Shown here one piece after another: positions 1-64,000 of a stretch of DNA of 64,000 nucleotides. Positions within the stretch are counted from its first letter, which is position 1. Each line of letters starts with the position of its first letter. The notes below the pieces were generated by a model. The model saw only the letters and a list, made by a program, of their open reading frames with translations, made no database searches and had not been told where the DNA came from. A program made the position numbers and the translations under genes. The stretch is from the NCBI GenBank assembly GCA_030602585.1, contig JAUVZJ010000005.1:973-64972 (forward strand), read 5' to 3'. This DNA is from Candidatus Methanophagales archaeon (GTDB lineage: Archaea; Halobacteriota; Syntropharchaeia; Alkanophagales; Methanospirareceae).

Positions 1-2
1 AC

Positions 3-89
3 AGAGACCCAACGAAGAAAGTAAGCGAAGAGTACGATGAGTCTGTCTTCGTGAGCACGTTGGTGATGGAGACGAGGGGGGCTGAATGA
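3..89 (+). CDS. 3' end of upstream gene, partial, product unknown
   Basis: The frame is open from the window edge. Stop TGA at 87-89 overlaps the cooC ATG by 4 bp (ATGA coupling). Confidence 0.25.
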   Translation, partial: RDPTKKVSEEYDESVFVSTLVMETRGAE

Positions 90-865
90 AGAAGATAATC
101 GTTACAGGGAAGGGAGGGGTAGGAAAGACGACAATCATCGCAACGCTCTCGAGGTTATTAGCAAGGGAGGGGCATCGGGTTTTAGTGATAGACTGCGACC
201 CAAGCATGAATCTTGCGATGTCACTTGGCGTTTCGCTTTCTGATGTCCTCCCTCTTGCTGAAAATAAAGCGAATATCCATGCGAAGTTGGAGCTGGACCT
301 GGACGATGAACATGCGCATGAAAATGGAAACGAAATCGAAATAGACGAAGTCATCGAGGACTATATTGTCGAAACGAAGGATGGAGTGAAGTTGATTGTA
401 ATGGGAACGATTCCTTATGGTGGTTCCGGCTGCCTGTGTTCATCCATTGCGCTGGTGAAGCTGCTGATAGGATACATTGCATCTGGAGATAACGATTTTG
501 TCATGGTGGATTCTCAAGCAGGAGTTGAAATCTTTGGCAGGGGGCTGGCATCGGAGTTCGACTTTACTCTTGTCATTACAGAACTGATGCCAAAGGCAAT
601 CGAAGTGACAAGGCATGTGATGACGCTATCAAGGGACCTGGGTGTTAAGAAGCAGATTGTAATCGTGAATAAGGTTGAAGATGGCACGGAATGTGAGACA
701 ATCTCACGAGAACTGGGGCTCAATGCAGACCAAATGTATTCTGTGCGATGCGACAAGAAAGTCATTGAGGCGGATAAGAAGGGGCTTCTGATTCTCGATT
801 ACGCACCGCAGGCATCAGTTGTAGAGGATATACAAAGGATAAAAGAAGAGATACTGGAGGGTTAA
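86..865 (+). CDS. cooC: CooC/AcsF-family Ni-insertion ATPase (MinD/ParA fold) for CODH/ACS maturation
   Basis: Deviant Walker A GKGGVGKTT and a CDP motif. A CxC-type motif GCLCSS is positioned like the CooC Ni site. There is a His/acidic insert DDEHAHENG. Confidence 0.7.
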   Translation: MKKIIVTGKGGVGKTTIIATLSRLLAREGHRVLVIDCDPSMNLAMSLGVSLSDVLPLAENKANIHAKLELDLDDEHAHENGNEIEIDEVIEDYIVETKDGVKLIVMGTIPYGGSGCLCSSIALVKLLIGYIASGDNDFVMVDSQAGVEIFGRGLASEFDFTLVITELMPKAIEVTRHVMTLSRDLGVKKQIVIVNKVEDGTECETISRELGLNADQMYSVRCDKKVIEADKKGLLILDYAPQASVVEDIQRIKEEILEG

Positions 866-872
866 ATTTAAA

Positions 873-1073
873 ATGTGCGAATTTGTTGTGTATTTAGAGG
901 AAAATGGGAGTAAAGAAAGAGAAGTGGTGGCAAGGAAGATAATCAAGGCAAAGAAGAGGGATGGAAAGACTGTTCTGATGGATACATCTGGTAATGTGAC
1001 ACCGGTTGAGCATGTAAGTATCGAGGTGGTAGATACGCTTATGCAGGAGTTGATCTTGAGAAAGGAGAGATGA
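873..1073 (+). CDS. cooT: CooT-like small nickel-binding protein
   Basis: 66 aa, begins MC (Cys2 is the CooT Ni ligand). It lies 8 bp downstream of cooC and matches the length of characterised CooT. Confidence 0.45.
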   Translation: MCEFVVYLEENGSKEREVVARKIIKAKKRDGKTVLMDTSGNVTPVEHVSIEVVDTLMQELILRKER

Positions 1074-1094
1074 AGATCGAAAAAGAAGTGAAAA

Positions 1095-1908
1095 ATGGAA
1101 AAAGAAAAGTTTGAATCAGCCAGGGTAAAGGAGAAGATAAAAGAATACTGGGATCGCACAAAGGAGCACGCTTTCTTCAAAGATGATGCGGAAGAAGAGG
1201 CATGGAGGAACTCGCTTCGTGAAGAGTTTGGTGTTGATGGAGAAAAACTAAAAATATTGGACGTTGGTACTGGCAACGGTTCATTAGCTCTCCTTCTCGC
1301 CGAGATGGGACATGATATTGTAGGAATTGACGTCTCAGAGGGAATGCTATCAGTAGCAAGAAAGAAGGCAAAGGAAAGAGGGGTCAACCCTAATCTAAGG
1401 ATTGGTGATGCCGAATCGTTGGATTTTGAAGACGAGTATTTCGATGCAGTTGTCAGTCGGATTGTCCTCTGGACGCTTCCTCATCCTGAGACGGCAATTA
1501 GCGAATGGAGGCGAGTGTTGAAGCCCGGCGGGAAGGTGCGGGAAGGTGTACACATTTGAAATCGATTCGCCTGGTAAAAGGAAAGAAACAGGTAGAAAGA
1601 TCAAGAGGAATCTGGGATTGCTCTTGATCACGATAATTGAGCGGAAGAATGCCTGGAGCAGAATGGCAGATTACGGTGAGGATATAAAGGAAAATCTCCC
1701 ACTGTGCTACGATAAAGCTTCTTCAAGTGCTATCAATAAGGTGGAACTCTTCAGGAAGGGTGAATTCGAAGATGTGACGCTCTTCAAGATGGACGAGGTA
1801 AACGAGATACTCAATAAACAGGAGGAAGTTCCGTTAAGATACAAACTCGTATGGGGTGACTTCGGTGATCGTGTGTGGTACTATATTAGGGGCTGTAAAC
1901 CTGTGTAG
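1095..1908 (+). pseudogene. class I SAM-dependent methyltransferase (Methyltransf_11) with C-terminal extension, frameshifted
   Basis: Motif ILDVGTGNG plus EWRRVLKPGGKV. A 10-bp tandem direct repeat (gggaaggtgc/gggaaggtgt at 1530-1549) shifts the frame. Deleting one copy joins ORFs 1095-1559 and 1546-1908 into a protein colinear with the 1917-2699 paralog. Confidence 0.7.
1530..1549. repeat. 10-bp tandem duplication causing the frameshift in the methyltransferase gene
   Basis: gggaaggtgc followed by gggaaggtgt. Removing one unit restores the KPGGKVYTFEIDSPGK reading. Confidence 0.7.
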
Positions 1909-1916
1909 GTGATAAT

Positions 1917-2699
1917 ATGAACGACATAAAGAATAAGATAAAGGACTACTGGAATGAAAGGTCCTCAACTTTTGACCTTTCCCCAGGTCATGTTATAGGT
2001 AGCAAAGAGGAAAGAGAAGCATGGGTATCTCTTTTTCAAGACAAATTTGGCAAAGGAATACAAAAAATACTCGATATTGGTGCTGGAACTGGCTTTCTTT
2101 CTCTTATTTTGGCTGAGATGGGATATGACGTTGTTGGTGTTGACATTTCAGAAGAGATGTTAGAGAGCGCGAAGAAAAAAGCGGTGGATCGAGGGCTTGA
2201 ACTAAAAGTCGAGTTCAAATTGGGTGATGCTGAAGCTCTGCCCTTTAAAAGTGGGTTTTTTGACGCAATTGTAAATAGAGCTGTCCTATGGACTCTCCCT
2301 GAACCGAAAAAAGCACTCAGTGAATGGAAACGCGTGTTAAACCCTGGTGGAAAGCTCTGTTTCTTCCTTCACGAACCACATAACAATGGAATAACACAAC
2401 GCTTACGACGGCAACTTGGGAATGTTCTAATCCTCTTTATAGAGAGGAGAAATCCATGGCATTCTCTTTATAATAAGAAATTGGGTGTGGAACTTCCTTT
2501 TAGAGGCGGTGTAGAACCTTCAGTAATAACGGAGCTTTTAGAGGATGCCGGGTTTGAACAGGTCTCTGCCAAGCCGATGCACGAAATAAGCAGGTTAAAA
2601 ACCGAAAAAATGCCTTTATGTTACAGAATAGCTCACAACCACAACCATATTCAATACTGTTATACTGCCGTTAAACCAGAACCAGAAGGAGGCGAATAA
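1917..2699 (+). CDS. class I SAM-dependent methyltransferase with conserved C-terminal RNPWH-containing domain
   Basis: ILDIGAGTG SAM motif, VLWTLPEP and EWKRVLNPGGK. The C-terminal IERRNPWHSLY segment is shared with paralogs at 2709, 4697 and 1095. Confidence 0.75.
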   Translation: MNDIKNKIKDYWNERSSTFDLSPGHVIGSKEEREAWVSLFQDKFGKGIQKILDIGAGTGFLSLILAEMGYDVVGVDISEEMLESAKKKAVDRGLELKVEFKLGDAEALPFKSGFFDAIVNRAVLWTLPEPKKALSEWKRVLNPGGKLCFFLHEPHNNGITQRLRRQLGNVLILFIERRNPWHSLYNKKLGVELPFRGGVEPSVITELLEDAGFEQVSAKPMHEISRLKTEKMPLCYRIAHNHNHIQYCYTAVKPEPEGGE

Positions 2700-2708
2700 A
2701 AAAGCGAA

Positions 2709-3149
2709 ATGAAAATAAAATCCGAAGATAGAGAAATAAAAAATATTATCAATCGTCATCTTCTCTGGACACTGCCAAATCCTGAGAAGGCGATGTCCGA
2801 GTGGAAACGTGTTTTGAAACCAGAAGGTAAAGTGCTAATAATTGATGGAAGTTGGGGCGATTACAACAGGTTACGTAGACAGGTCTGGCGTTATCTCGTC
2901 TCTATGCCTTTGATTTTAATCACGGAGCGAAGGAATCCATGGCATGGGCATTATGGCAGGGATATTGAGAAACAATTACCAATGAGGCACAGAAAACGCC
3001 CGCAGGCGGATATTGAACTTCTTGAGAATCTCGGATTCAACGTGGATGTGATGGGAGTATCAATCCCAAGAACCCAGTCGTTTCTCGACTCACTGAAATA
3101 TGGCTATTGGAGTAAGCAGTTTTTGGTAAAGGGAGTTAAGGTTAAATGA
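2709..3149 (+). CDS. stand-alone paralog of the methyltransferase C-terminal domain (no SAM-binding domain)
   Basis: Aligns to residues ~110-251 of the 4697-5452 protein (NRHLLWTLPNPEKAMSEWKRVLKPEGKVLIIDGSW...RRNPWHGHY...KRPQADIELLE). It starts only 10 bp after the preceding gene, so the N-terminal Rossmann part is absent. Confidence 0.55.
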   Translation: MKIKSEDREIKNIINRHLLWTLPNPEKAMSEWKRVLKPEGKVLIIDGSWGDYNRLRRQVWRYLVSMPLILITERRNPWHGHYGRDIEKQLPMRHRKRPQADIELLENLGFNVDVMGVSIPRTQSFLDSLKYGYWSKQFLVKGVKVK

Positions 3150-3164
3150 AGGAGGTAATAAAAA

Positions 3165-4709
3165 ATGTCGACTAGAAAGAAAATTAGCACTGGTATAGCA
3201 ATATGCTTGGTACTGCTGAGCAGTATAATGTTGGGGTGCATAGAACAAGGCACTCAAAACTCAAGACAAACATTAACGATTGGATATGGCAAGGATACAA
3301 ATGTTGCTTCTCCGAAAATGATGGATTTCATGCCAGAGATGATGGTTCTGGAGAGGCTCATAGAATACAAAGATGGTGAAGTACTGCCAAGTCTGGCAAC
3401 TTCGTGGGACATCCAGGATAACAGCAAGACGATAGTTTTTCATTTTAAAAAGGACATTAAATTCTCGGATGGAAGCCCATTTACTGCTGAAGATGTAAAA
3501 TTTACATTCGATAGGCTGAAAGCACTGAAATATTACCATTGGACTGAAGTTGATCGAATAAAAAGTGTAGAAGTGATTGATCCACATACGATAGCTTTTC
3601 ATTACGAGGATGGGAAAGAAGGATACATTGCATTGACTGCTTTTGGGGAATATCATTGCAGTATTATGAGTCCCGTATCGGTTGAACCAAAGGGAGATGT
3701 CAAAGAAAAAATCGTGAATCCCATCGGAACTGGTCCTTGGAAGGTAGACGAGTATGTAAAAGATCAGTACACGATATTTGTGCGGAACGAGATTTATCAT
3801 GGCGAAAAACCAAAATTGGATAAGATTATTGTTAAAGTTATACCAGATGCCGAGACAAGGGTCTTGGCTCTCAGATCGGGCGATGTGGATATGATTGTTG
3901 ACTATTACCATGGTGGATCCAGCTATACTCCTAGAAATTTGTTAGAGCCATTGAAAAGCGAAGGATTCAATGTAATCAAAAATGAGATGCCGATGACCAC
4001 GATAATTAAGTTCAATTACAAAAAAGAGCCGTGGAACGATGTGAGAGTTAGAAAAGCCGTAAACTATGCAATCGAGAAGGATGAGGTTTCGGCACTCTTC
4101 GATAACTGGGTGAATCCGGCAAGACACGGATTGTATAGTGAACAAGGACCCTCCATAAAAGAGGTAAAGGTAGAAGCATATACCAACGATATAAATAAAG
4201 CAAAGACCTTACTTAAGAATGCAGGCTATGAGGAATTGAAAGCAGACCTCGTATTGCAGGGCGAAAATCCCGATGAGGTTAAGCTTTGCGAACTTATACA
4301 GGCACAACTCAAAAAAATTGGCATTCAGGTGAAGCTGAGCGTATTGGAGGGTGGTGCATACAGCGAAAGAAGGAATAAAGGAGATTATGATCTTATGGTA
4401 TATTATATTGGCGGTCCCGAAAGGCGCAGCTACACGAGAACGGACGGCAGGTTTAATCCAAACGCTCCTGAGTTTGGGTACGGGGCATACGATGATCCTG
4501 AGTTGTCAGATGTCCTTGAGAAGGCTGTATCATCTTTCGATGGCAAGGAGCGTCAAGAGGAATTCAAACAGTTTTACCAACTGCTCCACGAGAAGGCAGG
4601 TGTCGTTCCACTCTACTATGATGCAGTGTTTATTGTAGCAGATAAGAAGGTGAAAGGGATCAAATATGTAAGCTCAGAGCCTTGCTTTAGCGGGGTGTGG
4701 ATAGAATGA
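3165..4709 (+). CDS. ABC transporter substrate-binding protein, family 5 (NikA/DppA/OppA-like), lipoprotein
   Basis: Signal peptide with archaeal-type lipobox LLSSIMLGC. Family-5 solute-binding-protein fold motifs (LATSWD, KFSDGSPFTAEDVKFTF). It sits upstream of nikBC-like permeases. Confidence 0.8.
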   Translation: MSTRKKISTGIAICLVLLSSIMLGCIEQGTQNSRQTLTIGYGKDTNVASPKMMDFMPEMMVLERLIEYKDGEVLPSLATSWDIQDNSKTIVFHFKKDIKFSDGSPFTAEDVKFTFDRLKALKYYHWTEVDRIKSVEVIDPHTIAFHYEDGKEGYIALTAFGEYHCSIMSPVSVEPKGDVKEKIVNPIGTGPWKVDEYVKDQYTIFVRNEIYHGEKPKLDKIIVKVIPDAETRVLALRSGDVDMIVDYYHGGSSYTPRNLLEPLKSEGFNVIKNEMPMTTIIKFNYKKEPWNDVRVRKAVNYAIEKDEVSALFDNWVNPARHGLYSEQGPSIKEVKVEAYTNDINKAKTLLKNAGYEELKADLVLQGENPDEVKLCELIQAQLKKIGIQVKLSVLEGGAYSERRNKGDYDLMVYYIGGPERRSYTRTDGRFNPNAPEFGYGAYDDPELSDVLEKAVSSFDGKERQEEFKQFYQLLHEKAGVVPLYYDAVFIVADKKVKGIKYVSSEPCFSGVWIE

Positions 4710-5452
4710 AGGCAAAGGATATTATCAAAGAGGAATGGGATCTGTTAGCTCAGGACTTTGATAACAAGGCAGGACATGGAATACGCACAAAAGAAGAAGA
4801 GGAAGCATGGATAAATCTTTTAACTCGTGCAATCGGGACGAAAAGACTCAAAATATTAGATGTGGGCTGCGGTACCGGTGTGATTGCATTACTTCTTGCA
4901 GAGATGGGTCATGAGGTAACAGGCGTTGATATATCGGAGAGAATGTTGGAACGAGCAAGGGAGAAAGCAAAGAGCATAGAGATTCCAGTGAAGTTCGAGT
5001 TCGGTGATGCAGAAGACCTTCCATTCGATGACGGAAATTTTGATGTTGTAGTTAATAGACATCTCCTTTGGACTATGCTAAACCCTGAGAAAGCAGTAAG
5101 CGAGTGGAAAAGGGTTTTAAAGCCAGAAGGCAGGGTGATAATAATCGATGGTAGCTGGAATGGTCAAGCACTACGCAAACGAGTTTGGCGTTTCCTTGCC
5201 GTGCCTCTGATTTTGATCACAGAGCATCGAATCCCATGGCATGGTCATTACGACAAAGATATGGAGAAGAACTTACCGATGAAGCAGAGAAAACGTCCTC
5301 AGGCAGACATCGAAATTCTTGAGTACTGCGGTTTTGTAGATATTAATATGTCGAAGGTGACAATTCCGATAACCAGAACGTTCATCGAACGGCTGAAGTA
5401 TGGTTACTGGGGAAGTGATGAGTTTTTGCTGAGTGCTACCAAATTGAAATAA
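4697..5452 (+). CDS. class I SAM-dependent methyltransferase with C-terminal His-rich domain, embedded in the nik-like operon
   Basis: ILDVGCGTG, DVVVNRHLLWTM, EWKRVLKPEGRV and a C-terminal HRIPWHGHY. It overlaps the binding-protein stop by 13 bp and ends 3 bp before nikB. Confidence 0.75.
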   Translation: MDRMKAKDIIKEEWDLLAQDFDNKAGHGIRTKEEEEAWINLLTRAIGTKRLKILDVGCGTGVIALLLAEMGHEVTGVDISERMLERAREKAKSIEIPVKFEFGDAEDLPFDDGNFDVVVNRHLLWTMLNPEKAVSEWKRVLKPEGRVIIIDGSWNGQALRKRVWRFLAVPLILITEHRIPWHGHYDKDMEKNLPMKQRKRPQADIEILEYCGFVDINMSKVTIPITRTFIERLKYGYWGSDEFLLSATKLK

Positions 5453-5454
5453 AA

Positions 5455-6402
5455 ATGAAGAAATACATAACAAAAAGATTGCTTTTATTGATCCCGATTA
5501 TGCTTGGGGCTTCTGTACTCTCCTTTTCCATCCTTTATATTGCTCCTGGAGATCCTGCAGAGCTAATGCTTGAGAGGCAGCTGCAGGGTGCTCCAACTAA
5601 AGAACAGATAGATGCGTTCAAAGAGGAGCATGGATTAAACGATCCAATTCCAATCCAGTTTGCAAGATGGCTTTATAAGATATTGCGTGGTGATCTCGGT
5701 ACATCGCTTAGAACCGAAGAGCCAGTACTAAAGGAGTATCTAAATAGATTTCCCGCTTCCCTTGTGCTATTTCTTCTCTCACAGATAATCTCCATCACAA
5801 TAGCGATTCCTTTAGGAATTATATCGGCAGTAAAACACAACTCGAAGGTGGATCATTTTTCCAGGTTTATGGCAATGTTTGGTGCTTCCATGCCAAATTT
5901 TTGGCTGGGCTTGCTTTTAATTCTTTTCTTTGCGGTTTATTTGGATTGGCTTCCAGCCTTTGGTTATGGAGGGATTACGCACATAATCCTTCCAGCAATA
6001 GCCTTGGGGGTATCAGGATGTGCATCGATCATGCGGCTAATGAGGGCAAGTCTGCTCGAGGTTTTACACCTGGATTATATAAGGACTGCGAGAGCAAAGG
6101 GTTTGTGCGAAAAGCTCATTATAGTAAAACATGCTTTAAAAAATGCGTTGATTCCAGTCGTAACAGTTATTGGCTTACATATCAGTCATCTCATTTCAAG
6201 TATGGTGATAGTCGAGGCGATATTTGCATGGCCCGGAGTTGGCAGATTTTTGATTGAATCGATACATGCAAGAGATTTTCCAGTGATTCAAGGCTTTGTT
6301 TTGATTATTGCAATGTTTTTTGTCTTTGCTAATCTGATCGTAGATATTTCGTATACATACTTGGATCCCAGAATACGATATGAGATGGAGAGGATAAAAT
6401 GA
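5455..6402 (+). CDS. nikB: ABC permease NikB/DppB/OppB family
   Basis: 6 TM segments, APGDP N-terminal motif and an EAA-like loop (IRTARAKGL). Confidence 0.85.
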   Translation: MKKYITKRLLLLIPIMLGASVLSFSILYIAPGDPAELMLERQLQGAPTKEQIDAFKEEHGLNDPIPIQFARWLYKILRGDLGTSLRTEEPVLKEYLNRFPASLVLFLLSQIISITIAIPLGIISAVKHNSKVDHFSRFMAMFGASMPNFWLGLLLILFFAVYLDWLPAFGYGGITHIILPAIALGVSGCASIMRLMRASLLEVLHLDYIRTARAKGLCEKLIIVKHALKNALIPVVTVIGLHISHLISSMVIVEAIFAWPGVGRFLIESIHARDFPVIQGFVLIIAMFFVFANLIVDISYTYLDPRIRYEMERIK

Positions 6403-7244
6403 GGCTTAAGATCGTTCAGCAGCTTAAAAAAGATAAAATGGCAGTGATTGGAGTAATAATCATCCTCATTCTTGCCTTCCTTGCGATATTTGCCCCATAC
6501 TTGTCTCTGTATGATCCAATGGAAGTAAACATGGAGAATCGTTTGCTGACCCCAAGTGAAAAACATCCTCTGGGAACTGATCAGTTGGGCAGAGACCTTT
6601 TAAGCAGAATAGTTTATGGGACACGGGTTTCAATAGCTGCAGCGACAATGGCTACCCTTATGATTATGATTTTTGGTGTAACGATAGGGGCAATCGCAGG
6701 ATACTTTGGTGGCGTAGTCGATCAAGCAATAATGCGCGTGGTTGATGTATTATTAGCGTTTCCAAGTTTGATTTTGACAATAGCGATTGCAGGAATCTTG
6801 GGGCCCTCGCTTATGAACCTTATAATTGCTATGACCGCAACTGGGTGGGTAGGTTACTCGAGAATAATTCGTGGTTCTGTTTTGTCTGTAAAAGAAAAAG
6901 AATTCATAGAGGCAGCAAGAGCGATGGGCTGTGGCAATTTGTATATTATTGCTCGTCATATCATACCAAACGTTATTTCTCCAGTGATCGTGATTGCAAC
7001 CATAGATATGGGACACACAATTCTCTCAATCACCGGATTAAGTTTTTTAGGATTGGGAGCACAACCCCCTACTCCAGAATGGGGTGCTATGCTCAATGAT
7101 GGAAAGTCTTTCATGACAACGGCACCACATTTAATGATTTTTCCAGGATTGATGATCATGGTTGTAGTGTTAGCTTTCAACTTCCTGGGTGATGGATTAA
7201 GAGACGCATTGGACCCACGGCTAAGGCAGGTGATGATGAAATAA
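6399..7244 (+). CDS. nikC: ABC permease NikC/DppC/OppC family
   Basis: HPLGTDQLGRD motif and permease TM core. It overlaps nikB by 4 bp. Confidence 0.85.
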   Translation: MRLKIVQQLKKDKMAVIGVIIILILAFLAIFAPYLSLYDPMEVNMENRLLTPSEKHPLGTDQLGRDLLSRIVYGTRVSIAAATMATLMIMIFGVTIGAIAGYFGGVVDQAIMRVVDVLLAFPSLILTIAIAGILGPSLMNLIIAMTATGWVGYSRIIRGSVLSVKEKEFIEAARAMGCGNLYIIARHIIPNVISPVIVIATIDMGHTILSITGLSFLGLGAQPPTPEWGAMLNDGKSFMTTAPHLMIFPGLMIMVVVLAFNFLGDGLRDALDPRLRQVMMK

Positions 7245-7861
7245 AAGATAAAATCAGAGCGTGGTGGGATAACGCACATCAGAACTACGATTGGGTTCAG
7301 GCACATGGTGTTCATTCAGAGCAAGAAAAAGAGATATGGAGAAACGCTTTAACTCAATTACTTAGAATCGAAAAAAAGCTAAAAATACTGGATATAGGCA
7401 CTGGTACTGGTTTTTTGGCATTGTTGCTGGCTGAGATAGGGCATGATGTGACAGGGGCAGATTGGTCAAAGAGTAAACTGGAAAAGGCAAAACAGAAGAT
7501 AAAGAACACCAATATTCCTATAAAGTTTGTGATGGAGGATGCCGAAAAGCTATCCTTCGAGGATAATCTATTTGATGCGGTAGTTAGCAGGCATCTGATT
7601 TGGACATTAGCAAATCCAAAAGCGGCATTTAAAGAATGGGCGAGAGTAACAAAGCCCGGTGGCAAAGTCATAGTAGATGTACCAGAAAAATATTCTCATG
7701 TTGGGAGTCATCACTTTGGAGAGGGAATAGGCAAAGAGTTACCATTTTACAACGGTGCTGATCCAGAGGAGATTGTCAAAATGTTTGAAGATGCAAGACT
7801 GGTGAATGTGTCTGTGCAAAGTTTCAAAAAATTGACTTTGGTGAAAGGGGAAAAATTATGA
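7244..7861 (+). CDS. class I SAM-dependent methyltransferase paralog (start codon uncertain, divergent short C-terminus)
   Basis: Homology (KDKIRAWWDNAHQ...EKEIWRNAL...ILDIGTGTGFLALLLAEIG) starts right at the nikC stop. There is no ATG/GTG between the upstream stop at 7190 and 7415. The ORF track calls TTG 7415-7861. Confidence 0.5.
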   Translation, partial: KDKIRAWWDNAHQNYDWVQAHGVHSEQEKEIWRNALTQLLRIEKKLKILDIGTGTGFLALLLAEIGHDVTGADWSKSKLEKAKQKIKNTNIPIKFVMEDAEKLSFEDNLFDAVVSRHLIWTLANPKAAFKEWARVTKPGGKVIVDVPEKYSHVGSHHFGEGIGKELPFYNGADPEEIVKMFEDARLVNVSVQSFKKLTLVKGEKL

Positions 7862-7903
7862 GTGACAAGTATCACAGAAGAGATTTAACAAGTTGATGGT
7901 ACG

Positions 7904-8830
7904 ATGGAAATGATAATAAACTCTATAATTCGTGCGCTCGAGCTTTGGATATGTGTGCTTCCTTTTACGATCGTTGGTATATTGTTAGCAAGTATTGCCA
8001 TTGAATTCAGAATATTTAATCGATTGTTTCCAGTGCTAAAACCGATATTGCAACGAGCACATTTTAGTCCAGGGTCAGGACTTGCGTTTATAACGGCATT
8101 TGGCTCGCCAATCGCAGCCGTAGCGATGGTCGCTGAACTTTATGCTGAGAAAAAAATAGACCAAAAGGAGGCTTTGTTAGTGACCGTAGCAACTTGGTTT
8201 CCGCAGACAATTTATGAAACCATCGCTTATATCTTCCCTATAATACCATTGCTCGGAATGGTTGGTATTGCATATATATTCTTATTTGTGTTGAATGGAA
8301 TAATAGTAGCAATATTAATGTTTATTATTGGTAGAGCCTTGCTAACCGAGAAGAACTACGAATTTGTTAGGGATAATGAAAAGATAGCCGTTAAAGCAGC
8401 ACTTAAAAGAAGTGTAAAGAGTTCGATAAATCTTTTAAAACGACTTATGATTGTAGGGCTTCCAGTGAGCATTGTAGCAATTGCTCTTATTAATATAGGA
8501 ATATTTGATGCATTGCCTAAATATCTTGGTTGGATGCCGCTACCTCCTGAGGCACTGGCTATAATACCGTTGAAAATTGCAAATCCCATGGCGGCATATA
8601 TCACACTTGCAGATTTAATGAAGACAGGAATTTTGGATTTTAAGTTAGCACTGTTGACTTTACTGATTGCTAGTGCTTTTGTGAGTTTACGATACATTTT
8701 TGCACACAGGCTACCGTATTATTTTGGAATTTTTGGTCCTGTAGTAGGTGTGAAGATAACATCGGTGAGTGCAACATTACGGCTCGGATTGACTGGTTTG
8801 ATGATTTTTGCCTTGATATTGTTTTTATGA
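7904..8830 (+). CDS. polytopic membrane protein (8-9 TM), paralog of 39172-40143, possibly nucleoside-recognition (Gate)-like
   Basis: Hydrophobic profile. It shares architecture and motifs with the ORF between cobN and chlID. The family assignment is tentative. Confidence 0.4.
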   Translation: MEMIINSIIRALELWICVLPFTIVGILLASIAIEFRIFNRLFPVLKPILQRAHFSPGSGLAFITAFGSPIAAVAMVAELYAEKKIDQKEALLVTVATWFPQTIYETIAYIFPIIPLLGMVGIAYIFLFVLNGIIVAILMFIIGRALLTEKNYEFVRDNEKIAVKAALKRSVKSSINLLKRLMIVGLPVSIVAIALINIGIFDALPKYLGWMPLPPEALAIIPLKIANPMAAYITLADLMKTGILDFKLALLTLLIASAFVSLRYIFAHRLPYYFGIFGPVVGVKITSVSATLRLGLTGLMIFALILFL

Positions 8831-8869
8831 AACATCATACCTGAAAATAACGATTGAGGTGAAACTACA

Positions 8870-9191
8870 TTGAAGAAGAGAGCAGAAATCGCAGTAACCG
8901 GAACTGAGCTAAAAGAGCAATACAAGAAGTCCATCGGGAGAACAGTCTTCTTCATCCTCACTCCATCCTTTTTAGTTCTAATCTCTGGCATATCTGCATC
9001 GCTCGGAAGCGCAAACATCCCGATATGGGACACGTATTTTGCATTTCTCCACAAATTCTCCTCCGATCGGATGGTGGCTGTCGGTATTTCCGGGATTGAT
9101 GATCATGATCACGGTGTTAGCCTTCAACTTCCTGGGTGATGGATTAAGAGATGCATTAGACCCACGACTAAGGCAGGTGATGATGAAATGA
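8870..9191 (+). pseudogene. chimeric relic: BtuC/FecCD permease N-terminal stub fused to a copy of the nikC 3' end
   Basis: The N-terminus (AEIAVTGTELKEQYKKSIGRTVFFIL) resembles the BtuC N-terminus at 42396. The last ~100 nt (9089-9191) duplicate nikC 7142-7244 ([30 protein letters not shown] stop). Confidence 0.55.
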
Positions 9192-9381
9192 CCAATCAGT
9201 TGCTAAGCATACATAGCGCCGCTGATCCTATCTTATCTTTTCGCTTTTTCATAGTTGTAAGTAAGAAAAAAATCGAAAATAATATATATATCCTCAACAA
9301 TAAAATCTTAATATGTTTATGTATGAAATAAAATAAAGAGAAAAGCGTGAAAGTGAAAATAAAGAGGGAGGGAATAAAAGA

Positions 9382-12300
9382 ATGTCGAGTAAAAAGAAAA
9401 TTGGTATAGCAATATGTTTGGTATTGTTGAGCAGCATGATGCTGGGGTGTATAGAACGAGAAACTCAGGAATCAGCTACAACCACTCAAGTAGAGCAGGT
9501 ATTGACCCAGGGCTCGTATCGAGACTTTAAAGCTACTGCAGAGGGCAAAAACCTTGTCTTGGAGCCTCTGGTAGGCGTTGATGAATGGGGGAATCCGATT
9601 CCTGGACTTGCCGAGTCGTGGGATGTCTCCCCCGATGGGAAAACTTACACGTTCCATCTGAGAAAAGGCGTTAAGTTTCACGACGGAACGCAGTTCAATG
9701 CTGAAGCTGCAAGATTTTTCATCGAGTGGCAGGGAATGCAGAAGGCGTATGGAAAGTATATGGATCGAACAGAGATCGTAAATGATTATACTGTCCGCGT
9801 TTACCTCGAGAAGTACTATTACGGTTTCTTAGGTGAGTTAGGTCAGCTTATCAGCCCCAATGCGGTGGAGCCGGCAGGGGATGTGAACGGTAAACTGGTT
9901 AACTACATAGGAACAGGTTCTTTCAAGCTTGTGGAATATAAAAAGGATCAGGAAGCCGTCCTCGTAAGGAACGATGACTACTGGGGAAAGAAGCCGAAAC
10001 TTGAGAAGGTCATCTGGAAGGTTGTCCCGGACCCTTACACCCAGGTTTTAGCTCTGAAAGCTGGCGAACTTGACTTGATCGGTGCCGCTGAGCATCATAG
10101 CTGCCTGCCCTATATCGAGATTGCAAAGATGCAGAAAGACCACGATTTTGAGGTTATGTTACATTCCTACGGACGCTATCAGGTCATTGACTTCAATTTT
10201 AAGAAGGAGCCATTCAATGACGTCAGGGTGAGGGAGGCGTTTAACTATGCGATCGACAGGGAACTTATGGTTCATACGCTTTTTGCAGACTTAACCAAGC
10301 CTGCATATTTACTTGGCCCACCCGCGCCCGACTGGGGACCACGTAACATCGAAGGGTATAGATATGACCCCGAGAAGGCGAATCAGCTTCTGGCTGAAGC
10401 AGGCTGGAGAGATACAGACGGTGACGGGATCCTGGACAAAGACGGGAAGCCTTTTACCTGCGAGCTTATAGTTCCGTCCGGCGAGGCGAATGCCGATGTG
10501 GTCGCCGTATTCGTTCAATCCGAGCTTAAAAAAATCGGCGTGCAGATGAAAGTCACCACTATGGAAAGCGGCGCTGCGTGGGACATGCGAAAGAAAGGTG
10601 AAGGGGAATATGATCTGTTCGTGCACCATTGCTGCGGTGCAGCTGCGATGGCATGTCTGGGTATAGGAGGTAAATATCATTCCGCTTATGCCTATGGAAA
10701 AGGAGTTTATCACAACGACGAACTGGATAAACAGATAGAGAAGGCTTTTACTTCCCTCGACAAAACCGAGCGGAGAAAGGCATTCGACCAGATATGGAAG
10801 ATATTGCACGAAGAATCTCCTTCTATACCGCTTTACGACATCACGAAGCCCGTGATATTCAGGAATAACATGCAAGGCTTTAAGTTCGGACCGACCATAT
10901 TCGATATGGATTTAAGTGATGTAGAGGTAGTTGAATATGAGGTGGAGGCTCCCACACCAACAGAGCAGGTGCTAATCCAGGGGGCGTATAAAGACTTTAA
11001 ACAGGCTGTAGAGGGTAGAAACCTTGTATTCGAGACTCTAATGGGCGTAGATGAGCAGGGGAATTCCGTTCCAAAACTTGCCGAATCGTGGGAAATATCT
11101 CCCGATGGGAAAACTTATACATTCCATCTAAGAAAGGGTGTTAAGTTTCATGACAGGACGCCGTTCAACGCATCGGTGGCAAAATTTTCTATTGAATGGT
11201 CTGGAAAAAAGAAGGCATTTGGAAAGTATATTGACTGGATAGAAATAGTGGATGACCATACCCTTCGAGTTTACCTCAAGGAATATTATCGCCCGTTTTT
11301 ACTTGACTTGGCAAGCGAGTTCAGTAGCAAAGTCATCAGCCCCAATGCGGTGGAGCCTGCATGGGATGTGAACGGTAAGCTGGTTAATTATATAGGCACA
11401 GGTCCCTTCAAGCTTGCGGACTATAAAAAGGATCAGGAAGCCGTCCTCGTAAGGAATGATGACTACTGGGGAAAGAAGCCGAAGCTTGAGAAGGTTATCT
11501 GGAAGACCGTCCCGGACCCTTATACTCAGGTTTTAGCGTTGAAAGCCGGCGAACTCGATTTAATCGGAGCTGCTGAGCATCATAGCTCCCTACCCTATAT
11601 CGAGATTGCGGAGTTGCAGAAAGACCCAAATTTAGGGGTCATTTTGCATTCCTACGGACGCTATCAGGTCATCAGATTCAATTGCGAAAAGGAGCCATTC
11701 AATGATGTCAGGGTAAGGAAGGCATGTAACTATGCGATTGACAAGGAACTTATGGTTCATACGCTTTTTGCGGATATTCCGAAGCCGAGTTATCGCATAA
11801 CTGACGCAAGATTCGAGTGGGGTCCTTCTAACATCGACGAGAAGTACTACCGATATGATTTGGATAAGGCGAAAAAGCTTATGACTGAAGCTGGCTGGGC
11901 TGATACTGATGGAGACGGGATTCTGGATAAAGATGGGAAGCATTTTACCTGCGAGCTTATAGTCCCGGCTGGCGAGGCGAATGCCGATGTCGTAGCTCCC
12001 TTTATGCAATCCGAATTAAAGAAACTTGGAATTCAGATGAATATTATCACTCTTGAAAGCGGTGCTGCTGGAAAAAGGCAAAAAGAGGGTAAATATGATT
12101 TGTACGTGCACCATAGCGGGTGTTTACCATCTGTCGCAGGATACATAGAAATAGGCGGAAACTATCACGCAGGTGGATGGCCACATGGTTACCAAAACGA
12201 TACGCTGGACAAACTGATAGAGAAAGCATGGACTACTCCTGATGAAGCTGAGTGGAGAGCGCTCTGCGATCAGATCTGGCAACTATTGCATAAAGAGGCG

Positions 12301-12417
12301 CCCTGTATTCCACTCTACGACATCACGAAGCCGGTGGTATTCAAGAAGAACGTGCACGGCTTTAAGTTCGGACCGACCATGTTCGAGATGGATTTAAGTG
12401 ATGTGGAGATAGTGTAG
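9382..12417 (+). CDS. family-5 ABC substrate-binding lipoprotein made of two tandem complete binding modules (1011 aa)
   Basis: Lipobox LLSSMMLGC. Residues ~30-515 and ~520-1011 are colinear paralogs (AESWDVSPDGKTYTFHLRKGVKFHDGTQFNAEAA vs AESWEISPDGKTYTFHLRKGVKFHDRTPFNASVA; both end FKFGPT.F.MDLSDVE.V). Nucleotide identity between the halves is roughly 85%. Confidence 0.8.
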   Translation: MSSKKKIGIAICLVLLSSMMLGCIERETQESATTTQVEQVLTQGSYRDFKATAEGKNLVLEPLVGVDEWGNPIPGLAESWDVSPDGKTYTFHLRKGVKFHDGTQFNAEAARFFIEWQGMQKAYGKYMDRTEIVNDYTVRVYLEKYYYGFLGELGQLISPNAVEPAGDVNGKLVNYIGTGSFKLVEYKKDQEAVLVRNDDYWGKKPKLEKVIWKVVPDPYTQVLALKAGELDLIGAAEHHSCLPYIEIAKMQKDHDFEVMLHSYGRYQVIDFNFKKEPFNDVRVREAFNYAIDRELMVHTLFADLTKPAYLLGPPAPDWGPRNIEGYRYDPEKANQLLAEAGWRDTDGDGILDKDGKPFTCELIVPSGEANADVVAVFVQSELKKIGVQMKVTTMESGAAWDMRKKGEGEYDLFVHHCCGAAAMACLGIGGKYHSAYAYGKGVYHNDELDKQIEKAFTSLDKTERRKAFDQIWKILHEESPSIPLYDITKPVIFRNNMQGFKFGPTIFDMDLSDVEVVEYEVEAPTPTEQVLIQGAYKDFKQAVEGRNLVFETLMGVDEQGNSVPKLAESWEISPDGKTYTFHLRKGVKFHDRTPFNASVAKFSIEWSGKKKAFGKYIDWIEIVDDHTLRVYLKEYYRPFLLDLASEFSSKVISPNAVEPAWDVNGKLVNYIGTGPFKLADYKKDQEAVLVRNDDYWGKKPKLEKVIWKTVPDPYTQVLALKAGELDLIGAAEHHSSLPYIEIAELQKDPNLGVILHSYGRYQVIRFNCEKEPFNDVRVRKACNYAIDKELMVHTLFADIPKPSYRITDARFEWGPSNIDEKYYRYDLDKAKKLMTEAGWADTDGDGILDKDGKHFTCELIVPAGEANADVVAPFMQSELKKLGIQMNIITLESGAAGKRQKEGKYDLYVHHSGCLPSVAGYIEIGGNYHAGGWPHGYQNDTLDKLIEKAWTTPDEAEWRALCDQIWQLLHKEAPCIPLYDITKPVVFKKNVHGFKFGPTMFEMDLSDVEIV

Positions 12418-12436
12418 ATTCCACGGTGAAGTAGCG

Positions 12437-13387
12437 ATGATAAAGTTCATAGCCAGGAGATTGATGATAGCCGTAGTGGTAATGCTTGGCGTTTCATTAA
12501 TCTCCTTTTCTCTCGTTTTTTTTGCGCCAGGCAATCCTGCTGAGGTCATAATCAGGGCAGAAATTGGAGAAGAACCCACGCTTGAAGAAATCGAATTCTT
12601 TTTTCAAGAACATGGTTTAAAAGCTCCTTTTTTTACACAATGTGCGCAATGGTTGTATATGATTACACATGGCGACCTTGGAACTTCTTTCAGGACTGAA
12701 GAGCCAGTTTTGGTGGAATTTATTGACAGGTTCCCAGCAACCCTTGAACTGGCAGTAGCTGCGATGTTCATAGCGATACTCATATCCATTCCATTGGGAA
12801 TCCTCGCGGCGATGAAGCAAAACTCGGTTTTAGACCATGGCAGCAGGTTTGTAGCGCTGTGGGGTGTATCTATGCCGAATTTCTGGCTGGGCTTACTTTT
12901 AATTCTATTTTTCTCTGTCAGACTCGATTTGTTCCCATGTTTTGGCTATGGAGGCATAGAATATCTGATACTGCCAGCCATTACACTTGGAACCGGTATG
13001 ACCGCATCCCTCATGCGATTGATGCGTGCAAGCATGCTTGAGGTTTTACGCCAGGACTACATTAGAACGGCAAGAGCCAAAGGTTTGATGGAAAGGGTGG
13101 TGATATGGAAGCACGGTTTTAAGAACGCGCTAATTCCAGTAGTAACGGTTATGGGCATGCAAGTTGGTCATTTATTGGCTGGTGCTGTAATAGTCGAGAC
13201 AATATTTGCATGGCCCGGGGTAGGCAAATTTCTGGTTGATGGGATATACGCCAGAGACTATCCCGTAATTCAAGGCTTTATTTTGATTATTGCATTGTTC
13301 TTTGTTTTATCAAATTTGGCTGTGGATATTTTATACACCTATTTAGACCCGAGAATAAGATACGATGTAAAAAAGGGGATGAAATGA
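12437..13387 (+). CDS. nikB: ABC permease NikB/DppB family
   Basis: Paralog of 5455-6402 (FAPGNPAEV, IRTARAKGL). Confidence 0.85.
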   Translation: MIKFIARRLMIAVVVMLGVSLISFSLVFFAPGNPAEVIIRAEIGEEPTLEEIEFFFQEHGLKAPFFTQCAQWLYMITHGDLGTSFRTEEPVLVEFIDRFPATLELAVAAMFIAILISIPLGILAAMKQNSVLDHGSRFVALWGVSMPNFWLGLLLILFFSVRLDLFPCFGYGGIEYLILPAITLGTGMTASLMRLMRASMLEVLRQDYIRTARAKGLMERVVIWKHGFKNALIPVVTVMGMQVGHLLAGAVIVETIFAWPGVGKFLVDGIYARDYPVIQGFILIIALFFVLSNLAVDILYTYLDPRIRYDVKKGMK

Positions 13388-14226
13388 TGTCAATCGTTCA
13401 ACAACTTAAAAAGGATAAAATAGCAATGATTGGAGCGGTAATTATCCTTTTTCTTGCTGGTATTGCAATACTCGCTCCGCATATAACTCCATACGATCCA
13501 ATAGAGTTGGACTTAGAGAACCGCTTATCATCTTCAGATGTGAATCATTTGATGGGTACCGATAACCTTGGTAGAGATGTTTTAAGTAGGGTCATTTACG
13601 GGGCAAGGATTTCGCTGAGTATGGCAACAGTTGTTGTCGTGATTGTTATGCTTTTGGGTATAGCGATGGGAACCATTGCAGGATACCTTGGTGGTATTAT
13701 TGATGGAACAATAATGCGAGTGGTTGATGTTTTATTGGCATTTCCAAATATAATCCTGGCATTAGTTATTGCAGGTATTCTTGGTCCCTCTCTCACCAAT
13801 GTTATGATTGCTCTCAGTGCAATATGGTGGGTAGGTTACGCAAGAATAATTCGTGGTTCTGTTTTGTCTGTGAAGGAAAAAGAGTTTGTTGAGGCTGCGA
13901 GAGCAATGGGCTGCAGCGACACACATATCGCCATTCGCCACATACTGCCAAATGTTCTATCACCAGTAATAGTTCTCGCAACCCTTGATATGGGTCATAT
14001 AATACTTTCAATTGCAGCACTGAGTTTTCTCGGATTGGGTGCGCAACCACCGATACCTGAGTGGGGTACGATGCTCAATGAAGGAAGACCCTTTATGGAG
14101 ACCGCTCCGCATTTAATGATTTTTCCGGGATTGATGATCATGGTCGTAGTGTTAGCTTTCAACTTCCTGGGTGATGGACTGCGGGATGCACTGGATCCGA
14201 GGATGAAGGAGGTGATGATGAAATGA
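13384..14226 (+). CDS. nikC: ABC permease NikC/DppC family
   Basis: Paralog of 6399-7244 (NHLMGTDNLGRD). Overlaps the neighbouring gene by 4 bp. Confidence 0.85.
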   Translation: MMSIVQQLKKDKIAMIGAVIILFLAGIAILAPHITPYDPIELDLENRLSSSDVNHLMGTDNLGRDVLSRVIYGARISLSMATVVVVIVMLLGIAMGTIAGYLGGIIDGTIMRVVDVLLAFPNIILALVIAGILGPSLTNVMIALSAIWWVGYARIIRGSVLSVKEKEFVEAARAMGCSDTHIAIRHILPNVLSPVIVLATLDMGHIILSIAALSFLGLGAQPPIPEWGTMLNEGRPFMETAPHLMIFPGLMIMVVVLAFNFLGDGLRDALDPRMKEVMMK

Positions 14227-15164
14227 CATTGCTAAGTATACAAAATCTAAAAGTCCATTTCCATACCGAAGATGGTGCGGTAAGAGCAGTAAATGATGTA
14301 GATCTGGTGATAGAAGAGGGAGAGACCCTGGGCTTAATCGGGGAAACGGGATGCGGTAAAACTGTATTAGGGCTCTCGATACTGCGTCTGCTCTCTGAGA
14401 ACACAAAGGTAGAGGGTAAAATTTTATACAAGGGAAAAGATTTGCTCAAACTCAATGAGGGTGAGATGAGGAAGATAAGGGGAAAAGAGATAGCGATGAT
14501 ATTTCAAAATCCATTAACCTCGATGAATCCGGTTCTTACAATAGGAACACAAATTTCTGAGCCCTTTGAGTTGCACCAAGGCTTAAAAAAGAAAGATGCA
14601 ATACAAAAAGTGATTGCGATATTAAAGTTGGTGCGAATACCGTCACCATCGGAAAGAATAAATGAATATCCTCATGAGTTCAGTGGTGGAATGAGACAGA
14701 GGGCTATGATTGCGATGGGACTTGCTTGTGAGCCCTCATTAATCCTTGCGGACGAGCCGACCAAGGGTCTGGATGTCACGATACAAGCACAAGTTGTAGA
14801 CCTGATGAAAGAACTAACGACAAACTCCAAAACTTCTATGCTGCTGATAACTCACGATCTTGGTGTTGCAGCCGAGTTATGCGATAACATTGCAGTAATG
14901 TATCCCGGTGAAATCGTCGAATACGCAGATATTAAAGAATTGTTCAAAAACCCTAAACATCCATATACACAGGGTTTTCTTGGTTCTCTTCCAGGCAGAG
15001 GTTTAAAGCCAATGAATGGTATGAGTCCATCTCTAATTGATCTTCCAGAAGGGTGTAAATTCCATCCAAGGTGTCCATTCGCAAGAGAGAGATGCAAGAA
15101 TAAGCGACCAGAAATGGTAGAAATAGGGAAAAAACATTTTGTGAGGTGTTTCTTATATGATTAA
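14223..15164 (+). CDS. nikD: ABC ATPase NikD/DppD/OppD family
   Basis: Walker A GETGCGKT, signature FSGGMRQR, Walker B LILADEP, and a C-terminal oligopeptide-ABC Cys-rich tail. Confidence 0.85.
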   Translation: MTLLSIQNLKVHFHTEDGAVRAVNDVDLVIEEGETLGLIGETGCGKTVLGLSILRLLSENTKVEGKILYKGKDLLKLNEGEMRKIRGKEIAMIFQNPLTSMNPVLTIGTQISEPFELHQGLKKKDAIQKVIAILKLVRIPSPSERINEYPHEFSGGMRQRAMIAMGLACEPSLILADEPTKGLDVTIQAQVVDLMKELTTNSKTSMLLITHDLGVAAELCDNIAVMYPGEIVEYADIKELFKNPKHPYTQGFLGSLPGRGLKPMNGMSPSLIDLPEGCKFHPRCPFARERCKNKRPEMVEIGKKHFVRCFLYD

Positions 15165-16101
15165 AGTTGAAAACTTAAAGAAATATTTTTCAACTGGAAT
15201 GTTCAGCAAAAAATACGTTAGAGCGGTGGATGGCCTTAGTTTTGCGATTGAAAAGGGTGAAACCCTCGGTTTAGTAGGTGAGAGTGGATGTGGAAAAACA
15301 ACAGTTGGCAGATTGATTCTAAGGCTCATCGAGCCCACCGAAGGCAAAATCTTTTTTAAAAACACGAATATTCTCGAACTCAACAAGAAGGATTTAAGAA
15401 AGTTAAGACCCAAAATGCAGATAATATTTCAGGACCCCGATTCATCACTTGACCCAAGAATGAAAATAGGGGAAAGCATTGCAGAGCCTTTAAAACTGTA
15501 CAATATTGTTAGCAAAAATGGAAGAGAAGAAAAAATCTCAGAATTAATAGAGATGGTTGGATTAAATCCGGAACATATAAATCGCTATCCTCATGAACTC
15601 AGCGGTGGACAAAATCAAAGAGCGGTGATTGCAAGGATTCTTGCAATAAACCCTAAGTTCATAGTTGCCGACGAGCCAACATCTTCCTTAGATGTTAATG
15701 TGCAAGCGCAGATGCTCTTTTTACTGAAAAAAGTACGAGAAAAGTTTGGGCTTACCTGTTTATTTATTTCCCATGACCTGGAAGTAATAAAGGTTATGAC
15801 CGATAAAATCGCAGTGATGTATCTTGGAAAGCTGGTCGAAGTCGGAAAAACAAGCGATATATTCAATGGTGCAGTGCACCCGTACACACAGGCATTATTG
15901 TCTGCAATTCCTGTTCTGGACCCAGAGGCGAAAAGGAAAAGAATAGTGTTAGGGGGCGAAATCCCCAATCCAATCAATCCCCCATCTGGCTGTAGCTTCC
16001 ACACCAGGTGCCCTTACCGCGAAAGGATATGTGAGATCGAAGAGCCAATGATGATTGATATTGGAGATGGGCACCAGGTAGCCTGTCACCTAAATCGTTA
16101 A
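15157..16101 (+). CDS. nikE: ABC ATPase NikE/DppF/OppF family
   Basis: Walker A GESGCGKTT, signature LSGGQNQR, Walker B FIVADEP. Confidence 0.85.
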   Translation: MIKVENLKKYFSTGMFSKKYVRAVDGLSFAIEKGETLGLVGESGCGKTTVGRLILRLIEPTEGKIFFKNTNILELNKKDLRKLRPKMQIIFQDPDSSLDPRMKIGESIAEPLKLYNIVSKNGREEKISELIEMVGLNPEHINRYPHELSGGQNQRAVIARILAINPKFIVADEPTSSLDVNVQAQMLFLLKKVREKFGLTCLFISHDLEVIKVMTDKIAVMYLGKLVEVGKTSDIFNGAVHPYTQALLSAIPVLDPEAKRKRIVLGGEIPNPINPPSGCSFHTRCPYRERICEIEEPMMIDIGDGHQVACHLNR

Positions 16102-16126
16102 TACCTTTTCAGCTAATGCTATTATT

Positions 16127-17053
16127 ATGATAGAAGTGGAAAATTTAGTGAAAAAATTTGGAGATGCAACTGCTGTGGATGGGATCAGTTTCAAAGTAAG
16201 AAAAGGAGAGATATTTGGCTTTTTAGGACCCAATGGAGCAGGTAAAACCACAACAATCAATATACTGGTAGGTCTATCGCTTCCAAGTTCTGGAATTGCA
16301 AAAATAGCTGGACTCGACGTGACAAAACATCCAATAGGAATAAGAAAAAGACTTGGCATAGCAGCCCAGGCCGCATACTTCGACCACCATCTGAGCATCA
16401 AAGACAATCTTTTCTACCATGGATTGTTGTATGGTCTGCCCAGAAAAGAGCTCAAAAAAAGAGTGGATACCGCTTTACAGTGGAGCAAACTTGAAAAATA
16501 CAGGAATAAAAAATTTCACCAATTATCTGGTGGAATGCAAAGAAGGCTTGTTGTGGCAAGAGCAATGTTATCAGACCCGGAAATACTCTTATTGGATGAA
16601 CCTACAACCGGTCTTGACCCACAAACCAGAAGGCAGGTCTGGGAATTCATAAAGAATCTGAAAGAGGCAGGGAAAACAGTTCTCCTGACAACCCATTACA
16701 TGGAAGAGGCAGATCTTCTTTGCGACAGGATTGCTATTATTGACCATGGGAGAATTATAGCCAGCGGAACACCGAATGAACTAAAAAAGATGCTGGATAA
16801 AAATATTGTAATTGATATAACTTTAAATCCTGAAGTCGCAGGCGACCACATCAAAAGAGACTTAGACATTATCTCTGGTGTTAATTATGTAAGAATGGAA
16901 AGCAATAGAATAAAGATTGGAGTGGTTGATGATGCAATCGTAGAACAGGTATTAAAAAGCCTTATTATAAGAACTAAAATCAGTGAAATTAATATTATCC
17001 GTCCAACGCTTGATGATGTTTTTCTTCATCTAACTGGTAGGGAGATACGATGA
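16127..17053 (+). CDS. ABC-2 type exporter ATPase (DrrA/CcmA-like)
   Basis: Walker A GPNGAGKTT, signature LSGGMQRR, Walker B LLLDEPTTGLD. Confidence 0.8.
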   Translation: MIEVENLVKKFGDATAVDGISFKVRKGEIFGFLGPNGAGKTTTINILVGLSLPSSGIAKIAGLDVTKHPIGIRKRLGIAAQAAYFDHHLSIKDNLFYHGLLYGLPRKELKKRVDTALQWSKLEKYRNKKFHQLSGGMQRRLVVARAMLSDPEILLLDEPTTGLDPQTRRQVWEFIKNLKEAGKTVLLTTHYMEEADLLCDRIAIIDHGRIIASGTPNELKKMLDKNIVIDITLNPEVAGDHIKRDLDIISGVNYVRMESNRIKIGVVDDAIVEQVLKSLIIRTKISEINIIRPTLDDVFLHLTGREIR

Positions 17054-17054
17054 G

Positions 17055-17819
17055 ATGATTGCAAGAGTGATAAAAGCTATGCTTGCGGTATGGGAACGTG
17101 AAATGCATGAGTACATAAGCAATCTGCATGTAAATGCCATGCGTCTTGCAGTAGAGCCATTGCTATTCATTTTTATCTTTGGAATGGGACTTGGCAAGCG
17201 TGTGGTGATTGGAGACGTAAATTATTTATATTTCCTGGCACCGGGCATACTGTTTATGGTTGCGGTAAACAACAGTTATATGACAATATCAATGAGGCTC
17301 ATGATTGCACGAGACTGGGACAAAACATTGATTACTGCGCTCAGTGCTCCGATAAAACCCTTTGAGATTGTTCTTGGCTATGTGTTTGCAGGTGTAACTC
17401 AAGCACTGGCTGCATGCGCTATCTTTATTGTGTTGATGAATTATTTTTTAGGAATACCCTTTGGTTCCGTTTCCCTGATAGTGTTACTTATCATAGCAAC
17501 AGCCGCATTTTTCTCTTCCCTCGGAGTAGCGATATCCATGGTGCTGGATAATCCACATCATCTAATGGTTGTCACATCGCTTGTTGTCATGCCCATGAGT
17601 TTTTTTTGTGGGATATTTATACCTGTTACTGATCTTCCGAACTGGGTGCAGCCCGTTATAGAGGCAATTCCTCTTACCGTGGCGGTACAAGCAGCCAGAG
17701 CGATAGCATTATCAACGGGCAACCCTTATCTATGGCAAAATCTGGCGTATATTATCGCATTTACAATCGCAGTATTTTTGATAGGGTTGCATCTCTTTAA
17801 GAAAAAAGTAATTACTTGA
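17055..17819 (+). CDS. ABC-2 family permease
   Basis: 6 TM segments with ABC-2 topology. Translationally coupled to the 16127-17053 ATPase. Confidence 0.7.
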   Translation: MIARVIKAMLAVWEREMHEYISNLHVNAMRLAVEPLLFIFIFGMGLGKRVVIGDVNYLYFLAPGILFMVAVNNSYMTISMRLMIARDWDKTLITALSAPIKPFEIVLGYVFAGVTQALAACAIFIVLMNYFLGIPFGSVSLIVLLIIATAAFFSSLGVAISMVLDNPHHLMVVTSLVVMPMSFFCGIFIPVTDLPNWVQPVIEAIPLTVAVQAARAIALSTGNPYLWQNLAYIIAFTIAVFLIGLHLFKKKVIT

Positions 17820-17934
17820 AGACAGTCAGGGAAAGAGCACACCCTAAAATAAAAAGAAGGACATGCTCATCAATATGAATAACAATCCAGAAATTTTCGT
17901 TATTGTTTCACTGTTCACTTTTTATCTTTTATAA

Positions 17935-19648
17935 CCTGAATTTTAGCGATTATAGGCACCATGTATAAATTTGTCGACACCCATCGCGTTCATAAGCAAT
18001 TCTTGCTTTTTGGTGGCTCTTGTGAGTTTACCTCTCACCTTACCTTTATAGGAATATTCAACAAGAGTGAGATTCTTTAGTTCATCCACTGCCAGATCAA
18101 CCGACATATCTATGTTAGCGTTCTTCAACCGGAATTTGACAATTGTTCTTAGCAGGTATGCAAGAAACACGATTGTGAGATACGCATCAATCCGTTCCGG
18201 GCGCTGATAACGAATGGGTCCTAAAGAGAGTACACCTTTCAAGCATCTGAAGGCTTTTTCGATCTCATCCCGCTGGAAATAAATCGTGAAAACATTTTTT
18301 GCACTTATCCTTTGGTCTGTGCAGAACATTAGAAAACGACCGTCGATGAATTCTTCCTGTTGTACAAGATTATCATCCACCCTAAAACCTCGTCTCCCTC
18401 TTTGTTTGACGATCACAGATGAAATGACACCTTTAAGTTCATTAACACGATTCTTATCGGTTGTTTCACTCAACTCTTTGATCATCATGTCTCGATTTGC
18501 TTTTTCCATCGCTTTTTGTGTGGGATTTGAAACAACAACTATCAAACCGGATTGCCCATAAAGGGTTCCTTTCCTACCTTTAACATACACCATCCCTTCG
18601 GAAGACCGTTTCACGGCATTCTCCCATGTAGAAACATCTTCGTCATTCCAGTAAGATAGTTCACTGAACACTTCGCTGCGGGTTTCAGGACAGCAGCCGA
18701 TGATATGGAAACCTTTTTTCCGGGCTATCTTGATGTTTCGCGTGCTCAACATTCCTCTGTCTACAATCATCGGAATACCACGATATCCCCATGATTCGAG
18801 TGCTGCAAGCATATCCTCCATCGTAAGCGTATCGTTCTTAGAACCGGGGATAGCACCGCATCTAACCGGGAAGCCATGCTCTCCTGAAATTACAAATCCA
18901 ACACCAATTGTCCATTTGCCTCGCTGCGATAGAGTATAGCCTTTCTCTGAATAACTACATCCGTTACCAAAGTAAGTTATCTTTGTAACGTCGTAGAACA
19001 GATGCTTTCTGCTTTCGGAATCAAGCTTTTGACATCTTTCTGCCATTGTCCGCTGTATGGCAAGCCCGACGCCGGATTTAATTCCGTTTTTAACGAAACA
19101 GAGTTGGCTAAGACCGTTGTCCAAATCCACTCTGGTTAGTGTCTGTTGTTTATAGCCTTCCCACTCTGCTAAAGGTGTATTATTTACCCAAGCAGCAGCC
19201 TTTTCCAGAGAAAGTCTATTACATACTTGATTCATTACAAGAGCAAGAACGGGGAAACTTTGAGAAGGACAGTGCTTCTCCAATGCCTTCCGTAGATCAA
19301 TATATTGTGCTGCATCATAATACAGTGCAAGCTTTCCTACAGGGACAGCTCGTTCAATCTCTTCCATTTTATGAGCGGGTGGTATGAGCTTCTCGTTCCC
19401 CTCTTCTCCGGTATCCACACCGAGATACTGAATCACTCTCTGCCTTGTGCTTTTTTCTCTTTGTCCCAATAATTCTCGACTAGATATCTATATTTCCTAC
19501 CTTCCTTTATTTTGGTGCGTATGAATGTCATGGTGCCTAATAGGCACTATGTCATATAAATAGTTTGCGTAATTATCGCTTTATTGTCGATAATAACTCG
19601 GATATGTAGAGATTCAAGGCATGGTGCCTATAAAGCCAAAAATTCAGG
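17935..19648 (-). mobile_element. insertion sequence (~1.71 kb) with ~29-bp imperfect terminal inverted repeats, IS4/IS1634-like
   Basis: Left end cctgaattttagcgattataggcaccatg. The right-end reverse complement is cctgaatttttggctttataggcaccatg. There are subterminal CATGGTGCC repeats and a single 508-aa transposase ORF. No matching target-site duplication (flanks ttataa / atcagt). Confidence 0.75.
17943..19469 (-). CDS. DDE transposase (IS4 superfamily, IS1634-like)
   Basis: 508 aa, fills the IS between the IRs. The family call is from overall size and organisation and is not verified by search. Confidence 0.6.
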   Translation of the reverse strand: MGQREKSTRQRVIQYLGVDTGEEGNEKLIPPAHKMEEIERAVPVGKLALYYDAAQYIDLRKALEKHCPSQSFPVLALVMNQVCNRLSLEKAAAWVNNTPLAEWEGYKQQTLTRVDLDNGLSQLCFVKNGIKSGVGLAIQRTMAERCQKLDSESRKHLFYDVTKITYFGNGCSYSEKGYTLSQRGKWTIGVGFVISGEHGFPVRCGAIPGSKNDTLTMEDMLAALESWGYRGIPMIVDRGMLSTRNIKIARKKGFHIIGCCPETRSEVFSELSYWNDEDVSTWENAVKRSSEGMVYVKGRKGTLYGQSGLIVVVSNPTQKAMEKANRDMMIKELSETTDKNRVNELKGVISSVIVKQRGRRGFRVDDNLVQQEEFIDGRFLMFCTDQRISAKNVFTIYFQRDEIEKAFRCLKGVLSLGPIRYQRPERIDAYLTIVFLAYLLRTIVKFRLKNANIDMSVDLAVDELKNLTLVEYSYKGKVRGKLTRATKKQELLMNAMGVDKFIHGAYNR

Positions 19649-19960
19649 ATCAGTAGTGATAAAACCAATAGATTCGCGGACCTTTCCACTATCTTCTGCA
19701 ATGTTATACCCGTTTACATATGCAGTTCCCTCTGTGGGTAAAATCAGCGTGCATAATATTTTTATAAACGTAGTCTTGCCAGCTCCATTTGGTCCGAGAA
19801 TACCAAACAATTCCCCTTTTCCAATCTTTATGTTCACCATCTCTACCGCCGTTATCTCATCTTTTCTAAAGGGATGCATGAGAAAGTCGGTAAATCCTTT
19901 TTGCAGTGCGAACTTCTTCGTTAGGTCATACGTTTCAATAGAATATTCCAATATTTTCAT
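19628..19960 (-). pseudogene. ABC-2 ATPase N-terminal fragment truncated by the IS
   Basis: Walker A GPNGAGKTT is present, and the protein ends ...ITTDPEFLAL with the last 7 codons encoded by the IS terminus. Confidence 0.7.
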
Positions 19961-20120
19961 CCTCCTATCGTTTTAACATTTACAAATTGAATTTTAAATT
20001 AAAATATATAAATATTGATAGATTATCATCAAATGTTATATTATGAGAAAGAATTAACAAGGAGGAAGGGGTGAAAAAAATATTTATGTCCACTATGGCA
20101 AGGAGGGCCAAGATAATAAC

Positions 20121-20245
20121 ATGACATCGAGCACTAACCATATCTGGAATAGGAACAAAGAGAGCGGAAATAAAAGCACAATACAAAAAGTTTATCGGGA
20201 GGAAAATTCTATTTATTATTATCTCTTCTCTCATCTTAATTTTTG
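20121..20245 (+). pseudogene. BtuC-type permease N-terminal stub (frameshifted)
   Basis: About 85% nucleotide identity to the 5' end of the gene at 42396 ([29 protein letters not shown] across a frameshift). It runs directly into the truncated ABC ATPase. Confidence 0.6.
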
Positions 20246-21178
20246 AGACCAACTTCTGGAACTGCTTTAATCAATGGATTTGACATAATCAAAGAACCTG
20301 ACAAGGTAAGGAAATCAATTGGGATTGTTTTTCAAGATCCGAGTTCCGACGACGACCTCACAGCTTATGAAAACATGGAGTTCCACGCCATGATATATGA
20401 TATTCCCGTGGAAAGAGCGAATATATTAGAGCTTTTGAGGCTGGTTGAGCTTGATGACAAGGCAGACAGCTTTGTCAAGACTTTTTCTGGAGGCATGAAA
20501 CGGAGGTTAGAGCTCACACGTGGTTTATTGCATCATCCAAAGGTATTGTTTCTGGATGAGCCTACTTTGGGCTTGGACACGCAGACGAGACGCAAAATCT
20601 GGGACTATATACGTGAAATAGCGAACGAAAAAGAAATGACGATCATTCTCACAACTCACTACATGGAAGAAGCTGATAGCATTTGTGACAGAATAGCAAT
20701 AATAGATGAAGGTAAAATAAAGGCGGTTGGCAGCCCGAAGGAGATGAAAAACAATTTGAACGATTATAAATTTATTATAAAACTCATTAAAAACTATGAT
20801 TATTTAGTGTTCGAGAAGGAACTTGAAAGAAGCATTAAGCGTAGAGAACTTGGGGTTGATATAACGGATGTCAATATAACTCAAAACAATGCTGGGAATG
20901 GAGTTAGCGCTAACGAAGTTGTGTTGGAAATCGACCTGAGAATCAATAACGAAAGTAAAAACTCCGATGCTTTACTGATAGATGCTCTTATTTCAGTCAA
21001 AGATGCCTTAAAAGAGTTCAAAAACTTCGAGATAACCACTATTGATTTACACAAACCAACCTTAGATGATGTTTTTATACACAATACGGGTAAAACACTC
21101 CGAGATGAGAGGGCACCACCGGATCGTAGATTGCGAATGGTTGCGAGCAAAATGACATCCGGAGTGAGAATAAGATAA
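20243..21178 (+). pseudogene. ABC-2 exporter ATPase lacking N-terminus and Walker A
   Basis: Begins at the equivalent of residue ~73 (PTSGTALINGFD...) with only a TTG start. Signature FSGGMKRR and Walker B LFLDEPT are present. Confidence 0.65.
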
Positions 21179-21179
21179 G

Positions 21180-22189
21180 ATGGTAAATATAAAGGCGATC
21201 TATATCATTTGGCTGCGGGGAATAAAGTTGTCTTCGAGATATAAGGTAGGTTTCATTAGTCATTTGGGGCAGCCACTACTTTGGCTGCTTCTCCTGGGTA
21301 CAGGGCTTAGAGGCTCGGTACGCATGGGTAGTATGGGTTTAGCGGAGTCAACGGGATAGATTACATGACTTTTATGTTACCTGGAATAATAGGAATGAGC
21401 CTCCTCTTTTCCTCGATGATGGGCGGAATGAGAATTTTGTGGGACAAGAAATTTGGATTTTTAAAAGAGATGATGGTGGCGCCTATATCTACCTGAATTT
21501 TAGCGATTATAGGCACCATGTACAAATTTATCAATCTCCAACGCTTTCATAAGTAATAATCGCTTCTTAGTAGCTCTTTATTTTGGTGCGTATGAATGAC
21601 ATGGTGCCTAATAGGCACTATATCATATAAATAGTTTGCGTAATTATCGCCTTATTGGTGATAATAACGCAGGTATGCAGAGATTCAAGGCATGGTGCCT
21701 ATAAAGCCAAAAATTCAGGTATCTAGAGTAAGTATAGTATTGGGAAATAACTTCAGCATTGCCACAATCTCAATTCTGCAGGGAATCATTATAATATTAT
21801 TGGCACCATTGATAGGTGTTGATTTAAACTTATTCTACATACCAATTGCTTTGTTATTCATTTTAATGATTGGATTAACTTTTACAAGTGTTGGTATAGT
21901 ACTATCAACGCAAATGGAGGACATGGGCTCGTTTCAAGGCATACAAACATTCTTGACTCTTCCTCTTTTCCTTTTATCAAGCGCATTTTTCCCCGTAACT
22001 AAACTGCCCTATCCAATCCAAATAATAGCTTACTTTAACCCTCTGTTCTACGGAGTTGATGGTTTGCATGGTGCATTAATCGGCGTATCTGCACTGCCGA
22101 TGTGGTTCGACCTTTTGGCAGTAACCGCATTCTGTGCTGGTTTAATATTGTTGAGCGCTTATCTATTCAATAAAAGAGAGGGGATATAA
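21180..22189 (+). pseudogene. ABC-2 permease disrupted by a MITE insertion and frameshifts
   Basis: N-terminal half (MVNIKAIYIIWLRG...LPGIIGMSLLF...LKEMMVAPIS) is in broken frames before 21492. The C-terminal half 21692-22189 reads through from an ATG supplied by the MITE end. Confidence 0.65.
21492..21719. mobile_element. MITE-like internal-deletion derivative of the IS at 17935-19648, with 6-bp target-site duplication TATCTA
   Basis: About 75 bp matching the IS left end plus ~150 bp matching the IS right end (~90% identity). Direct repeats tatcta flank it at 21486-21491 and 21720-21725. Confidence 0.8.
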
Positions 22190-22219
22190 AATGAGCAAGA
22201 TGCACTAAGAATGTCTATC

Positions 22220-22324
22220 GGTGTTGTTTTTCCAGATCCCAGTGTAAACACGGAATTAACAGGTAGAGAAAACTTGGATTTTATTGCCAGAATGTACAAA
22301 AAGCTCGCCCATTCCTAAAACATG
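22220..22324 (+). pseudogene. short ABC ATPase internal fragment
   Basis: MSIGVVFPDPSVNTELTGRENLDFIARMYKK matches the Q-loop region of ABC-2 ATPases (compare SIGIVFQDPSSDDDLTAYENMEFHAMIYD). Confidence 0.5.
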
Positions 22325-22578
22325 CTGCATCCACCTTTCATCCCATCCAGATGGAAACTCAGAAATCCTAATGTGGAATTTTTCCACACTTTATTGGATT
22401 TTTTAACATCTTCTATTTTTTTGTTATCTCTTTTTATTTATTATTTGGATAGTTCGATGTATAGAGTCATATTAAAAGATTTTCGGTTTTATTAAAATCA
22501 TACATATTTATATATTGGAATACAAAAAGCATAAAAAAAGGAATTTTGTAAGAATAAAAGGAAGGTGATTAAAAAGAG

Positions 22579-23952
22579 ATGAAGGAAAAAAGAGAAAAAT
22601 GGAAAGGATTGATGCTACCGTCTTTGTTCGTGCTGTTAGCGACTGCTGCTTTACTTGCGTGGACGGTTACGGCGGTGCAGGGAGCGGAAGTAGAGAGCGT
22701 GACGAGGTATGCTCCGTCTGGTCCCGCTCCGGAGGCGGAGTTTGACGTGACGTTAAGGATTAACGGTGAACTTCCTTTAGTCGTTGGTATTGTTGAGACG
22801 ATTCCGAGTGGGTTTAGCTTTGTGAGCACAACGCATCCGGCGGACAATTACAGTGTCTCAGGGCAGATGATTGCTTTTGCGGTGATAAACGAAAAGGAGA
22901 TAAAATATAAAGTGATAGCGCCTCCTTCTGGTGAAGGCACTTTCACAGGGAAATGGATAGACATGCTAAGCGAGAAAGAAGGGAACATAGCAGATACTAC
23001 AGTCATAGTCGGTGGTGGAGGTGCGGGCACACAAGAAGAAGAAGTTACACCTACACCAACACCAACGCCAGCAGTTCCTACAGTAACGAAAGCAAGCAGG
23101 GTCGTTCCGGTGATGGAAGCGGAAAAAGAAGCAGCGATGGTTTTCGAGGACATGGACGTTTCAATGATTACGCTGAAAGCGGATAAAAATGTGAACGATG
23201 TGAAGGTTGAGGTCGAGCGAATAGAGAGAACTCCGGACATACCTGAGCCTTCGGGCGTAGCATACACTTATCTCGACATGAATGTGGAAAATACGGCAGG
23301 TGCGAAAATAGAAGGCAGAGTTGAGTTCAAAGTAATGAAATCGTGGCTCGTGGATAACAATATTGACGAGGCAACGGTCAAGCTGAACAGATACGATGAA
23401 AACGAAGGATGGATGGCGCTTCCAACTACAAAGGTCGGTGAGGATGATGAGGGCTTTGTTTATTTCGAAGCAGAAACGCCTGGATTTTCTACGTTCGCAG
23501 TAACCGGTGAGGAGAAAGTGGAAACGGCGTACGTGAGGCTCGATACAATTGCAACTGTAGGAGTTGGAGAACCGCTGGTTGTAACCGGAACCACTAACAG
23601 AAAGGAAGGGTTTCCAATCGTTATCTCGGTTAAGGGACCAACGGAGCTTGCACCTCAGACCGTTAAAGTAGAAAAAGGTACGTTCAACGCAATGTTTGAC
23701 ACAACAGGTGCAATAGGAGGAATGTACACGGTAAAGGTAGATGATGGAGATGGACATACGGATGAAACGACGGTGGAAATTGTAACAGCGGTACCAACGT
23801 CAAGTCCAACGCCAGCATTAGCGTCTGAGGTGCCGGGCTTTGAAGTTACCCTACCAGCACTTTATTTGATACTCGTGGTTTTTTTCGTATCGGTAGCGCT
23901 GATAATAGGGTATGTGTTTGGAATGAGAAGGAAAGGAGGTAATGCGGAATGA
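22579..23952 (+). CDS. secreted cell-surface protein with PT-rich linker and PGF-CTERM archaeosortase signal
   Basis: Signal peptide, TPTPTPTPAVPTVT linker, and a C-terminal SPTPALASEVPGFEVTLPALYLILVVFFVSVALIIGYVFGMRRKG. Confidence 0.7.
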   Translation: MKEKREKWKGLMLPSLFVLLATAALLAWTVTAVQGAEVESVTRYAPSGPAPEAEFDVTLRINGELPLVVGIVETIPSGFSFVSTTHPADNYSVSGQMIAFAVINEKEIKYKVIAPPSGEGTFTGKWIDMLSEKEGNIADTTVIVGGGGAGTQEEEVTPTPTPTPAVPTVTKASRVVPVMEAEKEAAMVFEDMDVSMITLKADKNVNDVKVEVERIERTPDIPEPSGVAYTYLDMNVENTAGAKIEGRVEFKVMKSWLVDNNIDEATVKLNRYDENEGWMALPTTKVGEDDEGFVYFEAETPGFSTFAVTGEEKVETAYVRLDTIATVGVGEPLVVTGTTNRKEGFPIVISVKGPTELAPQTVKVEKGTFNAMFDTTGAIGGMYTVKVDDGDGHTDETTVEIVTAVPTSSPTPALASEVPGFEVTLPALYLILVVFFVSVALIIGYVFGMRRKGGNAE

Positions 23953-25148
23953 AAAAGAAGATAGCTTCTTACTCAATGGTAACGACGCTTCTTGCATTAT
24001 GTACACTACTGATGGTGACGCCGGTGAATGCAACAGATTATCCTTTTAATATTACAGACTCAGCTGGGAGAGAAGTAACGATTCAGATGCCAATAGAAAG
24101 AATAATTGTCTTGAACACCGACGCTGCGGAAGCTGTCAAAGTGCTTGGAGTGGTCGACAATATCGTTGGCGTGGTTGAAGACATAAAAACAAAGAAGAGT
24201 TATTACTTCCCGGAATTGGGGGATACAGAATCTGTTGGCACATGGAGGGAGTTTGATTATGGGGAGATTGCAAAGCTTGCAACGAACGAGACCACAGAGA
24301 AAACAGACCATACACTCGTAATTACTTATACGTTTAAATTAGAGCCTGTTGAAAAATTAAAAGATTTTGAAAATATCACGGTGGTGGTATTTGACTTTTA
24401 TAAGCACGAGACATTGCATGAAGAAGTAACAAAACTTGGGATGGTCCTTAATGCAACAGATGCCGCAGAGGGATATAATAACTGGTGTCAGGCAAAGAGG
24501 ACCGCAGTCACAAATTCTGTTGCGGGTCTTGAACCGGTATCAAGAGAGGAGCTTGCTAATGCGGTTCTGCCATATCTTAGGGCAACATACCTTGGGGAGA
24601 CGGTAGAACATTTAGAGCTGGATAGGTTGAGAAGGCTTGCTTGGTTCCATTCTTACGAACTGACGCCATGGGTATTCATAGAAGGAACGGTAACGGGATT
24701 GGGAGACATTGCGAGCAAGGGACCCGGGTCTGCCGACCACATCATGTGCACCATGGCAGGTGGCTATAACGTCGCAAGTGATTTGGACAAAGCGTATCCG
24801 CATGTAGAGTGGGAAGAGGTCTTGAAGTGGAATCCAGATGTGATAATCAAAGGAGTATACACGGATGACTGGGGCTGGAGCAGCATTGACGAGCCTGAAG
24901 GACTGATAGACGAAATTAAGGGCCGACCAAGTGCGGAAAGCATATTTGCAGTGAAGGACGACAGAGTTTACGCATTCTGTAATGAACCACTCTATGGGTT
25001 GGATAGTGTCGTTGGACTCACATATTGGGCTAAATTGATTCATCCCGAGCTAAACTTGGATCCAGAAGAAGTTTACAGGGAGTATCTAACGAAATTCATG
25101 GGTGGTATATCATACGGAGATGCGATATTCGTGTATCCGGAGGTGTGA
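23949..25148 (+). CDS. ABC substrate-binding protein, FecB/BtuF-like (Peripla_BP_2 class III)
   Basis: Signal peptide. ITDSAGREVTIQMPIERIIVLNTDAAEAVKVLGVVDNIVGV is typical of siderophore/corrinoid binding proteins. Confidence 0.75.
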   Translation: MKKKIASYSMVTTLLALCTLLMVTPVNATDYPFNITDSAGREVTIQMPIERIIVLNTDAAEAVKVLGVVDNIVGVVEDIKTKKSYYFPELGDTESVGTWREFDYGEIAKLATNETTEKTDHTLVITYTFKLEPVEKLKDFENITVVVFDFYKHETLHEEVTKLGMVLNATDAAEGYNNWCQAKRTAVTNSVAGLEPVSREELANAVLPYLRATYLGETVEHLELDRLRRLAWFHSYELTPWVFIEGTVTGLGDIASKGPGSADHIMCTMAGGYNVASDLDKAYPHVEWEEVLKWNPDVIIKGVYTDDWGWSSIDEPEGLIDEIKGRPSAESIFAVKDDRVYAFCNEPLYGLDSVVGLTYWAKLIHPELNLDPEEVYREYLTKFMGGISYGDAIFVYPEV

Positions 25149-25151
25149 AAG

Positions 25152-26369
25152 ATGAAGAAAGTGTTAGCTTGTATGTTGGTAGTGATGCTTCTTGCATCGT
25201 GTTTGTCGATGGCGGTTGTGCCTGTGAGTGCGCAAGACAGTGTGCCTTCCACTGATGAAGAAATAGAAGAAGTAGCGAGGGCTGTGCTTTCCAATGAAAT
25301 CATGCTGTATCTTAGAGCAACATATTTTGGTGAAGGAATAAATCATCTTTCATTAGAAGAACTGAGGGAATCGGCGAGTTATTATCCGCAGTATCCACGA
25401 CAGATTACGGATTCTGCTGATAGAACGGTGACGATATACAAGCCGGTGGAAAGAATTATTCTCCAACCCACAGCGTCATATGAACCAGTTTGGGTCATTG
25501 GAGCACAAGATAAAGTCGTGGGTGTGACCACAACTGCACTGAAGGAGGAAGACTATTCATGGCTTCCAGGAATCCAAGATAAGCCACCTGTTGGCGCCTA
25601 CAAAGAGCTTGATTACGAGAAGATAATGGAACTCGAGCCGGATATTGTAATAAGTAGTAAGAGTAAAGCAGAGGAGACGAGTGAAAAATTAGAGCCGGCT
25701 GGTATAACAGTAGTTGCACTGAACTTCGTTGAGATAGAAAAGTTTGATTCCGAGCTTAAAATCCTCGCAAAAATACTTGGAAAAGACGAAAAAGCGGAAG
25801 AGTTCATCTCGTGGAGACAAAACCATTTTGATCTGATAAAAGAGAGAACAGAAGGAATAGAACCAAAGGTGCGAGTTTATGTTGAATATCCTGGTACGCT
25901 CTGGGGAACCGGTGGAGAAGGTTCAAGCGGACACTCTGTGATAACAACTGCGGGTGGTTATAACATCGCTGGTGATGAGGTCGGATATTTTGGCTATGTT
26001 GATCAAGAATGGGTCGCTAAAGAGAATCCAGAGGTAATATTCTTTCCAGCATTTGCTGAGTTTGGACAGACGGCTCTCACTGGATACTTCATGGATAGCC
26101 ATGAAAATGCGGAGCAATTTATAGAGGAGGCATGCAATCGAACAGGTCTAAAGGAGACAGATGCAGTAAGCAATGGCAGTGTCTATGTAATCGATGGCTG
26201 TAGTACGTTAGCAGCATGCAGAAGTATCATTGCAGCTCTCTATTGCGCCAAGTGGTTCTACCCCAAACAATTTGAGGACTTAGAGCCGGAGAAAATTCAC
26301 AGGGAATACTTTGAAGAATGGCTCGACGTGGAATATAAAGGAATATGGGTTTATCCGCTATTAGATTAA
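25152..26369 (+). CDS. ABC substrate-binding protein, FecB/BtuF-like paralog
   Basis: ITDSADRTVTIYKPVERIIL...VIGAQDKVVGVT. Close paralog of 29771-30997. Confidence 0.75.
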   Translation: MKKVLACMLVVMLLASCLSMAVVPVSAQDSVPSTDEEIEEVARAVLSNEIMLYLRATYFGEGINHLSLEELRESASYYPQYPRQITDSADRTVTIYKPVERIILQPTASYEPVWVIGAQDKVVGVTTTALKEEDYSWLPGIQDKPPVGAYKELDYEKIMELEPDIVISSKSKAEETSEKLEPAGITVVALNFVEIEKFDSELKILAKILGKDEKAEEFISWRQNHFDLIKERTEGIEPKVRVYVEYPGTLWGTGGEGSSGHSVITTAGGYNIAGDEVGYFGYVDQEWVAKENPEVIFFPAFAEFGQTALTGYFMDSHENAEQFIEEACNRTGLKETDAVSNGSVYVIDGCSTLAACRSIIAALYCAKWFYPKQFEDLEPEKIHREYFEEWLDVEYKGIWVYPLLD

Positions 26370-26536
26370 AAACATGAAAGCAGTGGAGAACACAGGAACA
26401 ACAAAAAGTAAAAAGTTTATTAGGAGGGAGGTCCTTTTGTTTCTTCCTCGCTTTTTTATTTCAAAAAAGAGGGAATTAGGTTCAAATATGTGCAAGAGGG
26501 CAATATCTCAGGAGTATTTCTCTTCTTTTAAATGAG

Positions 26537-27016
26537 ATGGAACGAGTGGCAAAATATGCTGTGGATATAGGATTTTACTGCAACTTCTTCCCTTATCCGA
26601 AAGGTTTTAGTATAAATGCTGCCTTAACCAGACAAGAATATCACCGTGCCATAGAAAATATCGAATCTCTCATTGAAAAGTATCCAAAAAAGGTGTTTAT
26701 AGACTTCCCCCTTGCTGGAGCAACGAATAGGTCGTTGAGAAACATCTGTCCGGCAGTTTTTATTAGCTCACATATTGATGTAGATGGACATCTTAGACTT
26801 TGTAAGTACTCTTCAAAGAAGATTGGATCACTTGAGGAATCATCTTTGATCGATCTTTGGAACAAACAAAGGAATGAAGTGAAAAAGCTGAACCACCTTA
26901 GCTCAAACTGTGAGTTATATCCTGATTGTGGAGGAGGTTGCTTAGCTAATAAAACTGAATATGGTATAGACTATTATTGCCTGAGGTATGCAAATGAACG
27001 AAATAATCAAGGCTGA
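26537..27016 (+). CDS. SPASM/twitch-domain fragment of a radical-SAM maturase (N-terminal radical-SAM core absent)
   Basis: C-terminal Cys pattern LRLCKYS...DLWN...CELYPDCGGGCLANK is typical of SPASM domains. The in-frame upstream stop at 26528 leaves no CX3CX2C region. Confidence 0.5.
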   Translation: MERVAKYAVDIGFYCNFFPYPKGFSINAALTRQEYHRAIENIESLIEKYPKKVFIDFPLAGATNRSLRNICPAVFISSHIDVDGHLRLCKYSSKKIGSLEESSLIDLWNKQRNEVKKLNHLSSNCELYPDCGGGCLANKTEYGIDYYCLRYANERNNQG

Positions 27017-27929
27017 ACACCTGGAAAAGGTATTTGGAGACCAGAAAGCCGTAGATAATCTCTCCTTTACTGTTCACAGAGGTGAGACTTTAGGGTTGCT
27101 CGGACCCAACGGTGCTGGAAAGACAACGACGATTAAGATGTTGATAGGACTCATCAAGCCAACAAGAGGCGGAGCAATTATCGGTGGATATGATGTCCAG
27201 GAAAACCCAATAGAAGTGAAGGAATTATTTGGCATATCTCCACAGGAGCTCAGCTTCGACCATCATCTCAGCCTGATAGAGGATTTGTATTTCTATGTGA
27301 GGCTCTATGGTTTATCGAGAAAAGAAGCGAAAGAAAGAGTAAAGGAGACATTAAAATGGGCAAGATTAGAAAACCATGCTGAAAAGATAGGCTATCAACT
27401 CTCTGGCGGGATGCAGCGCAGATTGCTTATGGCAAGGGCAATGGTCACAGATCCCCCAATTCTGTTCTTGGACGAGCCAACGACTGGTCTCGACCCCCAA
27501 GCTCGGCATGCTTTATGGGATTACATTTTGGACTTAAAAGAAAGAGGAAAGACGATCATTTTAACCACGCATTATCTTGAGGAGGCGGAAATGCTGTGTG
27601 ACCGGGTGATTATCATTGATTACGGCAAAAAAATCGCAGAAGGCACGCCTGATGAGCTTAAGCATATCCTCAAGGTAGAGAATATAGTTACCATAAAGCC
27701 CAGGAATTCAATCAGCCAGAGAGTCATAGAAGAAATCAAGGAATTTACAGGCGTTGAAGACGCTATCTGGCATGATAGCTCGCTAAAAATATATCTAAAA
27801 GATGAATATGTGTTAGAGTTGATTATAAGTCTAATTTTAACGGATGCGGGAATTTTAGAAATGGACATCAAAAGAGCGAGCTTAGAAGATGTGTTTTTAC
27901 ATTTAACTGGAAAGGAGCTGAGGGAATGA
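26988..27929 (+). CDS. ABC-2 type exporter ATPase
   Basis: Walker A GPNGAGKTT, signature LSGGMQRR, Walker B LFLDEPTTGLD. Confidence 0.8.
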   Translation: MQMNEIIKAEHLEKVFGDQKAVDNLSFTVHRGETLGLLGPNGAGKTTTIKMLIGLIKPTRGGAIIGGYDVQENPIEVKELFGISPQELSFDHHLSLIEDLYFYVRLYGLSRKEAKERVKETLKWARLENHAEKIGYQLSGGMQRRLLMARAMVTDPPILFLDEPTTGLDPQARHALWDYILDLKERGKTIILTTHYLEEAEMLCDRVIIIDYGKKIAEGTPDELKHILKVENIVTIKPRNSISQRVIEEIKEFTGVEDAIWHDSSLKIYLKDEYVLELIISLILTDAGILEMDIKRASLEDVFLHLTGKELRE

Positions 27930-28681
27930 AAATGATAAGAGCTCTCAAGGCGATTACCATTACATTTGAGCGTGAGTTGTATGACTTTTACAAGAACCTC
28001 TTTCACTACTCGCTCAGGAGCTTGCTAACTCCAACATTGTACCTCTTAGTTATTGGTATTGGATTGGGGTCAATGGTTGACATGTCAGATGATGTCTCCT
28101 ACATACAATTCTTAATTCCAGGTATCTTAATGATGACCACAGCACAGGTGACACACCTTCACCTCGGCTTTGAAGTTTTGGCTGCGAGAACCTATGAAAA
28201 GTACCTGGAGCTGCTAACCATGGTCGCACCAATTCGTCCTTATGAAGCTGTCATAGGTTATATACTCACAGGGGTTATGATTGCCATTTTTAACGTGATA
28301 ATTTTTCTTATCCCCATATACATTTTCTTCCACACAATCTTTGTATCGCTTCCTCTTCTATTACTCTTTACCGTCGGCTTGGGCATCTTATTCTCAGCAA
28401 CAGGCTTCTCCGCTGGTATATACTTTGATGATCCACACCATATGAGCATCGTAAATTCACTTGTCATAACGCCCCTCTCTTTTCTATGTGGTGTCTTCTT
28501 CCCTCTCGATCTCTATCCAGAGCAAATTCGGCTTTTAGTAGAACTCGTTCCTCTCACCCAGGCAATTGAAGGTCTGCGTGGTAATGGTATTCTCTTATTC
28601 CAAGTTGGGTATGTGTGGCTAACAGCGATAATAGCTGTTGTTTTAGCCATAGTAATCTTTAAAAGAAAGATGATAATATGA
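27926..28681 (+). CDS. ABC-2 family permease
   Basis: 6 TM segments, coupled to the 26988 ATPase. Its 3' end is duplicated at 31133-31343. Confidence 0.7.
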   Translation: MKMIRALKAITITFERELYDFYKNLFHYSLRSLLTPTLYLLVIGIGLGSMVDMSDDVSYIQFLIPGILMMTTAQVTHLHLGFEVLAARTYEKYLELLTMVAPIRPYEAVIGYILTGVMIAIFNVIIFLIPIYIFFHTIFVSLPLLLLFTVGLGILFSATGFSAGIYFDDPHHMSIVNSLVITPLSFLCGVFFPLDLYPEQIRLLVELVPLTQAIEGLRGNGILLFQVGYVWLTAIIAVVLAIVIFKRKMII

Positions 28682-28794
28682 GGATGTGGGTAATGAAAGA
28701 CATTCTGAAGTTGGGGGTGTTAGATTTAAGAAAAGGATACTGATTTAAAGTTTAATTATAGGAAACACCAAACAATTTTGTGAAGTGAAGACCT

Positions 28795-29049
28795 ATGAAA
28801 TCGATAAGCATACCCGAGGATGTATTAATCTCGATAAAAATACCCGAGAAGGATATGGAACAGGAATTAAAGCGGGAATTAGCCACCGCTCTATACCAAA
28901 GGGGGGTTATTTCACTGGGTAAAGCGAGAAAATTAGCTGGGATGAGCAAATGGGAATTTATAGAGGAATTAGGGAAAAGAAAAATCGAAAGGCATTACAC
29001 AGAAAGAGAATTGGAGGAGGACTTAGCCTTTGCCAAAAGTGGTAAGTAA
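28795..29049 (+). CDS. UPF0175-family antitoxin
   Basis: 84 aa (LISIKIPEKDMEQELKRELATALYQRGVISLGKARKLAGMS). Overlaps the downstream DUF3368-like ORF. Confidence 0.6.
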   Translation: MKSISIPEDVLISIKIPEKDMEQELKRELATALYQRGVISLGKARKLAGMSKWEFIEELGKRKIERHYTERELEEDLAFAKSGK

Positions 29050-29254
29050 TTCATCGCCTCTGATCCAGTTAGCCAAGATTGGGCAGCTAAACCTATTGAA
29101 ACACTTTTTTAATGAGATAGGTGTTTTAATAAGGGCGAAAGACGAGGGAAAGATAGCAAGTTTAGGAGAGATCTTAGAGAAGCTAAAAGAAACTGGATTC
29201 TGGATAAGTGATGATTTATACACCAAGATTCTGAGAGAAGGCGGGGAGTTATGA
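29030..29254 (+). CDS. DUF3368 (PIN-like) toxin remnant, internally deleted
   Basis: The N-terminus VVSNSSPLIQLAKIGQLNLL has Asn in place of the first catalytic Asp and is joined directly to the C-terminal LIRAKDEGKIASLGEILEKLKETGFWISDDLY segment. The middle ~80 aa are missing. Confidence 0.5.
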   Translation: MPKVVSNSSPLIQLAKIGQLNLLKHFFNEIGVLIRAKDEGKIASLGEILEKLKETGFWISDDLYTKILREGGEL

Positions 29255-29259
29255 GTATA

Positions 29260-29575
29260 TTGATGATGGTAATATAGATGATTCTTGCATGATGCTATGT
29301 TCTGTGGAGTGCCCTCCCAGAAAAGGATATGAAAAATAATATTATGTAACACTTGATTTATCACAAAATCGATAAATGAATTTTCTCTATAATATCAAAA
29401 CCGAAAATATTTTTATTAATTATAACAAGAATTTGTTAATATCTTACATGAAGGACAAGATAAAAACGAAAATATGGGCGATGAAAAGCGGTGGGTGAGG
29501 GAAGGGATATGGCTAAATAGTGCCACTTACGTGATGCAATATGTGGCGAAGGTGGAAGAAGAAGGAGAAAAAGGA
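29260..29575 (+). promoter_or_regulatory. conserved ~320-bp upstream leader (copy 1) with palindrome TTTATCA-N6-GATAAA and TATA-like box
   Basis: About 80% identical to 33489-33815. Palindrome at 29357-29376, ttttattaattataa at 29411-29425. Precedes the binding-protein gene 29771. Confidence 0.5.
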
Positions 29576-29588
29576 GGTGATGTGAAAA

Positions 29589-29774
29589 ATGAGTGCGAAG
29601 CAGTTTGATCAAACTTTCTTAAAGTTTGTTGCGAAACGTTTTGAAGAATGTTTGAAGGATTATGAACACGACCCAAAGGAGTGCACGCCAGAGCAGATAA
29701 GAGAGTGCCATGGCGATATTGAAGTTGAACGACACCCTTGCGGAGCGGGAAAAATGGGGGGTAATGTGAAATGA
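29589..29774 (+). CDS. small Cys4/His protein, hypothetical (possible metal-binding)
   Basis: 61 aa, EEC..KEC..RECHGD..HPC. The stop overlaps the binding-protein start (ATGA). Confidence 0.35.
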   Translation: MSAKQFDQTFLKFVAKRFEECLKDYEHDPKECTPEQIRECHGDIEVERHPCGAGKMGGNVK

Positions 29775-30997
29775 AAACGAAAAGGATAACATCTATTGTA
29801 TTGGTAATGGTGCTTCTTGCATCTGCGTTGCCATTGGTGGTTATGCCCGCGGCTGCACAACAAGCAGGAATACCATGTGATGATGGGAATAATGAATTAA
29901 CGAGAGATGAACTTGTGAATGCAATTCTTCCATACATGCTCGGTGAAGGCTCTCACACTTTAGATGAGGTTAGAGATGCTGCGTGGGTATATGCATATTG
30001 GGATGGAAAGCCGGAAGAGATTACGGATTCTGCTGGTAGAGAGGTGACGATATGCAGACCGGTAGAAAGAATAATTCCTATGTCCTCGTGGTCCTATGAA
30101 CCCATTTGGATCCTCGAAGCACAGGATAAAGTGGTGGGTGTGACCTCAACTCTAAAAGAAAGCGCTGGTGCATGGCTTCTAGGAATCCAGGATAAGCCAA
30201 CCGTTGGCACCTACAAAGAGCTTGATTACGAAAAGGTACTCGAAGTTAACCCACAGATTGTAATCACCGGTTCAAACAAGGCAGAAGAAATTGCAGAAAA
30301 ACTAGCGCCTGCTGGTATAACAGTAGTTGCAATGAGCTTCAGAAGTCAAGAAAAATTCGATAACGATCTTAAAATCCTCGCGAAAATACTGGGGAAAGAT
30401 GAAAGAGCAAGAGAATTCATTTCGTGGAGACAGAATTGTATAGACGAGATCAAAGAAAGAACAGAGGAGTTGGAACCAGAAGAGAAGATAAAGGTGTATG
30501 GTGAAAGTAACGCACGATTCTGGCTTACTCCCACGAAAGATTCGGGCTTCCACGGAGTAATAACAACGGCAGGCGGTAACAACATCGCAGGTGACCTCCC
30601 TGGTAAATATGTCGATGTTGAATCGGAGTGGGTTGTTAATGAAAGTCCTGAGGTAATAGTTATTGCAGCAACAATGAGTGATTGGATTCCTGGTCCCGGT
30701 CTCGATTATTTTGCAGATGAATCTGATATCGCCGACACGAAACAATACTTAGAAGAAACTTACAATCGAACAGGTCTAATGGAGACGGACGCAGCAAAAG
30801 AGGGTCGTGTTTATTTGCTCCATGGCTACGTAGCGGAAGGAGCATGCCGTTCCTTCGTCGGAGTTGGCTATTGCGCCAAGTGGTTCTACCCAGAACAATT
30901 TGAGGACTTGGAACCAGAGGAATATCACAGGGAATACTTTGAAGAATGGCTCGACATGGAATACAAAGGAGTCTGGGCTTATCCGCCAGTGAGTTAG
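29771..30997 (+). CDS. ABC substrate-binding protein, FecB/BtuF-like paralog
   Basis: ITDSAGREVTICRPVERIIP...ILEAQDKVVGVT. Nearly colinear with 25152-26369. Confidence 0.75.
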   Translation: MKTKRITSIVLVMVLLASALPLVVMPAAAQQAGIPCDDGNNELTRDELVNAILPYMLGEGSHTLDEVRDAAWVYAYWDGKPEEITDSAGREVTICRPVERIIPMSSWSYEPIWILEAQDKVVGVTSTLKESAGAWLLGIQDKPTVGTYKELDYEKVLEVNPQIVITGSNKAEEIAEKLAPAGITVVAMSFRSQEKFDNDLKILAKILGKDERAREFISWRQNCIDEIKERTEELEPEEKIKVYGESNARFWLTPTKDSGFHGVITTAGGNNIAGDLPGKYVDVESEWVVNESPEVIVIAATMSDWIPGPGLDYFADESDIADTKQYLEETYNRTGLMETDAAKEGRVYLLHGYVAEGACRSFVGVGYCAKWFYPEQFEDLEPEEYHREYFEEWLDMEYKGVWAYPPVS

Positions 30998-31132
30998 ACG
31001 CAGGGAAAGGTCGCAAACCAAAATCGTAAAAGTAGGGAGGAGGGAGAAAGCGTTCCTTCTCCATTCATTTTTTCCCCCGGAAGAATTTGTGGAGTTCTAT
31101 CTTAAGCCTGAACGGAAAATGAAGAGATGTTA

Positions 31133-31343
31133 ATGATACTCTTTTCTATGTGGTGTCTTCTTCCCTCTCAATCTCTATCCAGAGCAAATTCGGCTTTTAG
31201 TAGAACTCGTTCCTCTCACCCAGGCGATTGAAGGTCTGCGAGGGAATGGCATTCTCTTATTCCAAGTCGGGTATGTCTGGATAACAGCGATAATAGCTGT
31301 TGTTTTAGCCATAGTAATCTTTAAAAGAAAGATGGTAATCTGA
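31133..31343 (+). pseudogene. duplicated 3' fragment of the ABC-2 permease gene
   Basis: >90% nucleotide identity to 28467-28681, including the stop and downstream aggatgtg..aatgaaaga. Confidence 0.75.
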
Positions 31344-31632
31344 GGATGTGAATAATGAAAGATTGGAGCGAAGAGTGGAAGAAGAGACGTTCTGAGGCTG
31401 GATGGAAGGGGAATCGCAAAAGAAAAGCTTCTCCTGTTTTACTCGTGATTATGATATATCATATAAATCATTGCTAAAGCAGCTCGTCCATCTGGACATG
31501 GATTCTGAGGAAAGGGTGCGTGATTATTTGAAAAAGAGTAACAGACTCCTTAAAAAGAACGGAGAACTTTGGGTAAGGTGTAAATATAGGGATGCACTGA
31601 TTTGGTATCGGAAAGAATGACGAGAAGTAAAG

Positions 31633-31759
31633 ATGACCCATATTCAGTATATCACTCTCAAAACACTCAGATATATTTTCTCATTCCTTGCTATCATTAC
31701 TCTGATTTTTTTTTCGTCCCACGCGTGATGCCCGGTGACCCGTTCATAAAATAAAGGAA
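31633..31759 (+). pseudogene. NikB/OppB-type permease N-terminal remnant
   Basis: MTHIQYITLKTLRYIFSFLAIITLIFF resembles the permease N-terminus. The PGDP motif follows in another frame. Confidence 0.4.
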
Positions 31760-31770
31760 ATATAAAGCTA

Positions 31771-31863
31771 ATGGTATCAAGCACAGATACAATACCCGGA
31801 ACAGAAACAGAAAACGCGAAAATAAAAGAGACAACACGAAAAACAAGAAAATTTTGTTAGGGT
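31771..31863 (+). pseudogene. BtuC-type permease N-terminal stub
   Basis: MVSSTDTIPGTETENAKIKETTRKTRKF matches [25 protein letters not shown] of 42396. A stop falls before TM1. Confidence 0.45.
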
Positions 31864-31959
31864 AAAGTTTTTTATTTTCCTCTCATTTCTATTCTTTATC
31901 GTACTTGAGGACAAAAGGTAAAATGAGCATTTTGGTACAGGTAAACAAAACAGGAAAAA

Positions 31960-32385
31960 TTATTCCGGTGTAACAACCTCCAAAAAATCAACCCTGTCAA
32001 AGTCCGGGTCAAATGTGGCAATTTTTCTTATTCCATAATGTTTGCAGGTGGCAGCAATAAGGGCATCATTTGGAAGTAAGCCATATTTCTTGATGAGCCC
32101 CTCCGCTCCACTTTTGACAGCCTCACCGACATCAAGCGTCCTGTATCTTCCCAGTAGCTCCACGATATCATTGAGTTCAACGGACTTCACGAGCTCAGGC
32201 TGCTTCTTCAATTCGTAGGACTTCTTTCCTGTTTCCGCCTTAATATAGACGAACAAGACTTCCGAAAAGACAATATCATTGATACACCCTTCGAGACCAG
32301 AATACTCCTCAAGAAGTGTTTTTGCCTTTTCTTTCCCTTCTAAGAAGTCCAGGAAGACACTTGAGTCAATAAATACCCCATTCAT
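31960..32385 (-). CDS. vapC: PIN-domain toxin VapC
   Basis: FIDSSV (Asp7), [11 protein letters not shown] and FDPDF acidic residues. Confidence 0.75.
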
Positions 32386-32554
32386 CTTCGGTTTCCTCTA
32401 AGAGCTTCAACAAATCCTTTCCACGGAAAATCCCGAAAAGCTTCTCCGGAAACTTTTTTATATCGACCTTTATCTTTTCCCCTTCTTTTAAGTCCACCTT
32501 CTCCAAAGGCTTAAACACTCCCTTTTCGTACACAACCTCAATTGTCTTTTGCAT
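32366..32554 (-). CDS. vapB: VapB-type antitoxin (AF2212/DUF104-like)
   Basis: [20 protein letters not shown]... Overlaps vapC. Confidence 0.6.
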
Positions 32555-32569
32555 CTCGCTACACCGCCT

Positions 32570-32881
32570 TTATGTATTAATTGGGATATGAATATAAAAT
32601 ACTTTTATCAGATCATTCTGAATGAGTTCAAAAATCACATTAAATCTGTTTTCAACTTCTTTCTTCCCAATTCCTTTAATCCAAGCCCTTTTTATCTCAA
32701 AAAGATTCTCATTTTTTATACTATCGCCAACAATACCAACAATGGTCTTAAATAACGTTTCTTCGAGGACATTGACGGGTATGAAAGCCTCGTAACTCGA
32801 AATTATCTTTTCAAGGGGTTTTGTCCTCATATACAGGATTGCATCTATAAGGACTGAAGAGTCAATAACGACTGGATTCAA
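32570..32881 (-). CDS. PIN-domain protein, C-terminally truncated VapC paralog
   Basis: [12 protein letters not shown]-terminal PIN motif, but only 103 aa and missing the distal acidic residues. Confidence 0.5.
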
Positions 32882-33080
32882 GATATATCTCCCCCAATTT
32901 CTCTGGTTTTAAACGAACGGGTGTGAAGTTCTTCAGTTTGTCTAATATCTCCCTTGCTTTTTCACTTTTGTCTATCTTTTCTTTTATTTCTATCTTTATT
33001 TCTTCTCCTTCCCTCAATTCCACCTTCTCCAAAGGCTTAAACACTCCCTTTTCGTACACAACCTCAATTGTCTTTTGCAT
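32862..33080 (-). CDS. vapB: VapB-type antitoxin paralog
   Basis: The first 21 aa are identical to the 32366-32554 product. 64 bp (33019-33082) is identical to 32493-32556. Confidence 0.6.
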
Positions 33081-33135
33081 CTGGCAGCTCCTCCTTACTA
33101 CTATTGGTTGTTGGATATAAAAATACTTTTTCTTC

Positions 33136-33489
33136 TTATTTTGCTACCAGCTTTTCAATACTTTGTATTCGATAGTTCAATTGGTCAATATACCCTATCC
33201 TTTTTTCAATCTCGTCTATTCTAACTTCAAGTTTTGCAGACTTCCTAATTTCTTCGATAAGCACCTCTCTCGTTTTTTCATGCGAATTATCGATTTTTGG
33301 GAGTACTTCTCGTCTATCCTCTCTTATATCCGCTCTCAACTCAGAGATACTATTTTCTACACTCGCCAGCCTTTTGTTCATTTGTTTAAGTTCTCCCACA
33401 ACTTCTCTCAATTCGGGCACCAAAAAATCCTGAACCGCTTTTCTAAATCCGCCTACTATCTTTTCCTCGTCCATTTCTCTCATTATCAT
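33136..33489 (-). CDS. coiled-coil hypothetical protein
   Basis: 117 aa, heptad-rich and charged. No recognisable domain. Confidence 0.35.
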
Positions 33490-33815
33490 GATTGATGATA
33501 GTAATATAAATGACTTTGTATGATGCTATGTTCTGGAATGCCCTCCCGGAAAAGGATATGAAAAATAATATTATGTAACACCTAATTTATCACAAAATTG
33601 ATAAATGATTTTTCTCTATAACACCAAAACCGAAAATTTTTTTATTAATTATAATAAAAATCTGTTAATGTCTTACATAGAGTTAAGATAAAGAGGGAAG
33701 ATAGGAGGGATAGGGAATAAAAAAGGAATGGCTAAGAGGAGAGAGATGGGTATATGGCGCTCCTTGCGTGATGCGATATGGGGCGAAGGTGAAAGAAGAA
33801 GGGGGGCGATAAAAA
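33489..33815 (+). promoter_or_regulatory. conserved ~320-bp upstream leader (copy 2)
   Basis: Palindrome tttatcacaaaattgataaa at 33586-33605, TATA-like tttttattaattataa ~33639-33655. Precedes the binding-protein gene 33909. Confidence 0.5.
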
Positions 33816-33908
33816 GATGAGAAAAGGAAAGGGAATAGTAGAAAGCGTGAATACACTTTCTTTTAGAAAAAGAACCTGTGCTAAGAAAACAATAGGAGGT
33901 GGTGAGGA

Positions 33909-35152
33909 ATGAGGATGGTATTATCTATTGTATTGGTGATGGTGCTTCTTGCATCTGCGGTGCCGACGGCGGTTGTGCCGGCGGCTGCAAATCCAGCAGG
34001 AATATCTAGAGAATACAAGGAACTATTCGAAGGAGACAACGAACTGACGAGGGACGAACTTGTAGAGGCAATAGTTTCTCATATGCTCGAAGAAGGAAGT
34101 GCTTTACAAATAGACGAGTTGAGAGATGCTGCTCATGTCTATGTATATTGGGACGGGGAGCCGAAGACGATTACGGAATTTGCTAATCCCCCAAGAACGG
34201 TGACGATATACAAGCCGATAAAGAGGATAGTTCCCCTGACTACCGAAGCTACTGAAGCAATACGCACACTTGGAGCTACCGATAAAGTAGTCGGCGTTAG
34301 TAAATATGTCATAGGGGATGAGTTGTTCTACCCGGAATTTAGTGATTATCCTAACCTTGATAGCCCATGGACAGACCTCGGAGTACTAGCAGAACGATTA
34401 TTAGAGTGCAATTCCGATGTGGTCCTCACGTATACAAAATATCCTACACCACCTGCTCTTGAAGAGAAGCTCGAAGGCACCGGCATCACAGTGATTCGTT
34501 TTGATTTCAGCAAGCCTTCAAATTTTGTTGAAGAGGTAAACAACCTTGGTTACATCCTCGAGAAGGAGGATGAAGCCAACGAATTCATAGATTTTTACAG
34601 TAACTATATGGACGAAATAAGTGATGCGGTAGAAACGGGAGATAAACCAAAAGTTTACCTCGAAGCTGACTTCGGGAGTGGTCATGAGAAGTACTATACC
34701 TGCGGTGAAGGGCATGGGCATCATGAACTGATTGTATTAGCTGGTGGTAATAATATCTTTGCTGATGTTAGCTATGGCGGAGAAATAGGTGTAGAAGATG
34801 TGATGGATCGAGACCCTGAGATTATAATCAAGTATAAATGGCCTGCTGGTGGTTTTGATGGGGATATAGAAGAGTTGAAAGCGATAAGAGAAGAGATATT
34901 GGGGCGAGAAGAGTTGCAGGATGAACCCGCGGTGAAGAATGAGACTGTATATGTATTCACATGGTATAACGTGGAGGTGCAAGGTATTTTCTGGGCATGG
35001 GCTATCTAGCGAGGTGGTTCCATCCGGGATTAGATATTGACCCACAGGGAATTTATCAAAAATATCTAACAGACTTCCAAGGACTGAATATTGATTTGGA
35101 TAATGCTGCACTCGTGTATCCCGAAAAGCCAGTTTGTGACGAACCAGCATGA
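33909..35152 (+). pseudogene. FecB/BtuF-like substrate-binding protein with a frameshift near 34990
   Basis: ORF 33909-35009 ends ...VQGIFWAWAI. The conserved C-terminus GYLARWFHPGLDIDPQGIYQKYLTDF...ALVYPE continues in the +2 frame to the stop at 35150-35152. Confidence 0.65.
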
Positions 35153-35285
35153 AAGCACCGAGACAATACTGGGAACACGAACAAAAGCGGAAATAAAAAG
35201 TAATACGAAAAATAAGAAAAATTTGCAGAGAGGGAGATACATTTTCTATTTTCTCCCTTTTTGTTCTCTATTTATAATAAAATAA
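35136..35285 (+). pseudogene. BtuC-type permease N-terminal stub
   Basis: (V)TNQHESTETILGTRTKAEIK...YIFYFLPFCSLFIIK then a stop after TM1. The same frame as ORF 35091-35285. Confidence 0.5.
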
Positions 35286-35313
35286 GGGCATAAAATAAGA
35301 AGAGGTATGAAAA

Positions 35314-36906
35314 ATGAGGGTAACAGCAATAACATGGGGAAGTGATATGGCATTGCTCGTCAATGCATGCAAGGAGCTTGGAATAGAGTTAGACGCGTGG
35401 TCTACACATGATGTGGAAGAAGAGAAGGAGCGAAGGGAGTGCATAAAATCTTTTGAGCAGGCGGACATCGTCCTCTTACATCCGTCAAATGAGGAATATT
35501 GGGATGAGATAGTTGAGAGACGGAATAAAGATATGCCAACGATCTCTTTTGGGCATGATTCATCCTTCTGGTGGCTTTCAAACGTTCCCTTAGAGGTTGT
35601 TGCAACGGTCAATGCCTACCATGTATACGGAGGGGCAGAGAACATAACGAATATGCTCAGGTACATCGGAAAAGAGGTCTTAGGTCTGGATTATAAATAC
35701 GAGAATCCAAAGGAGACGATGTGGCAGGGAATATATCATCCGGATGCCGAAACTGCTTTCGAGAGCATAGAGGACTATTTCGCATGGCATAAACCTTCGC
35801 ACAAACACAAAGTTGGCATTCTCTTCTTTCGTACATATTGGGCAAACAGAGACCTTGAGATCGTGAATGCACTAATTCGTGAATTGGAAAACGAGTTTGA
35901 TGTAATTCCAGCCTTCTGCTATGGACTGGGTGATAAAGAATTAGGTGCTAAATCGAGCGGTGAAGTCATTGAAGCATTCTTCATTAACAGGATTGATGCA
36001 CTCATAAACCTTCAATCTGTCTTTCATGCTGGAAGCAATGAAGGCTCTGTCAATGCACTGAAAAAACTCGATGTCCCGGTATTCCACCCACTAATGGCAT
36101 ACTACAATACAGAAGAAGAATGGAGAGCGGATACTCAAGGAATAAGCAGCATGGAGGTTGGCTGGAGTGTTGCGATGCCAGAATTAGAGGGCGTAATCGA
36201 ACCGATAATTATCGGAGCATCAAGAAGAGATAGCGATAATGATTTTGAGCGACATACGCAGATAGATGAAAGGGCGAAAAAGATTGTGAATAGGGTGAAG
36301 AGATGGATAGAGCTAAAAGATAAACCTAAATCCAAAAGAAGAGTTGCATTTATCCTCCATAACACTCCCTGTGCAAGCGTTGAGGCAACAGTAGGAAGCG
36401 GTTCACATCTTGATACCCTGGAGAGTGTAGCAAGGATACTGAAACAGATGAAAGATGCAGGATATTCGGTTGATACGCCTAAGGACGGCGAAGAGCTTGT
36501 AGAGACCATCATGGATCGCAAAGCAATTTCTGAGTTCCGATGGACAACTGTGGATGAAATCGTAAGTAAAGGTGGTGCACTTGCGCTGATAAGCAAGGCG
36601 GATTATGAAATGTGGTTTGATACCTTTGACCAAAGAGTGAAGGAAAGGACGTGTGAAGCATGGGGAAATCCGCCTGGCGAAGAAAAGAATGGTGTCCCCG
36701 CAGCAATGGTTTACAATGGTAAAATCGTGGTAACAGGCGTTCGATATGGAAACGCAGTGGTGTGCGTTCAGCCGAAGCGAGGCTGTGCTGGTTCAAGATG
36801 CGATGGGCAGGTCTGCAAGATACTTCACGACCCTGAAGTGCCTCCTCCTCATCAATACCTCGCAAAACCTATCATTACCTGGAAACTACCTTCGGTGCAG
36901 ACGTGA
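35314..36906 (+). CDS. cobN: CobN/ChlH-family chelatase large subunit, N-terminal part (gene split by frameshift)
   Basis: CobN-like throughout, ending ...PPPHQYLAK then out of frame. An A4 run at 36864-36867 is the likely indel site. Confidence 0.7.
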   Translation: MRVTAITWGSDMALLVNACKELGIELDAWSTHDVEEEKERRECIKSFEQADIVLLHPSNEEYWDEIVERRNKDMPTISFGHDSSFWWLSNVPLEVVATVNAYHVYGGAENITNMLRYIGKEVLGLDYKYENPKETMWQGIYHPDAETAFESIEDYFAWHKPSHKHKVGILFFRTYWANRDLEIVNALIRELENEFDVIPAFCYGLGDKELGAKSSGEVIEAFFINRIDALINLQSVFHAGSNEGSVNALKKLDVPVFHPLMAYYNTEEEWRADTQGISSMEVGWSVAMPELEGVIEPIIIGASRRDSDNDFERHTQIDERAKKIVNRVKRWIELKDKPKSKRRVAFILHNTPCASVEATVGSGSHLDTLESVARILKQMKDAGYSVDTPKDGEELVETIMDRKAISEFRWTTVDEIVSKGGALALISKADYEMWFDTFDQRVKERTCEAWGNPPGEEKNGVPAAMVYNGKIVVTGVRYGNAVVCVQPKRGCAGSRCDGQVCKILHDPEVPPPHQYLAKPIITWKLPSVQT

Positions 36907-39074
36907 TTATCCATGTAGGAACGCATGGAAACCTGGAATTTTTGCCTGGTAAATCTGTTGCACTTTCAGAAAGCTGTTACCCCGATATAGCTATCGGAAA
37001 TCTGCCTCATCTATACATATATAATTCTGATAATCCCCCGGAAGGGACAATTGCAAAGAGAAGAAGTTATGCAACGCTCATAGACCACATGCAAACCGTT
37101 ATGACAGAAAGTGGTTTGTATGGTGACTTAAAGGAGCTTGAAGACCTTATCGCAGAATATAACAAGACAAAAACATCGGATAAGGCAAGGGCACATGCCC
37201 TGGAGCACATTATTATTGATTTGATAAGGAAAACGAAACTATCAGAAGAGATAAAGCTTGATAAAAAGTTAGAGAGTGGGCATTCCTTTGAGAAAATAAT
37301 AGACATTGCACATGAGGCTATCACTCGCATATACAACACGCAGATTCCTGATGGTATGCATATCTTCGGTGAAGTTCCAGAAGGTGATAAGAAGGTTGAG
37401 TTCATCAACTCGATACTGAGACATGATTCAGAGCTAAGGAAATTGATTTTCGAGCTTATGGGACTCGATATTCAGCCTTCAGAGGCGGAAAGCGAGTTTT
37501 TAGCCGAGGTGGATAGTATTGCAAAGGAATTTATTTCCGCTTTCTTGGCTGAAGAAGAGCATTTAGAAGCAGCGAAGGGGATATTGGGCGATAGATTGAA
37601 GATAAAAGATGAGAATAAGCTTTCTCTGATGAGAGAAAAGGTAATGGATATTTCTTCAAGGATAGAAGCATCGGATGAGATGGGAAGTTTGTTTCACGGA
37701 TTCGATGCAGGATATATCGAACCAGGACCTTCGGGGCTCATAACAAGGGGTAAGCCAGAGATACTACCAACAGGCAGGAACTTTTATTCCCTCGACCCTT
37801 TCAAGATTCCAACAAAGGCTGCATGGGAGATTGGTAAGCGACTTGCGGATGGCGTGATAAGGAAATATGAAGAGGAGAACGAAAAGCTTCCCGAAAACAT
37901 CGCGATGTACTGGATGGCATCCGATATCATGTGGTCAGATGGAGAGCAGTTCGCACAGATATTGCATCTAATCGGCGTAGAGCCTGTCTGGAAAGATGGA
38001 AGGGTAAAAGGATACCGGATAATTCCTTTGGAAGAGCTCGGTCGCCCCAGAATAGATGTCACGGTAAGAGTGAGTGGGATTACGAGAGATTGCTTTTACA
38101 ATTGCATCGAACTTTTAGACGAGGCGATACATGAGGTTGCAATGCTTGACGAGCCCATGGAAAAGAACTATTTGAGAAAGCATGTATCGGCATTGGGGAA
38201 CGTGCGTGAAAATACAAATGAAAATGGGACTGAATTTGCGCGTATATTCGCAAGTAAGCTTGGAACTTACGGGAATGGTGTAAATTTAGCGGTATATGCA
38301 TCGGCATGGAAAGAGGAGAAGGATTTGTCGGATGTGTTTGTGCATTGGAACGGGTATGCCTACGGGAAAAACAATTTTGGTGTTGAAGCGCATGATAGTT
38401 TTGTATCACAGCTTAAAACCGTTGATTTGACTTTCAATAAGACGGTTACAGATGAATACGACCTGTGCGGCTGTTGTTGCTACTTTGGAACGCACGGTGG
38501 ACTCACAACTGCTGCACGAGAGATCTCTGGACACGATGTTTCAGCATATTATGGCGATACGAGAGACCAGAATAAGATAGAAGTAAGAAGCCTTGCAGAC
38601 GAGATGAGAAGAATTGTTCGTTCCAAGTTACTAAATCCAAAGTGGATAGAAGGGATGAAACGTCATGGATACAAGGGTGCAGGGGACATATCAAAACGAA
38701 TAGGAAGAGTTTACGGTTGGGAAGCGACAACGCAGGAGGTAGACGACTGGATATTTGATGACATTGCAAGGACGTTCGTTTTAGATAAAGAAATGAGAGA
38801 GTTCTTTGAGGAGACTAATCCATGGGCGCTTGAGGAGATTGGAAGGAGGTTGTTGGAAGCTTATGAGCGCGGATTATGGGATGCAGACGAAGAAGTGATT
38901 GAAGGATTGAAGAGCGCATACCTTGAGATGGAAGGGTGGATAGAAGAGAAGATGGGCGATGCGAAAGGAGATTTTCAAGGAGGGGCGATAGATGTGATGA
39001 CGATGGAGGATGTCGAGGCATTGGCGGCTAAGATGAAAGACAAGCAGAAGGAGTGGAAAAAGTCGCTTCTTTAA
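36903..39074 (+). CDS. cobN: CobN/ChlH-family chelatase large subunit, C-terminal part
   Basis: The +2 frame from ~36866 reads KTYHYLETTFGADVIIHVGTHGNLEFLPGK, the CobN signature. It continues for 723 aa. Confidence 0.7.
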   Translation: MIIHVGTHGNLEFLPGKSVALSESCYPDIAIGNLPHLYIYNSDNPPEGTIAKRRSYATLIDHMQTVMTESGLYGDLKELEDLIAEYNKTKTSDKARAHALEHIIIDLIRKTKLSEEIKLDKKLESGHSFEKIIDIAHEAITRIYNTQIPDGMHIFGEVPEGDKKVEFINSILRHDSELRKLIFELMGLDIQPSEAESEFLAEVDSIAKEFISAFLAEEEHLEAAKGILGDRLKIKDENKLSLMREKVMDISSRIEASDEMGSLFHGFDAGYIEPGPSGLITRGKPEILPTGRNFYSLDPFKIPTKAAWEIGKRLADGVIRKYEEENEKLPENIAMYWMASDIMWSDGEQFAQILHLIGVEPVWKDGRVKGYRIIPLEELGRPRIDVTVRVSGITRDCFYNCIELLDEAIHEVAMLDEPMEKNYLRKHVSALGNVRENTNENGTEFARIFASKLGTYGNGVNLAVYASAWKEEKDLSDVFVHWNGYAYGKNNFGVEAHDSFVSQLKTVDLTFNKTVTDEYDLCGCCCYFGTHGGLTTAAREISGHDVSAYYGDTRDQNKIEVRSLADEMRRIVRSKLLNPKWIEGMKRHGYKGAGDISKRIGRVYGWEATTQEVDDWIFDDIARTFVLDKEMREFFEETNPWALEEIGRRLLEAYERGLWDADEEVIEGLKSAYLEMEGWIEEKMGDAKGDFQGGAIDVMTMEDVEALAAKMKDKQKEWKKSLL

Positions 39075-39171
39075 GGAGGTCGGGTGAAGAGGTGAAATTA
39101 GACTCTGCTAATAAAAATCGTAATCCACCCATCCGAGGTGTAAACAGAAAAACATATAAACGCCTTAGAAA

Positions 39172-40143
39172 ATGATTAGCTATATTATACACACTTCCCT
39201 GATATATGCCCTTTACTGGATGGCAAAAATTGTTCCTGTCATTGCCATAGGCATCCTTGCAACGAGTTTTGCAGTTAACCTCGGGCTGATGAAAAAGTTT
39301 GACAGGCTAATCAAACCTCTTTCCAGTAAAGCGAATCTCAGCACGCTATCGGCTCTCTCGGTGGTAACGTGCACGTTTAGCCCTACTGCTGGTTATTCCA
39401 TGCTATCTGATGGACTGAACGAGAAAATTATTCCCGAACGCGAGGTCATCGCAACCACGGTAATCAGTTCTTTTCCAAGCAGCTTCTCTCACCTCTTCAC
39501 GTTTTACATACCTGTGGTGATTCCTATTCTCGGCATCACTACAGGGTCAATTTATGTGTGCCTGATGGGGCTTGTAGCATTCTTGAAAACGTGTTTTGGA
39601 ATATTTCTTGCACGAATATGGCTAAAAGACGCTAATGTTTTTTCATCCAGACCGCAATTATCCACCACGCATGACAATGCTCCAATTGAGGACAAAAAAC
39701 ACGAATTGAATAAAAGCGCCAGAAGCACATACAAAATGCTCAAAAGGATTGTGCCCACGATGTTCATCACCCTGTTTCTGGTATCCGTGGCGATGGAACT
39801 GAACTTGTTCGATTCATTTTCTACAATTTTGGAACCGTTCACAAACATGTTGGAATTAGAAAGCGAAGTCGTTCTAATCAGCGCAACTGAGATTGTGAAC
39901 ACTTATTCCGGGTTAATCCTTGCAGGCAGCCTTATGGGTAAAGGATTGATTTCGACAAAAGGGGTGCTAATCGCTCTATTACTGGGCAATGTGGTATCAT
40001 TCTCTACAAAATTTGTAAAACATTCATTACCCTTGCACGTATCGCTGTTTGGTCCTAAATTGGGAAGCAAGACGGTTGCGGTAAATGCTGCGACAACGCT
40101 TGCCATAGATGTGCTATTCATAATAGCATTACTGGTAATCTAA
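39172..40143 (+). CDS. polytopic membrane protein, paralog of 7904-8830
   Basis: Same length class and hydrophobic pattern, with shared motifs around the first loop. It sits between cobN and chlID. Confidence 0.4.
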   Translation: MISYIIHTSLIYALYWMAKIVPVIAIGILATSFAVNLGLMKKFDRLIKPLSSKANLSTLSALSVVTCTFSPTAGYSMLSDGLNEKIIPEREVIATTVISSFPSSFSHLFTFYIPVVIPILGITTGSIYVCLMGLVAFLKTCFGIFLARIWLKDANVFSSRPQLSTTHDNAPIEDKKHELNKSARSTYKMLKRIVPTMFITLFLVSVAMELNLFDSFSTILEPFTNMLELESEVVLISATEIVNTYSGLILAGSLMGKGLISTKGVLIALLLGNVVSFSTKFVKHSLPLHVSLFGPKLGSKTVAVNAATTLAIDVLFIIALLVI

Positions 40144-40323
40144 AATTATTTTCTTACAAAATTCTTTTATTTTATGCTTTTCGTATCTCAATATATATAA
40201 ATATATATGCTTTTAATAAAACCAAAAATCTTTTAATATGATTATGCACATCAAATTAAATGTTATTATATTATCTCAAATGGTTAAAAACAAAGAAGGA
40301 AAAAAAGGAAAGGGTGAGAAAAA

Positions 40324-42399
40324 ATGACATACCACATTAGAAGGGAGATATTGCCATTTACAGCAATTGTAGGGCAGGAGAAGATGAAGAAGGCGCTTAT
40401 TTTGAACGCTATTAACCCGCGTATAGGCGGAGTGCTTATAAGGGGCGAGAAAGGAACGGCGAAGTCCACTGCCGTTCGAGCTCTTGCAGAACTGTTACCA
40501 GAAATCGAGGTGGTTAACGGCTGTCCGTTCAATTGCAATCCTTATGACGAGGGGGAGATGTGCGACCTATGCTATGCGGAAAAAACGAATGGTGAAAATC
40601 TGGAAGCGGCGAAGCGAAGGATGTGGGTCATAGACCTTCCGTTAGGTGCTACCGAGGACAGGGTCGTGGGTTCAATAGACGTTGAAAAGGCAATAAAACA
40701 GGGAATAAAGGCGCTGGAGCCGGGGATATTGGCTGCTGCAAATAGGGGTATTCTCTATATTGACGAGGTAAACCTTCTTGATGACCACGTTGCAGACGTC
40801 ATTTTAGATTCGGCTGCGATGTCAATAAACGTTGTCGAGCGAGAAGGTGTCTCGGTTTCTCATCCATCCAAGTTCATCTTGGTGGGAACGATGAACCCTG
40901 AGGAAGGCGAGCTCAGACCTCAACTTCTGGATAGATTTGGTCTTCAAGCGAGTGTAGAAAGTATAGACGATGCAGAGAAAAGGGTAGAAATAGTGAAGCT
41001 GGTAGAAGGTTTTGAAAGGGACCCGGGAGAGTTCGAAGAGCGATTCGAGGAAAAACAAAAAGAGTTGAGAGAGAAAATTGTGCAAGCGAAACAAATAGTT
41101 AATGAGGTGGAGATTAGCGATGATTTACTGAATCTAACTGCAGATACCTGCATAAAACTCGGCGTCAGGACACACAGAGCTGAAATCGTTATAACCAGAG
41201 CGGCAAAAACGATTGCTGCATTTGATAGCAGAAAGAAAGTCACTTTTGAGGACATAAAAGAGGCGATGGAATTAGCACTTCCGCACAGAATGCGCAGAAA
41301 GCCTTTTGACCCACCAAGTTTGGATACTGAAAAACTCGATGATATGATGTCGGACACAAAAGAGCAGCATAAAGGTGAGAAACAAGAGAATGAGCAAGAG
41401 CAAAGGAAAGAACACGAACATAAACACACCCCCACAAATCCAGAAAGTGAAGATGCTAACAACAATGATGCTGTGAAAGAAACAGAACCACAGAAGGAGT
41501 TTGTTTTTGACATAGGCGACCCGATTGATACCGGAGTAGTAAGGCAAAAACAAAAGAAAGACAGAACATATCGCAGGAAGATTTCCGGAAGAAGAATACC
41601 CACACTCTCTCTTCGTAATAACGGGAAGTATGTGCGCTGTGGATTCCCGAAGGGAGAAATAAAGGACGTTGCACTTGATGCTACGATACGTGCAGCGGCA
41701 CCTTACCAGAAAGAGAGAATGGTTGATTCAGACTTAGCTGTTGTTATCAAAACTCAAGATATTCGAGAGAAGATTCGTGTAGGAAAGGTGTCAACAGCAA
41801 CGATGTTTGTTGTGGATGCCTCTGGTTCAATGGGTGCGAATCGAAGGATGGAGAGTGCAAAAGGTGCTGTTCTCTCTTTATTACTGGATTCGTATCAACA
41901 AAGAGACAAAGTTGGAATGGTTGCGTTTAGAGGTGATCAGGCAGATGTTTTGCTTCCTCTATGTTCAAGCGTAGATTTAGCATATAAAAGCTTGAAGGAA
42001 CTCCCAACTGGCGGAAGAACACCTCTATCAGCAGGTCTGGAAAGGGGATTTAATCTTCTGATGAATGAAAAGCAGAAGGACGAAGGAGCGATACCCGTGC
42101 TGGTGTTAATATCTGACGGTCGTGCAAATGTTTCATCTTCAAATAAAGATATTAAAGTGGAGTTGTTAGCGCTCGCTGAGCAGGCGCGTGCTAAGGGTAT
42201 ACATGTGATTGTGATTGATACCGAAGTAATTAATAAATCGTTCATACAAATGCAGCTTGGATATTGCAGAGATATAGCGAGCTATTCCGGGGGAAAATAT
42301 TATTCCATCGTTGATTTGACATCACAAGCAGTGCATGATATTGTGATTCAGGAGCGAGAGCGAAGTTTATCGAATGATTTGCAGGCTGTTTTGGGATGA
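40324..42399 (+). CDS. Mg-chelatase-type ChlI/ChlD fusion: AAA+ ATPase plus C-terminal von Willebrand A (MIDAS) domain
   Basis: Walker [10 protein letters not shown], ChlI core, acidic linker, and vWA domain [10 protein letters not shown]...LISDGRAN. Confidence 0.8.
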
Positions 42400-43493
42400 A
42401 AATGACGTCAAGCACTGAGACCATATCAGGAACGAGAACAAAGAGCGCCGAAATAAAAGAGCAATACAAAAAGTTTATCGGAAGGAAAATTCTATTTATC
42501 CTTTTTTCCCTCATCCTAATTTTTATTATCGCAGGCATAGCTGCAACACTTGGCTCTTATCCTATCACAGTCACTGAGGTCTACTCAATAATATGGCAGG
42601 GTCTATTTCAAAATCCGGAAACGACAAAAGAGATTGTCGTCTGGAACTTGAGATTGCCACGCATCATAATGGGTATTTTAGCTGGCATAGGGCTTGCAAT
42701 TGCAGGCACGATGATGCAAGGTATTTTAAGAAACCCACTTGCAAGCCCCTTTACGCTGGGAATCGCATCAGGTGCGGGGTTTGGTGCGGCTCTTGCTATC
42801 CTTTTAGGTGCGGGTATTATCGCTGGTGAGACTGGTAAGTATCTCATCATAGTAAATGCGTTTGCCTTTTCTCTCATTCCCACATTTGTTATCATAGGAT
42901 TGACCCGTTACAAAAGAGCTACGCCTGAGACAATGATTCTCGCTGGTATCGCAATGTTATATATCTTTAGCGCGGCGACGACTTTATTAATGTACTTTGC
43001 CGAATCAGAAGCGGTAAAAGCAGCATATTTCTGGATGGTTGGCAGTCTTGGAAAAGCTTCATGGGATGCCATCCTCCCAGTATCTATCATGCTTGCAGGT
43101 TGTGTTCCCCTGCTTCTGTGGAAGTCATGGGATGTCAACGTAATGGGTGCTGGAGATGAAACTGCAAAAAGCTTGGGCGTAAATGTCGAACGAAGCAGAA
43201 TCCTTATATTGGTTATTGCTTCTTTGATGAGCGCAGGCATTGTTTGCTTCACCGGAACCATTGGATTCATAGGATTGGTTGCCCCACACATGTGCCGCAT
43301 GGTTATCGGTGGTGATAACCGGTTTTTAATTCCTGCTTCCGGTTTTTTTGGTGCCGCCCTTCTACTTGGGGCTGATACCCTCGCAAGAACAATCATAGCA
43401 CCTGTAATCCTCCCGGTAGGAGTCTTGACATCCTTCATGGGAGGTCCTTTATTCCTTTACTTGATAATGAGAAAAAGGAGGGAGTTTTGGTGA
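42396..43493 (+). CDS. btuC: FecCD/BtuC-family ABC permease (intact) with ~30-aa N-terminal extension
   Basis: 10 TM FecCD fold ([24 protein letters not shown]). The N-terminus [25 protein letters not shown] is the sequence recurring as stubs elsewhere. Confidence 0.8.
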
Positions 43494-43494
43494 A

Positions 43495-44295
43495 ATGAAA
43501 CTAAAAGTAAAAGAGGTAGAGTTCAGCTATGCAAGTGTGCCTATACTCAAGGATATATGTATAGAGCTTGCCGCATCGGAGATGTTAGGCGTGGTGGGTC
43601 CAAATGGCGCAGGGAAATCTACGCTGATCAGATGTATAGACAGGATTTTAAAGCCTCAGCGCGGAATCATACTGCTGGATGAGCGTGATATAAAAGATAT
43701 GCGTCTAATGGAACTCGCCAAAAAAATAGGGTATATCCCACAAAGCACTTCTCAGATCTTTCCTGCTACGGTCTTCGATACCGTTCTCATGGGCAGACGT
43801 CCTCATATTGGGTGGCGAAGCAGCGAAAAAGATACTGAAATGGTTTTAGAGATGCTGCAAATGCTGAACATCGAAGAGTTCGCCATGCGGGACATTAACG
43901 AACTCAGTGGTGGTCAACAGCAGAAAGTGTTTATTGCACGCGCACTCACGCAAGAGCCTGATGTCCTTTTGTTAGACGAGCCCACTTCTAACCTTGACAT
44001 AAAACACCAGCTTGAAGTAATGGACATCATAAAAAACATCGTGATAGAAAAGCAAATCTCGGCGATTATGGCTATCCATGACTTGAATTTAGCTTCAAGA
44101 TACGCCGATAGGATACTAATGATGAATAGCGGTAAGATTTTTGCCGCAGGCAACCCTGTTTCTGTCCTTACACCGGCTAATATAAAATGGGTTTATGGTG
44201 TGGAGGCTGAGGTGAACAATAACAACGGAAGACCGTATATCGTGCCTATAAGACCTGTAAGAAAAATGGAGGTAGAAATGGGGTGTGAGGTGTGA
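43495..44295 (+). CDS. btuD: BtuD/FecE-family ABC ATPase
   Basis: Walker A GPNGAGKST, signature LSGGQQQK, Walker B LLLDEPTSNLD. Confidence 0.8.
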   Translation: MKLKVKEVEFSYASVPILKDICIELAASEMLGVVGPNGAGKSTLIRCIDRILKPQRGIILLDERDIKDMRLMELAKKIGYIPQSTSQIFPATVFDTVLMGRRPHIGWRSSEKDTEMVLEMLQMLNIEEFAMRDINELSGGQQQKVFIARALTQEPDVLLLDEPTSNLDIKHQLEVMDIIKNIVIEKQISAIMAIHDLNLASRYADRILMMNSGKIFAAGNPVSVLTPANIKWVYGVEAEVNNNNGRPYIVPIRPVRKMEVEMGCEV

Positions 44296-44298
44296 GGT

Positions 44299-44412
44299 GT
44301 GAGTGGGATAAAGAGGTTTGAGGATTTGAAGGTGTGGCAGAAGAGCCATGAACTTGTGCTCGAAGTTTATAAAGTTACATAGCAATTTCCAAATGAAGAA
44401 AAGTTTGGATAA
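44299..44412 (+). pseudogene. degenerate four-helix-bundle (TIGR02436-like) gene remnant
   Basis: (GTG) SGIKRFEDLKVWQKSHELVLEVYKVT then an in-frame TAG, then QFPNEEKFG and further stops. Flanked by (GGTGTGA)3 and cctcaaacctc repeats. Confidence 0.55.
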
Positions 44413-44550
44413 GTGAAGAAATAGGAAGAATGTTAAATGGACTAATAAAATCACTCTCAAACCGAAAACGTGAGGAGGTGAAGACGTGAGGTGTGAGAAT
44501 CAGAAGGCAGGACTCTGGCTCCTCAAACCTCACCACTCAAACCTAAAAAA

Positions 44551-45429
44551 ATGAGACAAATAGCATTTTATGGCAAAGGAGGCGTTGGAAAATCCACAGT
44601 AAGCTCAAACATCGCGGCGGCATTGGCTGAGCATGGGGTCGCCGTGATGATGATTGGCTGCGATCCAAAGCACGACTGCACGAGGAACTTGCGAGGCGAT
44701 GCTGAGATACCAACTATCCTTGACGTATCACGTGATAAAGGTATAGAGCGGTTGGGTCTTGAAGGGCTGGTAGAAGGAAATAAAATCGAGCTGGATGAAG
44801 TCATCTACAAAGGTTACAGGGGTGTTTACTGTGCAGAGTGTGGAGGCCCAAGACCGGGTGTTGGATGCGCAGGTAGAGGAGTTATTGTTGCGATAGATTT
44901 ACTCAAGAGGCTGAATGCCTTCGAAGAACTAAAGCCGGACGTGGTGATATACGACGTGCCGGGAGATGTAGTATGTGGTGGTTTTGCGATGCCCCTGCGG
45001 AGAGGTTTGGCAGACGAGGTCTATATTGTAACATCAGTGGATTATCTTGCTCTTTACGCTGCAAACAACATTTGCAAAGGTATCAGCGAGTTCGCAACCA
45101 AAGGAGGGTCTCCATTAGGCGGTATTGTCTATAATGTTAGAGGCATGCTTGACGATGAGGCTGTCGTCCACGACTTCGCAGAAAAGGTCAAGTCGCAAGT
45201 TATTGGGCACGTCCCTAACGCACATCAGATCGCAGAAGCTGAGATTGCGGGTAATACAGTGATTGAATATGACCCCGATAGCGATATTGCCGATTTGTTC
45301 CGGGAGTTAGCCCTGGGAATCTACACTAACACGCAGACTTCAGTTCCTGAGCCATTACCACCGGAAGAGATGACGAGAATAGGTCAGGTAATCAGGAAGA
45401 GGACAAAAGAGAAGTGGCAGCAGCGATAA
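44551..45429 (+). CDS. NifH/BchL/CfbC-family Fe-S ATPase (nitrogenase iron protein-like)
   Basis: P-loop [15 protein letters not shown], and both cluster cysteines ([23 protein letters not shown]). There is no adjacent NifD-like partner. Confidence 0.75.
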
Positions 45430-45448
45430 GGATAAAAGTATTTGTATA

Positions 45449-45487
45449 GTCATGATGCATGATGCATGATGCATGATACAAGATACA
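45449..45487. repeat. (CATGATG)4 tandem repeat plus left arm of the inverted repeat CAAGATACAGG flanking the four-helix-bundle gene
   Basis: catgatgcatgatgcatgatgcatgatacaagatacagg. The right arm at 45874-45900 reads cctgtatcttgcatcctgtatcttg (two units). Confidence 0.7.
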
Positions 45488-45492
45488 GGAGA

Positions 45493-45873
45493 ATGAGGGC
45501 ATTTCAGACATATAAGGATTTGGAAATATATCAGTTAAGTCATGATTTGGCAATTGAAATTCATAAGGTAAGCCTTAGCTTGCCAAAATTCGAGTTATAC
45601 GAAGAAGGGAGCCAACTGAGGAGATCTGCTAAGGCTATTCCTGTGAATATCGTTGAGGGATTTGGTCGCCGCCGATACAAAAATGATTTTATCCGATTTC
45701 TTACATTTGCTTTGGCATCATGCGATGAAACAAAAGAGCATCTTAAAATTTTGTATGAGACAGAGGCACTCAATGATAACGATATTTTTGATAGCTTTAT
45801 CTTGAGATATGAAGAATTAGGACGAAAAATCCACAATTTCATTAAAGCTGTGGAATCTGGTCATAAATCATAA
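45493..45873 (+). CDS. four-helix-bundle protein (TIGR02436, 23S rRNA IVS protein-like)
   Basis: [25 protein letters not shown]...IPVNIVEG matches the family consensus. ORF track 45466 starts within the flanking repeat. The stop abuts the right inverted repeat. Confidence 0.65.
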
Positions 45874-45929
45874 TCCTGTATCTTGCATCCTGTATCTTGA
45901 AACTTGACAGCTAAACAAATACAAGTTAC

Positions 45930-46121
45930 TCATTTCTCCCTTTTCGCAGTTATCGGGATAACTCCTTTCTCGAATTCCTCGATAGCCATCTCTATGGGGT
46001 CTATTTCTTCTGTTTCTATGAGCACTGGTGCACCCATGGCTATCTGCAGTGCTCTTGCCCCTATGATACGTGCTTTTTCGTATTTCGTGTATTTATCTCT
46101 TTCTTCTTCCAAGAAGATCAA
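45930..46121 (-). CDS. rpoK: DNA-directed RNA polymerase subunit K/Rpo6
   Basis: [17 protein letters not shown] motif. Position in the L18e-L13-S9-rpoN operon. Confidence 0.75.
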
Positions 46122-46151
46122 CCTTTCCTTGATTTGATTTGAATGAGAAAA

Positions 46152-46226
46152 TGGGGTTGCTGAGATTTGAACTCAGGTCTCGGCGTCCCGAACGCCGAAG
46201 GATAGACCAAGCTACCCTACAACCCC
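46152..46226 (-). tRNA. tRNA-Pro (anticodon CGG), no encoded CCA
   Basis: Manual fold of the reverse complement GGGGTTGTAGGGTAGCTTGGTCTATCCTTCGGCGTTCGGGACGCCGAGACCTGAGTTCAAATCTCAGCAACCCCA gives a 7-bp acceptor, D arm, anticodon loop TTCGGGA, T arm CTGAG/TTCAAAT/CTCAG. Confidence 0.8.
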
Positions 46227-46240
46227 CTTTATCTCCACTC

Positions 46241-46426
46241 TTATCCATACGGCGCTATCTCGTCTATCAGCTCTGCGTGCGTTAGAAGTATTCTTCGACA
46301 GCAATATCTGTTTATTCCCAGGCCGTCCAGCACCTTCCCCGGTTCCTCGTGCTTTATCCTTTCCCTATACTCCTCCCAGACATCGGATATTACTTTTCCG
46401 CATGTATAACACCTGACGGGAATCAT
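46241..46426 (-). CDS. rpoN: DNA-directed RNA polymerase subunit N/Rpo10
   Basis: [13 protein letters not shown]...YCCRRIL zinc motif. Confidence 0.85.
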
Positions 46427-46444
46427 TGGACTTCACCTACTGAT

Positions 46445-46876
46445 TCACCGATAAGACTTTTGCCTCTTCGCCCTTGCACCTTTTGCACCAAACTTCTTTG
46501 GCTCCTTCTTCCTCATGTCACTAACCAACAAGCTTCTATCATATCTCAGATAAGACTGCTTTAGTTCTTCATCCCCTGTCCAATCCACTAATCCACGAGC
46601 AATAGCAGTTCGTGCTGCTTCTGCCTGCCCCATGAAACCGCCACCGCGCACGTTTACCTCCGCATCAATGCTATCAATATCAACGTCCGGAAGCTGAGAA
46701 GCGATAACCAAAGGTTCCGCTATCTTTGCTCTTACCACTTCTGGCTCTATTATTTCCAGCGGTTTCTTGTTTATCCTCACAAGACCCTTACCCTCTTTTA
46801 TCGTTACTCGTGCAATTGCCGTCTTCCTCTTACCCACCTGATTCACTATTTTCTTTACCTTTGTTTTGGTACCCAT
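46445..46876 (-). CDS. rps9: 30S ribosomal protein S9 (uS9)
   Basis: Conserved C-terminal GARAKRQKSYR and GKRKTAIARV. Confidence 0.85.
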   Translation of the reverse strand: MGTKTKVKKIVNQVGKRKTAIARVTIKEGKGLVRINKKPLEIIEPEVVRAKIAEPLVIASQLPDVDIDSIDAEVNVRGGGFMGQAEAARTAIARGLVDWTGDEELKQSYLRYDRSLLVSDMRKKEPKKFGAKGARAKRQKSYR

Positions 46877-47298
46877 CCTAACTTTTCACTCACCTCCCCC
46901 AACGTTACATACTTGCGAGACAATCTTTCTGCCTTTGCATATTCCACTTTTTTCCTCTCACTCTTTTCATATTCTTCCGGTATGCCAAGATAAACCTTCA
47001 AACGAGAAAGAGCATCTCTTCCCCTTGCCTGCTTATAGGGAAGCATCCCCCTTATTGTCCTCTTCACAATTCTATCGGGCATTTTAGGGAAGAAGGGTCC
47101 TTGCTCTTTCGACCCCCTGTCCTTCTTTTCTTTGTAATCCGTAAATATTCTTTCTTTAGCACCGCTTATTATCACTCGTTCAGCATTAACGATTGCGATT
47201 TCCTTATCTTTCTCTTTTAGCAACTTCTTCGCCACTTCGCTCGCCAATCTTCCCAGAATGAGACCTTCCCCATCTATTATTTCCATTTCATCACCCAT
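46855..47298 (-). CDS. rpl13: 50S ribosomal protein L13 (uL13)
   Basis: IIDGEGLILGRLAS...VIISG N-terminus typical of archaeal L13. Confidence 0.85.
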   Translation of the reverse strand: MGDEMEIIDGEGLILGRLASEVAKKLLKEKDKEIAIVNAERVIISGAKERIFTDYKEKKDRGSKEQGPFFPKMPDRIVKRTIRGMLPYKQARGRDALSRLKVYLGIPEEYEKSERKKVEYAKAERLSRKYVTLGEVSEKLGWVPKQR

Positions 47299-47366
47299 CG
47301 CCTTTCTTTTTTCTTTAATAAACCTTTCTTTTCTCTTCTTTTTGATAAACTTTTTTTGTTTTTTGG

Positions 47367-47393
47367 ATCAAACCTTTTTCTAAAAGGTTTGAT
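47367..47393. other. perfect 12-bp stem / 3-nt loop hairpin between rpl18e and rpl13
   Basis: atcaaacctttt tct aaaaggtttgat. No oligo-U follows on the transcribed strand, so it is probably a processing or stability element and not a terminator. Confidence 0.5.
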
Positions 47394-47395
47394 TA

Positions 47396-47755
47396 TTAAA
47401 CGATAATCTTCACACCTGACCCTTTCGGGTTATTCTCCATCAGTTCCTCGATGCTCACGCACTTCCCGTGCTCGCTGATTTTCTCATACGCCTTTTTACT
47501 GAACCCCAACGCAGCAACGGTGACTGGCTTATCAATCGCTCCCGCGCTCAGTACCTTCCCCGGCACCAATATCATGTCATCCGCATCGGAATATCTATTT
47601 ATCTTGCTCAGGTTTACCTCTGCATAATTCCTTCGTGGCTTCTCCAATCGCTTCGCTATATCCTTCCATATAGGTGCGCGGCTCTCTCTTGCAATCCTCT
47701 TTAAATCTTCTATTAGCTTGTCAATCTTCGGATCCGCCTTCCTTTTTCTTCTCAT
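47396..47755 (-). CDS. rpl18e: 50S ribosomal protein L18e (eL18)
   Basis: 119 aa basic protein at the conserved operon position preceding L13. Confidence 0.7.
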
Positions 47756-47834
47756 CTTTTCGCTTTCGCCTTTGCCTTCACCCTTCGCCTTTGAACATTT
47801 GAAGATACCTTTTTATAAAGGTTGTGAATGGAAT

Positions 47835-48716
47835 TCAATTTTTATCCACCATTTCATTCAAAAAAACCTTATATCCTCCCAATTTACCACCATAATTTCC
47901 CGCTGATATTTTCAGCAGTCCTTCAACGTCTCTCACGCTATCTATCGCCGCTTTCATCGCTTCTCTCACCGAATCAAGAGAAACACCATTTATAACGACT
48001 TCAGGAATGAAATTTACACCTTCCGGGACTTTCGACACGCTTATTTTCTGCTTTAACGTGGGGCAATAAGGGTGATTAGTCGTGGGACCTATCTCCGGAT
48101 ATTTCGTTTCCGGTTTAGAACCTGCAGCGCAAATATCAAAAGGGGTTATCGCACCTTCTACCCTGTTTATTGCGCTGATTGCCTTTTCACCCGCTTCTAA
48201 TGCCGCTTCCAGACTTTCGCAAAAGAACCATAAGTTCCCACCCATCACTCCCTTATTATAGCCTAAATAGTGTTCCACGAGGAATTCACCCATCATTATC
48301 GGTACCACTATTACTTCTCTTCCAAACCTTTGCTCAATTGTCTCGTATCCATCGCCGCAATGCCCTATTCCATTCATGGTATCAATTTTTCCATCGGGAA
48401 GCGCATTGAAGACCGATGTCGTAGGCACTACCAGTATCCCCTGCCGTATCCGTTTCGATATTTCGTATTCAAGCTTCTTTGCCGCGCCTTTATCATAATT
48501 CACCCATATTTGAACCAGCGCTCCTTTCCTGTCGTCAGGCGTTTCATGTGCATTCAACCATTTCTCTATCCCCCCCTCTGATTCACCAAAGACCGTGGAG
48601 GGCAATGCAGTGGCGCCGTAAGCCGCTCGCTTCAATCTCTTCTCATCTCTCGCTGTTATGCATAATCTCGCAAATAACCCATCGAATGCCTCACAGTAGG
48701 TGTCTTCTATTTCCAT
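47835..48716 (-). CDS. ftr: formylmethanofuran--tetrahydromethanopterin N-formyltransferase
   Basis: MEIEDTYCEAFDGLFARL...ITARD N-terminus and full-length colinearity with Ftr (293 aa). Confidence 0.85.
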   Translation of the reverse strand: MEIEDTYCEAFDGLFARLCITARDEKRLKRAAYGATALPSTVFGESEGGIEKWLNAHETPDDRKGALVQIWVNYDKGAAKKLEYEISKRIRQGILVVPTTSVFNALPDGKIDTMNGIGHCGDGYETIEQRFGREVIVVPIMMGEFLVEHYLGYNKGVMGGNLWFFCESLEAALEAGEKAISAINRVEGAITPFDICAAGSKPETKYPEIGPTTNHPYCPTLKQKISVSKVPEGVNFIPEVVINGVSLDSVREAMKAAIDSVRDVEGLLKISAGNYGGKLGGYKVFLNEMVDKN

Positions 48717-48899
48717 TTTTCAAAATTCAATAACCTCCCGCTTACGAAGCACGGTCAGGTCTATCGAGTATGCTTTTTTGCCTTCTATCTCGATGTCCTT
48801 AAAAGTTCGTGCCATCTCTTTCCTCACTTTATTGAATCTATAAAGATACAATAAATATATTCTGGACATCCTTTTATAATATATGGTATATCATTCATA

Positions 48900-49790
48900 A
48901 TGATGCACATGACAAAAACGATAAAAGAACATTTAGAAGGAATTGACAGCGATTTAGGTTCTTTAATTCTTAAAATAAGCGGCATCGCAAACACGATAAG
49001 TAACGAACTTCCATACAGAAGAGGTAAGGCAGATACAAAAAACGTATTTGGTGAGCTTCAACTGGTTGCAGATAAATGGGCAGATCAGTTTATAATTGAT
49101 GAATTGAGAAAATCGCGTCTGGTTAAAACAGTAGTATCAGAAGAACAGCCCGATCTGGTAAAACTTAGTGATACGGGGACGTTTAATATCACTCTGGACC
49201 CGTTAGATGGCTCGTCAAATATTGAGAGCAACAACCTGGTAGGGACGATAGTGGGAATATACAAAGAAGATTTGCCGGCACCGGGAAAGCATCAGGTAGC
49301 TGCAATGTATATCTTATATGGTCCAGTAACAACTTTAGTTTATACCGCACAGAACGGCGTCCACGAATTTTTACAGACAAAGAAGGGGTTTGTTTTACGA
49401 GGAGAAAATATGAAGTTCCCTGAGCCGGGTAAGTTATATGGCATAGGCGGGCTGCGAAAAGACTGGCTGCCTTCATTTAGAAAATATATAGAAGAGTTGG
49501 AAACAGCGGGCTACAAATTACGATATGGCGGGTCTTTTGTTGGTGACTTCAATCAAATACTGCACTATGGCGGAATTTTTGCATATCCTGCACTAACGAC
49601 TAAACCAACCGGGAAGTTAAGACTGCTGGTCGAGAGCAATACTATGTCTTTTATAGCGAAACAAGCAGGAGGCGCTTCAACTAATGGTAAGTCTTCAATA
49701 CTGGAGATTGTGCCGGAAAGTATAACTCAACGAGTTCCGACATGTATAGGAAACAAAGGCCTGATTGAGAAGTTGGAGAAGATACTGTAA
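48900..49790 (+). CDS. fbp: fructose-1,6-bisphosphatase class I
   Basis: DPLDGSSNIE metal-binding signature and GKLRLLVE motif. Confidence 0.7.
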   Translation: MMHMTKTIKEHLEGIDSDLGSLILKISGIANTISNELPYRRGKADTKNVFGELQLVADKWADQFIIDELRKSRLVKTVVSEEQPDLVKLSDTGTFNITLDPLDGSSNIESNNLVGTIVGIYKEDLPAPGKHQVAAMYILYGPVTTLVYTAQNGVHEFLQTKKGFVLRGENMKFPEPGKLYGIGGLRKDWLPSFRKYIEELETAGYKLRYGGSFVGDFNQILHYGGIFAYPALTTKPTGKLRLLVESNTMSFIAKQAGGASTNGKSSILEIVPESITQRVPTCIGNKGLIEKLEKIL

Positions 49791-49821
49791 AGGAAAAAAT
49801 TATATTGGAAGGGTGAAAAAG

Positions 49822-50979
49822 ATGGAAGAAAGAGATGAATTTGGACCAATACCCGGGAATAAGATGTTCGAGGCTTTGTACAATACCGAAGGGATTATAA
49901 TGGCTGCAAATACCAGAATCGTTCCCGGCATTGCAAAAGGGATATTTAGAGCGGCAAAAAGTTTGAGAGCAGCAGTTATCTTCGAGCTTGCGAAATCAGA
50001 GAGCGATTTGAGCGGTGGATATACGGGTTTGACACCACAGGATTTTTCAAATGCCGTTCACGACATTGCTAAGGAAGTTGGTTTTGCGGAATGGGCGCTA
50101 CATGCAGACCACACAACAGTAAAGAAGGGGGCGGACGACGAAGTAAGAGAAGTAAAGAGCTTAATAGAGGCTCAAATTGCGGCTGGATATACTTCCTTTG
50201 CAATAGACGCTTCTTTTCTCTTTGATCTGAGCGAAACAACCGTTTTAGGTCAACTTCAGCGGAATATTGACGTGACCACGGAGCTTGCTAACTTCATTGA
50301 GGAAAAGATGGCAGGAAGAGAATTTGGATTAGAAGTAGAAGTTGGAGAGATAGGGAAGAAGGATAAAGATGGATTAGTTCTTACAACGGTGGAGGAGGCA
50401 ACTACATTCATTAAAGAGTTGCACAAGAGGGACATATTTCCACAAGTTCTTGCTATTGCCAACGGGTCAACGCATGGAAACATATATGATGATTATGGGA
50501 ATCTCATTGAGCAGGTTTCAATAAATATAGAACGAACGGTGGAGATAGCTAAGGCGATTGAAGCTTTTAACGTGAGGATTGCACAGCACGGCATCACCGG
50601 CACTCCGCTTAAATTCATAAACACGAAGTTTCCTAAAGGTTTGATTCTAAAAGGTAACGTTGGCACGTTCTGGCAAAATCTCGCATGGGAAGTATTTGAA
50701 ATATTTGAACCTGCGTTATATGAAGATATAGTGAATTGGACTTTGAACAGGTACAGGGATGAAGCGGCAAAGAAGGGTATAACTAAAAATAACGAAATTT
50801 TTGGTAAGTACAGTAAGTTTGCAATAAAGGAATTTAAGAATAGAATATACGGCGTTTCTGAAGAGACGGAACAAGAGTTTGAGGCGAAGGCGTATGCAGA
50901 AGCTATGATGTTCTTCAAAGCTTTTGGTGCCGTAGGCACTGCTGATAAAGTCGGCGAATACTTAACTAAATCAAGATAG
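49822..50979 (+). CDS. class II fructose/tagatose-bisphosphate aldolase family protein
   Basis: ALHADHTT, FAIDASF and IANGSTHGNIYDD resemble the class II aldolase LHLDHG/MIDGS/HG motifs. Likely start ATG 49822 with an upstream GGTGA. Confidence 0.5.
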   Translation: MEERDEFGPIPGNKMFEALYNTEGIIMAANTRIVPGIAKGIFRAAKSLRAAVIFELAKSESDLSGGYTGLTPQDFSNAVHDIAKEVGFAEWALHADHTTVKKGADDEVREVKSLIEAQIAAGYTSFAIDASFLFDLSETTVLGQLQRNIDVTTELANFIEEKMAGREFGLEVEVGEIGKKDKDGLVLTTVEEATTFIKELHKRDIFPQVLAIANGSTHGNIYDDYGNLIEQVSINIERTVEIAKAIEAFNVRIAQHGITGTPLKFINTKFPKGLILKGNVGTFWQNLAWEVFEIFEPALYEDIVNWTLNRYRDEAAKKGITKNNEIFGKYSKFAIKEFKNRIYGVSEETEQEFEAKAYAEAMMFFKAFGAVGTADKVGEYLTKSR

Positions 50980-51066
50980 CTAGCCAATTGGAAGTACTAC
51001 GAGGAGTAACGTCCGTATCAGGGGAATTAAGCGTTATCAATATCTATCATAAATAATTACGCATTC

Positions 51067-51480
51067 TCACATTTCAGAAGATAATATACCCTGTGCTTCT
51101 TCATTCCTGCGTTTATATTCCTGCTTTATCATCTCCCCACGCTTGAAATACTCCTCTGCTTTCTCCGCATCGCCCATATTTTTGTAAACATTGCCAAGAT
51201 TGTAGCAAGCCGATATACCTTCGTCTAATAGATAATCGCTGAGATTCAATGCTGCGTTGAAGAACCCAATCGCCATTTCATACTGCTCTAAACTTGCATA
51301 AGCAACTCCACAATTGTTACAAGTCTTAGCCAGCGTAGGACGAATTGGATTTTTCTTTACTATCTCCTTGTAAACTTCTATTGCTTCTTCATATTTCTCT
51401 TCCGCAAGATATTCCCCTCCGGTTATAAGCAAATCCTCAGCAGTTTCTTCTTCTAGCTCCCCCGCTTCTCTCTCTTCCAT
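51067..51480 (-). CDS. TPR-repeat protein
   Basis: Three or four 34-aa A/Y/G-patterned repeats (AYASLEQYEMAIGFFNAALNL...). Confidence 0.55.
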   Translation of the reverse strand: MEEREAGELEEETAEDLLITGGEYLAEEKYEEAIEVYKEIVKKNPIRPTLAKTCNNCGVAYASLEQYEMAIGFFNAALNLSDYLLDEGISACYNLGNVYKNMGDAEKAEEYFKRGEMIKQEYKRRNEEAQGILSSEM

Positions 51481-51538
51481 AGCAATATATCATTTTACTT
51501 CATTCTATTAAAATATATAACTTCTTGCGCAGAGGCGT

Positions 51539-52891
51539 GTGAAAATGGACCTTGAGGGTTTTGCAAAGAGGAAGTTAAGGGCGGGAGAAAAAGAAGAGGA
51601 AATCATTCTTGAAATGCAGCGTCGCATAGCAGAGATAAAGCGCAATCGTATAAGAGAGGAAGAGGCAGATGCGATTTCGAGGGCGATTCTGGAGGAAGCG
51701 AAGAGAACGATTGATTTAAAAGACGAATCGGGTATTTTCACTGAAATAAAATCGGATGTAAGAATGGGCGAGTTGGGTGTCGGGTCGAGAGGGTCCGGTG
51801 ATTTTTACGTTCATGAGAAAATAGGGAAGCTAATAGGTCCAACAAAGGCGGTGGTTGACTCCTCAAGCTTGAGTGATTCGGGCGTGGTGCGTTTTCTTGA
51901 CGGAGGCAAAGAAAAGTTTATCGTGGTAACTGTGGATGGAATGCACTCGAGGCTGAGCGATTTCCCCTTTCTTGCTGGTTTTCATGTGGCAAGAGCGGCT
52001 CTTCGTGACGTGTACGTAATGGGCGCTACACCTGTTGCGCTATTCTCGGACATTCACGTGGCGGATGACGGCGACGTTGCGAAGATATTCGACCACGTTG
52101 CGGGGATTTCAACAGTATCAGATGCGGCTGGCGTTCCTCTCGTCACGGGTTCCACGTTGAGAATAGGCGGTGACGTGGTAATAGGCGAAAGGATGACTGG
52201 ATGCGTTGGCGCCGTTGGTCTGGCTGATACGGTCGTAACAAGAGAAGGTGCAGAAGAAGGGGATGTAATATTGATGACCGAAGGAGCAGGTGGAGGCACC
52301 ATATCCACCGCCGCTTTGTATTATGGCGAACCTGAAGTCGTGAAAGAAACGTTGAACATAAAATTCCTACGGGCTTCCAATGCGCTTATCGAAGAAGGTA
52401 TGGTAAAAAAGATTCATCTCATGACCGATGTTACGAATGGCGGCATCAGGGGCGATGCAAACGAGATTTCAAATGTTGCATCCGTAAAACTCCTTTTCTA
52501 CGAAGATAGGATAAGCGGTTTGGTGAAAGAGAAGGTGTTTGGGATGCTGGAAAGGCACGGGATAGACTATTTAGGCGTCTCGCTGGATGCTCTTCTGGTT
52601 ATTTGTCCGGAAACCGTTGCAGAAGATGTGCAGGCGGTTGTAAGGAGCGCAGGAGTGAAAATTGAACAGATTGGCAGGGTTGAAAAAGGCAGAGGTGCTG
52701 AAATTGTTGTAAATGGCGAAAGGAAAGAATTCGTTCCCAAATTCAGGGAGGCTGCATATACCCCAATAAAGAAGGTTGTAGGTGAATCCGGGGGCGATTT
52801 TGAGGGGATGAAGCGGAAAGTGGATGAGGCGGTTAAAGCTGCACTCAGGAAGAAGGACAGGGTGAAGCGGATATTGGAATATGTAAAATAA
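51539..52891 (+). CDS. PurM-like (AIR synthase-related) superfamily protein
   Basis: Two-domain PurM/HypE/ThiL-like pattern (VVTVDGMHS, DVYVMGATP, DVILMTEGAGGGT) with an N-terminal charged extension. Confidence 0.5.
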   Translation: MKMDLEGFAKRKLRAGEKEEEIILEMQRRIAEIKRNRIREEEADAISRAILEEAKRTIDLKDESGIFTEIKSDVRMGELGVGSRGSGDFYVHEKIGKLIGPTKAVVDSSSLSDSGVVRFLDGGKEKFIVVTVDGMHSRLSDFPFLAGFHVARAALRDVYVMGATPVALFSDIHVADDGDVAKIFDHVAGISTVSDAAGVPLVTGSTLRIGGDVVIGERMTGCVGAVGLADTVVTREGAEEGDVILMTEGAGGGTISTAALYYGEPEVVKETLNIKFLRASNALIEEGMVKKIHLMTDVTNGGIRGDANEISNVASVKLLFYEDRISGLVKEKVFGMLERHGIDYLGVSLDALLVICPETVAEDVQAVVRSAGVKIEQIGRVEKGRGAEIVVNGERKEFVPKFREAAYTPIKKVVGESGGDFEGMKRKVDEAVKAALRKKDRVKRILEYVK

Positions 52892-52979
52892 TTTTCCAAA
52901 TATCGAAATCTTACTATCAGCAATCGGAACTTTTTTATGTGCTCAGAAACATAAATTTATAGGAAGGAGGAGCGATATA

Positions 52980-53429
52980 ATGATGAGAAATATTCACGTT
53001 TTGAGCGTTATTCTCATGGTATCATTTTTAGCGTGTTTGCCTGTTCCCGGACTGGCTGAGCCTAATTCACCTGACAATGAAAATAGCATAAATAACTTCT
53101 TTGAATCCATACAGCAAGCAAACGGAACCACGGCGAGCGGTAATACGAGTTTTGACAGTGCGAGAGAAATGCTCGAAAATATGACCGCGCAATCGGAAGA
53201 AATGCTTAATCAATCTCAAAAAGAGTATTTGGAAGCTAAAAATGAATCCGGTCTGAATTCAAGTGTTCTTAATGACTTTGAGGCAACGTTATCCGTGATT
53301 GAGCAATTAATTAACTTTTTGACTGATTTAATAGATAGCGCTGCTACTATAATAGACTATGTTTCTGCCTTTACTAAAAAATTATCTATGTGGATGATAG
53401 CGGTATCAAATCAAACAGTATTGAAATGA
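52980..53429 (+). CDS. secreted hypothetical protein
   Basis: N-terminal signal peptide. Low-complexity N/S-rich. Confidence 0.35.
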   Translation: MMRNIHVLSVILMVSFLACLPVPGLAEPNSPDNENSINNFFESIQQANGTTASGNTSFDSAREMLENMTAQSEEMLNQSQKEYLEAKNESGLNSSVLNDFEATLSVIEQLINFLTDLIDSAATIIDYVSAFTKKLSMWMIAVSNQTVLK

Positions 53430-53902
53430 AAAATAAAGAGAAGACTGAGGATGCGCTCGCATCACTTAAAAAAGAAGTCGGATATTTGAAAAAGAGAATT
53501 AATTCTGTCTCTGAATCGGAGCTTTCAAGAGATATAGAAACACAAAAATTAAGAATACAGGGTATCGAAAGGACAAATATTGGTATTTCATGGCTATTTC
53601 ACGAATCAAAGAAAAGCGGCGTGATGTCTATTTCTTTACCCTTTCTTCTGGCGATTATCGCTTTCCGTTTTGCTCACTCTATCCTGGGTGGCATTCTTCA
53701 TGGACAGGGTGAGGTACTTCAAATGTTAGGGGGCGTGGGTTTTGACCTTACTCCGATGTTAAATATGATTCCGCTCCTTGTTTTTATTTTAGCGTATGTG
53801 AGTGGCTTTAAGATAACGTATCTTATCACCGGTATTATTGTAAAGCATGGCATATTGAAAAGAGAAAAAAACAAACTAAGAATGTTGGAATCGCGTGTTT
53901 AG
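53390..53902 (+). CDS. membrane hypothetical protein
   Basis: Charged N-terminus followed by 3-4 TM segments. Confidence 0.35.
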   Translation: MDDSGIKSNSIEMKNKEKTEDALASLKKEVGYLKKRINSVSESELSRDIETQKLRIQGIERTNIGISWLFHESKKSGVMSISLPFLLAIIAFRFAHSILGGILHGQGEVLQMLGGVGFDLTPMLNMIPLLVFILAYVSGFKITYLITGIIVKHGILKREKNKLRMLESRV

Positions 53903-55458
53903 CCCCACTCCTTTCTCGTTCCCTCATCCTGCATGCCCGGCACCTCTACTGGTGGTTTACCTGGTGACTCACCACCTTCAACTTCTTTCCGCTCTTTCCG
54001 ACCTGGTATGCGTTTGCCAAACTTACTATACAAAAAGAGAGATGCAACAACGATTACAATTACAATCGCTACGTAGCCAAGCAGACCAAATATGCCTCTG
54101 CCCTCTGCTCCGGGTTCACCCGTGGCAGTTGCGTTCGTGTCGTTCACAGACGAAGGCGAAGGTGTGGAGGTAGATGTTAAAGTTGGAGAAGAACTTGGCG
54201 TGGGAGTTGAAGTTGGACTTGGTGTTGGAGAAGGAGAAGTCGTTACATTTGTTACACCCTGCTCAGCTATTATCTTAACATACCCCCTCGAAGGTAACCA
54301 TCGCTCGCTCGCCTCCTCCAGACTTAATACGAGATATATTTTACCCGCGCTATCAACCTCGATTTCACGTGTGTTGCCCAGAAAATTTCCTGCTTTACCG
54401 ACAATAACAATCGTGTCTCCTCCACGGAGAGATAAATTAAAAAGATTGTCCACAGGCATCATCTCGCCATGCACAAAATCGTAATGCCACGAACTATAAA
54501 CTCTCGCAACACCCCTTTTCTCTTCTGTGGTATTCACCGGTTCCAACGGTTTTAAAAATATCAAATAATAATTTTGATAACTATACCTTATCTTGTCCAC
54601 CTTTGCCTTCAATGTGATGTTTTCAGCACCATACGCTCCACTTATGAATTCCTCGTAGGTCAGTGAACGATTGCTGGGTGCAATGGGAGCGAATCCAAAT
54701 CCTAATAGCTCCTCTCCATCGCTTATTCCATCACCATCCGTATCCCATTTCGTTGCGTCTGTTACAACTCCGTATATTCCGAATACTTCTTCGGAGTCCA
54801 ATAACCCATCTCCATCCGTATCCCGTTTCGTTGCGTTTGTGCTATATTCGTGAACTTCATCACCATCGCTGAGCCCATCGTAATCTGAATCTACAAGATT
54901 GGGATTGGTGCCCGCAGAAATCTCGGCGCCATCATTTAGCCCATCACCATCCACATCTGAATTCGTGGGGTCGAGTTCGTATGGATACGTCCTGCTTAGA
55001 TTGGTTATATTCACCATTACAGTTAATCTATCGGTTTCATTCGGGTATATCTCATCCATCTGTGTTTCATCACTCGTATTAATATACATGCAGGTTTCTG
55101 TCAAATCGTTTAATCCATCTCCATCCGTGTCTGATACGAGGGGGTCGGTAAAAAAGCCGAATAAAGCCCAGGATTCCGCATAATTCGATATTCCATCGTT
55201 ATCCGTGTCCTCATCCCAGGGGTCAGAACTATTCTTGTATTCCTGATAATTTGTCCGCCCATTGTGATTATAGTCAAGACTTGCATCACGTGCATCATTT
55301 GGATTTAGCCCATGTGTATCTTCCCAACCGTCGGGTATGCCATCGGCATCCGTATCCTCTTTTAGCGGATCCAGTCCCGATACTGATGCAGATGCCAGAA
55401 CCAATACTATTCCAAAGAACACAAAAAGCTGCGTAAATACTTGATTTGATTTCCACAT
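53899..55458 (-). CDS. secreted Ca-binding thrombospondin type-3-like repeat protein with PT/S-rich linker and C-terminal TM anchor
   Basis: Signal peptide, at least 7 DxDxDGxxDxxE repeats, TTSPSPTPSPTSTPTPSSSPT linker, and a C-terminal hydrophobic helix plus basic tail. Confidence 0.6.
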   Translation of the reverse strand: MWKSNQVFTQLFVFFGIVLVLASASVSGLDPLKEDTDADGIPDGWEDTHGLNPNDARDASLDYNHNGRTNYQEYKNSSDPWDEDTDNDGISNYAESWALFGFFTDPLVSDTDGDGLNDLTETCMYINTSDETQMDEIYPNETDRLTVMVNITNLSRTYPYELDPTNSDVDGDGLNDGAEISAGTNPNLVDSDYDGLSDGDEVHEYSTNATKRDTDGDGLLDSEEVFGIYGVVTDATKWDTDGDGISDGEELLGFGFAPIAPSNRSLTYEEFISGAYGAENITLKAKVDKIRYSYQNYYLIFLKPLEPVNTTEEKRGVARVYSSWHYDFVHGEMMPVDNLFNLSLRGGDTIVIVGKAGNFLGNTREIEVDSAGKIYLVLSLEEASERWLPSRGYVKIIAEQGVTNVTTSPSPTPSPTSTPTPSSSPTLTSTSTPSPSSVNDTNATATGEPGAEGRGIFGLLGYVAIVIVIVVASLFLYSKFGKRIPGRKERKEVEGGESPGKPPVEVPGMQDEGTRKEWG

Positions 55459-55537
55459 ATTAATATAAAATTCTCAAATAAGCTATAAATAGTCATTCAT
55501 CGCTGAAAAATAATTTGTTAATAGTTTAAAAATAATT

Positions 55538-55849
55538 TTATATTATATACATCTCTATCTCATCCGTTAGTTCATTTTTAGTTTCTTTTCCAGTTTCTAT
55601 CCCCTTTCCCTCAACCTTTGTTGCCACGGTTTCGAGGAAGTTTTTCTCAATGAGGCTTACTGCCGCGACACTCAGTTTTTCATCTTTTTTCACCAACACC
55701 CCTTTTGGATTGTAAACACTTATTGTTCCGCCCTCCGGGTTCGTCACCACCTTATATATTTTCCCGCTCGGCATTAGCCATGCCCATATTTTCTCTTTCT
55801 CTTCTTCCATTTTTATTGCATTAATTAGACCACGAATACGCATTGGCAT
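55538..55849 (-). CDS. hypothetical protein
   Basis: 103-aa ORF with no recognisable motif. Confidence 0.3.
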   Translation of the reverse strand: MPMRIRGLINAIKMEEEKEKIWAWLMPSGKIYKVVTNPEGGTISVYNPKGVLVKKDEKLSVAAVSLIEKNFLETVATKVEGKGIETGKETKNELTDEIEMYII

Positions 55850-56202
55850 ACCTTATTGGCATAAATAACCGCATATAACATCATTAATGTAATTACGGAA
55901 CTCAATCCACTTATACCTATTATTCTTTTTCCTCGCTCTGATTTATTAGAATGGTACAGGGCGAGATAAAAGGCGAGCAGGAAAATCGGTGCGAATATCT
56001 TCAAAGGCATGGAATAAGGGTGATAATAAAAGAGGTTTAGTTCGTATAGGTTCTCACTGGTTGCCAGAACTATTTTTGTGGTGATAAGGTCAAGTAAGTT
56101 AAGAATGAAGTAGAGGATGGAAAATGCGAACATTCTACTTGGGTAGTAACCCCGACTCCAACTCCAGCTCCAATCACAACTATCTATTTTATTATACATC
56201 AA
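55825..56202 (-). CDS. hypothetical membrane protein
   Basis: Three predicted TM segments. Confidence 0.3.
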   Translation of the reverse strand: MMYNKIDSCDWSWSWSRGYYPSRMFAFSILYFILNLLDLITTKIVLATSENLYELNLFYYHPYSMPLKIFAPIFLLAFYLALYHSNKSERGKRIIGISGLSSVITLMMLYAVIYANKVCQCVFVV

Positions 56203-56428
56203 TTATAAATGAGTTATAAAGGCAACATATAAGTTTAACGGTCTTTTAAAGAAAAATAACCGATATTCGCTTTCCATTCATTCATAAAAGCGTTGTAAGT
56301 AGTTCTTTAGTGTAGTAAAGAATAATGATATAAAAACTTCTGATATTAGAAACTAAATTCACATCATTTGCAATTTTACTATTGTAATCTCGTATTGAAA
56401 TCTGCGTTAATCAGTGTCTTTAAAAAAT

Positions 56429-56665
56429 TTATTCGTATCTTTTGCCCACCGCATAGCCAAGTGCAATACCGCCCGCAGCTATAAGTGCCGCAAACAATAT
56501 AACATTCCAGAATACAACCGTTGATTCGCTAATGTATCCGACTATCGCTAGCCGAAAGATGAGTTCTCGCACCATTCTTGCCGTGATGTAGATGCCACCG
56601 AAGCCAACGAGTAATGATAAGATACCCGCTATTACAAGTGCAATAGAGAAAGCGTCTTTTACCAT
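56429..56665 (-). CDS. small membrane protein
   Basis: Two TM segments, 78 aa. Confidence 0.3.
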   Translation of the reverse strand: MVKDAFSIALVIAGILSLLVGFGGIYITARMVRELIFRLAIVGYISESTVVFWNVILFAALIAAGGIALGYAVGKRYE

Positions 56666-56738
56666 TTTTTATCTCCCTTTTTTTAACATGCAGATAGAAT
56701 ATATGATAACCAACCCTATATAAAGGTATCGGATAGTC

Positions 56739-57608
56739 TCACTTATTTACCCTGAACCCCTCCGTCAATTTTAAAAATTTAAGTAACATTTCTCGTGAAA
56801 ACGTTGGTCCACGCAATAAACCCTCCGCTCCTTCCTCAAGCTTAAATATCAAGGACTGCCGCTTCTTTGAATATCCCATCTCTATTATCCCCTTCTCTTC
56901 CAACTCTCCCAGAGGAGTCTGTATAGACTCTGGACTGACCTCGATGCCAAATTTACGGTATATTTCTTCTTTTATATCCCTCACACTCATCGGCTTATCC
57001 ATAATGAGTCCCAAAATGATTAAATCTATGTTCTCCCTGAGCAATGAAATGATATCAACATGCTTTCCTTCCAGTCCACGTTCCAATTTCTTTGTAGCGC
57101 TCTGAAGTTTCTTATTCCTCTCCTCTAACTCTTTTAGCTTCTTTTCGCTTTCTTTTTCTTTTGCCCGCTCCTCTACCACCTCCCGAATATATTGCCCCAG
57201 CGTATCAAATAGAGCAGCCGGGTTACCTTCCTTCCTGATATATCTGTTCGCCCCTTTATTTAACGCCTCCATTGCCACCTTCTCTTCTCCTTTGCCGGTG
57301 AAGATAATAAAAGGAATGTTATTCCCTTTCTTCCTCAGCTCTTCCAGAAATTCCAGTCCATTCATTCCCGGCATCTTGTAATCAGAAACAACGATGTCAA
57401 AAGTTTCACGTTCCAGTTTTTCCAACCCAAGCTCCGCGGATAATACCGGCGTAATTTCAAAATTACTATGCCCTCTCCGTTTCAGAAACAATCTTGTTAT
57501 CTCAAGAGCCCCCTTCTCATCTTCCACATGCAAAACCCTTATCGGTCCAGGCATCGAGTTTGAATCCTCGTGCTGAACATCATTTATCATTGCTCCTTTT
57601 ATAACCAC
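56739..57608 (-). CDS. response regulator: CheY-like receiver plus coiled-coil plus C-terminal winged-helix-like domain
   Basis: The receiver has D..DYKMPGMNG..FTGKGEEK residues. The C-terminus (ILGLIMDKPMSVRDIKEEIYRKFG...LEEKGII) resembles a PadR/HalX-type wHTH. Confidence 0.65.
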   Translation of the reverse strand: MVIKGAMINDVQHEDSNSMPGPIRVLHVEDEKGALEITRLFLKRRGHSNFEITPVLSAELGLEKLERETFDIVVSDYKMPGMNGLEFLEELRKKGNNIPFIIFTGKGEEKVAMEALNKGANRYIRKEGNPAALFDTLGQYIREVVEERAKEKESEKKLKELEERNKKLQSATKKLERGLEGKHVDIISLLRENIDLIILGLIMDKPMSVRDIKEEIYRKFGIEVSPESIQTPLGELEEKGIIEMGYSKKRQSLIFKLEEGAEGLLRGPTFSREMLLKFLKLTEGFRVNK

Positions 57609-57635
57609 AGATTTTCACAAGAGAACAATTGAAGA

Positions 57636-57690
57636 TGCAAGATACAAGATGCAAGTCAAACCTGTATCCTGTATCCAGCATCTTCTTCTT
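57636..57690. repeat. imperfect hairpin built from CAAGATACA(A/G)G units, the same unit that flanks the four-helix-bundle gene
   Basis: gaagatgcaagatacaagatgcaag tcaaa cctgtatcctgtatccagcatcttc. Confidence 0.6.
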
Positions 57691-57795
57691 CTGCTAATCT
57701 TGCGTAATCACGTGGTTTTTTTCCTCTGCTATACTAATTATATTTGTAAAATATCTATAAAAAACTTACACTTACTTCAATTCTTTTTGCAGCTA

Positions 57796-58254
57796 TTAGC
57801 AATTTTTTTGATTCCCTTTTTCTACCGCCGCATCACGCAAAGTTATTCCAATATCTAATAATTCCTCTGCACTCACGTCTCCCATCTCGTCCATCGCTGT
57901 CCTCAGTGCCACATCCATCTCGTCCTCCTCGTCCTCCTCCTCTCTCAAGCTGTATATCAAATCGTCCTTGTCCTCTCCTTTCTCGTCCTTTTCGTAATCT
58001 TCCCATTCCTCTCCCTCTTCTTCGGGTTCCTCTTCTACTACCTCCTCCACTCCTTTTTGTAACCACCACTGCTCTACTTTTTCTTTTTCCTTGTCGGAAT
58101 CATCGAATATTTCTGTTTCTTCTTCTACTGCTTCTTCTGTATCCGTGCCCTTCTCCTCTTCCGGAGCCGATGGCTGTGGCGGTGGCGGGGGTGAAATATC
58201 CTTATCCTGTTCCTCACCCTCACTCTCCGACCCATTCTCTTTTAAAGAATCCAT
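57796..58254 (-). CDS. highly acidic (Glu-rich) hypothetical protein
   Basis: 152 aa, more than 35% E/D. Confidence 0.35.
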   Translation of the reverse strand: MDSLKENGSESEGEEQDKDISPPPPPQPSAPEEEKGTDTEEAVEEETEIFDDSDKEKEKVEQWWLQKGVEEVVEEEPEEEGEEWEDYEKDEKGEDKDDLIYSLREEEDEEDEMDVALRTAMDEMGDVSAEELLDIGITLRDAAVEKGNQKNC

Positions 58255-58285
58255 TTTGCTTTGCGTTCCTCCTTATCTTTCTTTC

Positions 58286-59734
58286 TCAGCCGCTAAGTTG
58301 CATTGAAAAAATGCTATCAGCCATTATTGGGATTACGACCAGAATGATAGCGGAGACGAAGAATAAGATAGAAGCGTAGAAGCATAGCGAGTATTTGCTA
58401 CTACCGGCTGCGAACATCACCGCAAACGTATTGGAAATCGTTAGTACGAGGAGAATGAAAGTCACGTAATCCGCGATGAAATCGAGATCAGTAACCCCGC
58501 CGATATTAAAGTACCCCATGCTTGTCGGCATACTCCCCCCCGCTCCTCCGACCTCTGCTGAATGCTCCTCCATCATCAGTGCTACTGAATTATTGAACGA
58601 AAACATTATCCGGTATATGAACATGAGAACACCGCCCATCGCCGCATGCAGGGGTATTACAAGATTCATGAACCCGGCGGATACAAGCTTTCTTTTCTCT
58701 CTTAATATGGCTATTCCCAGTGAAGATTTAGCAACTATTTCGCCTATCCTTGTCGGATTACCTCCAAGGTTTATCGCATCCAGGAACACGTTTGTAAATT
58801 TGTTTATTGATTCGGACCCGGTTTCTCCTACGAAATACTGCCAGCATATCTTCGGTTTTATTCCGTTAGTTAATCGTTTATGTAGCCTAATCACGGTATT
58901 TTCTAACGAACCAACGGATTTCTTATCCAGGTGGTCCATTGTCATCGCAAGCGTAGTCCCCGCAATTCCCGCAGTAGAACCAAGGCTCTTTAAAAATGAT
59001 GAGATGTCCATATCCTTTTCCTCTATCCTTTTTCCGTCTATCATTCCAATCACGCCTATCGGTGCGAACAAAGCTCCGACAACGGTAAATATAATCCAGT
59101 GTTCCACACCTATTACCAGTAAAATAAGAGAGGTAATACCAATCGTGGGTAAAATAACCATGCTCACCTTTTTCGCCAGTTTCTGCTCTTCCGATTTTAT
59201 TTCCAGTGAATGCGTCATTTTCTCGTATGGTGCTGCACGGAATATCACATAAACACCGAAAAAAGAAACGAAGCAAAATAAAAGACCGGCTAACATTGAC
59301 GTAGTGAATGTATCGCCCATGTTGAATAGCATGGAGCTTATAAGAAATACAGCAATGACCAGTACTACCGATACGAGCAGCGCAGCATATCCATCCGTCC
59401 ACTTCTTCAGTGTTTCTACATCACTCGTATATTTATTTGTGTACACTTCCACCATTCTTTCTGCTTCGCCGCGCAAGAATTTCTCTTCCTCCTCTCCCGT
59501 GCTTAATGAATTCGAGAACCTGATAAGGAAGTCTTTAAGAGCAGGATGATGAGCCTCCATTGCAACTATTTTGCATGCAGTCGAAGAATCATATCCGTAA
59601 TTCTTCGCTAACAAATGTATTTTTCCCAGCGATTCTGCCGCGGTTCCGTCTTGCTGACCTCCGAGCTCGAATAATTTCAATCTAGTCTGAGGTTGCAACG
59701 GATGACATATAGGTAAGCATGTTAAGAAGGTCAA
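58286..59734 (-). CDS. flaJ: FlaJ/TadC-family polytopic membrane protein (type IV filament platform)
   Basis: Two T2SSF-like repeats with about 9 TM segments. Directly downstream of flaI. Confidence 0.65.
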   Translation of the reverse strand: MTFLTCLPICHPLQPQTRLKLFELGGQQDGTAAESLGKIHLLAKNYGYDSSTACKIVAMEAHHPALKDFLIRFSNSLSTGEEEEKFLRGEAERMVEVYTNKYTSDVETLKKWTDGYAALLVSVVLVIAVFLISSMLFNMGDTFTTSMLAGLLFCFVSFFGVYVIFRAAPYEKMTHSLEIKSEEQKLAKKVSMVILPTIGITSLILLVIGVEHWIIFTVVGALFAPIGVIGMIDGKRIEEKDMDISSFLKSLGSTAGIAGTTLAMTMDHLDKKSVGSLENTVIRLHKRLTNGIKPKICWQYFVGETGSESINKFTNVFLDAINLGGNPTRIGEIVAKSSLGIAILREKRKLVSAGFMNLVIPLHAAMGGVLMFIYRIMFSFNNSVALMMEEHSAEVGGAGGSMPTSMGYFNIGGVTDLDFIADYVTFILLVLTISNTFAVMFAAGSSKYSLCFYASILFFVSAIILVVIPIMADSIFSMQLSG

Positions 59735-59876
59735 GCATTATTGCCTGGTCCTCTTTTATTTTACGCCCAATATCAAAATCAATATTTTTCTTCTTCTCCT
59801 TCTTCTTTATCTTCATTTCCTCTCTATTTTTCCCCCTTTACTTTCATAAAATAAAATAAAATCTGCATTTTTTATT

Positions 59877-61664
59877 TTACGACACACCCTCGCTTTCCAT
59901 CTTGGATAATACGGCGAAGAGATCGTAGAAGCCCCTAACCCCGGAATCGTGTATTTTCTTCAATATCCTCGCCCTCTTCTCCAGTATCTTATACATCTTT
60001 CGCACGTCACTCGACGGAATTCCTTTTTTCGGTGCTATTCTATGCTCCAGCATATACGAATTCATGTTTCCGACGAATTCGAAGGTGTCATTTGTGGGAT
60101 TCCACCTGAAAGTTTCGATAAAAGAGAAAGTTTCAGTAGAGGCGTCATATCCTACTATTTCACTTACACTCGTTACTCTTCTTAGCATTCTACCCTCTGG
60201 ACCTCGCACTGCATTTTGCATGATAACGAAATTTAAGTTGTCAATATACGTCTTAGGGACGTTTATGGGGTCACCGGTAATCCTTTGAATGAGCTTCTCG
60301 ACTGTTGCGGCATGGAAAGTGGACATGGCAGGATGTCCGGTCTGCATCCCTTGAAATACAATAAGTCCTTCCTCTCCCCTTATCTCACCCACGATTATCT
60401 CGTTTGGACGCTGTCTCAAAGAAGCTTTTAAGAGGTCGAACATTTCTACTCCCGCTCCTTCTCCTTCTTTCTTACCCTTATTGGGTCTCGTAATTTCTCT
60501 TATCCAGTTATGATGTGGGACCTGGAGTTCAGGAGTCTCCTCGATGGAAACTATCTTCGACATTGGTGGAATGAAAGTGGTAATAGCGTTCATAGTCGTT
60601 GTTTTTCCCGATGCGGTCTCACCAACGATGAAAACATTCATTCCTTCATAAATAGCAATCCAGAAATACGCCGCCATTATGTAATCGAAAGTGCCAAATT
60701 CTATAAGTTCAAAGATGCTATAAGGAGTTTCGCTGAATTTCCTTATAGTAACGTTGGAGCCTTTCTTCGATATGTCTTTCCCATATACGATGTTTATCCT
60801 TGAGCCATCGGGTAATACGGAATCCAGGATAGGAACACGGTAAGTTAGTGGCTTTCCTATCTTCTCAGAAAGTTTCATGACGAAGTCGTCTAAATCCTCT
60901 TCATTTGCAAACGTTACCGGTGCTTTCAACGATTCAAATATCTTATGCTCTATGAATATGTTCCCTAATCCAGAGCAGGATACATCCTCGATGTTTGGGT
61001 CGCGAAGAAAAGGCTGCAAAACGCCTAATTCCACTCTATCCCTTATCATAAGGTATTTTATTGCTTTAAGCTCAAAAGGAGTTACAGAGATTTTTTCATC
61101 ATCATTTCCATTCCAGAATTTAGGTATAAACTTCAGTAATTTACCATTACCATTACCATTACCATTCCACTTTCCATTTCCACTCACGGCATTTGTCTCT
61201 GTTTTTACTTCGCACACCTCATCTATGCACTCCAGAAGAATCGCCTTTTTCTCTTCATTATCTTTCGGCTGATCGTAATTAGCCACCAATCCCGCTAATT
61301 TTCTCTCTACCACGTCTATCAATCTATCATAGTTATTGAACATGTTAGGCTCAATAGGAATGTAAAAGTCCCTCGCATCCTCTTTATCAGGGCATATATG
61401 CACGGCTACGTCTTTATTTACGGGATAGATTAAATTCGGACGCTTTATAGTTTTCATCTTCGTTGTAAGTTTCGGATAGAATTTTGGAGTTCCAATAGTA
61501 TCCAGAGGAAGCATGTGCAAATACTGGAGAACGTGTTTGCTTTCCTTAACGTGTTCCTTACCCTCTTGTGACAGTATCTGGTATAACCCACACTGCGACA
61601 GGTCACACGAGTCTTCATTATTTTCGACTTTATTATGCTCAAAAGGTAGGTCTGTACTTGGCAT
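59877..61664 (-). CDS. flaI: FlaI/GspE/VirB11-family secretion ATPase
   Basis: Walker A VGETASGKTT, Asp box, Walker B and His box. Carries an (NG)n insert GNGKWNGNGNGNGK. Confidence 0.8.
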   Translation of the reverse strand: MPSTDLPFEHNKVENNEDSCDLSQCGLYQILSQEGKEHVKESKHVLQYLHMLPLDTIGTPKFYPKLTTKMKTIKRPNLIYPVNKDVAVHICPDKEDARDFYIPIEPNMFNNYDRLIDVVERKLAGLVANYDQPKDNEEKKAILLECIDEVCEVKTETNAVSGNGKWNGNGNGNGKLLKFIPKFWNGNDDEKISVTPFELKAIKYLMIRDRVELGVLQPFLRDPNIEDVSCSGLGNIFIEHKIFESLKAPVTFANEEDLDDFVMKLSEKIGKPLTYRVPILDSVLPDGSRINIVYGKDISKKGSNVTIRKFSETPYSIFELIEFGTFDYIMAAYFWIAIYEGMNVFIVGETASGKTTTMNAITTFIPPMSKIVSIEETPELQVPHHNWIREITRPNKGKKEGEGAGVEMFDLLKASLRQRPNEIIVGEIRGEEGLIVFQGMQTGHPAMSTFHAATVEKLIQRITGDPINVPKTYIDNLNFVIMQNAVRGPEGRMLRRVTSVSEIVGYDASTETFSFIETFRWNPTNDTFEFVGNMNSYMLEHRIAPKKGIPSSDVRKMYKILEKRARILKKIHDSGVRGFYDLFAVLSKMESEGVS

Positions 61665-61695
61665 ATTTCATTCAGTTACTCCCTTTTGCTTATGC

Positions 61696-62445
61696 TTATG
61701 CTTTTGCTTTGGTAACAGGAATTATTCGCAAGCCAAATGAAGGCTCGACTTCAAATGCGATTATGTTTCCCGTTGTCCTCTGCGCGCCTCTTATCTTTGC
61801 AACCTCCATTGTTCTTATCAGTCTATCTCCCACCTCTTCTTTCTTTAAGCTGAGATGTGCGTCACATATAGACCTCACGCGGGTCAGCACTTCCTCACCG
61901 AAAGCAAACGTGTGAGCAGTTATCAAGAGTGTCTTGCCGGAATCGCATACTCTCACACAACCAGAGAAGAAACGGAGAATATCTTTATCCGGGGCGTCAG
62001 CGACGAAAACAGTAAGCGAATCTATGAGTATTACGTCCGCATCCTTCGTCTTTATGTCATTAAGGATGTAATCGAGAATAGAAATCTCTTCAGTCCATTC
62101 TACGCCTTCCAAATGGACGGGATAAATCTTAAGGTTTCCAAACACGAAATAATCTGATATGTCCAGGGATAAACTGTCCATTTGTCTCAACAAGCTTTTT
62201 ATGGTGTTTTCCGTGGTATAGGTAGCAAAGCGAAAGCCCTGCTGCAGTCCTCCCCACAGTAATTGTTGCGTTAAAACACTTTTCCCGGTATCGTTTGCAC
62301 CTTCGATAAGAGTAAGAGAGCCGGCGGGTATTCCACCTCCCATCTTCTTGTCCATCTCTGTGTTCCCGCTGGTAAGTACGTCTTTACTGCCATAAACAGA
62401 AGTAATTCTTATTTCTTGATCGTCCGCATCCTTTTCTTCGCTCAT
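61696..62445 (-). CDS. flaH: FlaH-like KaiC/RecA-fold ATPase
   Basis: 249 aa with P-loop GANDTGKSVL and a KaiC-like single domain. Position upstream of flaI-flaJ. Confidence 0.6.
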   Translation of the reverse strand: MSEEKDADDQEIRITSVYGSKDVLTSGNTEMDKKMGGGIPAGSLTLIEGANDTGKSVLTQQLLWGGLQQGFRFATYTTENTIKSLLRQMDSLSLDISDYFVFGNLKIYPVHLEGVEWTEEISILDYILNDIKTKDADVILIDSLTVFVADAPDKDILRFFSGCVRVCDSGKTLLITAHTFAFGEEVLTRVRSICDAHLSLKKEEVGDRLIRTMEVAKIRGAQRTTGNIIAFEVEPSFGLRIIPVTKAKA

Positions 62446-62631
62446 CCTATTTCATCTCTTATTATACTGATATACGATAATAGTAGACAAAAAGGTTTTG
62501 CTGAGCTACTTTTTTTTAACAAACGTTTGTAGTTTTATTAACGAACGAATGATAAAAAAATAGTATTTGATTGGCTCTTTTTTATAACTACAAGATTACA
62601 CAACACTTTTTCTTTTTTAATAAAGATAAAT

Positions 62632-63255
62632 ATGATTAAAAACTATTTTATTGAGTTCATGCTCATGGAAAAAGGAGAGGAAAAGGAGACAGGGGAAGCG
62701 ACGGGGGATAAAGTATGCAGAATGATAGAGGAAGGCTACCTGATGAGTGAGATATGCGAAGAGTTGAAGATAAGCTCAGCGAGTTATTGGGAACTAAAGA
62801 AGGAATGGGAGGAGAGAAAAAGGAGTGAGAGTACAGAGAGGAGGGAATTTCACAGGTTGAGAGTTAGAGTTCATGAAAAATGTAAACGGTTGTTGATGCG
62901 GCTCACAAAGGAAGTGGCAGGATGTTGTGAAAAGGGTGCGGTTGAAGAAATAGAGAGAATACTGGAAGGGCTGCCATTAGTGAGTGATAAAGAGGCGTTA
63001 CAAAAGGATATGGAGGTGTTAAGGGAGAAAGAGAAGGAGATAGAGGATGCCGAGCATAAAACGGGAGTAGAAAGGAGAAGAGGACAAATTAGACAATTCC
63101 TTGAGGGGTTAGTGAAAGCAGAAGAGAGAAGATTAAAGGCTTTGGACGAATATGCAGCAAAACAGGGGTTGAGTCCTGAGGAGAAGAGGAAAATAGAGAA
63201 GCGAATAAGAGAGCAATATGGCGATAAAATGAAAAAAGAAGAAGAATCAGAATGA
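62632..63255 (+). CDS. charged coiled-coil hypothetical protein (possible HTH near N-terminus)
   Basis: EEGYLMSEICEELKISSASYWELKK is a putative helix-turn-helix. The rest is K/E-rich. Confidence 0.3.
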   Translation: MIKNYFIEFMLMEKGEEKETGEATGDKVCRMIEEGYLMSEICEELKISSASYWELKKEWEERKRSESTERREFHRLRVRVHEKCKRLLMRLTKEVAGCCEKGAVEEIERILEGLPLVSDKEALQKDMEVLREKEKEIEDAEHKTGVERRRGQIRQFLEGLVKAEERRLKALDEYAAKQGLSPEEKRKIEKRIREQYGDKMKKEEESE

Positions 63256-63263
63256 ATCTTTAT

Positions 63264-63908
63264 TTAAAAATTACTCAAACCTTCACGCTCTGCCTTTTCT
63301 TTTATTCTTCTTACCTTTTCTTTCACTCTCCTCAGCTCCTTCTCATATACCTTTAACTTCTTCATATCCAAAGCATGAACTATCTTATCGCTTATCCTCT
63401 CTGCATGCATTTTCGCAGAATAATACCATGGTTTTCCCATATCATCAATAAGCACTTCTACAAAATCCTCACATTCCTCAAAAAGCATATCCAATCGCTG
63501 ATTAAACCGTAGATTTTTCATATCTCTTTTTCTTTCTGTTATCTCGTTTTGTATATTCTCTGTATCATGTAGCCAATCAAGAAAAACACTGTATGAGTAC
63601 TCACTATCCCCTTCTACCTTTTCTTTTATTCCTTGTGCCTCTGCTTTCACACGCTTCAAATCCGTCTCACATATTTCCAGCTTCTCTATATCCAGGGCAT
63701 GAGTTATTCTCTCGCTTATCCTCACTGCATCGTTTATTGCCGAATCCCAGGGTTTCCCCGTATCGTCAATAAGTTCCTCTATAAAATCAGTACATTCCTC
63801 GTAAAGCATATCTCTCTTCTGGTGAAATGGCAGGCTTTCCTTATCTCCTTCCACTCTCTCCTCATGCTCCTTTTCCGACACGGTAGATTCACTTTTTGCC
63901 TTTGCCAT
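63264..63908 (-). CDS. hypothetical protein with internal tandem duplication (~100 aa x2)
   Basis: DMLYEECTDFIEELIDDTGKPWDSAINDAVRISERITHALDIEKLEI... repeats as DMLFEECEDFVEVLIDDMGKPWYYSAKMHAERISDKIVHALDMKKLKV... Confidence 0.35.
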   Translation of the reverse strand: MAKAKSESTVSEKEHEERVEGDKESLPFHQKRDMLYEECTDFIEELIDDTGKPWDSAINDAVRISERITHALDIEKLEICETDLKRVKAEAQGIKEKVEGDSEYSYSVFLDWLHDTENIQNEITERKRDMKNLRFNQRLDMLFEECEDFVEVLIDDMGKPWYYSAKMHAERISDKIVHALDMKKLKVYEKELRRVKEKVRRIKEKAEREGLSNF

Positions 63909-64000
63909 AACCCTTTCTTTTGAACGGCTTCACCGTTCCATTGCTTTCAGCAATGCTGAAAAGAAAGCTTCATCAAAGAAAAAGTATCTGCTCAATGAAC

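Follow-up and report, generated by a model that had tools for sequence, protein, structure and literature searches.

Relics of a permease gene 5' end behind binding-protein genes of ANME-1 archaea, possibly co-opted as 3' untranslated regions and U-tract terminators

The malE-malF spacer of Escherichia coli contains REP elements, which are intercistronic stem-loops after the binding-protein gene of an ABC importer operon. They lie directly behind the gene of the binding protein (SBP), and their proposed role is that the SBP is expressed in excess of, or independently of, the downstream genes. Efficient aCPSF1-dependent termination in Methanococcus has two U4-tracts as its cis-element (PMC8716108), and differential expression is set by operon-internal terminators (PMC10450193). 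Here, we analysed a 64,000-nt stretch of a Candidatus Methanophagales (ANME-1) genome (the window), a region dense in paralogous Ni/Co/corrinoid transport and chelatase operons, which contains stubs left over from the initial ~100 bases of a permease gene for metal/corrinoid transport (btuC/FecCD). The stubs, named by approximate start positions, belong to two classes, A (8870 and 20121) and B (26374, 31771, and 35136). Like the archaeal U-tract terminators (aCPSF1/FttA) mapped by Term-seq in Methanococcus maripaludis (PMC8716108, PMC10450193), class B stubs have at least two U4+ tracts within ~30 nt, are placed 3' of a gene and sometimes within an operon, and are sited where the flanking genes would need unequal expression levels. 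However, their U-tracts are part of a ~100-nt homolog of a coding 5' end, in which a conserved core precedes them. With the REP elements they share the position directly behind an SBP gene, but they originate from a permease, have another sequence, occur in another domain of life, and their hairpin is without statistical support. Class A stubs, the nikC and ABC-2 tails, and a split ATPase resemble ordinary pseudogene fragments in rearranged IS-containing prokaryotic DNA in being truncated, frameshifted, and located at rearrangement junctions, whereas class B stays beside SBP paralogs that are 27-57% identical and is better conserved than those genes.

Every copy shows homology to the cytoplasmic tail and TM1 of the ANME-1 members of the FecCD/BtuC family (PF01032), but the domain itself is present only in the intact gene, and the stubs end before or just past TM1. 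The intact gene and the class A features are the following:

42396..43493, forward strand: intact FecCD/BtuC-type permease gene (Pfam PF01032, E 3.8e-91)
42396-42524, forward strand: reference copy of the motif inside the intact permease gene, coding for the N-terminal extension and TM1
8870..9086, forward strand: class A stub, in-frame btuC 5' end from a diverged paralog, reaching past TM1 (~70 aa; nhmmer, E 1e-21)
9087..9189, forward strand: duplicate of the nikC 3' tail, joined to stub 8870 (90% identical to 7140-7242)
20118..20244, forward strand: class A stub, btuC 5' end frameshifted by 2 nt and truncated within TM1 (82% identical to 42399-42524)

The intact permease has 7523 homologs, the best of which (94% identity) are all ANME-1, with a conserved N-terminus, and this N-terminus is kept in ~120 intact ANME-1 FecCD proteins, so that the peptide is not a common low-complexity sequence. 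An nhmmer profile built from the copies matched the forward strand at 42397-42520 (E 1e-32), 20118-20237 (E 1e-29), 31767-31897 (E 2e-24), 35144-35269 (E 8e-24), and 8874-8977 (E 1e-21). With E-values far beyond chance, the five sites of a preliminary description of this DNA (42396, 8870, 20121, 31771, and 35136) are real, and the profile revealed a sixth copy at 26374-26457 that was absent from it. Its derivation of the stubs from btuC/FecCD 5' ends was borne out by alignments to intact genes at the nucleotide level, and their location at junctions was confirmed. Exact duplicates are not among the copies, which differ at the nucleotide level as described (82% identity between 20118-20244 and 42399-42524, less for the others). 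A common truncation point does not exist, the cuts ranging from ~85 to ~215 nt.

Concerning class A, stub 8870 is preceded by a Gate-domain gene (7904..8830), and a Gate gene with FecCD behind it is the usual arrangement in locus L001. The stub matches BtuC residues 19-63 in tblastn with 51% identity, and the ORF 8870..9139 has no Pfam match. It had been thought to be cut at or before TM1, but its frame is open to about residue 70 and then enters the nikC tail, which is also 80% identical to 14122-14242 and matches nikC residues 244-280 in tblastn (81%). In stub 20121, a 2-nt deletion after AGCACT puts the motif out of frame with its own ATG. The native upstream intergenic DNA (19863-20117) is kept, and 19863-20244 aligns with the L014 intergenic region 13677-13992 and the beginning of the second FecCD gene there. 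Homology stops at ~20244, where a 5'-truncated ABC-2-type ATPase follows (20246-21106); its missing N-terminus is found inverted at 19661-19939, adjoining an IS at 17934-19648. Class A stubs look like recent truncated btuC paralogs made by rearrangement in IS-containing, fragment-rich DNA, and nothing suggests a function for them.

The class B stubs of the window and the features beside them are:

25152..26369, forward strand: SBP gene (Peripla_BP_2, Pfam PF01497, E 9e-30), 3' flank is stub 26374
26374..26461, forward strand: class B-like stub trailing this SBP gene, with an internal ~24-nt deletion (nhmmer class B profile, E 2.5e-16)
31036..31075, forward strand: hairpin and T-run after the SBP gene 29771..30997, at the same position as the stubs (terminator-like scan)
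31771..31897, forward strand: class B stub with no adjoining SBP gene (nhmmer)
33909..35154 (end approximate), forward strand: Peripla_BP_2 gene with a frameshift near 35000, 3' flank is the stub at 35149 (Pfam PF01497, E 1.7e-25)
35149..35270, forward strand: class B stub (35136), its ATG overlapping the true SBP stop (nhmmer)

Stub 26374 begins 5 nt past the stop of its SBP gene, for which protein P0124 is 100% identical (NCBI contig, 65,476 nt), and contains T-runs (26435-26438, 26452-26457) besides a GGAGGGAGG/CTTCCTC hairpin. In the L025 array, an orthologous stub (13952-14048) is present behind the final SBP gene, where an alignment of 84.7% identity covers both SBP gene and stub, and a 5.4-kb deletion in the window relative to L025 starts immediately 3' of stub 26374. 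Stub 31771 has a 9-nt tandem duplication (31833-31850), an in-frame TAG, and T6 and T4 runs at 31868-31878. Upstream of it is a copy of an ABC-2 permease tail (31139-31362, 94.6% identical to 28477-28700); the nikB remnant proposed there is a weak resemblance, with nothing in tblastn at E<=0.01 and a local alignment score of 39. Stub 35136 is real, but truly begins at the ATGA in which it overlaps the stop codon of the preceding SBP gene (~35149-35154), whose C-terminus (...AKWFHP...LVYPEKPVCDEPA*) runs on in another frame. It has the 9-nt duplication at 35202-35219, T-runs at 35242-35262, and a GGGAGA/TCTCCC hairpin (MFE -18.3 kcal/mol, z = -4.4), and lies upstream of a TATA-like TTTATAATAAAATAA and of the start of cobN (35314). 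The hairpin at 31036..31075 (10 pairs, tail ATTCATTTTT) has no detectable homology to the stubs and is matched by neither nhmmer profile.

Beyond the window, class B copies are found on other ANME-1 contigs, directly 3' of SBP genes (L003, L005, L007, L009, L010, L011, L017, L022, L023, L024, L025, and L026), for example after three tandem SBP genes in L017 and after four of five in L023. In about 17 of 20 instances, they begin at most 10 nt from the SBP stop. Their orientation never changes, and different genes follow them (SBP, methyltransferase, cobN, SPASM/ABC-2, or Oxidored_nitro). The stub is tied to the upstream SBP gene, and a promoter or 5'-coding regulator of btuC itself, as had been considered, is not supported; a retained cis-element is nevertheless the best reading for the three class B stubs of the window, whose family is conserved above the adjacent coding DNA. 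Most class B copies, 31771 and 35136 included, contain an in-frame 9-nt tandem duplication ([AATACGAAA][AATAYGAAA]), for which 26374 cannot be scored. The duplication is absent from all nine intact or class A copies, and every intact gene has a single AATACAAAA, that of the window at 42463 (T-runs at 42502-42507 and 42520-42524). An intact FecCD with this insertion was not found among 5.8 billion protein clusters, and the proteins matching the duplicated peptide are just three ORFs of 33-52 aa, none of them a FecCD protein. Because this derived duplication is common to most class B copies, a single old origin and spreading together with the SBP genes is indicated, which speaks, for class B, against independent deletions of several btuC paralogs. 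A btuC gene directly after an SBP gene would have been lost once, and its relic would then have travelled with the SBP genes during their duplication and divergence.

The frames are broken across the copies by stops, frameshifts, missing ATGs, and indels whose lengths are not multiples of three; class B is a non-coding family. It is hard to imagine that the stubs encode small membrane peptides consisting of an N-terminal tail and one TM helix, although the ORF 35091..35285 is open (64 aa), 26374 yields 53 aa, and ORFs of 33-52 aa had been called as genes in three metagenomes. In-frame stops, frameshifts, or a lost start are found in 31771, 35136 (relative to the ATG), L005a, L017_1, and L017_3, the 5' part is lost in L017_2, L023_2, and L023_3, and together with the non-triplet indels this led us to reject such peptides. 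The most likely reading, to which we give an even chance, is that class B is a btuC relic of a single old origin that was recruited by SBP genes as their 3'-UTR and U-tract terminator.

In 45 pairs of SBP-stub units the stubs are 67% identical at the nucleotide level, a value inflated by being taken on a profile from overlapping, A-rich sequences, compared with 43% (amino acids), 55% (nucleotides), and 41% (third positions) for the SBP genes. We infer selection as the cause of this conservation, but the genomes compared are close relatives (amino acid identity of BtuC orthologs 89-94%) and units 3 and 5 of L023 are homogenised (stub 88% and spacer 75% identical, SBP genes just 43%), so that concerted evolution could mimic selection. 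The main rival to a terminator is a functionless neutral relic, class B seeming conserved only because it is young, hitch-hikes with SBP duplication, and is kept uniform within tandem SBP arrays by gene conversion or unequal crossing-over. A 5' stub would then always be left because a btuC deletion cannot enter the essential upstream gene. The window is indeed rich in other fragments (nikC tail, ABC-2 permease tail, ATPase pieces, an IS and a MITE-like derivative), the SBP gene 25152 combines parts of two L025 paralogs by recombination, and identity between L009 and L011 is 97-100% from a point ~30 nt before the end of the SBP gene, compared with 30-85% further inside that gene. In addition, certain copies are missing parts: L022_1 is without the 5' hairpin arm and L023_4 retains only the T/A palindrome, so parts of the element are dispensable. 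We consider neutrality rather unlikely. The conservation is position-specific. Nearly all copies have kept the U-tract and, upstream of it, a ~40-nt core (AAGAGCAATACGAAAAAYATGAAAAGTTTGTTRGGAGG) that is the most conserved part, whereas the 5' third is variable or lost. Stub identity, inflated as noted, exceeds SBP third-position identity in 44 of the 45 pairs, including pairs from different genomes, and the L025 and L026 arrays carry a stub solely after the last SBP gene. The longest T-run is also longer in class B than in intact genes (mean 6.5 versus 4.9, Mann-Whitney p = 7e-4), but intact btuC 5' ends likewise hold T5-T6 runs; class B T-richness is inherited from the TM1 codons, and slippage could lengthen the runs without selection.

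A plain U-tract terminator leaves this core unexplained. The core could be a sequence-specific regulatory site co-opted from coding DNA that controls SBP or transporter expression, for example according to Ni, Co, or corrinoid supply, either as an RNA or DNA site that a regulator binds or through an SD-like GGAGG sequestered by CCUCC. The best-conserved block is this core with its direct 9-nt repeat and GGAGG and not the U-tract, the U-rich part of L023_3, L023_5, and L011b can be paired alternatively with the upstream GGAGG or a downstream A-run, and a degenerate copy in L025 provides a GGAG just 5' of the next SBP start. Against this, the core is most diverged in the window's own 31771 and 35136, and the gene tables show no consistently linked candidate regulator gene. 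Rfam gave no match at gathering scores over the whole window or at E<=5 over 26000-36000, which spans the three class B copies. The preliminary description asked whether the conserved nucleotides fold into a structured RNA. RNAalifold found neither a consensus structure nor covariation in class B, and hairpin stability was not significant against dinucleotide shuffles in 16 of 17 folded regions. A regulatory site is improbable.

The same description offered a recombination hotspot as one of two readings. Used as a preferred site for the exchange of SBP cassettes and neighbouring operons, the stub would account for homology between loci breaking at or just after it, as between L003 and L009, where conservation peaks in the stub (82-91%) and homology ends right behind it, for a mosaic join within the core of L023_5 (5' part like L009, 3' part like L023_3), and for the cassette-like appearance of the [SBP-stub]n arrays. 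Yet such breakpoints are equally expected without a hotspot if SBP gene and stub are the selected unit. SBP paralogs are the sole content of the arrays, no integrase or site-specific recombinase gene stands beside them in the gene tables, in which the only mobile-element gene is a DDE_Tnp_4 fragment (L017 and L018), and the class A junctions are at differing btuC positions (~nt 125 and ~nt 215). We regard a hotspot as very improbable.

Returning to the relic as SBP 3' untranslated region and U-tract terminator, or operon-internal attenuator, a T4+ run starts 65-96 nt past the SBP stop in all 14 SBP-stub units, and no T4 run occurs in six stub-free spacers inside the arrays. Methanoperedens arrays, which are without the stub, have an unrelated hairpin and T-runs behind the last SBP gene. 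In class B, the T-rich former TM1 codons supply at least two U4+ tracts ~65-96 nt after the SBP stop, often accompanied by a GGAGG/CCUCC hairpin. With these tracts, SBP transcripts would end or gain stability at the stub, a function suggested by sequence features, and the next gene would then be expressed separately from the SBP.

Between 8 and 45 kb the window (42% G+C overall) carries paralogous transport and chelatase operons, which comprise the following genes (Peripla_BP_2 binding-protein genes are called SBP genes and are named by their start in the window):

8-45 kb, nikABCDE-like genes
8-45 kb, ABC-2 ATPase/permease pairs
8-45 kb, Gate-domain genes
8-45 kb, ChlI/D-VWA gene
23949, 25152, 29771 and 33909, starts of the four Peripla_BP_2 SBP genes
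35314-39074, cobN, split by a frameshift into two overlapping ORFs
42396..43493, plus strand, the one intact FecCD/BtuC permease gene, followed by its ATPase gene and a NifH-like gene

The permease at 42396..43493 covers positions 3-311 of the 311 positions of the PF01032 profile (E 3.8e-91), which is the full FecCD transmembrane domain, and its best homologs are at most 94% identical and all come from ANME-1 (Methanophagales / Methanospirareceae) metagenomes. The product of SBP 25152 is 100% identical to protein P0124.

Leftover 5' ends of such permease genes had been described at several junctions of this region. When the five listed copies are made into a profile, it recovers each of them (E-values from 1e-21 to 1e-32) together with a sixth copy at 26374-26457. 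As had been proposed, the copies differ at the nucleotide level; 20118-20244 and 42399-42524 are 82% identical and the remaining copies less. The N-terminal peptide is conserved in about 120 intact ANME-1 FecCD proteins and is thus neither a low-complexity artefact nor the product of a mis-called start. Since the copies are not exact and the motif is the conserved FecCD N-terminus, the observation of recurrent stubs stands. FecCD domains are absent from the stubs (the ORF 8870..9139 has no Pfam match), and the open frame after the orphan copies is at most 74 aa in every case, compared to about 350 aa in the intact genes.

The preliminary description treated the stubs as one phenomenon, from which two copies have to be separated. 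When orphan and intact copies are aligned, stubs 8870 and 20121 (class A) look like ordinary btuC 5' ends, and they are gene wreckage. Stub 8870 is located behind a Gate-domain gene, and Gate-FecCD is the normal gene order, as in the compared locus L001. The btuC frame is kept for about 70 residues, up to a duplicate of the nikC tail at 9087-9189 that shares 90% identity with 7140-7242. Stub 20121 still has the native intergenic region upstream of it (19863-20244 can be aligned with 13677-13992 of locus L014), contains a 2-nt frameshift, and ends within TM1 at the start of an ABC-2-type ATPase gene lacking its first approximately 50 residues. Its surroundings consist of:

17934-19648, IS with a DDE_Tnp_1 transposase (17943..19469, minus strand)
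19661-19939, minus strand, inverted N-terminal approximately 80 residues of the ABC-2-type ATPase, adjoining the IS
20246-21106, plus strand, main piece of the ABC-2-type ATPase, after stub 20121
21491-21719, MITE-like derivative of the IS, 230 nt, consisting of two IS ends (83% and 94% identical)

About 30 residues of the split ATPase occur in both pieces, and the split looks like an IS-linked rearrangement. The MITE-like element interrupts a gene that is whole in locus L017 (17390-18055). An ABC-2 permease tail (31139-31362) and an ATPase piece (22185-22296) are further fragments in the same stretch, and the btuC 5' stubs are therefore not the only recurring debris. The remnant of nikB that had been described near 31771 is weakly supported. 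The class A junctions belong to a metagenome-assembled contig with frameshifts in cobN and, near the 3' end, in SBP 33909 (approximately 34995-35154); these frameshifts represent either real pseudogenes or sequencing errors, and the junctions themselves may be assembly or sequencing artefacts.

Other sequences of the window were noted as well. A tandem duplication (9492-10931 and 10962-12413, 75.5% identical) within the 1011-aa SBP_bac_5 gene 9382..12417 gives a double binding protein. A PIN-domain gene (31960-32385, minus strand, E 2.4e-24) with a small ORF upstream (32366..32554, minus strand) lies in the fragment-rich stretch, and the two are possibly a toxin-antitoxin pair. Short non-coding repeats were found in inverted (22450-22554 and 40258-40151, 85% identical) and direct orientation (29259-29565 and 33491-33802, 32456-32606 and 32982-33130, 81-82%), and one of the two direct repeat pairs sits upstream of two SBP genes.

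The stubs at 26374, 31771, and 35136 (true start 35149), together with copies on other contigs, form class B. Stubs 31771 and 35136 and most orphan copies elsewhere contain an in-frame 9-nt tandem duplication (AATACGAAA followed by AATAYGAAA; 31833-31850 and 35202-35219 in the window), while every intact gene aligned has a single AATACAAAA at this site. Stub 26374 trails an SBP gene and is hit by the class B profile with E 2.5e-16; an internal deletion of about 24 nt prevents certain scoring of the duplication. The only matches to the duplicated peptide are three ORFs of 33-52 aa, none of them a FecCD protein. Class B is most simply explained by one ancient loss of btuC behind an SBP gene, with the canonical SBP-permease order as the ancestral arrangement. 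The several independent deletions of btuC paralogs proposed before do not fit this class, most copies of which share the duplication.

A small protein or leader peptide encoded by class B was rejected on account of the broken frames. Stub 31771 contains an in-frame TAG and 35136 a frameshift, the first and third SBP units of L017 (L017_1 and L017_3) contain stops, L005 has ACG instead of ATG and a stop, and L017_2, L023_2, and L023_3 have lost the 5' part. In total, stops, frameshifts, or lost starts are found in at least half of the class B copies without any conserved ORF or frame, which makes class B a non-coding family. The internal ATG (MKSLL...), though conserved, does not offer another start, being off the ancestral frame, affected by 1-nt indels, and missing from the window copies.

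As a family, class B trails SBP genes. Stub 26374 begins 5 nt past the stop of SBP 25152. The C-terminus of SBP 33909 runs on past the frameshift, and its true stop shares the sequence ATGA with the start of stub 35149. On other ANME-1 contigs the element follows the SBP stop within 10 nt and in the same orientation. It was found in L003, in the related loci L005, L007, L009, L011 (with a second site), L022, and L024, and in L010; the metagenome pattern scan gave eight matches, three of which are chance matches in unrelated A-rich DNA (L004, L006, L008). The element follows all three tandem SBP genes in L017 and four of the five in L023, and only the last SBP gene in the arrays of L025 and L026. 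Among about 30 SBP genes inspected, none is directly followed by an intact FecCD gene. A contig search with SBP 33909 returned two loci of 42-44% identity, at which no stub is present, and the SBP arrays of ANME-2d (Methanoperedens) lack the stub as well. The downstream neighbours vary (SBP, methyltransferase, cobN, radical-SAM/SPASM, and Oxidored_nitro genes) while the upstream SBP gene is constant, which argues against a promoter of the downstream gene as the main role; a sigma-70 scan, a model not relevant to archaea, stayed below shuffle expectation. An integron-like cassette site (attC) or mobile element finds no support in the gene tables around the arrays, which contain SBP paralogs only and no integrase, and the element always follows the SBP stop in one orientation. 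The suggestion of a retained cis-element is plausible for three copies of the window, which would serve the upstream SBP gene and not btuC.

Where three to five Peripla_BP_2 genes stand in tandem (L023 241-7650, L017 1-3600), the SBP genes are only 40-57% identical to one another and the intergenic DNA is much better conserved. The SBP family appears to diversify rapidly in ANME-1. Across 45 pairs of SBP+stub units, SBP identity is 43% at the amino acid level, 55% at the nucleotide level, and 41% at third codon positions, compared to 67% for the stubs, although the stub values derive from a profile of overlapping sequences with A-rich composition and the sampled genomes are close relatives. 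Stub identity exceeds that of third positions in 44 of the 45 pairs and that of the whole gene at the nucleotide level in 40. Between L003 and L009 the stub is the best-conserved segment (82-91%, SBP 3' coding sequence 62-80%), and homology stops immediately past it. Conservation differs along the element: the block AAGAGCAATACGAAAAAYATGAAAAGTTTGTTRGGAGG and the T-rich segment after it are kept, and the first third of the element is variable or lost.

Several of these loci bear clear signs of recombination or conversion. Inside the SBP gene L009 and L011 are only 30-85% identical, but from its 3' end onward the identity is 97-100%; L023 units 3 and 5 are 88% identical in the stub and 75% in the spacer, next to SBP genes of 43% identity. 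The body of SBP 25152 (25410-26461 compared) matches one L025 paralog (10304-11249, 90.7%), and its 3' flank matches the last L025 paralog and its stub (13012-14048). Judged by these alignments, SBP 25152 arose by recombination, with parts from two L025 paralogs, and the array appears to have contracted as SBP paralogs recombined. Relative to L025, the window has a 5.4-kb deletion that starts directly past stub 26374, as expected if SBP and stub form a protected unit. The missing sequence (L025 14049-19434; window 26462-27016) is a radical-SAM/SPASM/PqqD/B12-rSAM (RiPP-like) cluster, of which the SPASM ORF 26537..27016 is a leftover; the ABC-2 pair behind it is 95.7% identical to L025.

A structured RNA, as considered in the preliminary description, is not borne out. 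Rfam 15 gave no match at the gathering score in the whole window and over 26000-36000 chance-level matches only (E 0.56-3.2), none on a stub. RNAalifold found no pairs in 17 class B copies, whose alignment register is poor in the hairpin region, and the shuffle z-score is significant solely for 35136 (-4.4; other class B copies -1.3 to +1.4). A consensus scan for bacterial-type intrinsic terminators (G+C-rich hairpin and U-run) flagged only 31036-31062 in the region (6 sites, 10.8 expected), and no convincing dyad or operator symmetry was seen by eye in the class B core. Most class B copies allow a GGAGG/CCUCC stem to be drawn, and a one-sided change between 26374 and its L025 ortholog keeps the pairing. 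Class B may contain a weak hairpin.

In all 14 SBP+stub units a run of at least four T starts 65-96 nt past the stop (26435-26457, 31868-31878, and 35242-35262 are the T-runs of the window stubs), and in 10 of the 14 two or more T4 tracts fall within 30 nt, while none of six array-internal SBP spacers without stub contains a T4 run. The longest T-run averages 6.5 in class B and 4.9 in intact btuC 5' ends (p = 7e-4, phylogeny ignored). Class B thus resembles archaeal terminators, on sequence grounds, in having U4+ tracts shortly past the stop. Efficient aCPSF1-dependent termination in Methanococcus relies on two U4-tracts as its cis-element (PMC8716108), and operon-internal terminators lead to different expression of up- and downstream genes (PMC10450193). 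Methanoperedens arrays have an unrelated hairpin and T-runs behind the last SBP gene. Given the U-tracts, the position after the last SBP gene, the deletion point, and the Methanococcus studies, the proposed and most likely role of the relic is that of U-tract terminator and 3' UTR of SBP genes: the former TM1 codons would provide the terminator and the rest of the relic the 3' UTR.

The array-internal SBP-SBP spacers contain another conserved sequence of about 75 nt (L025 11260-11337 and 12617-12697; L026 3859-3939 and 5201-5294), in which GAGGATAGA...TCCTATCTC may form a hairpin and T4 runs are absent. Intact btuC 5' ends (42502-42524 in the window, and others) hold T5-T6 runs in the TM1 codons; if U-tracts terminate there, permease expression within the operon could be attenuated.

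Termination alone leaves the conserved core upstream of the U-tract unexplained. It is conceivable, if rather improbable, that the core of about 40 nt (AAGAGCAATACGAAAAAYATGAAAAGTTTGTTRGGAGG and the U-rich arm) is an ANME-1 cis-regulatory element derived from lost permease coding sequence and controlling the expanded metal/corrinoid SBP family; a bound regulator or a switch between the GGAGG/CCUCC and a U-run/A-run hairpin are possible mechanisms. The core may also be a homology tract for swapping SBP cassettes.

The element is a gene relic and a probable U-tract terminator or 3' UTR, both kinds already described. Its broader significance is small, since termination at U-tracts is a known mechanism and the element is confined to one lineage. 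If the reading as terminator and 3' UTR is true, the first 100 bases of a dead gene became the end signal of its upstream neighbour and were copied along with the SBP gene through a large gene-family expansion. The element would then help in annotating the many small spurious ORFs called at stub sites, and would provide a sequence marker for the boundaries of transcription units in ANME-1, a methane-oxidising lineage that is uncultured and has almost no known regulatory elements.

Follow-up and report, generated by a model that had tools for sequence, protein, structure and literature searches.

The window, by which we mean the whole analysed stretch of 64,000 nucleotides, contains an ABC-2 permease gene broken by a 228-bp segment, the ends of which look like those of an insertion sequence (IS) at 17935-19648. 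The locus raises the question of what this segment is, how it came to lie within the gene, and whether the ATG close to its right end, from which an ORF of 165 aa is read, serves the downstream half-gene as a start of translation. As will be argued, a MITE has probably transposed into the permease gene of a Methanophagales (ANME-1)-type archaeon; coordinates of the features involved are given in Table 1.

Table 1. Features of the interrupted permease locus and of the resident IS (window positions)
Feature	Coordinates	Strand	Remarks
Resident IS1634-family IS, 1714 bp	17935-19648	-	transposase gene from 19533 to 17943, minus strand
5′-truncated ABC ATPase gene, partner of the permease	20241-21178	+	without its first ~53 codons (~160 bp), including Walker A
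ABC-2 permease pseudogene	21180-22189	+	split by the MITE; in addition a 1-nt deletion at 21353-21355
Target-site duplication TATCTA, left copy	21486-21491	.	
MITE, non-autonomous IS1634-family derivative	21492-21719	.	BLASTN and sequence reading
IRL, 29-bp left terminal inverted repeat	21492-21520	+	identical to IRL of the IS, 17935-17963
Left arm (IS 1-87)	21492-21578		IRL and ~last 26 transposase codons; 82.8% identity
Right arm (IS 1571-1714)	21576-21719		IRR, transposase upstream region, first 9 transposase codons; 93.75% identity
Transposase promoter-like module kept in the MITE	21600-21631	-	putative function
Residual transposase ATG	21600-21602		with a stub of 11 codons after it
Perfect palindrome GTGCCTATTAGGCAC	21604-21618		repeats the inverted-repeat motif TAGGCAC
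TATA-like TTTATATG	21624-21631		minus-strand reading
IRR, 29-bp right terminal inverted repeat	21691-21719	-	identical to IRR of the IS, 19620-19648
ATG inside IRR	21692-21694		
Mechanical 165-aa ORF	21692-22189	+	10 element/duplication residues (MVPIKPKIQV) and the C-terminal 155 permease residues
Target-site duplication TATCTA, right copy	21720-21725	.	

When the 228-bp segment was compared with the IS by BLASTN within the window, its positions 1-87 aligned with IS 1-87 (17935-18021; E=1e-20) and its positions 85-228 with IS 1571-1714 (19505-19648; E=1e-59), both in the orientation of the IS; chance similarity is effectively ruled out by these values, and the segment is the IS without its interior, IS 88-1570. 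A sequence-only reading, made before this analysis, had composed the segment of ~75 bp of the left and ~150 bp of the right end of the IS; the derivation from two ends stands, the arm lengths do not, as BLASTN gives 87 and 144 bp, 3 bp of microhomology being shared at the junction where the arms meet. There the MITE reads ...GTAGCTC and, across the internal junction, TTTATTTTGG..., the junction-spanning sequence being ...TTAGTAGCTCTTTATTTTGGTG.... The 29-bp termini, CCTGAATTTTAGCGATTATAGGCACCATG and CATGGTGCCTATAAAGCCAAAAATTCAGG, are the same in segment and IS without a mismatch, and IRL and IRR pair at 25 of their 29 positions; a degenerate pattern of the terminus has exactly four matches in the 64 kb, with 0.00 expected, and these are the two ends of the IS and the two ends of the segment. 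Within the latter, no ORF of at least 50 aa is wholly contained, the only coding remnants of a transposase being the 11-codon stub and the ~26 terminal codons. As single-stranded DNA the segment is predicted to form a long hairpin (-42.9 kcal/mol, z=-7.1), and an Rfam scan of 17500-22500 matched no RNA family. A size of 228 bp without transposase coding capacity, terminal inverted repeats that match those of an autonomous element at both 29-bp ends, and a target-site duplication of the length usual in the parent family (6 bp) are features by which a MITE is recognised; they support the view that the segment is MITE-like and arose from an IS1634-family element by internal deletion.

That the direct repeat TATCTA flanks the element had been noted from the sequence alone and is confirmed, the repeated site being present as a single copy at the orthologous loci fetched for comparison, L027 (GCA_049642765.1) and L023. 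The window aligns contiguously with both, from 20241 to 21489 and again from 21720 to 22194, at 86-92% identity, and a single TATCAA is found at L027 10317-10322 and at L023 ~6305-6310; since these are empty sites, the 6-bp target duplication can be regarded as established. Removal in silico of 21492-21725, that is, of the MITE and one TATCTA, brings the permease frame back as ...FGFLKEMMVAPISRVSIVLGNN..., a junction which matches that of intact orthologues exactly; the insertion lies at codon ~104 of the gene. The intact orthologues, found in a homologue search with the repaired protein, are 257-261 aa long and 88-93% identical; their sources are metagenomes and MAGs of Methanophagales and of "Halobacteriota archaeon". 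Shorter members of the orthologue clusters, P0135, P0139 and P0147 among them, were considered as further MITE-split alleles and rejected, being start-site, contig-end or internal-deletion variants.

The permease gene had also been called decaying, and rightly so: beside the insertion, its 5′ half carries a deletion of one nucleotide (GGG versus GGGG), and the ATPase gene upstream is truncated, unrelated fragments standing in place of its missing 5′ region. The 5′ fragment of the permease is closed by a TGA (21494-21496) that comes from IRL, two codons into the MITE. As the G3/G4 difference is seen in one assembly, an error of the consensus is possible there; both point lesions of the neighbourhood, this frameshift and the A6 in the transposase gene (see below), are homopolymer deletions, and the rest of the window contains long intact ORFs.

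The interval between IS and MITE is a patchwork of gene fragments. A piece of ~200 bp (20049-20244) takes the place of the first ~160 bp of the ATPase gene, to which it is joined at 20241; it shows homology to FecCD-type permease genes in their 5′ region and has a paralogue at 42399-42524 (82%). On the far side, directly after the permease stop, 22189-22296 contains a ~108-bp fragment of an ABC ATPase gene (81% to L027 7213-7320); 22195-28746, a block of ~6.5 kb which encodes a 457-aa protein with a PGF-CTERM-like tail, ORFs of 399 and 405 aa and more ORFs, is without counterpart at the syntenic L027 locus, synteny being back at 28747. Further, an inverted repeat of ~66-90 nt (22450-22539 and 40167-40258; 83-86% complementary), the arms of which are 17.6 kb apart, flanks a block whose arrangement differs from that in L027; the arms could be upstream regions that were duplicated, or could mark where an inversion or insertion begins and ends.

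The resident IS is a member of the IS1634 family: its transposase matches NCBIfam NF033559 with 201.2 bits (cutoff 100) over profile positions 1-482 of 483, as well as Pfam DDE_Tnp_1, and its ends read CCTGAATT..., fitting C-----YT. A variant YREK motif of the catalytic domain counts among the marks of the family. Elements of this family are 1500-2000 bp long, have C-----YT ends and 5-6 bp AT-rich direct repeats (PMC2266710), and are distributed preferentially among Euryarchaeota (De Palmenaer et al. 2008, PMC2266710); the length of 1714 bp, the ends, and the 6-bp AT-rich duplications around the MITE and the relatives of the IS agree with this description. The transposase gene has suffered a 1-nt homopolymer deletion (T6 on the plus strand, A6 on the coding strand, 19451-19456), and its first ~29 codons are in one frame, the remainder in another. 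Where the resident IS has A6, two full-length relatives (L014 and L020) have the 7-nt AAAAAGA, and in all relatives the transposase, of 526-537 aa and starting M(T/P/S)FIRTKIK..., is encoded by one continuous ORF; an independent Logan contig (L001), 100% identical to the resident IS, has the same A6, and the identical IS is contained in SRR14872667. On the coding strand the A6 is followed by G, and AAAAAAG is a classic slippery sequence; frameshifting or slippage at this site could provide full-length transposase at a low level. No target-site duplication surrounds the resident IS (TTATAA at 17929-17934 versus ATCAGT at 19649-19654), and its right end adjoins an ABC ATPase gene on the minus strand that is reduced to its first ~100 codons (19649-20001); in L023, the orthologue of this gene is situated 3′ of the permease gene, in convergent orientation. 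The lack of a duplication together with the cut gene points to an IS-associated rearrangement, either a deletion or a translocation.

Whether the resident copy gave rise to the MITE can be judged from the 24 substitutions between them, of which nine fall on the 144 bp of the right arm (6%) and 15 on the 87 bp of the left arm (17%). The latter are distributed unevenly, 13 of the 15 lying within positions 42-87 (~28% divergence there), so that identity is ~95% in the first 41 bp and ~72% after; part of the stretch 42-87 is closer to the IS lineages L004 and L008 than to the resident IS. In a tree of right arms the window MITE is the sister of the window IS, which indicates that it belongs to the resident-IS lineage, while the 17% divergence of the left arm indicates that the resident IS is not its direct parent. 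The earlier statement that the MITE derives from "the" IS has therefore to be narrowed; it is correct for the IS1634-family lineage, not for a fresh derivative of the copy at hand. As the transposase of the resident IS, the only full-length one in the window, is frameshifted, the helper may be another copy of the IS.

The distribution of such elements was surveyed by a scan for the termini in 185k species-representative genomes (one genome per species) and in JGI metagenome contigs, with classification of the loci by BLAST. The genomes contain five loci, four in Methanophagales MAGs and one in a "Halobacteriota archaeon" MAG, and the metagenomes contributed 16 further ones. L014 and L020 are full-length relatives of 1725-1726 bp, 85% identical and with the duplication ATGTAA; other loci include decayed IS fragments; and short two-ended elements occur with 196 bp (L006), 248 bp (L005), 249 bp (L003, L012) and 280 bp (L007, L022), related to the window MITE and carrying duplications of their own (CTGAAA, TTAGTA, TTATCAA). 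More distant full-length relatives also have 6-bp duplications (L029, TTTTGA; L032, ATATTA). L003 and L012 occupy different sites although they are 99-100% identical, and a single MAG contains two copies, L005 and L006, from which it follows that the short form is mobile in this family. Non-autonomous mobilisation in trans, for which the 228-bp element had been offered as evidence, is accordingly upheld in so far as related MITEs are concerned, by their different sites and duplications; the 228-bp variant itself lends it no such support, being found as a single copy in the 64-kb window and not at all in the 185k species-representative genomes or the JGI metagenome contigs. Most other MITEs of the family are intergenic or lie within genes of other mobile elements, and among the divergent IS relatives L029-L033 no parent of the L003/L005 clade was found.

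Apart from its ends, the MITE has retained a subterminal module of the IS. The true start codon of the resident transposase gene, an ATG at 19533 (minus strand), follows directly on the palindrome GTGCCTATTAGGCAC; TTTATATG is located ~29 nt upstream of this ATG and is itself preceded by a purine-rich, BRE-like stretch. All MITE lineages keep the order of TATA-like sequence, palindrome and ATG, as do relatives of the IS with transposase identities of 66-77%, and judged from its sequence the module resembles an archaeal promoter of the leaderless type, joined to an operator. In the window MITE it faces leftward; it reads antisense to the permease and points away from the 165-aa ORF.

The right breakpoint is common to all MITE lineages (L003, L005, L006, L007, L012, L018 and L022): it falls at IS 1566-1571, immediately behind transposase codon 9 and beside the TATA-palindrome-ATG module, and the left breakpoints vary (41, ~87, ~105 and 128). 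The MITE lineages do not form one group in the right-arm tree. The shared breakpoint may reflect either a common origin with homogenisation of the arms or a deletion hotspot. Two more far-reaching readings are that it stems from a recurrent, mechanism-driven genesis of MITEs at a pseudo-end or hotspot, not from random deletion, and that the promoter or the inverted-repeat ATG affects flanking ANME-1 genes in a regulatory or coding sense; such readings appear distinctly improbable.

A short element with a duplication around it need not have arrived short. A full-length IS could have inserted into the permease gene, with formation of the TATCTA repeats, and subsequently have lost its interior by a microhomology-mediated deletion, leaving a remnant that never moved as a MITE; the 3 bp shared by the arms at their junction would be in keeping with such an event, as would a neighbourhood full of deletion and rearrangement scars and the fact that the 228-bp variant is known from a single copy. 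We nevertheless consider this unlikely. From branch-specific substitution counts (window, L027, and L023 as outgroup), dN/dS on the window branch is ~0.18 in each half of the permease and 0.08 in the ATPase remnant, values that resemble those of the intact lineage; purifying selection must therefore have acted on the permease along nearly the entire branch, which makes the insertion recent. With no relaxed selection on this branch, the divergence of the arms from the IS (6% and 17%, ~28% in positions 42-87) is too great to have arisen in place, which argues, although a single copy of the 228-bp variant was found, that the MITE was probably already short when it arrived. The MITE lineage is older than its insertion into the permease. 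Loss of the interior in situ is also at odds with the existence of mobile sister MITE lineages that share the architecture and the right-hand breakpoint.

With arrival of an already-short MITE as the preferred reading, the 165-aa ORF at its right end has to be accounted for. Its frame contains a TAA at 21665-21667, the next start codon is the ATG in IRR, and the product begins with MVPIKPKIQVSR; in public NCBI-source annotation the ORF is called as a protein (P0019) with this very ATG as its start. The assertion of the sequence-only reading that the half-gene initiates there is correct as regards the formal start of the ORF; actual use of the codon is not borne out, as it is preceded by a 3-nt SD-like match only and the promoter-like module faces away. 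It is conceivable that a functional half-permease is made from the ATG in IRR, possibly with transcription leading out of the element: the ORF is open, in frame and called on a public contig, the TATA-like sequence of the right arm is nearly symmetric, making some rightward initiation possible, and there is no excess of non-synonymous change in the 3′ half. Yet conservation of the 5′ half equals that of the 3′ half, and their equal dN/dS reflects the recency of the insertion and not selection on the 3′ half. Agreement of the ATG with the frame of the permease 3′ half has a chance of one in three; the codon belongs to CACCATG, a motif that recurs at both ends of the element and at the start of the transposase. 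The short SD-like match stands against matches of at least 4 nt in about half of a crude set of window genes, a comparison that is weakly informative because the other half of that set also lacks them. BRE-like stretch, TATA-like sequence, palindrome and ATG are oriented leftward, other MITEs of the family are mostly not so configured, and the product covers positions 91-209 of the 211-position ABC2_membrane domain, leaving out positions 1-90, next to a partner ATPase devoid of Walker A. Recruitment of the half-gene is, on this evidence, very improbable. A functional start borne by a MITE would be recognised by transcription, translation or selection; neither the SD-like match, nor the orientation of the promoter-like module, nor dN/dS points to one at the ATG in IRR. 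The idea of a mobile element providing a translation start reduces, with half a domain, a truncated ATPase and halves alike in dN/dS, to the mechanical definition of an ORF, and the 165-aa product appears to be without function. The "ABC transporter permease" of 165 aa is a pseudogene fragment whose start codon comes from a transposon end, and should be annotated so.

That the 228-bp segment owes its likeness to the IS to chance or is an assembly chimera of IS ends is hardly conceivable, since, repeats being hard to assemble in MAGs notwithstanding, the E-values (1e-59 and 1e-20) speak against chance, the 24 substitutions against a collapsed IS copy, and both the perfect 6-bp duplication, at a site of which the orthologues have one copy, and the homologous MITEs in independent assemblies against a chimera.

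The course of events favoured here is thus transposition of an IS1634-family MITE into codon ~104 of the permease gene. The element would have kept what the transposase requires in cis, namely both 29-bp repeats and, presumably, the subterminal TATA-palindrome-ATG module, for which a role as promoter and operator seems plausible. A transposase of the family, probably supplied in trans, would have moved it by cut-and-paste or copy-in, giving rise to the 6-bp AT-rich duplication typical of the family. The insertion would have inactivated the permease, IRL presenting the upstream fragment with an immediate stop codon, and the ATG of IRR would have come to lie in frame with the downstream fragment by chance, with the consequence that ORF finders report a 165-aa "protein".

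The events at this locus are ordinary mobile-element biology and pose no new mechanistic question; their significance lies mainly in annotation and in the genome biology of ANME-1, in that an IS1634-type IS which is active, or was so until recently, occurs in Methanophagales genomes alongside a gene-breaking MITE family. A recent study of ANME-1 genomics employed ISEScan with short IS elements filtered out and does not mention MITEs in its text (PMC13385816), and our literature search found no description of MITEs in ANME-1. Among characterised ISs, those of the IS1634 family resemble the resident element in the match to the family HMM, the 1714 bp with C-----YT ends and the AT-rich duplications of 5-6 bp; they differ in that the MITE encodes no transposase and the resident IS is frameshifted and devoid of a duplication. 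The closest counterparts of the MITE are in Methanosarcina: M. barkeri has an ISMba11-derived MITE of 247 bp in 23 copies (IR 20 bp, DR 6 bp), and M. acetivorans an ISMac10-derived one of 249 bp (Kamoun et al. 2013, PMC3852290). Compared by description, these and the window MITE alike derive from an IS1634-family parent, measure ~230-250 bp, end in inverted repeats of ~20-29 bp and have a direct repeat of 6 bp, and the hosts are in each case methane-metabolising euryarchaea; the host in our case is, however, of the Methanophagales/ANME-1 type, and the 64 kb contain one copy. The element is, then, an IS1634-derived archaeal MITE of an already-known type, from a lineage for which MITEs seem not to have been reported before. 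Prokaryotic MITEs that lie within genes and create fusions or new ORF ends are represented by the Rickettsia RPEs, Coxiella QMITE1 and ERIC/BOX (review PMC10969869); like these, the window MITE adds codons to a host ORF, a stop to the 5′ part and an ATG with nine codons to the 3′ part. RPE-type insertions, however, are in frame and leave one continuous, apparently functional protein, whereas the permease gene described here is split and frameshifted, and its operon partner is truncated.

Follow-up and report, generated by a model that had tools for sequence, protein, structure and literature searches.

A metal ABC-transporter operon of Archaeoglobus fulgidus, controlled by the DtxR-family protein MDR1, provides a described case of an archaeal BRE/TATA promoter with an adjacent regulator site, and archaeal repressor sites mostly overlap either the TATA box or the start site. 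To our knowledge, neither the cobalamin (RF00174) nor the NiCo (RF02683) riboswitch is established in archaea of the type considered here. Minihelices and tRNA-like "t-elements" are substrates of RNase P or tRNase Z in other systems, and tRNA-like processing signals are present in plant mitochondrial mRNAs, in the MALAT1 mascRNA, and in a tRNA-like element located beside haloarchaeal 5S rRNA. The leader of the E. coli ompA mRNA bears a 5'-end stem-loop that acts as a stabilizer; the archaeal 5'-end-dependent decay machinery differs from its bacterial counterpart.

The window analyzed here, a stretch of 64,000 nucleotides from a Candidatus Methanophagales archaeon, contains two copies of a non-coding segment (copy A, 29258-29588; copy B, 33490-33816), each of which combines archaeal core promoter elements, a candidate dyad, and a purine-rich leader. 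Our analysis suggests that these are probably paralogous copies of a single archaeal promoter-plus-leader cassette that duplication or gene conversion has distributed over paralogous operons. Coordinates below are for the plus strand, except for the dyad, to which no strand is assigned.

Extent and mosaic identity of the duplicated segment

The two copies show a mean column identity of 78% in a MAFFT alignment of 29230-29600 with 33460-33920, and a repeat search recovers 29305-29482 and 33534-33711 as a gap-free match of 84% identity, in agreement with the original prediction of a non-coding pair about 80% identical. Probes of 18 and 30 nt from the upstream module each match only the two copies in the 64 kb, where 0.14 and 0.01 matches respectively would be expected by chance; the repeat is therefore far above chance. 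The identity is unevenly distributed: it amounts to 89% over the upstream module (29258-29427) and 88-92% over 29301-29445, drops to about 52% over 29446-29505, and rises again to 80% over 29506-29566. On a larger scale, the module is 89%, the leader 69%, and the binding-protein genes 57% identical within the window. Homology of the copies, their common anatomy, and this mosaic pattern are established.

The copied unit comprises, in 5' to 3' order, the upstream module, the leader, a small Cys/His-rich ORF, and a Peripla_BP_2 gene, with the duplication running through the small ORF (ORF61) as far as the signal peptide of the binding protein. The copied segment had been described as about 320 bp of sequence 5' of two binding-protein genes; its homology and its position upstream of Peripla_BP_2 genes hold, but the actual unit is larger, a small ORF intervenes, and the second binding-protein gene is frameshifted. 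In copy A, ORF61 (29589-29774; 61 codons), for which no Pfam or NCBIfam family was found, shares an ATGA overlap with the start of binding protein A (29771-30997), an arrangement of translational coupling. The ORF61 remnant following copy B (33817-33912; 31 codons) is homologous only over the C-terminal dozen or so codons and is likewise ATGA-coupled to binding protein B (33909-35152), whose frame is broken near 34995, with homology resuming in the ORF at 34997-35152.

The 5' boundary of the module in copy A is sharp, lying at ATTGATGATGGTAATATA immediately past the stop codon of a truncated DUF3368 gene, and the module of copy B starts right after the start codon of a divergent minus-strand gene (33136-33489). 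Such a sharp boundary is shared in three different contexts, an observation which the cassette reading leaves without explanation. An origin from a mobile element (a MITE or IS end) was rejected, given just two copies in 64 kb and the lack of an inverted partner for the 5' end ATTGATGATGGTAATATA. Searches with nhmmer and a covariance model yielded no extra copies in the window or the related loci, a candidate at 39021-39096 (13 bits, E=0.26) being a chance match to purine-rich sequence. Scans of viral contigs for the pattern gave no match, and degenerate leader patterns retrieved only chance matches from genome and metagenome contig collections (L003 from Pseudolabrys, L007, and L008).

Predicted core promoter and leader

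The upstream module is an AT-rich intergenic region extending over 29258-29439 in copy A (26% GC) and 33490-33669 in copy B, and holds both the dyad and the predicted core promoter. By reading, the latter consists of a BRE-like CCGAAAA followed by a TATA-like run, at 29401-29425 in copy A (run TATTTTTATTAATTATAA, 29410-29425) and at 33630-33654 in copy B (run TTTTTTTATTAATTATAA, 33637-33654). Downstream of it, both copies display an inverted repeat where transcription is predicted to begin, namely TATCTT-N11-AAGATA (29440-29462) in copy A and GTCTTA-N8-TAAGAT (33670-33689) in copy B. This repeat would give the mRNA a 5'-end stem-loop, although a role as a DNA site at that position would be just as conceivable. 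Its pairing is retained in copy B as GUCUUA/UAAGAU (one G.U) and in one copy from a close relative (L001a) as GUCUUAC/GUAAGAU, so that a pairing of 6-7 bp survives a G.U and sequence changes in four copies; at the same position a further related locus (L004) has a different hairpin. Both the start position and the status of the downstream region as a UTR are predictions from sequence.

The leaders proper (29463-29588 and 33690-33816) are the most purine-rich 126-nt stretches of the 64 kb. Leader A is 75% purine and 8% C, has no T run of at least 4, and ends in the Shine-Dalgarno sequence GGAGGTGAT (29573-29581), while leader B is 79% purine and 7% C, the sole T run of at least 4 in copy B lying past the leader at 33861. 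Folding energies are no better than those of shuffled sequence (MFE z-scores of -0.3 to -1.6), which together with the purine richness is in keeping with the sense strand of a sparsely structured mRNA leader. The leader motifs quoted in the original prediction (atggctaa, cgtgatgc, ggcgaaggtg, and aagaagaagg) are all present.

Within the leader, a conserved hairpin occupies 29522-29547 of copy A, where a 7-bp stem GCCACUU/AUGUGGC with one U.U encloses the 12 nt ACGUGAUGCAAU; the corresponding stem of copy B is GCUCCUU/AUGGGGC (33759-33765 and 33778-33784). All seven leaders available from the window and related loci carry a 7-bp stem at corresponding positions, with one A-U to C-G exchange. Six of the seven pairs form in the window copies (one U.U), all seven in L002 and L006, and six in L005, with the A-U at position 4 of the stem becoming C-G or U.G. 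RNAalifold on all seven leaders predicts a single short stem at -3.1 kcal/mol. Covariation across homologous leaders is confined to this stem and to a single compensatory change, with no further shared helix among the seven. The hairpin is followed by a purine block, GGCGAAGGTGGAAGAAGAAGG (29545-29565) in copy A, which holds an SD-like AGGTG, and 33782-33802 in copy B. The core of this block, GCGAAGGTG, recurs in both L001 copies, as GCGAAGGTGAAAG in L004, and as GCGATGGGG in the more distant leaders described below. The 80% identity of 29506-29566, with about 48% divergence just upstream, suggests some constraint that an unstructured leader does not explain. As the leaders sampled represent only some five independent lineages, an RNA element of weak structure may still be present.

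Other functions for the module and leader were considered, of which protein coding and a C/D box sRNA or k-turn were rejected. Plus-strand uORFs start at the conserved ATGGCTAAG but stop variously after 10, 18, 30, or 34 codons and are shifted by indels in L001b, and the minus-strand ORFs are separated by numerous indels and non-synonymous substitutions, arguing against a coding role on either strand. The TGATGA-like motifs at 29260-29300 are not accompanied by a suitably placed D box (CTGA) on either strand, and C/D-box Rfam matches reach 12-22 bits against gathering scores of 43-50, speaking against a C/D box sRNA or k-turn. The G-run tracts, which might have pointed to a G-quadruplex, are not conserved in copy B.

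Relatives in other genomes

The similarity is not limited to this one duplication, with relatives being detected in L001, L004, and the group of L002, L005, and L006. L001, from a close relative, has two copies of the cassette, of which L001a lacks the palindrome module. The module of copy A is 94.7% identical to L001:14605-14776, which is unexceptional since the best-conserved syntenic genes (UPF0175, ABC, ABC-2, and binding protein A) are themselves 89-97% identical between the two genomes. The two ORF61 copies of L001 are 98.9% identical, and the binding-protein genes downstream of them only 63%. The promoter core ATAAyAyCAAAAyC..AAAT..TTTTATTAA is common to five loci, namely copies A and B, both L001 copies, and L004, and it is retained in L004 and L001a though the remaining module differs.

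A distant version of the leader, termed class II, precedes an operon encoding a RiPP-like precursor and a radical-SAM protein in L002, L005, and L006. Its homology to the window leaders is supported by nhmmer (E=1.8e-6 and 4.6e-6) and by a class II covariance model, which scores the window copies at 26.3 and 20.5 bits, the former for copy B (33725-33815; E=7e-5). The predicted class II fold is that of a tRNA-like minihelix, in which a 7-bp acceptor-like stem and a 1-nt bulge are followed by a 5-bp stem with the T-loop GGUUCGAAUCC; the T-arm reads GGTTCGAATCC in L005 and L006 and GGTTCAAGTCC in L002. In the window copies the 7-bp acceptor-like stem is present and the T-arm (a 5-bp stem with a 7-nt UUCRAAU-type loop) is absent, its place being taken by the 11-nt CGTGATGCrAT, and every T-arm and hairpin-2 pair of the class II model is broken. 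On this comparison, the role we infer for the window hairpin is that of a vestige of the class II acceptor-like stem. Not every ORF61 or RiPP operon carries the leader, since it is absent from the ORF61 homologs L009-L021 and the RiPP clusters L022-L030.

The dyad as a candidate operator

The dyad, of the form ATTTATC-N8-GATAAAT in both copies, occupies 29356-29377 in copy A and 33585-33606 in copy B, where it reads ATTTATCA-N6-TGATAAAT with 8-bp arms. The palindrome itself maps to 29357-29376 (TTTATCAcaaaatCGATAAA) and 33586-33605 (TTTATCAcaaaatTGATAAA), and ends 34 nt upstream of the TATA-like run. The presence of a palindrome together with a TATA-like box in both copies was correctly predicted. 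The dyad is a possible transcription-factor site, and it might serve as the operator of a dimeric regulator, either a metal-responsive one or the antitoxin of a neighboring toxin-antitoxin pair. Such a regulator would control transcription from the plus-strand promoter and perhaps also from a divergent promoter on the minus strand. Consistent with this, each of the three full modules preserves an intact dyad, with its arms extended in copy B, and the dyad, some 35 nt 5' of the plus-strand TATA, adjoins a minus-strand TATA-like run gaaaaataatattat (29331-29345); a divergent gene begins at the module edge in both copy B and L001b. L004 shows a diverged dyad around the same CAAAAT center with 7 of 9 symmetric positions, and the downstream genes are of the metal- or corrinoid-uptake type, lying beside CobN and ChlI/D-like genes.

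However, dinucleotide shuffles of the AT-rich module produce arms of at least 7 bp in 26% of cases and at least 8 bp in 9%, so that the palindrome by itself is statistically unremarkable, and its conservation is seen only among copies that are 88-95% identical overall. No further site exists in the 64-kb window, the related loci searched for it, or viral contigs. Furthermore, the dyad is missing from L001a, the copy in synteny with copy A, even though promoter, leader, and genes are all retained there, and the dyad of L004 is about 17 nt nearer to the TATA. No DtxR, Fur, NikR, Lrp, or TrmB-type protein was detected with Pfam and NCBIfam among about 40 window ORFs, the nearby DNA-binding candidates being only toxin-antitoxin antitoxins (UPF0175 and AF2212-like), and the dyad bears no likeness to those binding boxes of DtxR, Fur, or NikR that are known to us. 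Taken together, operator function appears tentative and rather unlikely, though it would be compatible with the promoter-plus-leader cassette as an additional layer.

Possible decay, processing, and ligand sensing

The similarity could instead be no more than the trace left when a decaying and rearranging region recently underwent duplication or gene conversion, with at least copy B non-functional. Remnants abound in this neighborhood, including a SPASM fragment (26537-27016), an ABC-2 3' fragment (31139-31362) that is a 95% copy of 28477-28700, the truncated DUF3368 gene, the ORF61 remnant, the frameshifted binding protein B, a split CobN, and a DDE transposase, and the contiguous stretch of about 180 nt at about 90% identity resembles a conversion tract. 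Against this, the succession of a 52% block and an 80% block points to constraint rather than to a single tract, and the recognizable leader core in the distant class II loci and promoter core in L004 imply that at least these parts have been under long-term selection. We therefore regard decay as a doubtful explanation.

A further alternative is that the conserved hairpin is a processing or stability signal descended from the class II minihelix, at which RNase P, tRNase Z, or another structure-specific nuclease would cut to set the mature 5' end. The class II leaders combine an acceptor-like stem, a bulge, and an exact T-loop GGUUCGAAUCC, with 93% of cells paired as opposed to 48-67% in slid controls; the 7-bp stem with its A-U to C-G exchange occurs at the homologous position in both window copies, and minihelices are cleaved by these enzymes elsewhere, as noted above. 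The window copies, however, have lost the T-stem and T-loop, the three class II sequences show no compensatory changes, none of L001, L002, L004, L005, and L006 yields a tRNA with ARAGORN, and the L005 leader has no credible match, to a tRNA or otherwise, in a permissive Rfam scan (E<=10). The sole tRNA or tmRNA that ARAGORN reports in the window is tRNA-Pro (46152-46226). The class II T-arm is unlikely to derive from a tRNA-gene fragment or an integrase att remnant, since it directly adjoins the 5' strand of the 7-bp stem, a feature that a 3' tRNA half would not provide. Processing thus seems quite improbable for the window copies. A wider form of this proposal, to which we give a similarly small chance, is that the leader family constitutes an undescribed archaeal cis-acting RNA built on a tRNA-like minihelix core. 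Cleavage of this minihelix by RNase P or tRNase Z, or its recognition by a T-loop-binding protein, would then determine where the mRNAs of a RiPP-like (possibly metallophore) operon and its partner binding-protein operons begin, how stable they are, or how they are translated; the window copies would then be derived forms that retain the outer stem and the GGCGAAGGUG block.

That the leader is a ligand-sensing riboswitch for a metal ion or corrinoid, as suggested by the earlier notion of a structured, metal- or corrinoid-responsive 5' UTR, is unsupported and highly improbable: the BtuF/FhuD-type binding protein beside CobN is a context typical of bacterial cobalamin or NiCo riboswitches, a 60-nt leader block remains 80% conserved between diverged copies, and one stem has a compensatory change, but Rfam 15, including its cobalamin and NiCo families, gives zero matches at gathering score in the whole window, and leaders of 7-8% C and 75-79% purine make a multi-helix aptamer impossible; the z-scores cited above and the one shared stem lend it no support either. 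At E<=10, the regions 29200-29800 and 33450-33950 gave only chance matches far below gathering score (snoRNA, CRISPR repeat, and miRNA), none of them to a riboswitch family. On reading, there is neither a terminator T run in leader A nor a pyrimidine stretch complementary to GGAGGTGAT that could sequester it; the two structure-giving hairpins of the class II relatives are lost in the window copies, and close relatives of these operons do without such a leader. The absence of a riboswitch signature is accordingly established.

Proposed origin and significance

Under the promoter-plus-leader cassette reading, each copy would head a small operon encoding the Cys/His-rich 61-residue protein and a Peripla_BP_2 substrate-binding protein, and would consist, from 5' to 3', of the AT-rich module with its dyad, the BRE/TATA, the start-site inverted repeat, the leader, and a strong Shine-Dalgarno sequence. 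The leader of about 125 nt, very purine-rich and probably largely unstructured apart from the one 7-bp hairpin and the GGCGAAGGUGRAAGAAGAAGG block, would share ancestry with the leader of the RiPP-like precursor/radical-SAM operon of related archaea, the class II minihelix (a 7-bp stem around an intact tRNA T-arm) having presumably collapsed to a simple hairpin in the window copies. The cassette would have been copied or homogenized among paralogous binding-protein loci via recombination or gene conversion, which would account for the genes downstream being less similar than the non-coding DNA. Its most likely function is that of an ordinary promoter with a stabilizing and translation-permissive leader, possibly with a DNA-binding regulator at the dyad; ligand sensing through the leader RNA is probably not involved.

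If correct, this is an ordinary finding, namely a promoter-leader cassette shuffled among paralogous uptake operons of an uncultured archaeon, and it removes a false riboswitch lead. It also delineates a lineage-specific leader family common to binding-protein operons and a RiPP-like radical-SAM operon, hinting that a secreted peptide and putative uptake proteins are co-expressed, and it draws attention to a small, uncharacterized Cys/His-rich protein whose gene in every case shows translational coupling to that of the binding protein. The exact tRNA T-arm minihelix in the archaeal mRNA leader of the related genomes could be a type of processing signal undocumented in archaea.

Comparison with described systems

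The window copies resemble the MDR1 operon promoter in having a purine-rich BRE-like element abutting an A/T octamer, a nearby dyad, and a metal-type ABC uptake component downstream, in a methanogen- or Archaeoglobus-like host. They differ in that the dyad, a candidate site only, precedes the TATA by about 35 nt and overlaps neither it nor the start, and in that no regulator gene is found near the copies. With the cobalamin and NiCo riboswitches they share a long conserved leader before a Peripla_BP_2 gene in a CobN-containing cluster; unlike these, the window leaders have no covariance-model match even at E<=10, are far too poor in C and U for multi-helix aptamers, and are devoid of an expression platform. 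The inverted repeat of 6-7 bp lies exactly at the predicted transcript start, a placement comparable to that of the 5'-end stem-loop of the ompA leader.

With respect to t-elements, of which a limited literature search returned no description in archaeal mRNA leaders, the differences are that the T-arm is lost in the window copies and that the D arm and anticodon arm are absent throughout. The likeness is nonetheless specific: L002, L005, and L006 stack a 7-bp acceptor-like stem on a 5-bp stem with a canonical T-loop within an mRNA leader, and the window copies preserve a 7-bp stem at the homologous position.

The duplicated unit and its neighborhood

The two repeated non-coding segments, copy A (29258-29588) and copy B (33490-33816), each comprise an upstream module followed by a leader. 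Alignment of 29230-29600 with 33460-33920 yielded a mean column identity of 78%, and a repeat finder recovered an ungapped match of 84% between 29305-29482 and 33534-33711, bearing out the original prediction of two similar non-coding leaders; the palindrome (29357-29376 and 33586-33605), the TATA-like run and the leader motifs it quoted were all located where it had placed them. In terms of blocks, identity is 88-92% over 29301-29445, about 52% over 29446-29505 and 80% over 29506-29566, and in the next stretch 3' of 29566 similarity between the copies is undetectable. Module probes match only these two places in 64 kb, against chance expectations of 0.14 and 0.01; hence, the repeat is genuine and far exceeds what chance would give. 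The similarity also extends beyond this one duplication to relatives in other contigs (L001, L004 and the distant "class II" loci), indicating a real element.

A UPF0175/DUF3368 toxin-antitoxin pair lies 5' of copy A; its PIN-like DUF3368 gene (29030-29254) has 74 codons versus 162 in L001, and the module begins 4 nt past its stop. Directly behind copy A is ORF61 (29589-29774), a Cys/His-rich ORF of 61 codons whose stop overlaps the start of the Peripla_BP_2 gene for binding protein A (29771-30997). Copy B directly adjoins the start codon of a divergent, minus-strand coiled-coil gene (33136-33489), and is followed by a 31-codon ORF that is ATGA-coupled to the Peripla_BP_2 gene for binding protein B (33909-35009; frameshift near 34995). 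Aligning the downstream regions revealed that the 31-codon ORF retains only the last dozen or so C-terminal codons of ORF61, and that past the small ORFs homology climbs to about 90% in the signal-peptide DNA. Thus, the duplicated unit runs from the module through the leader and ORF61 to the binding protein. Elsewhere the window encodes a split CobN, a ChlI/D-like ATPase, FecCD and ABC components, a NifH-like protein, Ftr and ribosomal proteins, a gene content that marks the host as an archaeon resembling methanogens, methanotrophs or Archaeoglobus.

ORF61 belongs to a family of small Cys/His-rich proteins (window 29589-29774; P0121-P0131) with the motif ECLKDYEHDPxECTPEQIRECHGD..EEHxC and no match in Pfam or NCBIfam. 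Given its ATGA-type translational coupling to a Peripla_BP_2 gene in all loci seen, it may be a metal-binding partner. A 417-aa protein without a Pfam match precedes the ORF61 homologs in L009 and L010; likewise, a 457-aa protein with a PGF-pre-PGF domain (22579-23952) lies directly 5' of two binding-protein genes in the window.

The predicted core promoter and the palindrome

The upstream modules have a GC content of 24-26% and contain a plus-strand BRE/TATA element (29401-29425) and a possible minus-strand TATA-like run (29331-29345). Transcription would start at about 29438-29450, where an inverted repeat, TATCTT-N11-AAGATA (29440-29462), is situated; its pairing is preserved in the other copies, partly via G.U pairs, which slightly favors an RNA stem over a DNA site.

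L001, a JGI contig, is a close relative of the window, with an 82% identical binding protein and 89-97% DNA identity across the syntenic UPF0175, ABC, ABC-2 and binding-protein genes. It contains two leader copies. L001b (14605-14941) is complete in both module and leader, the module being 94.7% identical to that of copy A. L001a (~9640-9819), syntenic with copy A, retains the core promoter and leader together with ORF61 and the binding protein, with unrelated DNA replacing the upstream module and hence the palindrome. In L004, where the binding protein is 67% identical, the core promoter is shared (ATAACATCAAAAyC..AAAT..TTTTATTAA), as are the position of the start-site-proximal hairpin and the GCGAAGGTGAAAG block.

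The palindrome, ATTTATC-N8-GATAAAT, is a possible regulator-binding site, perhaps serving a divergent promoter, and a functional operator would be compatible with a promoter-leader cassette; we regard this as a tentative and rather doubtful proposition. Its arms measure 7 bp in copy A and L001b and 8 bp in copy B; dinucleotide shuffles of the module produce 7-bp arms in 26% of trials and 8-bp arms in 9%. As it is confined to the three full modules, whose overall identity is 88-95%, its conservation adds no independent evidence. The palindrome is missing from L001a, and its diverged counterpart in L004 is displaced about 17 nt nearer the TATA element. No further copies were found in the window, among the related loci retrieved by that stage or in viral contigs, and no transcription factor among the ~40 window ORFs scanned.

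Mosaic identity and local rearrangement

Between copies A and B, identity is 89% in the module, 69% in the leader and 57% in the binding-protein genes; in L001 the two ORF61 copies are 98.9% identical and the binding-protein genes behind them only 63%. This mosaicism points to front-end copying or gene conversion among paralogous loci. That the similarity might be a mere conversion footprint, with copy B defunct, would accord with the truncated ORF61 remnant; the mosaic profile and the core promoter shared with L004 speak against it, and we consider such an explanation unlikely. The frame break in binding protein B, beyond which homology to the C-terminus of its paralogs (GMGYLARWFHP...) continues in an ORF at 34997-35152, could mean that the gene is a pseudogene or that a homopolymer was misassembled.

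The signal-peptide DNA (29795-29855 versus 33925-33985, ~90% identical, with the whole genes at ~57%) is another locally homogenized segment; a third copy at 25145-25231 (match also placed at 25165-25231) is 62-70% identical. Downstream of binding protein A, the terminal 3' part of the ABC-2 permease gene (28477-28700) recurs as a 224-nt fragment (31139-31362) at 95% identity; L001 has an intact ABC/ABC-2 pair at this position, and the fragment thus marks a deletion or rearrangement. CobN is split (35314-39074) into ORFs of 530 and 723 aa, which overlap by 4 nt at 36903-36906 and jointly span the full CobN profile. Peptide/nickel-type ABC transporter genes form large paralogous repeats (5455-7244 versus 12437-14226). 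A 1011-aa ORF (9382-12417) consists of two halves that repeat each other and has an SBP_bac_5 domain matched in two stretches; a DDE transposase (17943-19469) is encoded on the minus strand.

The leader and its class II relatives

Purines make up 75-79% of the leader proper and C 7-8%; the purine fraction of copy B (0.787) is the maximum for any 126-nt stretch of the window, that of copy A being 0.754. All seven leaders compared share a 7-bp stem at equivalent positions (GCCACUU/AUGUGGC in copy A; GCUCCUU/AUGGGGC in copy B), with A-U replaced by C-G or U.G at its fourth position and several C/U changes opposite G.

Class II leaders (L002, L005, L006) separate a binding-protein gene from a short precursor-like ORF (..EWKLELDEFEFAGCM..), 3' of which are radical-SAM/SPASM, PqqD, B12-radical-SAM, methyltransferase and ABC exporter genes. 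Their homology to the window copies is significant: nhmmer with copy B recovers L005 (E=1.8e-6) and the reverse search recovers copy B (E=4.6e-6), and a class II covariance model detects both copies, B with 26.3 bits (E=7e-5) and A with 20.5 bits (E=0.003), with no further credible match in 182 kb. In class II the 7-bp stem is followed by one bulged G and a 5-bp stem whose loop is UUCGAAU (or UUCAAGU). The latter is an exact tRNA T-arm (GGTTCGAATCC in L005:3148-3180 and L006:1686-1718; GGTTCAAGTCC in L002:12988-13020), and with the 7-bp stem it forms an acceptor-plus-T-arm minihelix; a second hairpin, GGGGG-loop-CCCCC, lies 3' of it. In this structure 93% of cells are paired, versus 48-67% with the 3' partners slid; the three sequences differ too little to reveal compensatory changes, and none were seen. 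ARAGORN called no tRNA in these loci, nor did the L005 leader match a tRNA in a permissive Rfam scan.

The window copies have an 11-nt loop in place of the T-arm and lack the second hairpin; whatever the minihelix does in class II, they retain little of it. The persistence of the 7-bp stem might reflect a residual processing or stability signal left from the minihelix, which these losses render improbable; we are similarly skeptical that the leader family constitutes an archaeal t-element-like processing signal. The proposal of a riboswitch failed every test run and is hardly credible: single-sequence folds are no better than shuffles (z -0.3 to -1.6), RNAalifold on all seven leaders finds one short stem only, and the leader has no oligo-T terminator.

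The leader is missing from closely related RiPP-like clusters, whose radical-SAM protein is 75-89% identical and in which only ~60 nt separate the binding-protein and precursor genes, and ORF61 homologs in other metagenomes occur inside operons without any leader. Hence, the leader is lineage-specific and not obligatory to either operon type. Scans of genome and metagenome collections with degenerate leader patterns returned chance matches only.

The RiPP-like cluster recurs beside Peripla_BP_2 genes in metagenome contigs from archaea and, in some cases, bacteria (L002:12983-21042; L005:3245-11356; L006:1783-7130; L022-L030), combining the short precursor with 2-3 radical-SAM/SPASM proteins, PqqD, a B12-binding radical-SAM protein, a methyltransferase and a DrrA-like ABC plus ABC-2 exporter. 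Only a remnant persists in the window (26369-28681), where 26369-26530 matches DNA just 5' of the class II promoter and runs straight into a C-terminal SPASM fragment (26537-27016), with the ABC and ABC-2 genes coming next. The canonical class II leader and RiPP genes have thus been lost from this genome by deletion.

Proposed origin and function of the cassette

We consider it moderately probable that copies A and B represent a paralogous archaeal promoter-leader cassette of the ORF61 and binding-protein operon. It would have descended from, or shared ancestry with, the leader of the RiPP-like operon, and recombination would have spread and homogenized it within a rearranging, partly decaying region. 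Functionally, it would provide a core promoter and a purine-rich leader of little structure, with a stem-loop at the 5' end, a single vestigial hairpin and a strong Shine-Dalgarno sequence. More unusual features adjoin the cassette, namely the tRNA-like minihelix of class II, the RiPP-like cluster with its ties to binding proteins and CobN, and the ORF61 family.

Follow-up and report, generated by a model that had tools for sequence, protein, structure and literature searches.

Gene content of the locus

The DNA analyzed here, referred to as the window, is a 64,000-nucleotide stretch of a Candidatus Methanophagales (ANME-1) contig (GCA_030602585.1, JAUVZJ010000005.1:973-64972), the first 46 kb of which make up a single uptake island that holds two nik/opp operons together with four PBP2 genes and ABC-2 exporters. 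The genes named in an initial annotation of this DNA were all recovered in place on the + strand, and their identities agree with Pfam and NCBIfam profile matches. They are best read as two units lying side by side: unit 1 (33.9-44.3 kb), with genes for a binding protein, a CobN-type subunit, a Gate-family protein, a ChlI-ChlD fusion and an ABC importer, and unit 2 (44.55-45.9 kb), a separate transcription unit with a NifH-like gene and a four-helix-bundle gene.

Unit 1 starts further upstream than originally delimited, with a gene for a class III substrate-binding protein (Peripla_BP_2, PF01497, 90.3 bits; 33909..35152, +) that has a signal/anchor N-terminus and finds its nearest solved chains among iron/siderophore-type binding proteins (E 8e-13). 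A frameshift near 34990 ends the ORF of this gene at 35009, and the last 47 codons run in another frame to 35152, tblastn with the paralogue at 29771-30997 placing the frame switch at residue 356. Upstream, a BRE/TATA-like motif, AAAACCGAAAAT (33626..33637, +), is followed by a T/A-rich stretch and is common to several island operons; it sits in a 178-nt segment (D3), a second copy of which precedes the paralogous binding-protein gene. The same motif search found AAAACCAAAAAT (40218..40229, +) 95 nt 5' of chlID. Matched 8 times against 0.89 expected in shuffles, the motif is shared by the nik, PBP and chlID units, where it may act as a promoter.

The FecCD/BtuC-type permease of the type II ABC importer (btuC, 42396..43493, +; PF01032, 305.8 bits) overlaps chlID by 4 nt and is followed by the importer ABC ATPase (btuD, 43495..44295, +; PF00005, 120 bits). 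The permease reaches none of the substrate-specific NCBIfam cut-offs (best BtuC, 224 < 334), and the best NCBIfam matches of the ATPase are also sub-cut-off (heme ATPase, 238 < 261; corrinoid ATPase, 235 < 537). The importer has the composition of NiuBDE (CeuE/FecDE, Helicobacter), BtuCD-F and HmuTUV, namely a class III binding protein, a FecCD permease and an ABC ATPase, but exceeds no substrate-specific cut-off and is accompanied in ANME loci by multiple binding-protein paralogues, up to six or seven per importer. Among these systems, NiuBDE, built from a class III PBP and FecDE, shows that the architecture can transport Ni(II)-(His)2 and Co (PMC5140060).

The chelatase subunits

The cobN-type gene for the class-I chelatase large subunit (35314..39074, +; PF02514, 385 + 876 bits) is not a single ORF, and its two parts (35314-36906 and 36903-39074, 530 + 723 aa) cover positions 2-413 and 427-1089 of the profile. 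The split is due to a 2-nt (AA) insertion in an A-run (36864-36867), 13 codons 5' of the catalytic HVGTHG motif. The split allele is also present in the Logan assembly SRR14872667, and an intact allele of 1252 aa occurs in the sister sample SRR14872670 (L002), scoring 1809 bits against NF004646 (cut-off 1468). With its binding-protein gene and cobN both frameshifted, unit 1 is decaying in the window genome, and may thus do nothing in this strain.

Among solved chains, M. tuberculosis CobN (7c6o) is nearest to the window protein (603 bits, against 525 for ChlH and 390 for HmuS); its translation retains HVGTHG and has no membrane anchor at the N-terminus. Ungapped HMMER alignments to 7c6o, 9uk9/9fpc and 4zhj-type chains place a CGCCC cluster (38466..38480, +) in an active-site loop where solved CobNs have ADSDD and ChlH has TDVSH. 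The residue opposite the catalytic His is accordingly Cys in the window CobN, Asp in solved CobNs and His in ChlH; its HmuS counterpart would be His-1209, as located through the motif published in PMC12583661. The GCC of the cluster is kept in 7/7 ANME CobN orthologues having sequence at that position. Because CGCCC replaces the acidic or His residues opposite the catalytic His, it argues against a standard Co or Mg chelatase; such a Cys cluster would suit Ni, Co, Fe or Zn equally.

The ChlI-ChlD fusion (chlID, 40324..42399, +; TIGR02442, 798 bits, cut-off 779.45) comprises AAA+, AAA-lid and vWA domains, with Pfam matches to AAA_lid_2, VWA_2 and Mg_chelatase. Its translation contains an AAA+ motor with Walker motifs (Walker B, ILYIDE), an acidic linker and the vWA MIDAS motif DASGS.

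As in CobN-CobST and ChlH-ChlI-ChlD, the cluster thus pairs a full-length CobN/ChlH-type subunit, carrying the HxGxHG catalytic motif of the superfamily, with an AAA+ and vWA/MIDAS motor, here as one fusion, and its subunits pass their NCBIfam cut-offs, CobN only as the intact allele. Unlike in those systems, the window cluster has no cob or bch neighbours, its cobN is frameshifted, and in ANME the chelatase is always encoded alongside a type II ABC importer and a carrier of the Gate family. In the HmuS/BtuS systems of Bacteroidota, too, a CobN homologue is encoded with a tetrapyrrole/chelate uptake system in strict anaerobes, and the partner transporter has Gate-type domains (FeoB there, a Gate-only protein in the window). 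HmuS, however, is membrane-bound and NADH-dependent, with a Met-rich insertion, head-domain heme ligands and no ChlID partner (PMC12583661), whereas the sequence of the window CobN points to a soluble protein, a ChlID partner is encoded with it, and its score against HmuS is far below that against CobN.

The Gate-family membrane protein

The polytopic membrane protein encoded between cobN and chlID (39172..40143, +; 323 aa) belongs to the Gate family (PF07670, 49.2 bits, cut-off 29.6), and is an elevator-type (CNT/ArsB-like) carrier fold without a GTPase domain, although no sequence match to any solved chain was obtained. FeoB contains Gate domains, and its membrane domain shares the Pfam Gate motif with the window protein. 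Compared with elevator-type carriers of the ion-transporter superfamily (CNT nucleoside transporters, ArsB, TRAP-M, AbgT), the window protein stands apart in its small size and in a family of about 190 clusters that is almost all ANME. The paralogue previously reported at 7904..8830 (+) is genuine (BLASTP, 26% identity over the full length, E 4e-28), and the cobN and nik/opp loci do share this membrane family. By its Pfam neighbours, the paralogue ends an operon of nik/opp type in which SAM methyltransferase genes are interspersed; it is part of the surrounding context and lies outside the cluster.

Conservation of the module

Conservation was assessed in 35 ANME-type loci retrieved through the Gate protein alone, genes being counted within the available flank. 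PBP2/BtuC/BtuD genes occur in 20/35 of them and CobN/ChlID in 12/35, either kind being present in 24/35; ABC-2 exporters accompany the module in nine. The core set (binding protein, CobN, Gate, ChlID, BtuC and BtuD) is found in ANME-1, -2 and -3 with its genes shuffled: the window has CobN-Gate-ChlID-BtuC-BtuD, an ANME-3 locus (L046) has PBP-ChlID-CobN-BtuC-BtuD-Gate, and two further loci (L010/L015) show other rearrangements. The proposal that CobN, the membrane protein, ChlID and BtuCD form a conserved module therefore holds, the arrangement not being unique to this genome, and its recurrence across the three groups marks the core as a real, uncharacterised module. As regards clustering beyond chance, the core qualifies and the NifH-like gene does not, as it occurs in only 2/35 Gate loci, from different paralogue groups.

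The NifH-like gene and the relic spacer

Unit 2 opens with a NifH-like Fe protein gene (44551..45429, +; Fer4_NifH, 328 bits) of the ANME-1 group 'H_A', the best CfbC candidate. Its product has the P-loop GKGGVGKS and cluster ligands in GVGCAGRG and VVCGGFAMP, and passes NF009701 (453 bits > 350). With CfbC it shares the NifH fold, the P-loop and both [4Fe-4S] cysteine ligands, but it exceeds the curated CfbC model in length by some 30 residues and falls below the cut-off of that model (339 < 402). In line with the initial annotation, which called it NifH-like, it does not qualify as a genuine nitrogenase NifH (TIGR01287, 386.5 < 394.35) and has no nif partners, and NifD/K-like genes were not found in the window; cfbA/B/D/E genes were likewise not found there. 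The nearest solved chain is MarH of methylthio-alkane reductase (PDB 9FMG, 276 bits), likewise a nitrogenase-like Fe protein of group IV that works with a D/K-type partner, but bacterial and tied to sulfur salvage, no marB/D/K being present at the window locus. Trees group the family with a NifH-like gene of Methanocaldococcus that lies between fsr and argF and that we take to be the MJ0879/NflH orthologue, and a rough NJ tree places the window protein in a clade apart from a representative passing the CfbC cut-off.

Orthologues 78–93% identical to the NifH-like protein sit elsewhere: between cfbB and cfbA, beside lonB (four cases), or in H/D/K operons. In L054 the orthologue (89% identical) lies between cfbB (609 > 560) and cfbA (137 > 120), with cfbE (278 > 250) and a CbiMQO-type, possibly NikMNQO-like, transporter downstream. 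Others, 80-83% identical, are embedded in nitrogenase-like (NFL) operons with non-CfbD NifD/K-like genes, so that CfbC may not be the only, or main, role of the protein. Most likely, the window gene encodes the Fe protein of CfbC type of ANME-1, the usual enzyme of coenzyme F430 synthesis rather than a reductase devoted to the chelatase, and the gene for its catalytic partner lies elsewhere.

The junction between btuD and the NifH-like gene (44227..44550, +) is a relic. Its 255-bp spacer holds a decayed second copy of a four-helix-bundle gene, with the interrupted translation RFEDLKVWQKSHELVLEVYKVT*. By blastn the junction is colinear with two parts of loci L060/L071, the spacer that precedes a NifD-like gene and a four-helix-bundle gene; the 1.6-kb NifD-like gene itself is missing from the window, as are about 200 bp of the bundle gene. 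Against L060, 44227-44296 matches 864-934 (82%), 44282-44410 matches 2561-2691 (79%), and 44412-45415 matches 2889-3904 (78%). The spacer is thus the remnant of a 'D1–4HB–H' nitrogenase-like operon from which the NifD-like gene was deleted.

Proposed function and alternatives

Unit 1 may be a module for the uptake of Ni/Co chelates and for (de)metalation driven by ATP, lying beside a CfbC-type Fe protein unit, a reading whose chances we judge to be about even. As a module conserved in ANME, it would procure a transition metal in chelated form, with nickel or cobalt the likeliest. The class III binding protein and the FecCD/ABC (type II) importer would carry the metal chelate into the cytoplasm, where the CobN-type subunit, with its thiolate-lined active site, and the ChlI-ChlD motor might drive ATP-dependent metal transfer into a tetrapyrrole. 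We would guess that this machine inserts Ni or Co at times of free-metal scarcity, backing up with high affinity the small CfbA/CbiX chelatase, which needs no ATP. The Gate-family carrier could pass the small partner of the reaction, be it the emptied ligand or the ion, through the membrane. A Ni/Co role has in its favour the nik/opp content of the uptake island, the motif common to the nik, PBP and chlID units, the cargo of NiuBDE, and the example of M. marburgensis, which makes CobN1 and a NikR only when Ni is limiting (PMC12350162). Counting against this reading, the best, sub-threshold matches of the importer are heme, corrinoid and siderophore systems, which would suit tetrapyrrole import.

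That likeness would also fit metal harvest in reverse, in which the importer takes in a metallo-tetrapyrrole (heme, a corrinoid, F430 or sedimentary Ni-porphyrin), CobN-ChlID strips the metal, by analogy with HmuS acting on heme, and Gate exports the emptied ring or ligand. The CobN homologues HmuS and BtuS dechelate heme anaerobically (PMC12583661; PMC10846266), in the close relative L004 a second CobN paralogue, bearing the HmuS-like motif LDHYYEFFGG, lies directly upstream, ABC-2 exporters occur at 9/35 loci, and a late Co chelatase would be needless in strict anaerobes using CbiX/CfbA. We nonetheless consider this unlikely, given that the window CobN is far nearer to CobN/ChlH than to HmuS, has no N-terminal anchor and pairs with a ChlID ATPase, CobN/ChlH using ATP-dependent accessory proteins and HmuS being described as NADH-dependent. 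A standard B12 synthesis or salvage locus, with CobN-ChlID as late-insertion cobaltochelatase and BtuCD-F importing corrinoids, is very improbable, even if the NCBIfam names are cobaltochelatase subunit CobN (NF004646) and putative cobaltochelatase (TIGR02442), the nearest solved chain is a CobN, and BtuC/BtuD models are among the best importer matches. To our knowledge, strict anaerobes insert cobalt early and do not make hydrogenobyrinic acid a,c-diamide, the CobN substrate. Furthermore, CGCCC stands in place of the acidic DSDD loop, no cob/cbi gene other than cobN-chlID was found in the window or the 35 related loci, no Rfam family, including the cobalamin riboswitch, is present, and published surveys see no association of archaeal CobN paralogues with cob genes and describe their function as unclear (PMC12583661).

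The model raised by the initial annotation would join the chelatase, importer, membrane protein and NifH-like ATPase in one metalate-then-reduce tetrapyrrole pathway, likened to ChlHID plus BchL or CfbA plus CfbCD; the Fe protein would then work with a NifD/K-like partner encoded elsewhere or since lost. Some observations favour it: a NifD-like gene once lay between btuD and the NifH-like gene, and ANME-1 NFL H/D/K operons are repeatedly joined to importer, Gate and ABC-2 genes of the kind seen in the window, adjoining BtuC/BtuD/PBP2 in 14/34 loci and Gate or its paralogue in 5/34. L028 is a single tight string (PBP2-BtuC-D-K-Gate), two NifH-like genes precede CobN-Gate-ChlID in L006, and the Methanocaldococcus Gate gene is directly upstream of its NifH-like gene. 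Against it, CobN or ChlID occurs in 0/34 NFL loci within the flank, NifH-like genes are rare among the Gate loci (2/35), and the NifH-like gene adjoins the chelatase cluster only in the window and in L004, whose NifH-like protein is 93% identical. An unbiased sample of six orthologue contexts comprised four lonB, one cfb cluster and one NFL, and the NifH-like gene has its own spacer without the promoter motif common to other units. The chelatase-plus-reductase idea is thus weakly supported, and we think the single pathway quite unlikely.

Within the preferred two-unit reading, the CfbC-type Fe protein and the four-helix-bundle gene would have been stranded beside btuD by the NifD-like gene deletion, the Fe protein probably serving partners encoded elsewhere: CfbD for coenzyme F430, and possibly others. 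The four-helix-bundle gene (23S rRNA IVS-type; 45466..45873, +; 135 aa; PF05635, 98.8 bits; TIGR02436) starts 37 nt beyond the end of the NifH-like gene; L004 retains both genes as a pair, and in P0206 they are called as one fused protein.

Organization of the Module and of the Uptake Island

A class-I chelatase whose active site is altered is encoded, coupled with a type II importer and a new accessory carrier, on the plus strand of the window between 33.9 and 44.3 kb. The series opens with the gene of a class III binding protein (33909-35152), in which the frame shifts near the 3' end. Next come cobN (35314-39074, split by an AA insertion), the gene for a Gate-family membrane protein of 323 aa (39172-40143), a gene fusing ChlI and ChlD (40324-42399), a FecCD/BtuC permease gene overlapping chlID by 4 nt (42396-43493) and an ABC ATPase gene (43495-44295). 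A 255-bp spacer separates the latter from a NifH-like gene (44551-45429, plus strand), behind which lie a four-helix-bundle gene of the 23S-IVS type (45466-45873, plus strand) and, on the opposite strand, tRNA-Pro and housekeeping genes. The closest relatives of every gene examined come from ANME-1 (Methanophagales) assemblies, and the protein set of the window is also present in two Logan assemblies.

The first 46 kb form a single uptake island, comprising two nik/opp-type operons with interspersed SAM methyltransferase genes, a paralogue of the Gate gene (7904-8830), two ABC-2 exporter pairs, three further genes for binding proteins and an IS transposase, besides segmental duplications and a number of gene fragments. 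The methyltransferase genes (1917-2699, 4697-5452) and methyltransferase gene fragments (2709-3149, 7415-7861) lie among nikA/B/C-type genes (1917-7861), and an equivalent methyltransferase-NikA-NikB-NikC string plus a Gate gene is found in a Methanosarcinaceae MAG (L033). The spacer before the second nikA (8831-9381) holds an N-terminal fragment of BtuC and a C-terminal fragment of NikC, and the IS (DDE transposase, minus strand) adjoins truncated ABC ATPase and ABC-2 permease genes (17943-22189). Four paralogous binding-protein genes (23949-31007, 33534-34233) are segmentally duplicated in their coding and upstream regions, in blocks 74-87% identical and about 4.1-4.6 kb apart, which shows that the receptors for one importer have recently expanded in tandem; a 224-nt stretch is also duplicated at 95% identity (28477-28700 and 31139-31362). 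At the start of the island (86-865), a P-loop ATPase of the CbiA/ArsA type (259 aa) is encoded that weakly resembles NifH and matches no NCBIfam model; it is possibly a metal-insertion accessory ATPase, and in another retrieved locus (L015) a gene of this family precedes the Gate gene.

The 12-mer AAAACCGAAAAT is matched eight times in the window with at most one mismatch (0.89 expected). Sites lie at 9269, 22479 (minus strand), 29397, 29462, 33626 and 40218, and six matches fall in spacers upstream of island operons, among them the second nik operon, the binding-protein genes and chlID. The element looks like a common BRE/TATA promoter or operator. No such promoter-like motif precedes the NifH-like gene, and an Rfam scan of the window returned no riboswitch or other family.

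A 2-nt (AA) insertion, located within the run 36864-36867 and 13 codons 5' of the catalytic HVGTHG, breaks the reading frame of cobN. The split allele also occurs in Logan SRR14872667, and an intact allele of 1252 aa, scoring 1809 bits on NCBIfam NF004646 (cut-off 1468), in SRR14872670, a sister sample. Programmed frameshifting was rejected in view of the plain insertion and the intact allele; either a loss-of-function polymorphism or a variant of the assembly is favoured. In the binding-protein gene, the frame switches about 16 codons before the apparent stop and reading continues to 35152, so the module is damaged at two points in this strain; its genes are intact in relatives.

Conservation of the Gene Set

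The membrane protein alone was used as bait, with one genome per species, and families were mapped by tblastn and all-against-all clustering. Across 35 ANME-type loci from ANME-1, ANME-2c, ANME-3/HMMV and Methanosarcinales, many just 2-6 kb long, a Peripla_BP_2 binding protein (PBP2) or BtuC is encoded in 20, CobN or ChlID in 12, at least one of these in 24, and an ABC-2 exporter permease in nine. The chelatase-importer-membrane-protein module proposed in the initial annotation is thus borne out as a conserved, uncharacterised one, and far from being unique to this genome, the gene set recurs in ANME-1, -2c and -3. Order differs among lineages, being PBP-ChlID-CobN-BtuC-BtuD-Gate in an ANME-3 locus (L046) and Gate-ChlID, PBP and CobN, with interruptions, in another (L010); such reshuffling speaks more strongly for a functional link than frozen synteny would. 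Distant Gate homologues of Methanococcales and Archaeoglobaceae (33-45% identity) have no module neighbours. A NifH-like gene was found in only two of the 35 loci: the closest relative (L004) keeps the order of the window, with an ABC-2 pair in addition before the NifH-like gene, and L006 carries two NifH-like copies upstream of cobN.

The Chelatase

[quoted passage not shown]

Two rival readings of this enzyme were weighed. As an ordinary cobaltochelatase it would agree with its best score, 603 bits against M. tuberculosis CobN (7c6o), compared with 525 against ChlH and 390 against HmuS (9d26). However, CobN sensu stricto carries an acidic D-S-D-D loop opposite the catalytic histidine (-ADSDD- or -LDSDD- in the solved CobNs) and ChlH reads -TDVSH-, whereas in ungapped alignments the window protein reads TDEYDL-CGCCC-YFGTHGG, GCC being kept in all seven ANME orthologues with sequence covering the site. 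Moreover, neither the 64-kb window nor the 50 loci of the family map yielded a cob/cbi gene besides cobN. The other reading is dechelation by CobN-ChlID in the manner of HmuS, in which the histidine of HxG(T/A)HG is essential (PMC12583661). Against it, apart from the lower score, HmuS and BtuS have a D-H within LSLDHxxEFMGG, a motif that in a tentative alignment would place His-1209 of HmuS at the position of CGCCC, and the window CobN reads DLCGCCCYFGTHGG there, lacking the D-H. The predicted thiolate-lined metal site is unlike those of known Co or Mg chelatases, and would be compatible with Ni, Co, Fe or Zn.

In L004, the gene of a second CobN paralogue (640-4413; 28-36% identical) immediately precedes the orthologous cobN. 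The active-site loop of this paralogue, VDLDHYYEFFGG, resembles that of the HmuS family (LSLDHxxEFMGG) and has no CGCCC cluster.

The Importer and the Gate Carrier

The importer components are encoded together (PF01032, 305.8; PF00005, 120.1; PF01497, 90.3 bits), and every substrate-specific NCBIfam equivalog for B12, heme or siderophore stays below its cut-off (BtuC, 224 against 334; heme ATPase, 238 against 261; corrinoid ATPase, 235 against 537; BtuF, 39.6 against 234). Among PDB sequences, the binding protein matches only generic iron/siderophore-type chains (E 1e-12 or weaker), so no ligand can be deduced from them.

The membrane protein, left without a family name in the initial annotation, is placed by HMM in the Gate family (PF07670), with two Pfam Gate repeats in a CNT/ArsB/TRAP-like fold, no further domain and no solved chain related to it in sequence. 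FeoB is a different protein: the 323 aa found here match PF07670 only and hold no G domain. The family comprises about 190 clusters among 5.8 billion proteins, nearly all from ANME. Small organic anions, nucleosides or arsenite are what carriers with this fold transport; by analogy with these cargoes, a free ligand or small metal chelate is favoured over the bare ion as the putative substrate.

Several neighbourhoods of Gate genes deserve mention. A "tetrapyrrole methylase" beside the gene in four ANME-1 loci proved to be diphthine synthase (NCBIfam, 268 against a cut-off of 114 bits), so the tetrapyrrole connection that its name suggested was dropped. In six ANME-2-type loci (L018, L023-L026, L029), a 175-200-aa TrmO/TsaA-like protein (PF01980) is encoded between the binding-protein and Gate genes, and in several of them giant NosD/beta-helix and cohesin/dockerin surface proteins follow 3' of the Gate gene. 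A profile search with diverse Gate sequences directed at MTBMA_c10530, a Ni-induced "transporter" of Methanothermobacter encoded next to chelatase genes, gave nothing new.

Proposed Role of the Module

ANME and methanogens invest heavily in Ni (F430) and Co (corrinoids), yet the sulfidic sediments that they inhabit offer next to no free Ni or Co. Co-location, folds, the altered active site, the decay in this strain and the orthologue contexts are the observations, and beyond the family level the functions are proposed as follows. The importer would bring in a Ni or Co chelate, on the precedent of NiuBDE, a class III binding protein/FecDE system that carries Ni(II)-(His)2 and Co (PMC5140060). 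Under metal scarcity, the ATP-driven chelatase would pass the metal to a tetrapyrrole, and the Gate carrier would recycle the ligand. For such a transfer, the only physiological hint comes from M. marburgensis, which produces CobN1 and a NikR solely when Ni is limiting (PMC12350162). What the many CobN paralogues of archaea do is a recognised question (PMC12583661; PMC3087415), to which this locus gives a testable shape: a conserved gene set, a diagnostic Asp/His-to-Cys cluster replacement and an expressible intact allele. A literature search gave nothing specific on CobN with NifH in ANME, nor on ANME metallophores.

Identity of the NifH-like Gene

The NifH-like protein matches PF00142 at 328 bits, and its translation contains the P-loop and both cluster cysteines, including VVCGGFAMP. 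It passes NF009701, "nitrogenase reductase-like protein" (453 bits, cut-off 350), and falls below the CfbC model NF033200 (339.2 against 402). Eight ANME-1 NifH-like proteins score 317-339 on the CfbC model and a Methanocaldococcus one 367, and all pass NF009701. It is not a bona fide nitrogenase NifH: TIGR01287 was missed (386.5 against 394.35) and the window contains no nif genes. Among solved chains, MarH from methylthio-alkane reductase comes closest. ANME-1 nifDH have been regarded as relatives of cfbCD (PMC9539880).

Two ANME-1 groups of NifH-like proteins can be distinguished: H_A, which includes the window gene (72-95% mutual identity), and H_B, about 60% identical to H_A. Rough neighbor-joining trees place both together with a NifH-like gene of Methanocaldococcus that has fsr and argF as neighbours and which we take to be the orthologue of MJ0879/NflH (M. 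jannaschii numbering); this clade lies apart from the true NifH P0260 and also from the representative passing the CfbC model. The contexts of six H_A orthologues, picked solely on the length of their contigs, were examined: four are beside lonB (one with cobS and cfbE just downstream), one is inside a nitrogenase-like (NFL) cluster and one, on the related contig L054, is between divergent cfbB and cfbA (609 and 137 bits, cut-offs 560 and 120). On this contig, where the NifH-like gene is 89% identical to that of the window, hemA, hemB, hemD and a sirC-like (NAD_binding_7) gene lie upstream, and a CbiMQO-type transporter, which we infer to be NikMNQO-like, and cfbE (278, cut-off 250) downstream; cfbA, cfbB and cfbE all exceed curated cut-offs. 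The reading "not CfbC", suggested by the model scores, is made unsafe by this synteny and by the Methanocaldococcus gene in the clade. The window gene probably encodes the ANME-1 CfbC-type Fe protein, as judged from synteny and trees, and the NCBIfam CfbC model appears too narrow. The annotation of the ANME-1 "nitrogenase iron protein" is cleaned up accordingly as most likely CfbC.

A 40%-identical Gate homologue also lies 39 nt upstream of a NifH-like gene, on the same strand, in the chromosome of Methanocaldococcus sp. 16A (L041:9965-11794). That gene, located between fsr and argF, is probably NflH/CfbC, and the site is a second, independent Gate-CfbC neighbourhood.

Nitrogenase-like Operons and the Relic in the Spacer

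A metagenome scan with the NifD-like proteins of L053 and L028 as queries yielded 34 NFL loci. H_A orthologues (80-83%) occur there in operons of the type MT-D1-K1-H_B-MT-K2-H_A-D2, where D and K are NifD- and NifK-like and MT is a SAM methyltransferase, and in the string ABC2-D1-4HB-H_A, 4HB being the four-helix-bundle gene (L060, L071). No curated model, CfbD included, was passed by the ANME-1 D/K-like proteins. Operons of the former type (L053:3141-12369, L057:85-9158, L058:321-8860, L080, L082, L028:20-6143) have FecCD/ABC importers and as many as six or seven Peripla_BP_2 genes at their flanks, and L028 contains PBP2-BtuC-D-K-Gate as a single tight string.

By blastn, window and L060 are colinear to either side of D1: 44227-44296 corresponds to the L060 spacer upstream of D1, and 44282-44410 plus 44412-45415 to the four-helix-bundle gene of L060 with its H_A. 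What the window lacks is D1 (1.6 kb) and about 200 bp of the bundle gene. In L004, the ABC-2 pair occupies the position of the missing D1. The colinearity indicates that the NifH-like gene came to btuD within an NFL operon, since eroded. No Oxidored_nitro (NifD/K-type) gene was found in the window, as the initial annotation had stated, and this deletion accounts for the absence.

The initial annotation joined chelatase, importer and NifH-like reductase into one metal-tetrapyrrole pathway. In favour of a single chelatase-plus-NFL pathway, NFL operons adjoin BtuC, BtuD or PBP2 in 14 of the 34 loci, and Gate or its paralogue in five; against it, none of the 34 has CobN or ChlID beside the operon, and the NifH-like gene, being rare in the module loci and having orthologues beside lonB, cfb and NFL genes, does not behave as the dedicated reductase of the chelatase. 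The initial observation was therefore largely right and its interpretation partly so, the module standing and the reductase not belonging to it. The preferred reading is thus a chelatase-importer module next to a separate CfbC-type gene. A far wider reading seems improbable to us: the cysteine-lined chelatase, Gate carrier, FecCD importer with its many binding proteins, ABC-2 exporter, NFL H/D/K and SAM-methyltransferase operons might make up one variable ANME system, by which a metallo-tetrapyrrole or strong metal chelate from outside the cell (F430 breakdown products, say, or Ni-porphinoids of the sediment) would be taken up and re- or de-metalated, and its ring reduced or remodelled, with the CfbC-type Fe protein common to F430 synthesis and salvage. 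If true, this would amount to a salvage route for nickel cofactors that employs a class-I Ni (de)chelatase of a new kind. A set of uncharacterised NFL operons is also revealed, tied to the same uptake genes.

Four-helix-bundle genes (23S rRNA IVS-type) are dispersed in ANME-1 tetrapyrrole, NFL and importer clusters (window 45466-45873 and 44282-44500; L054:3047-3409; L059, L060, L063, L071, L081), often directly adjoining a NifH-like gene, and in the database protein P0206 NifH and the bundle protein are called as one 374-aa product.
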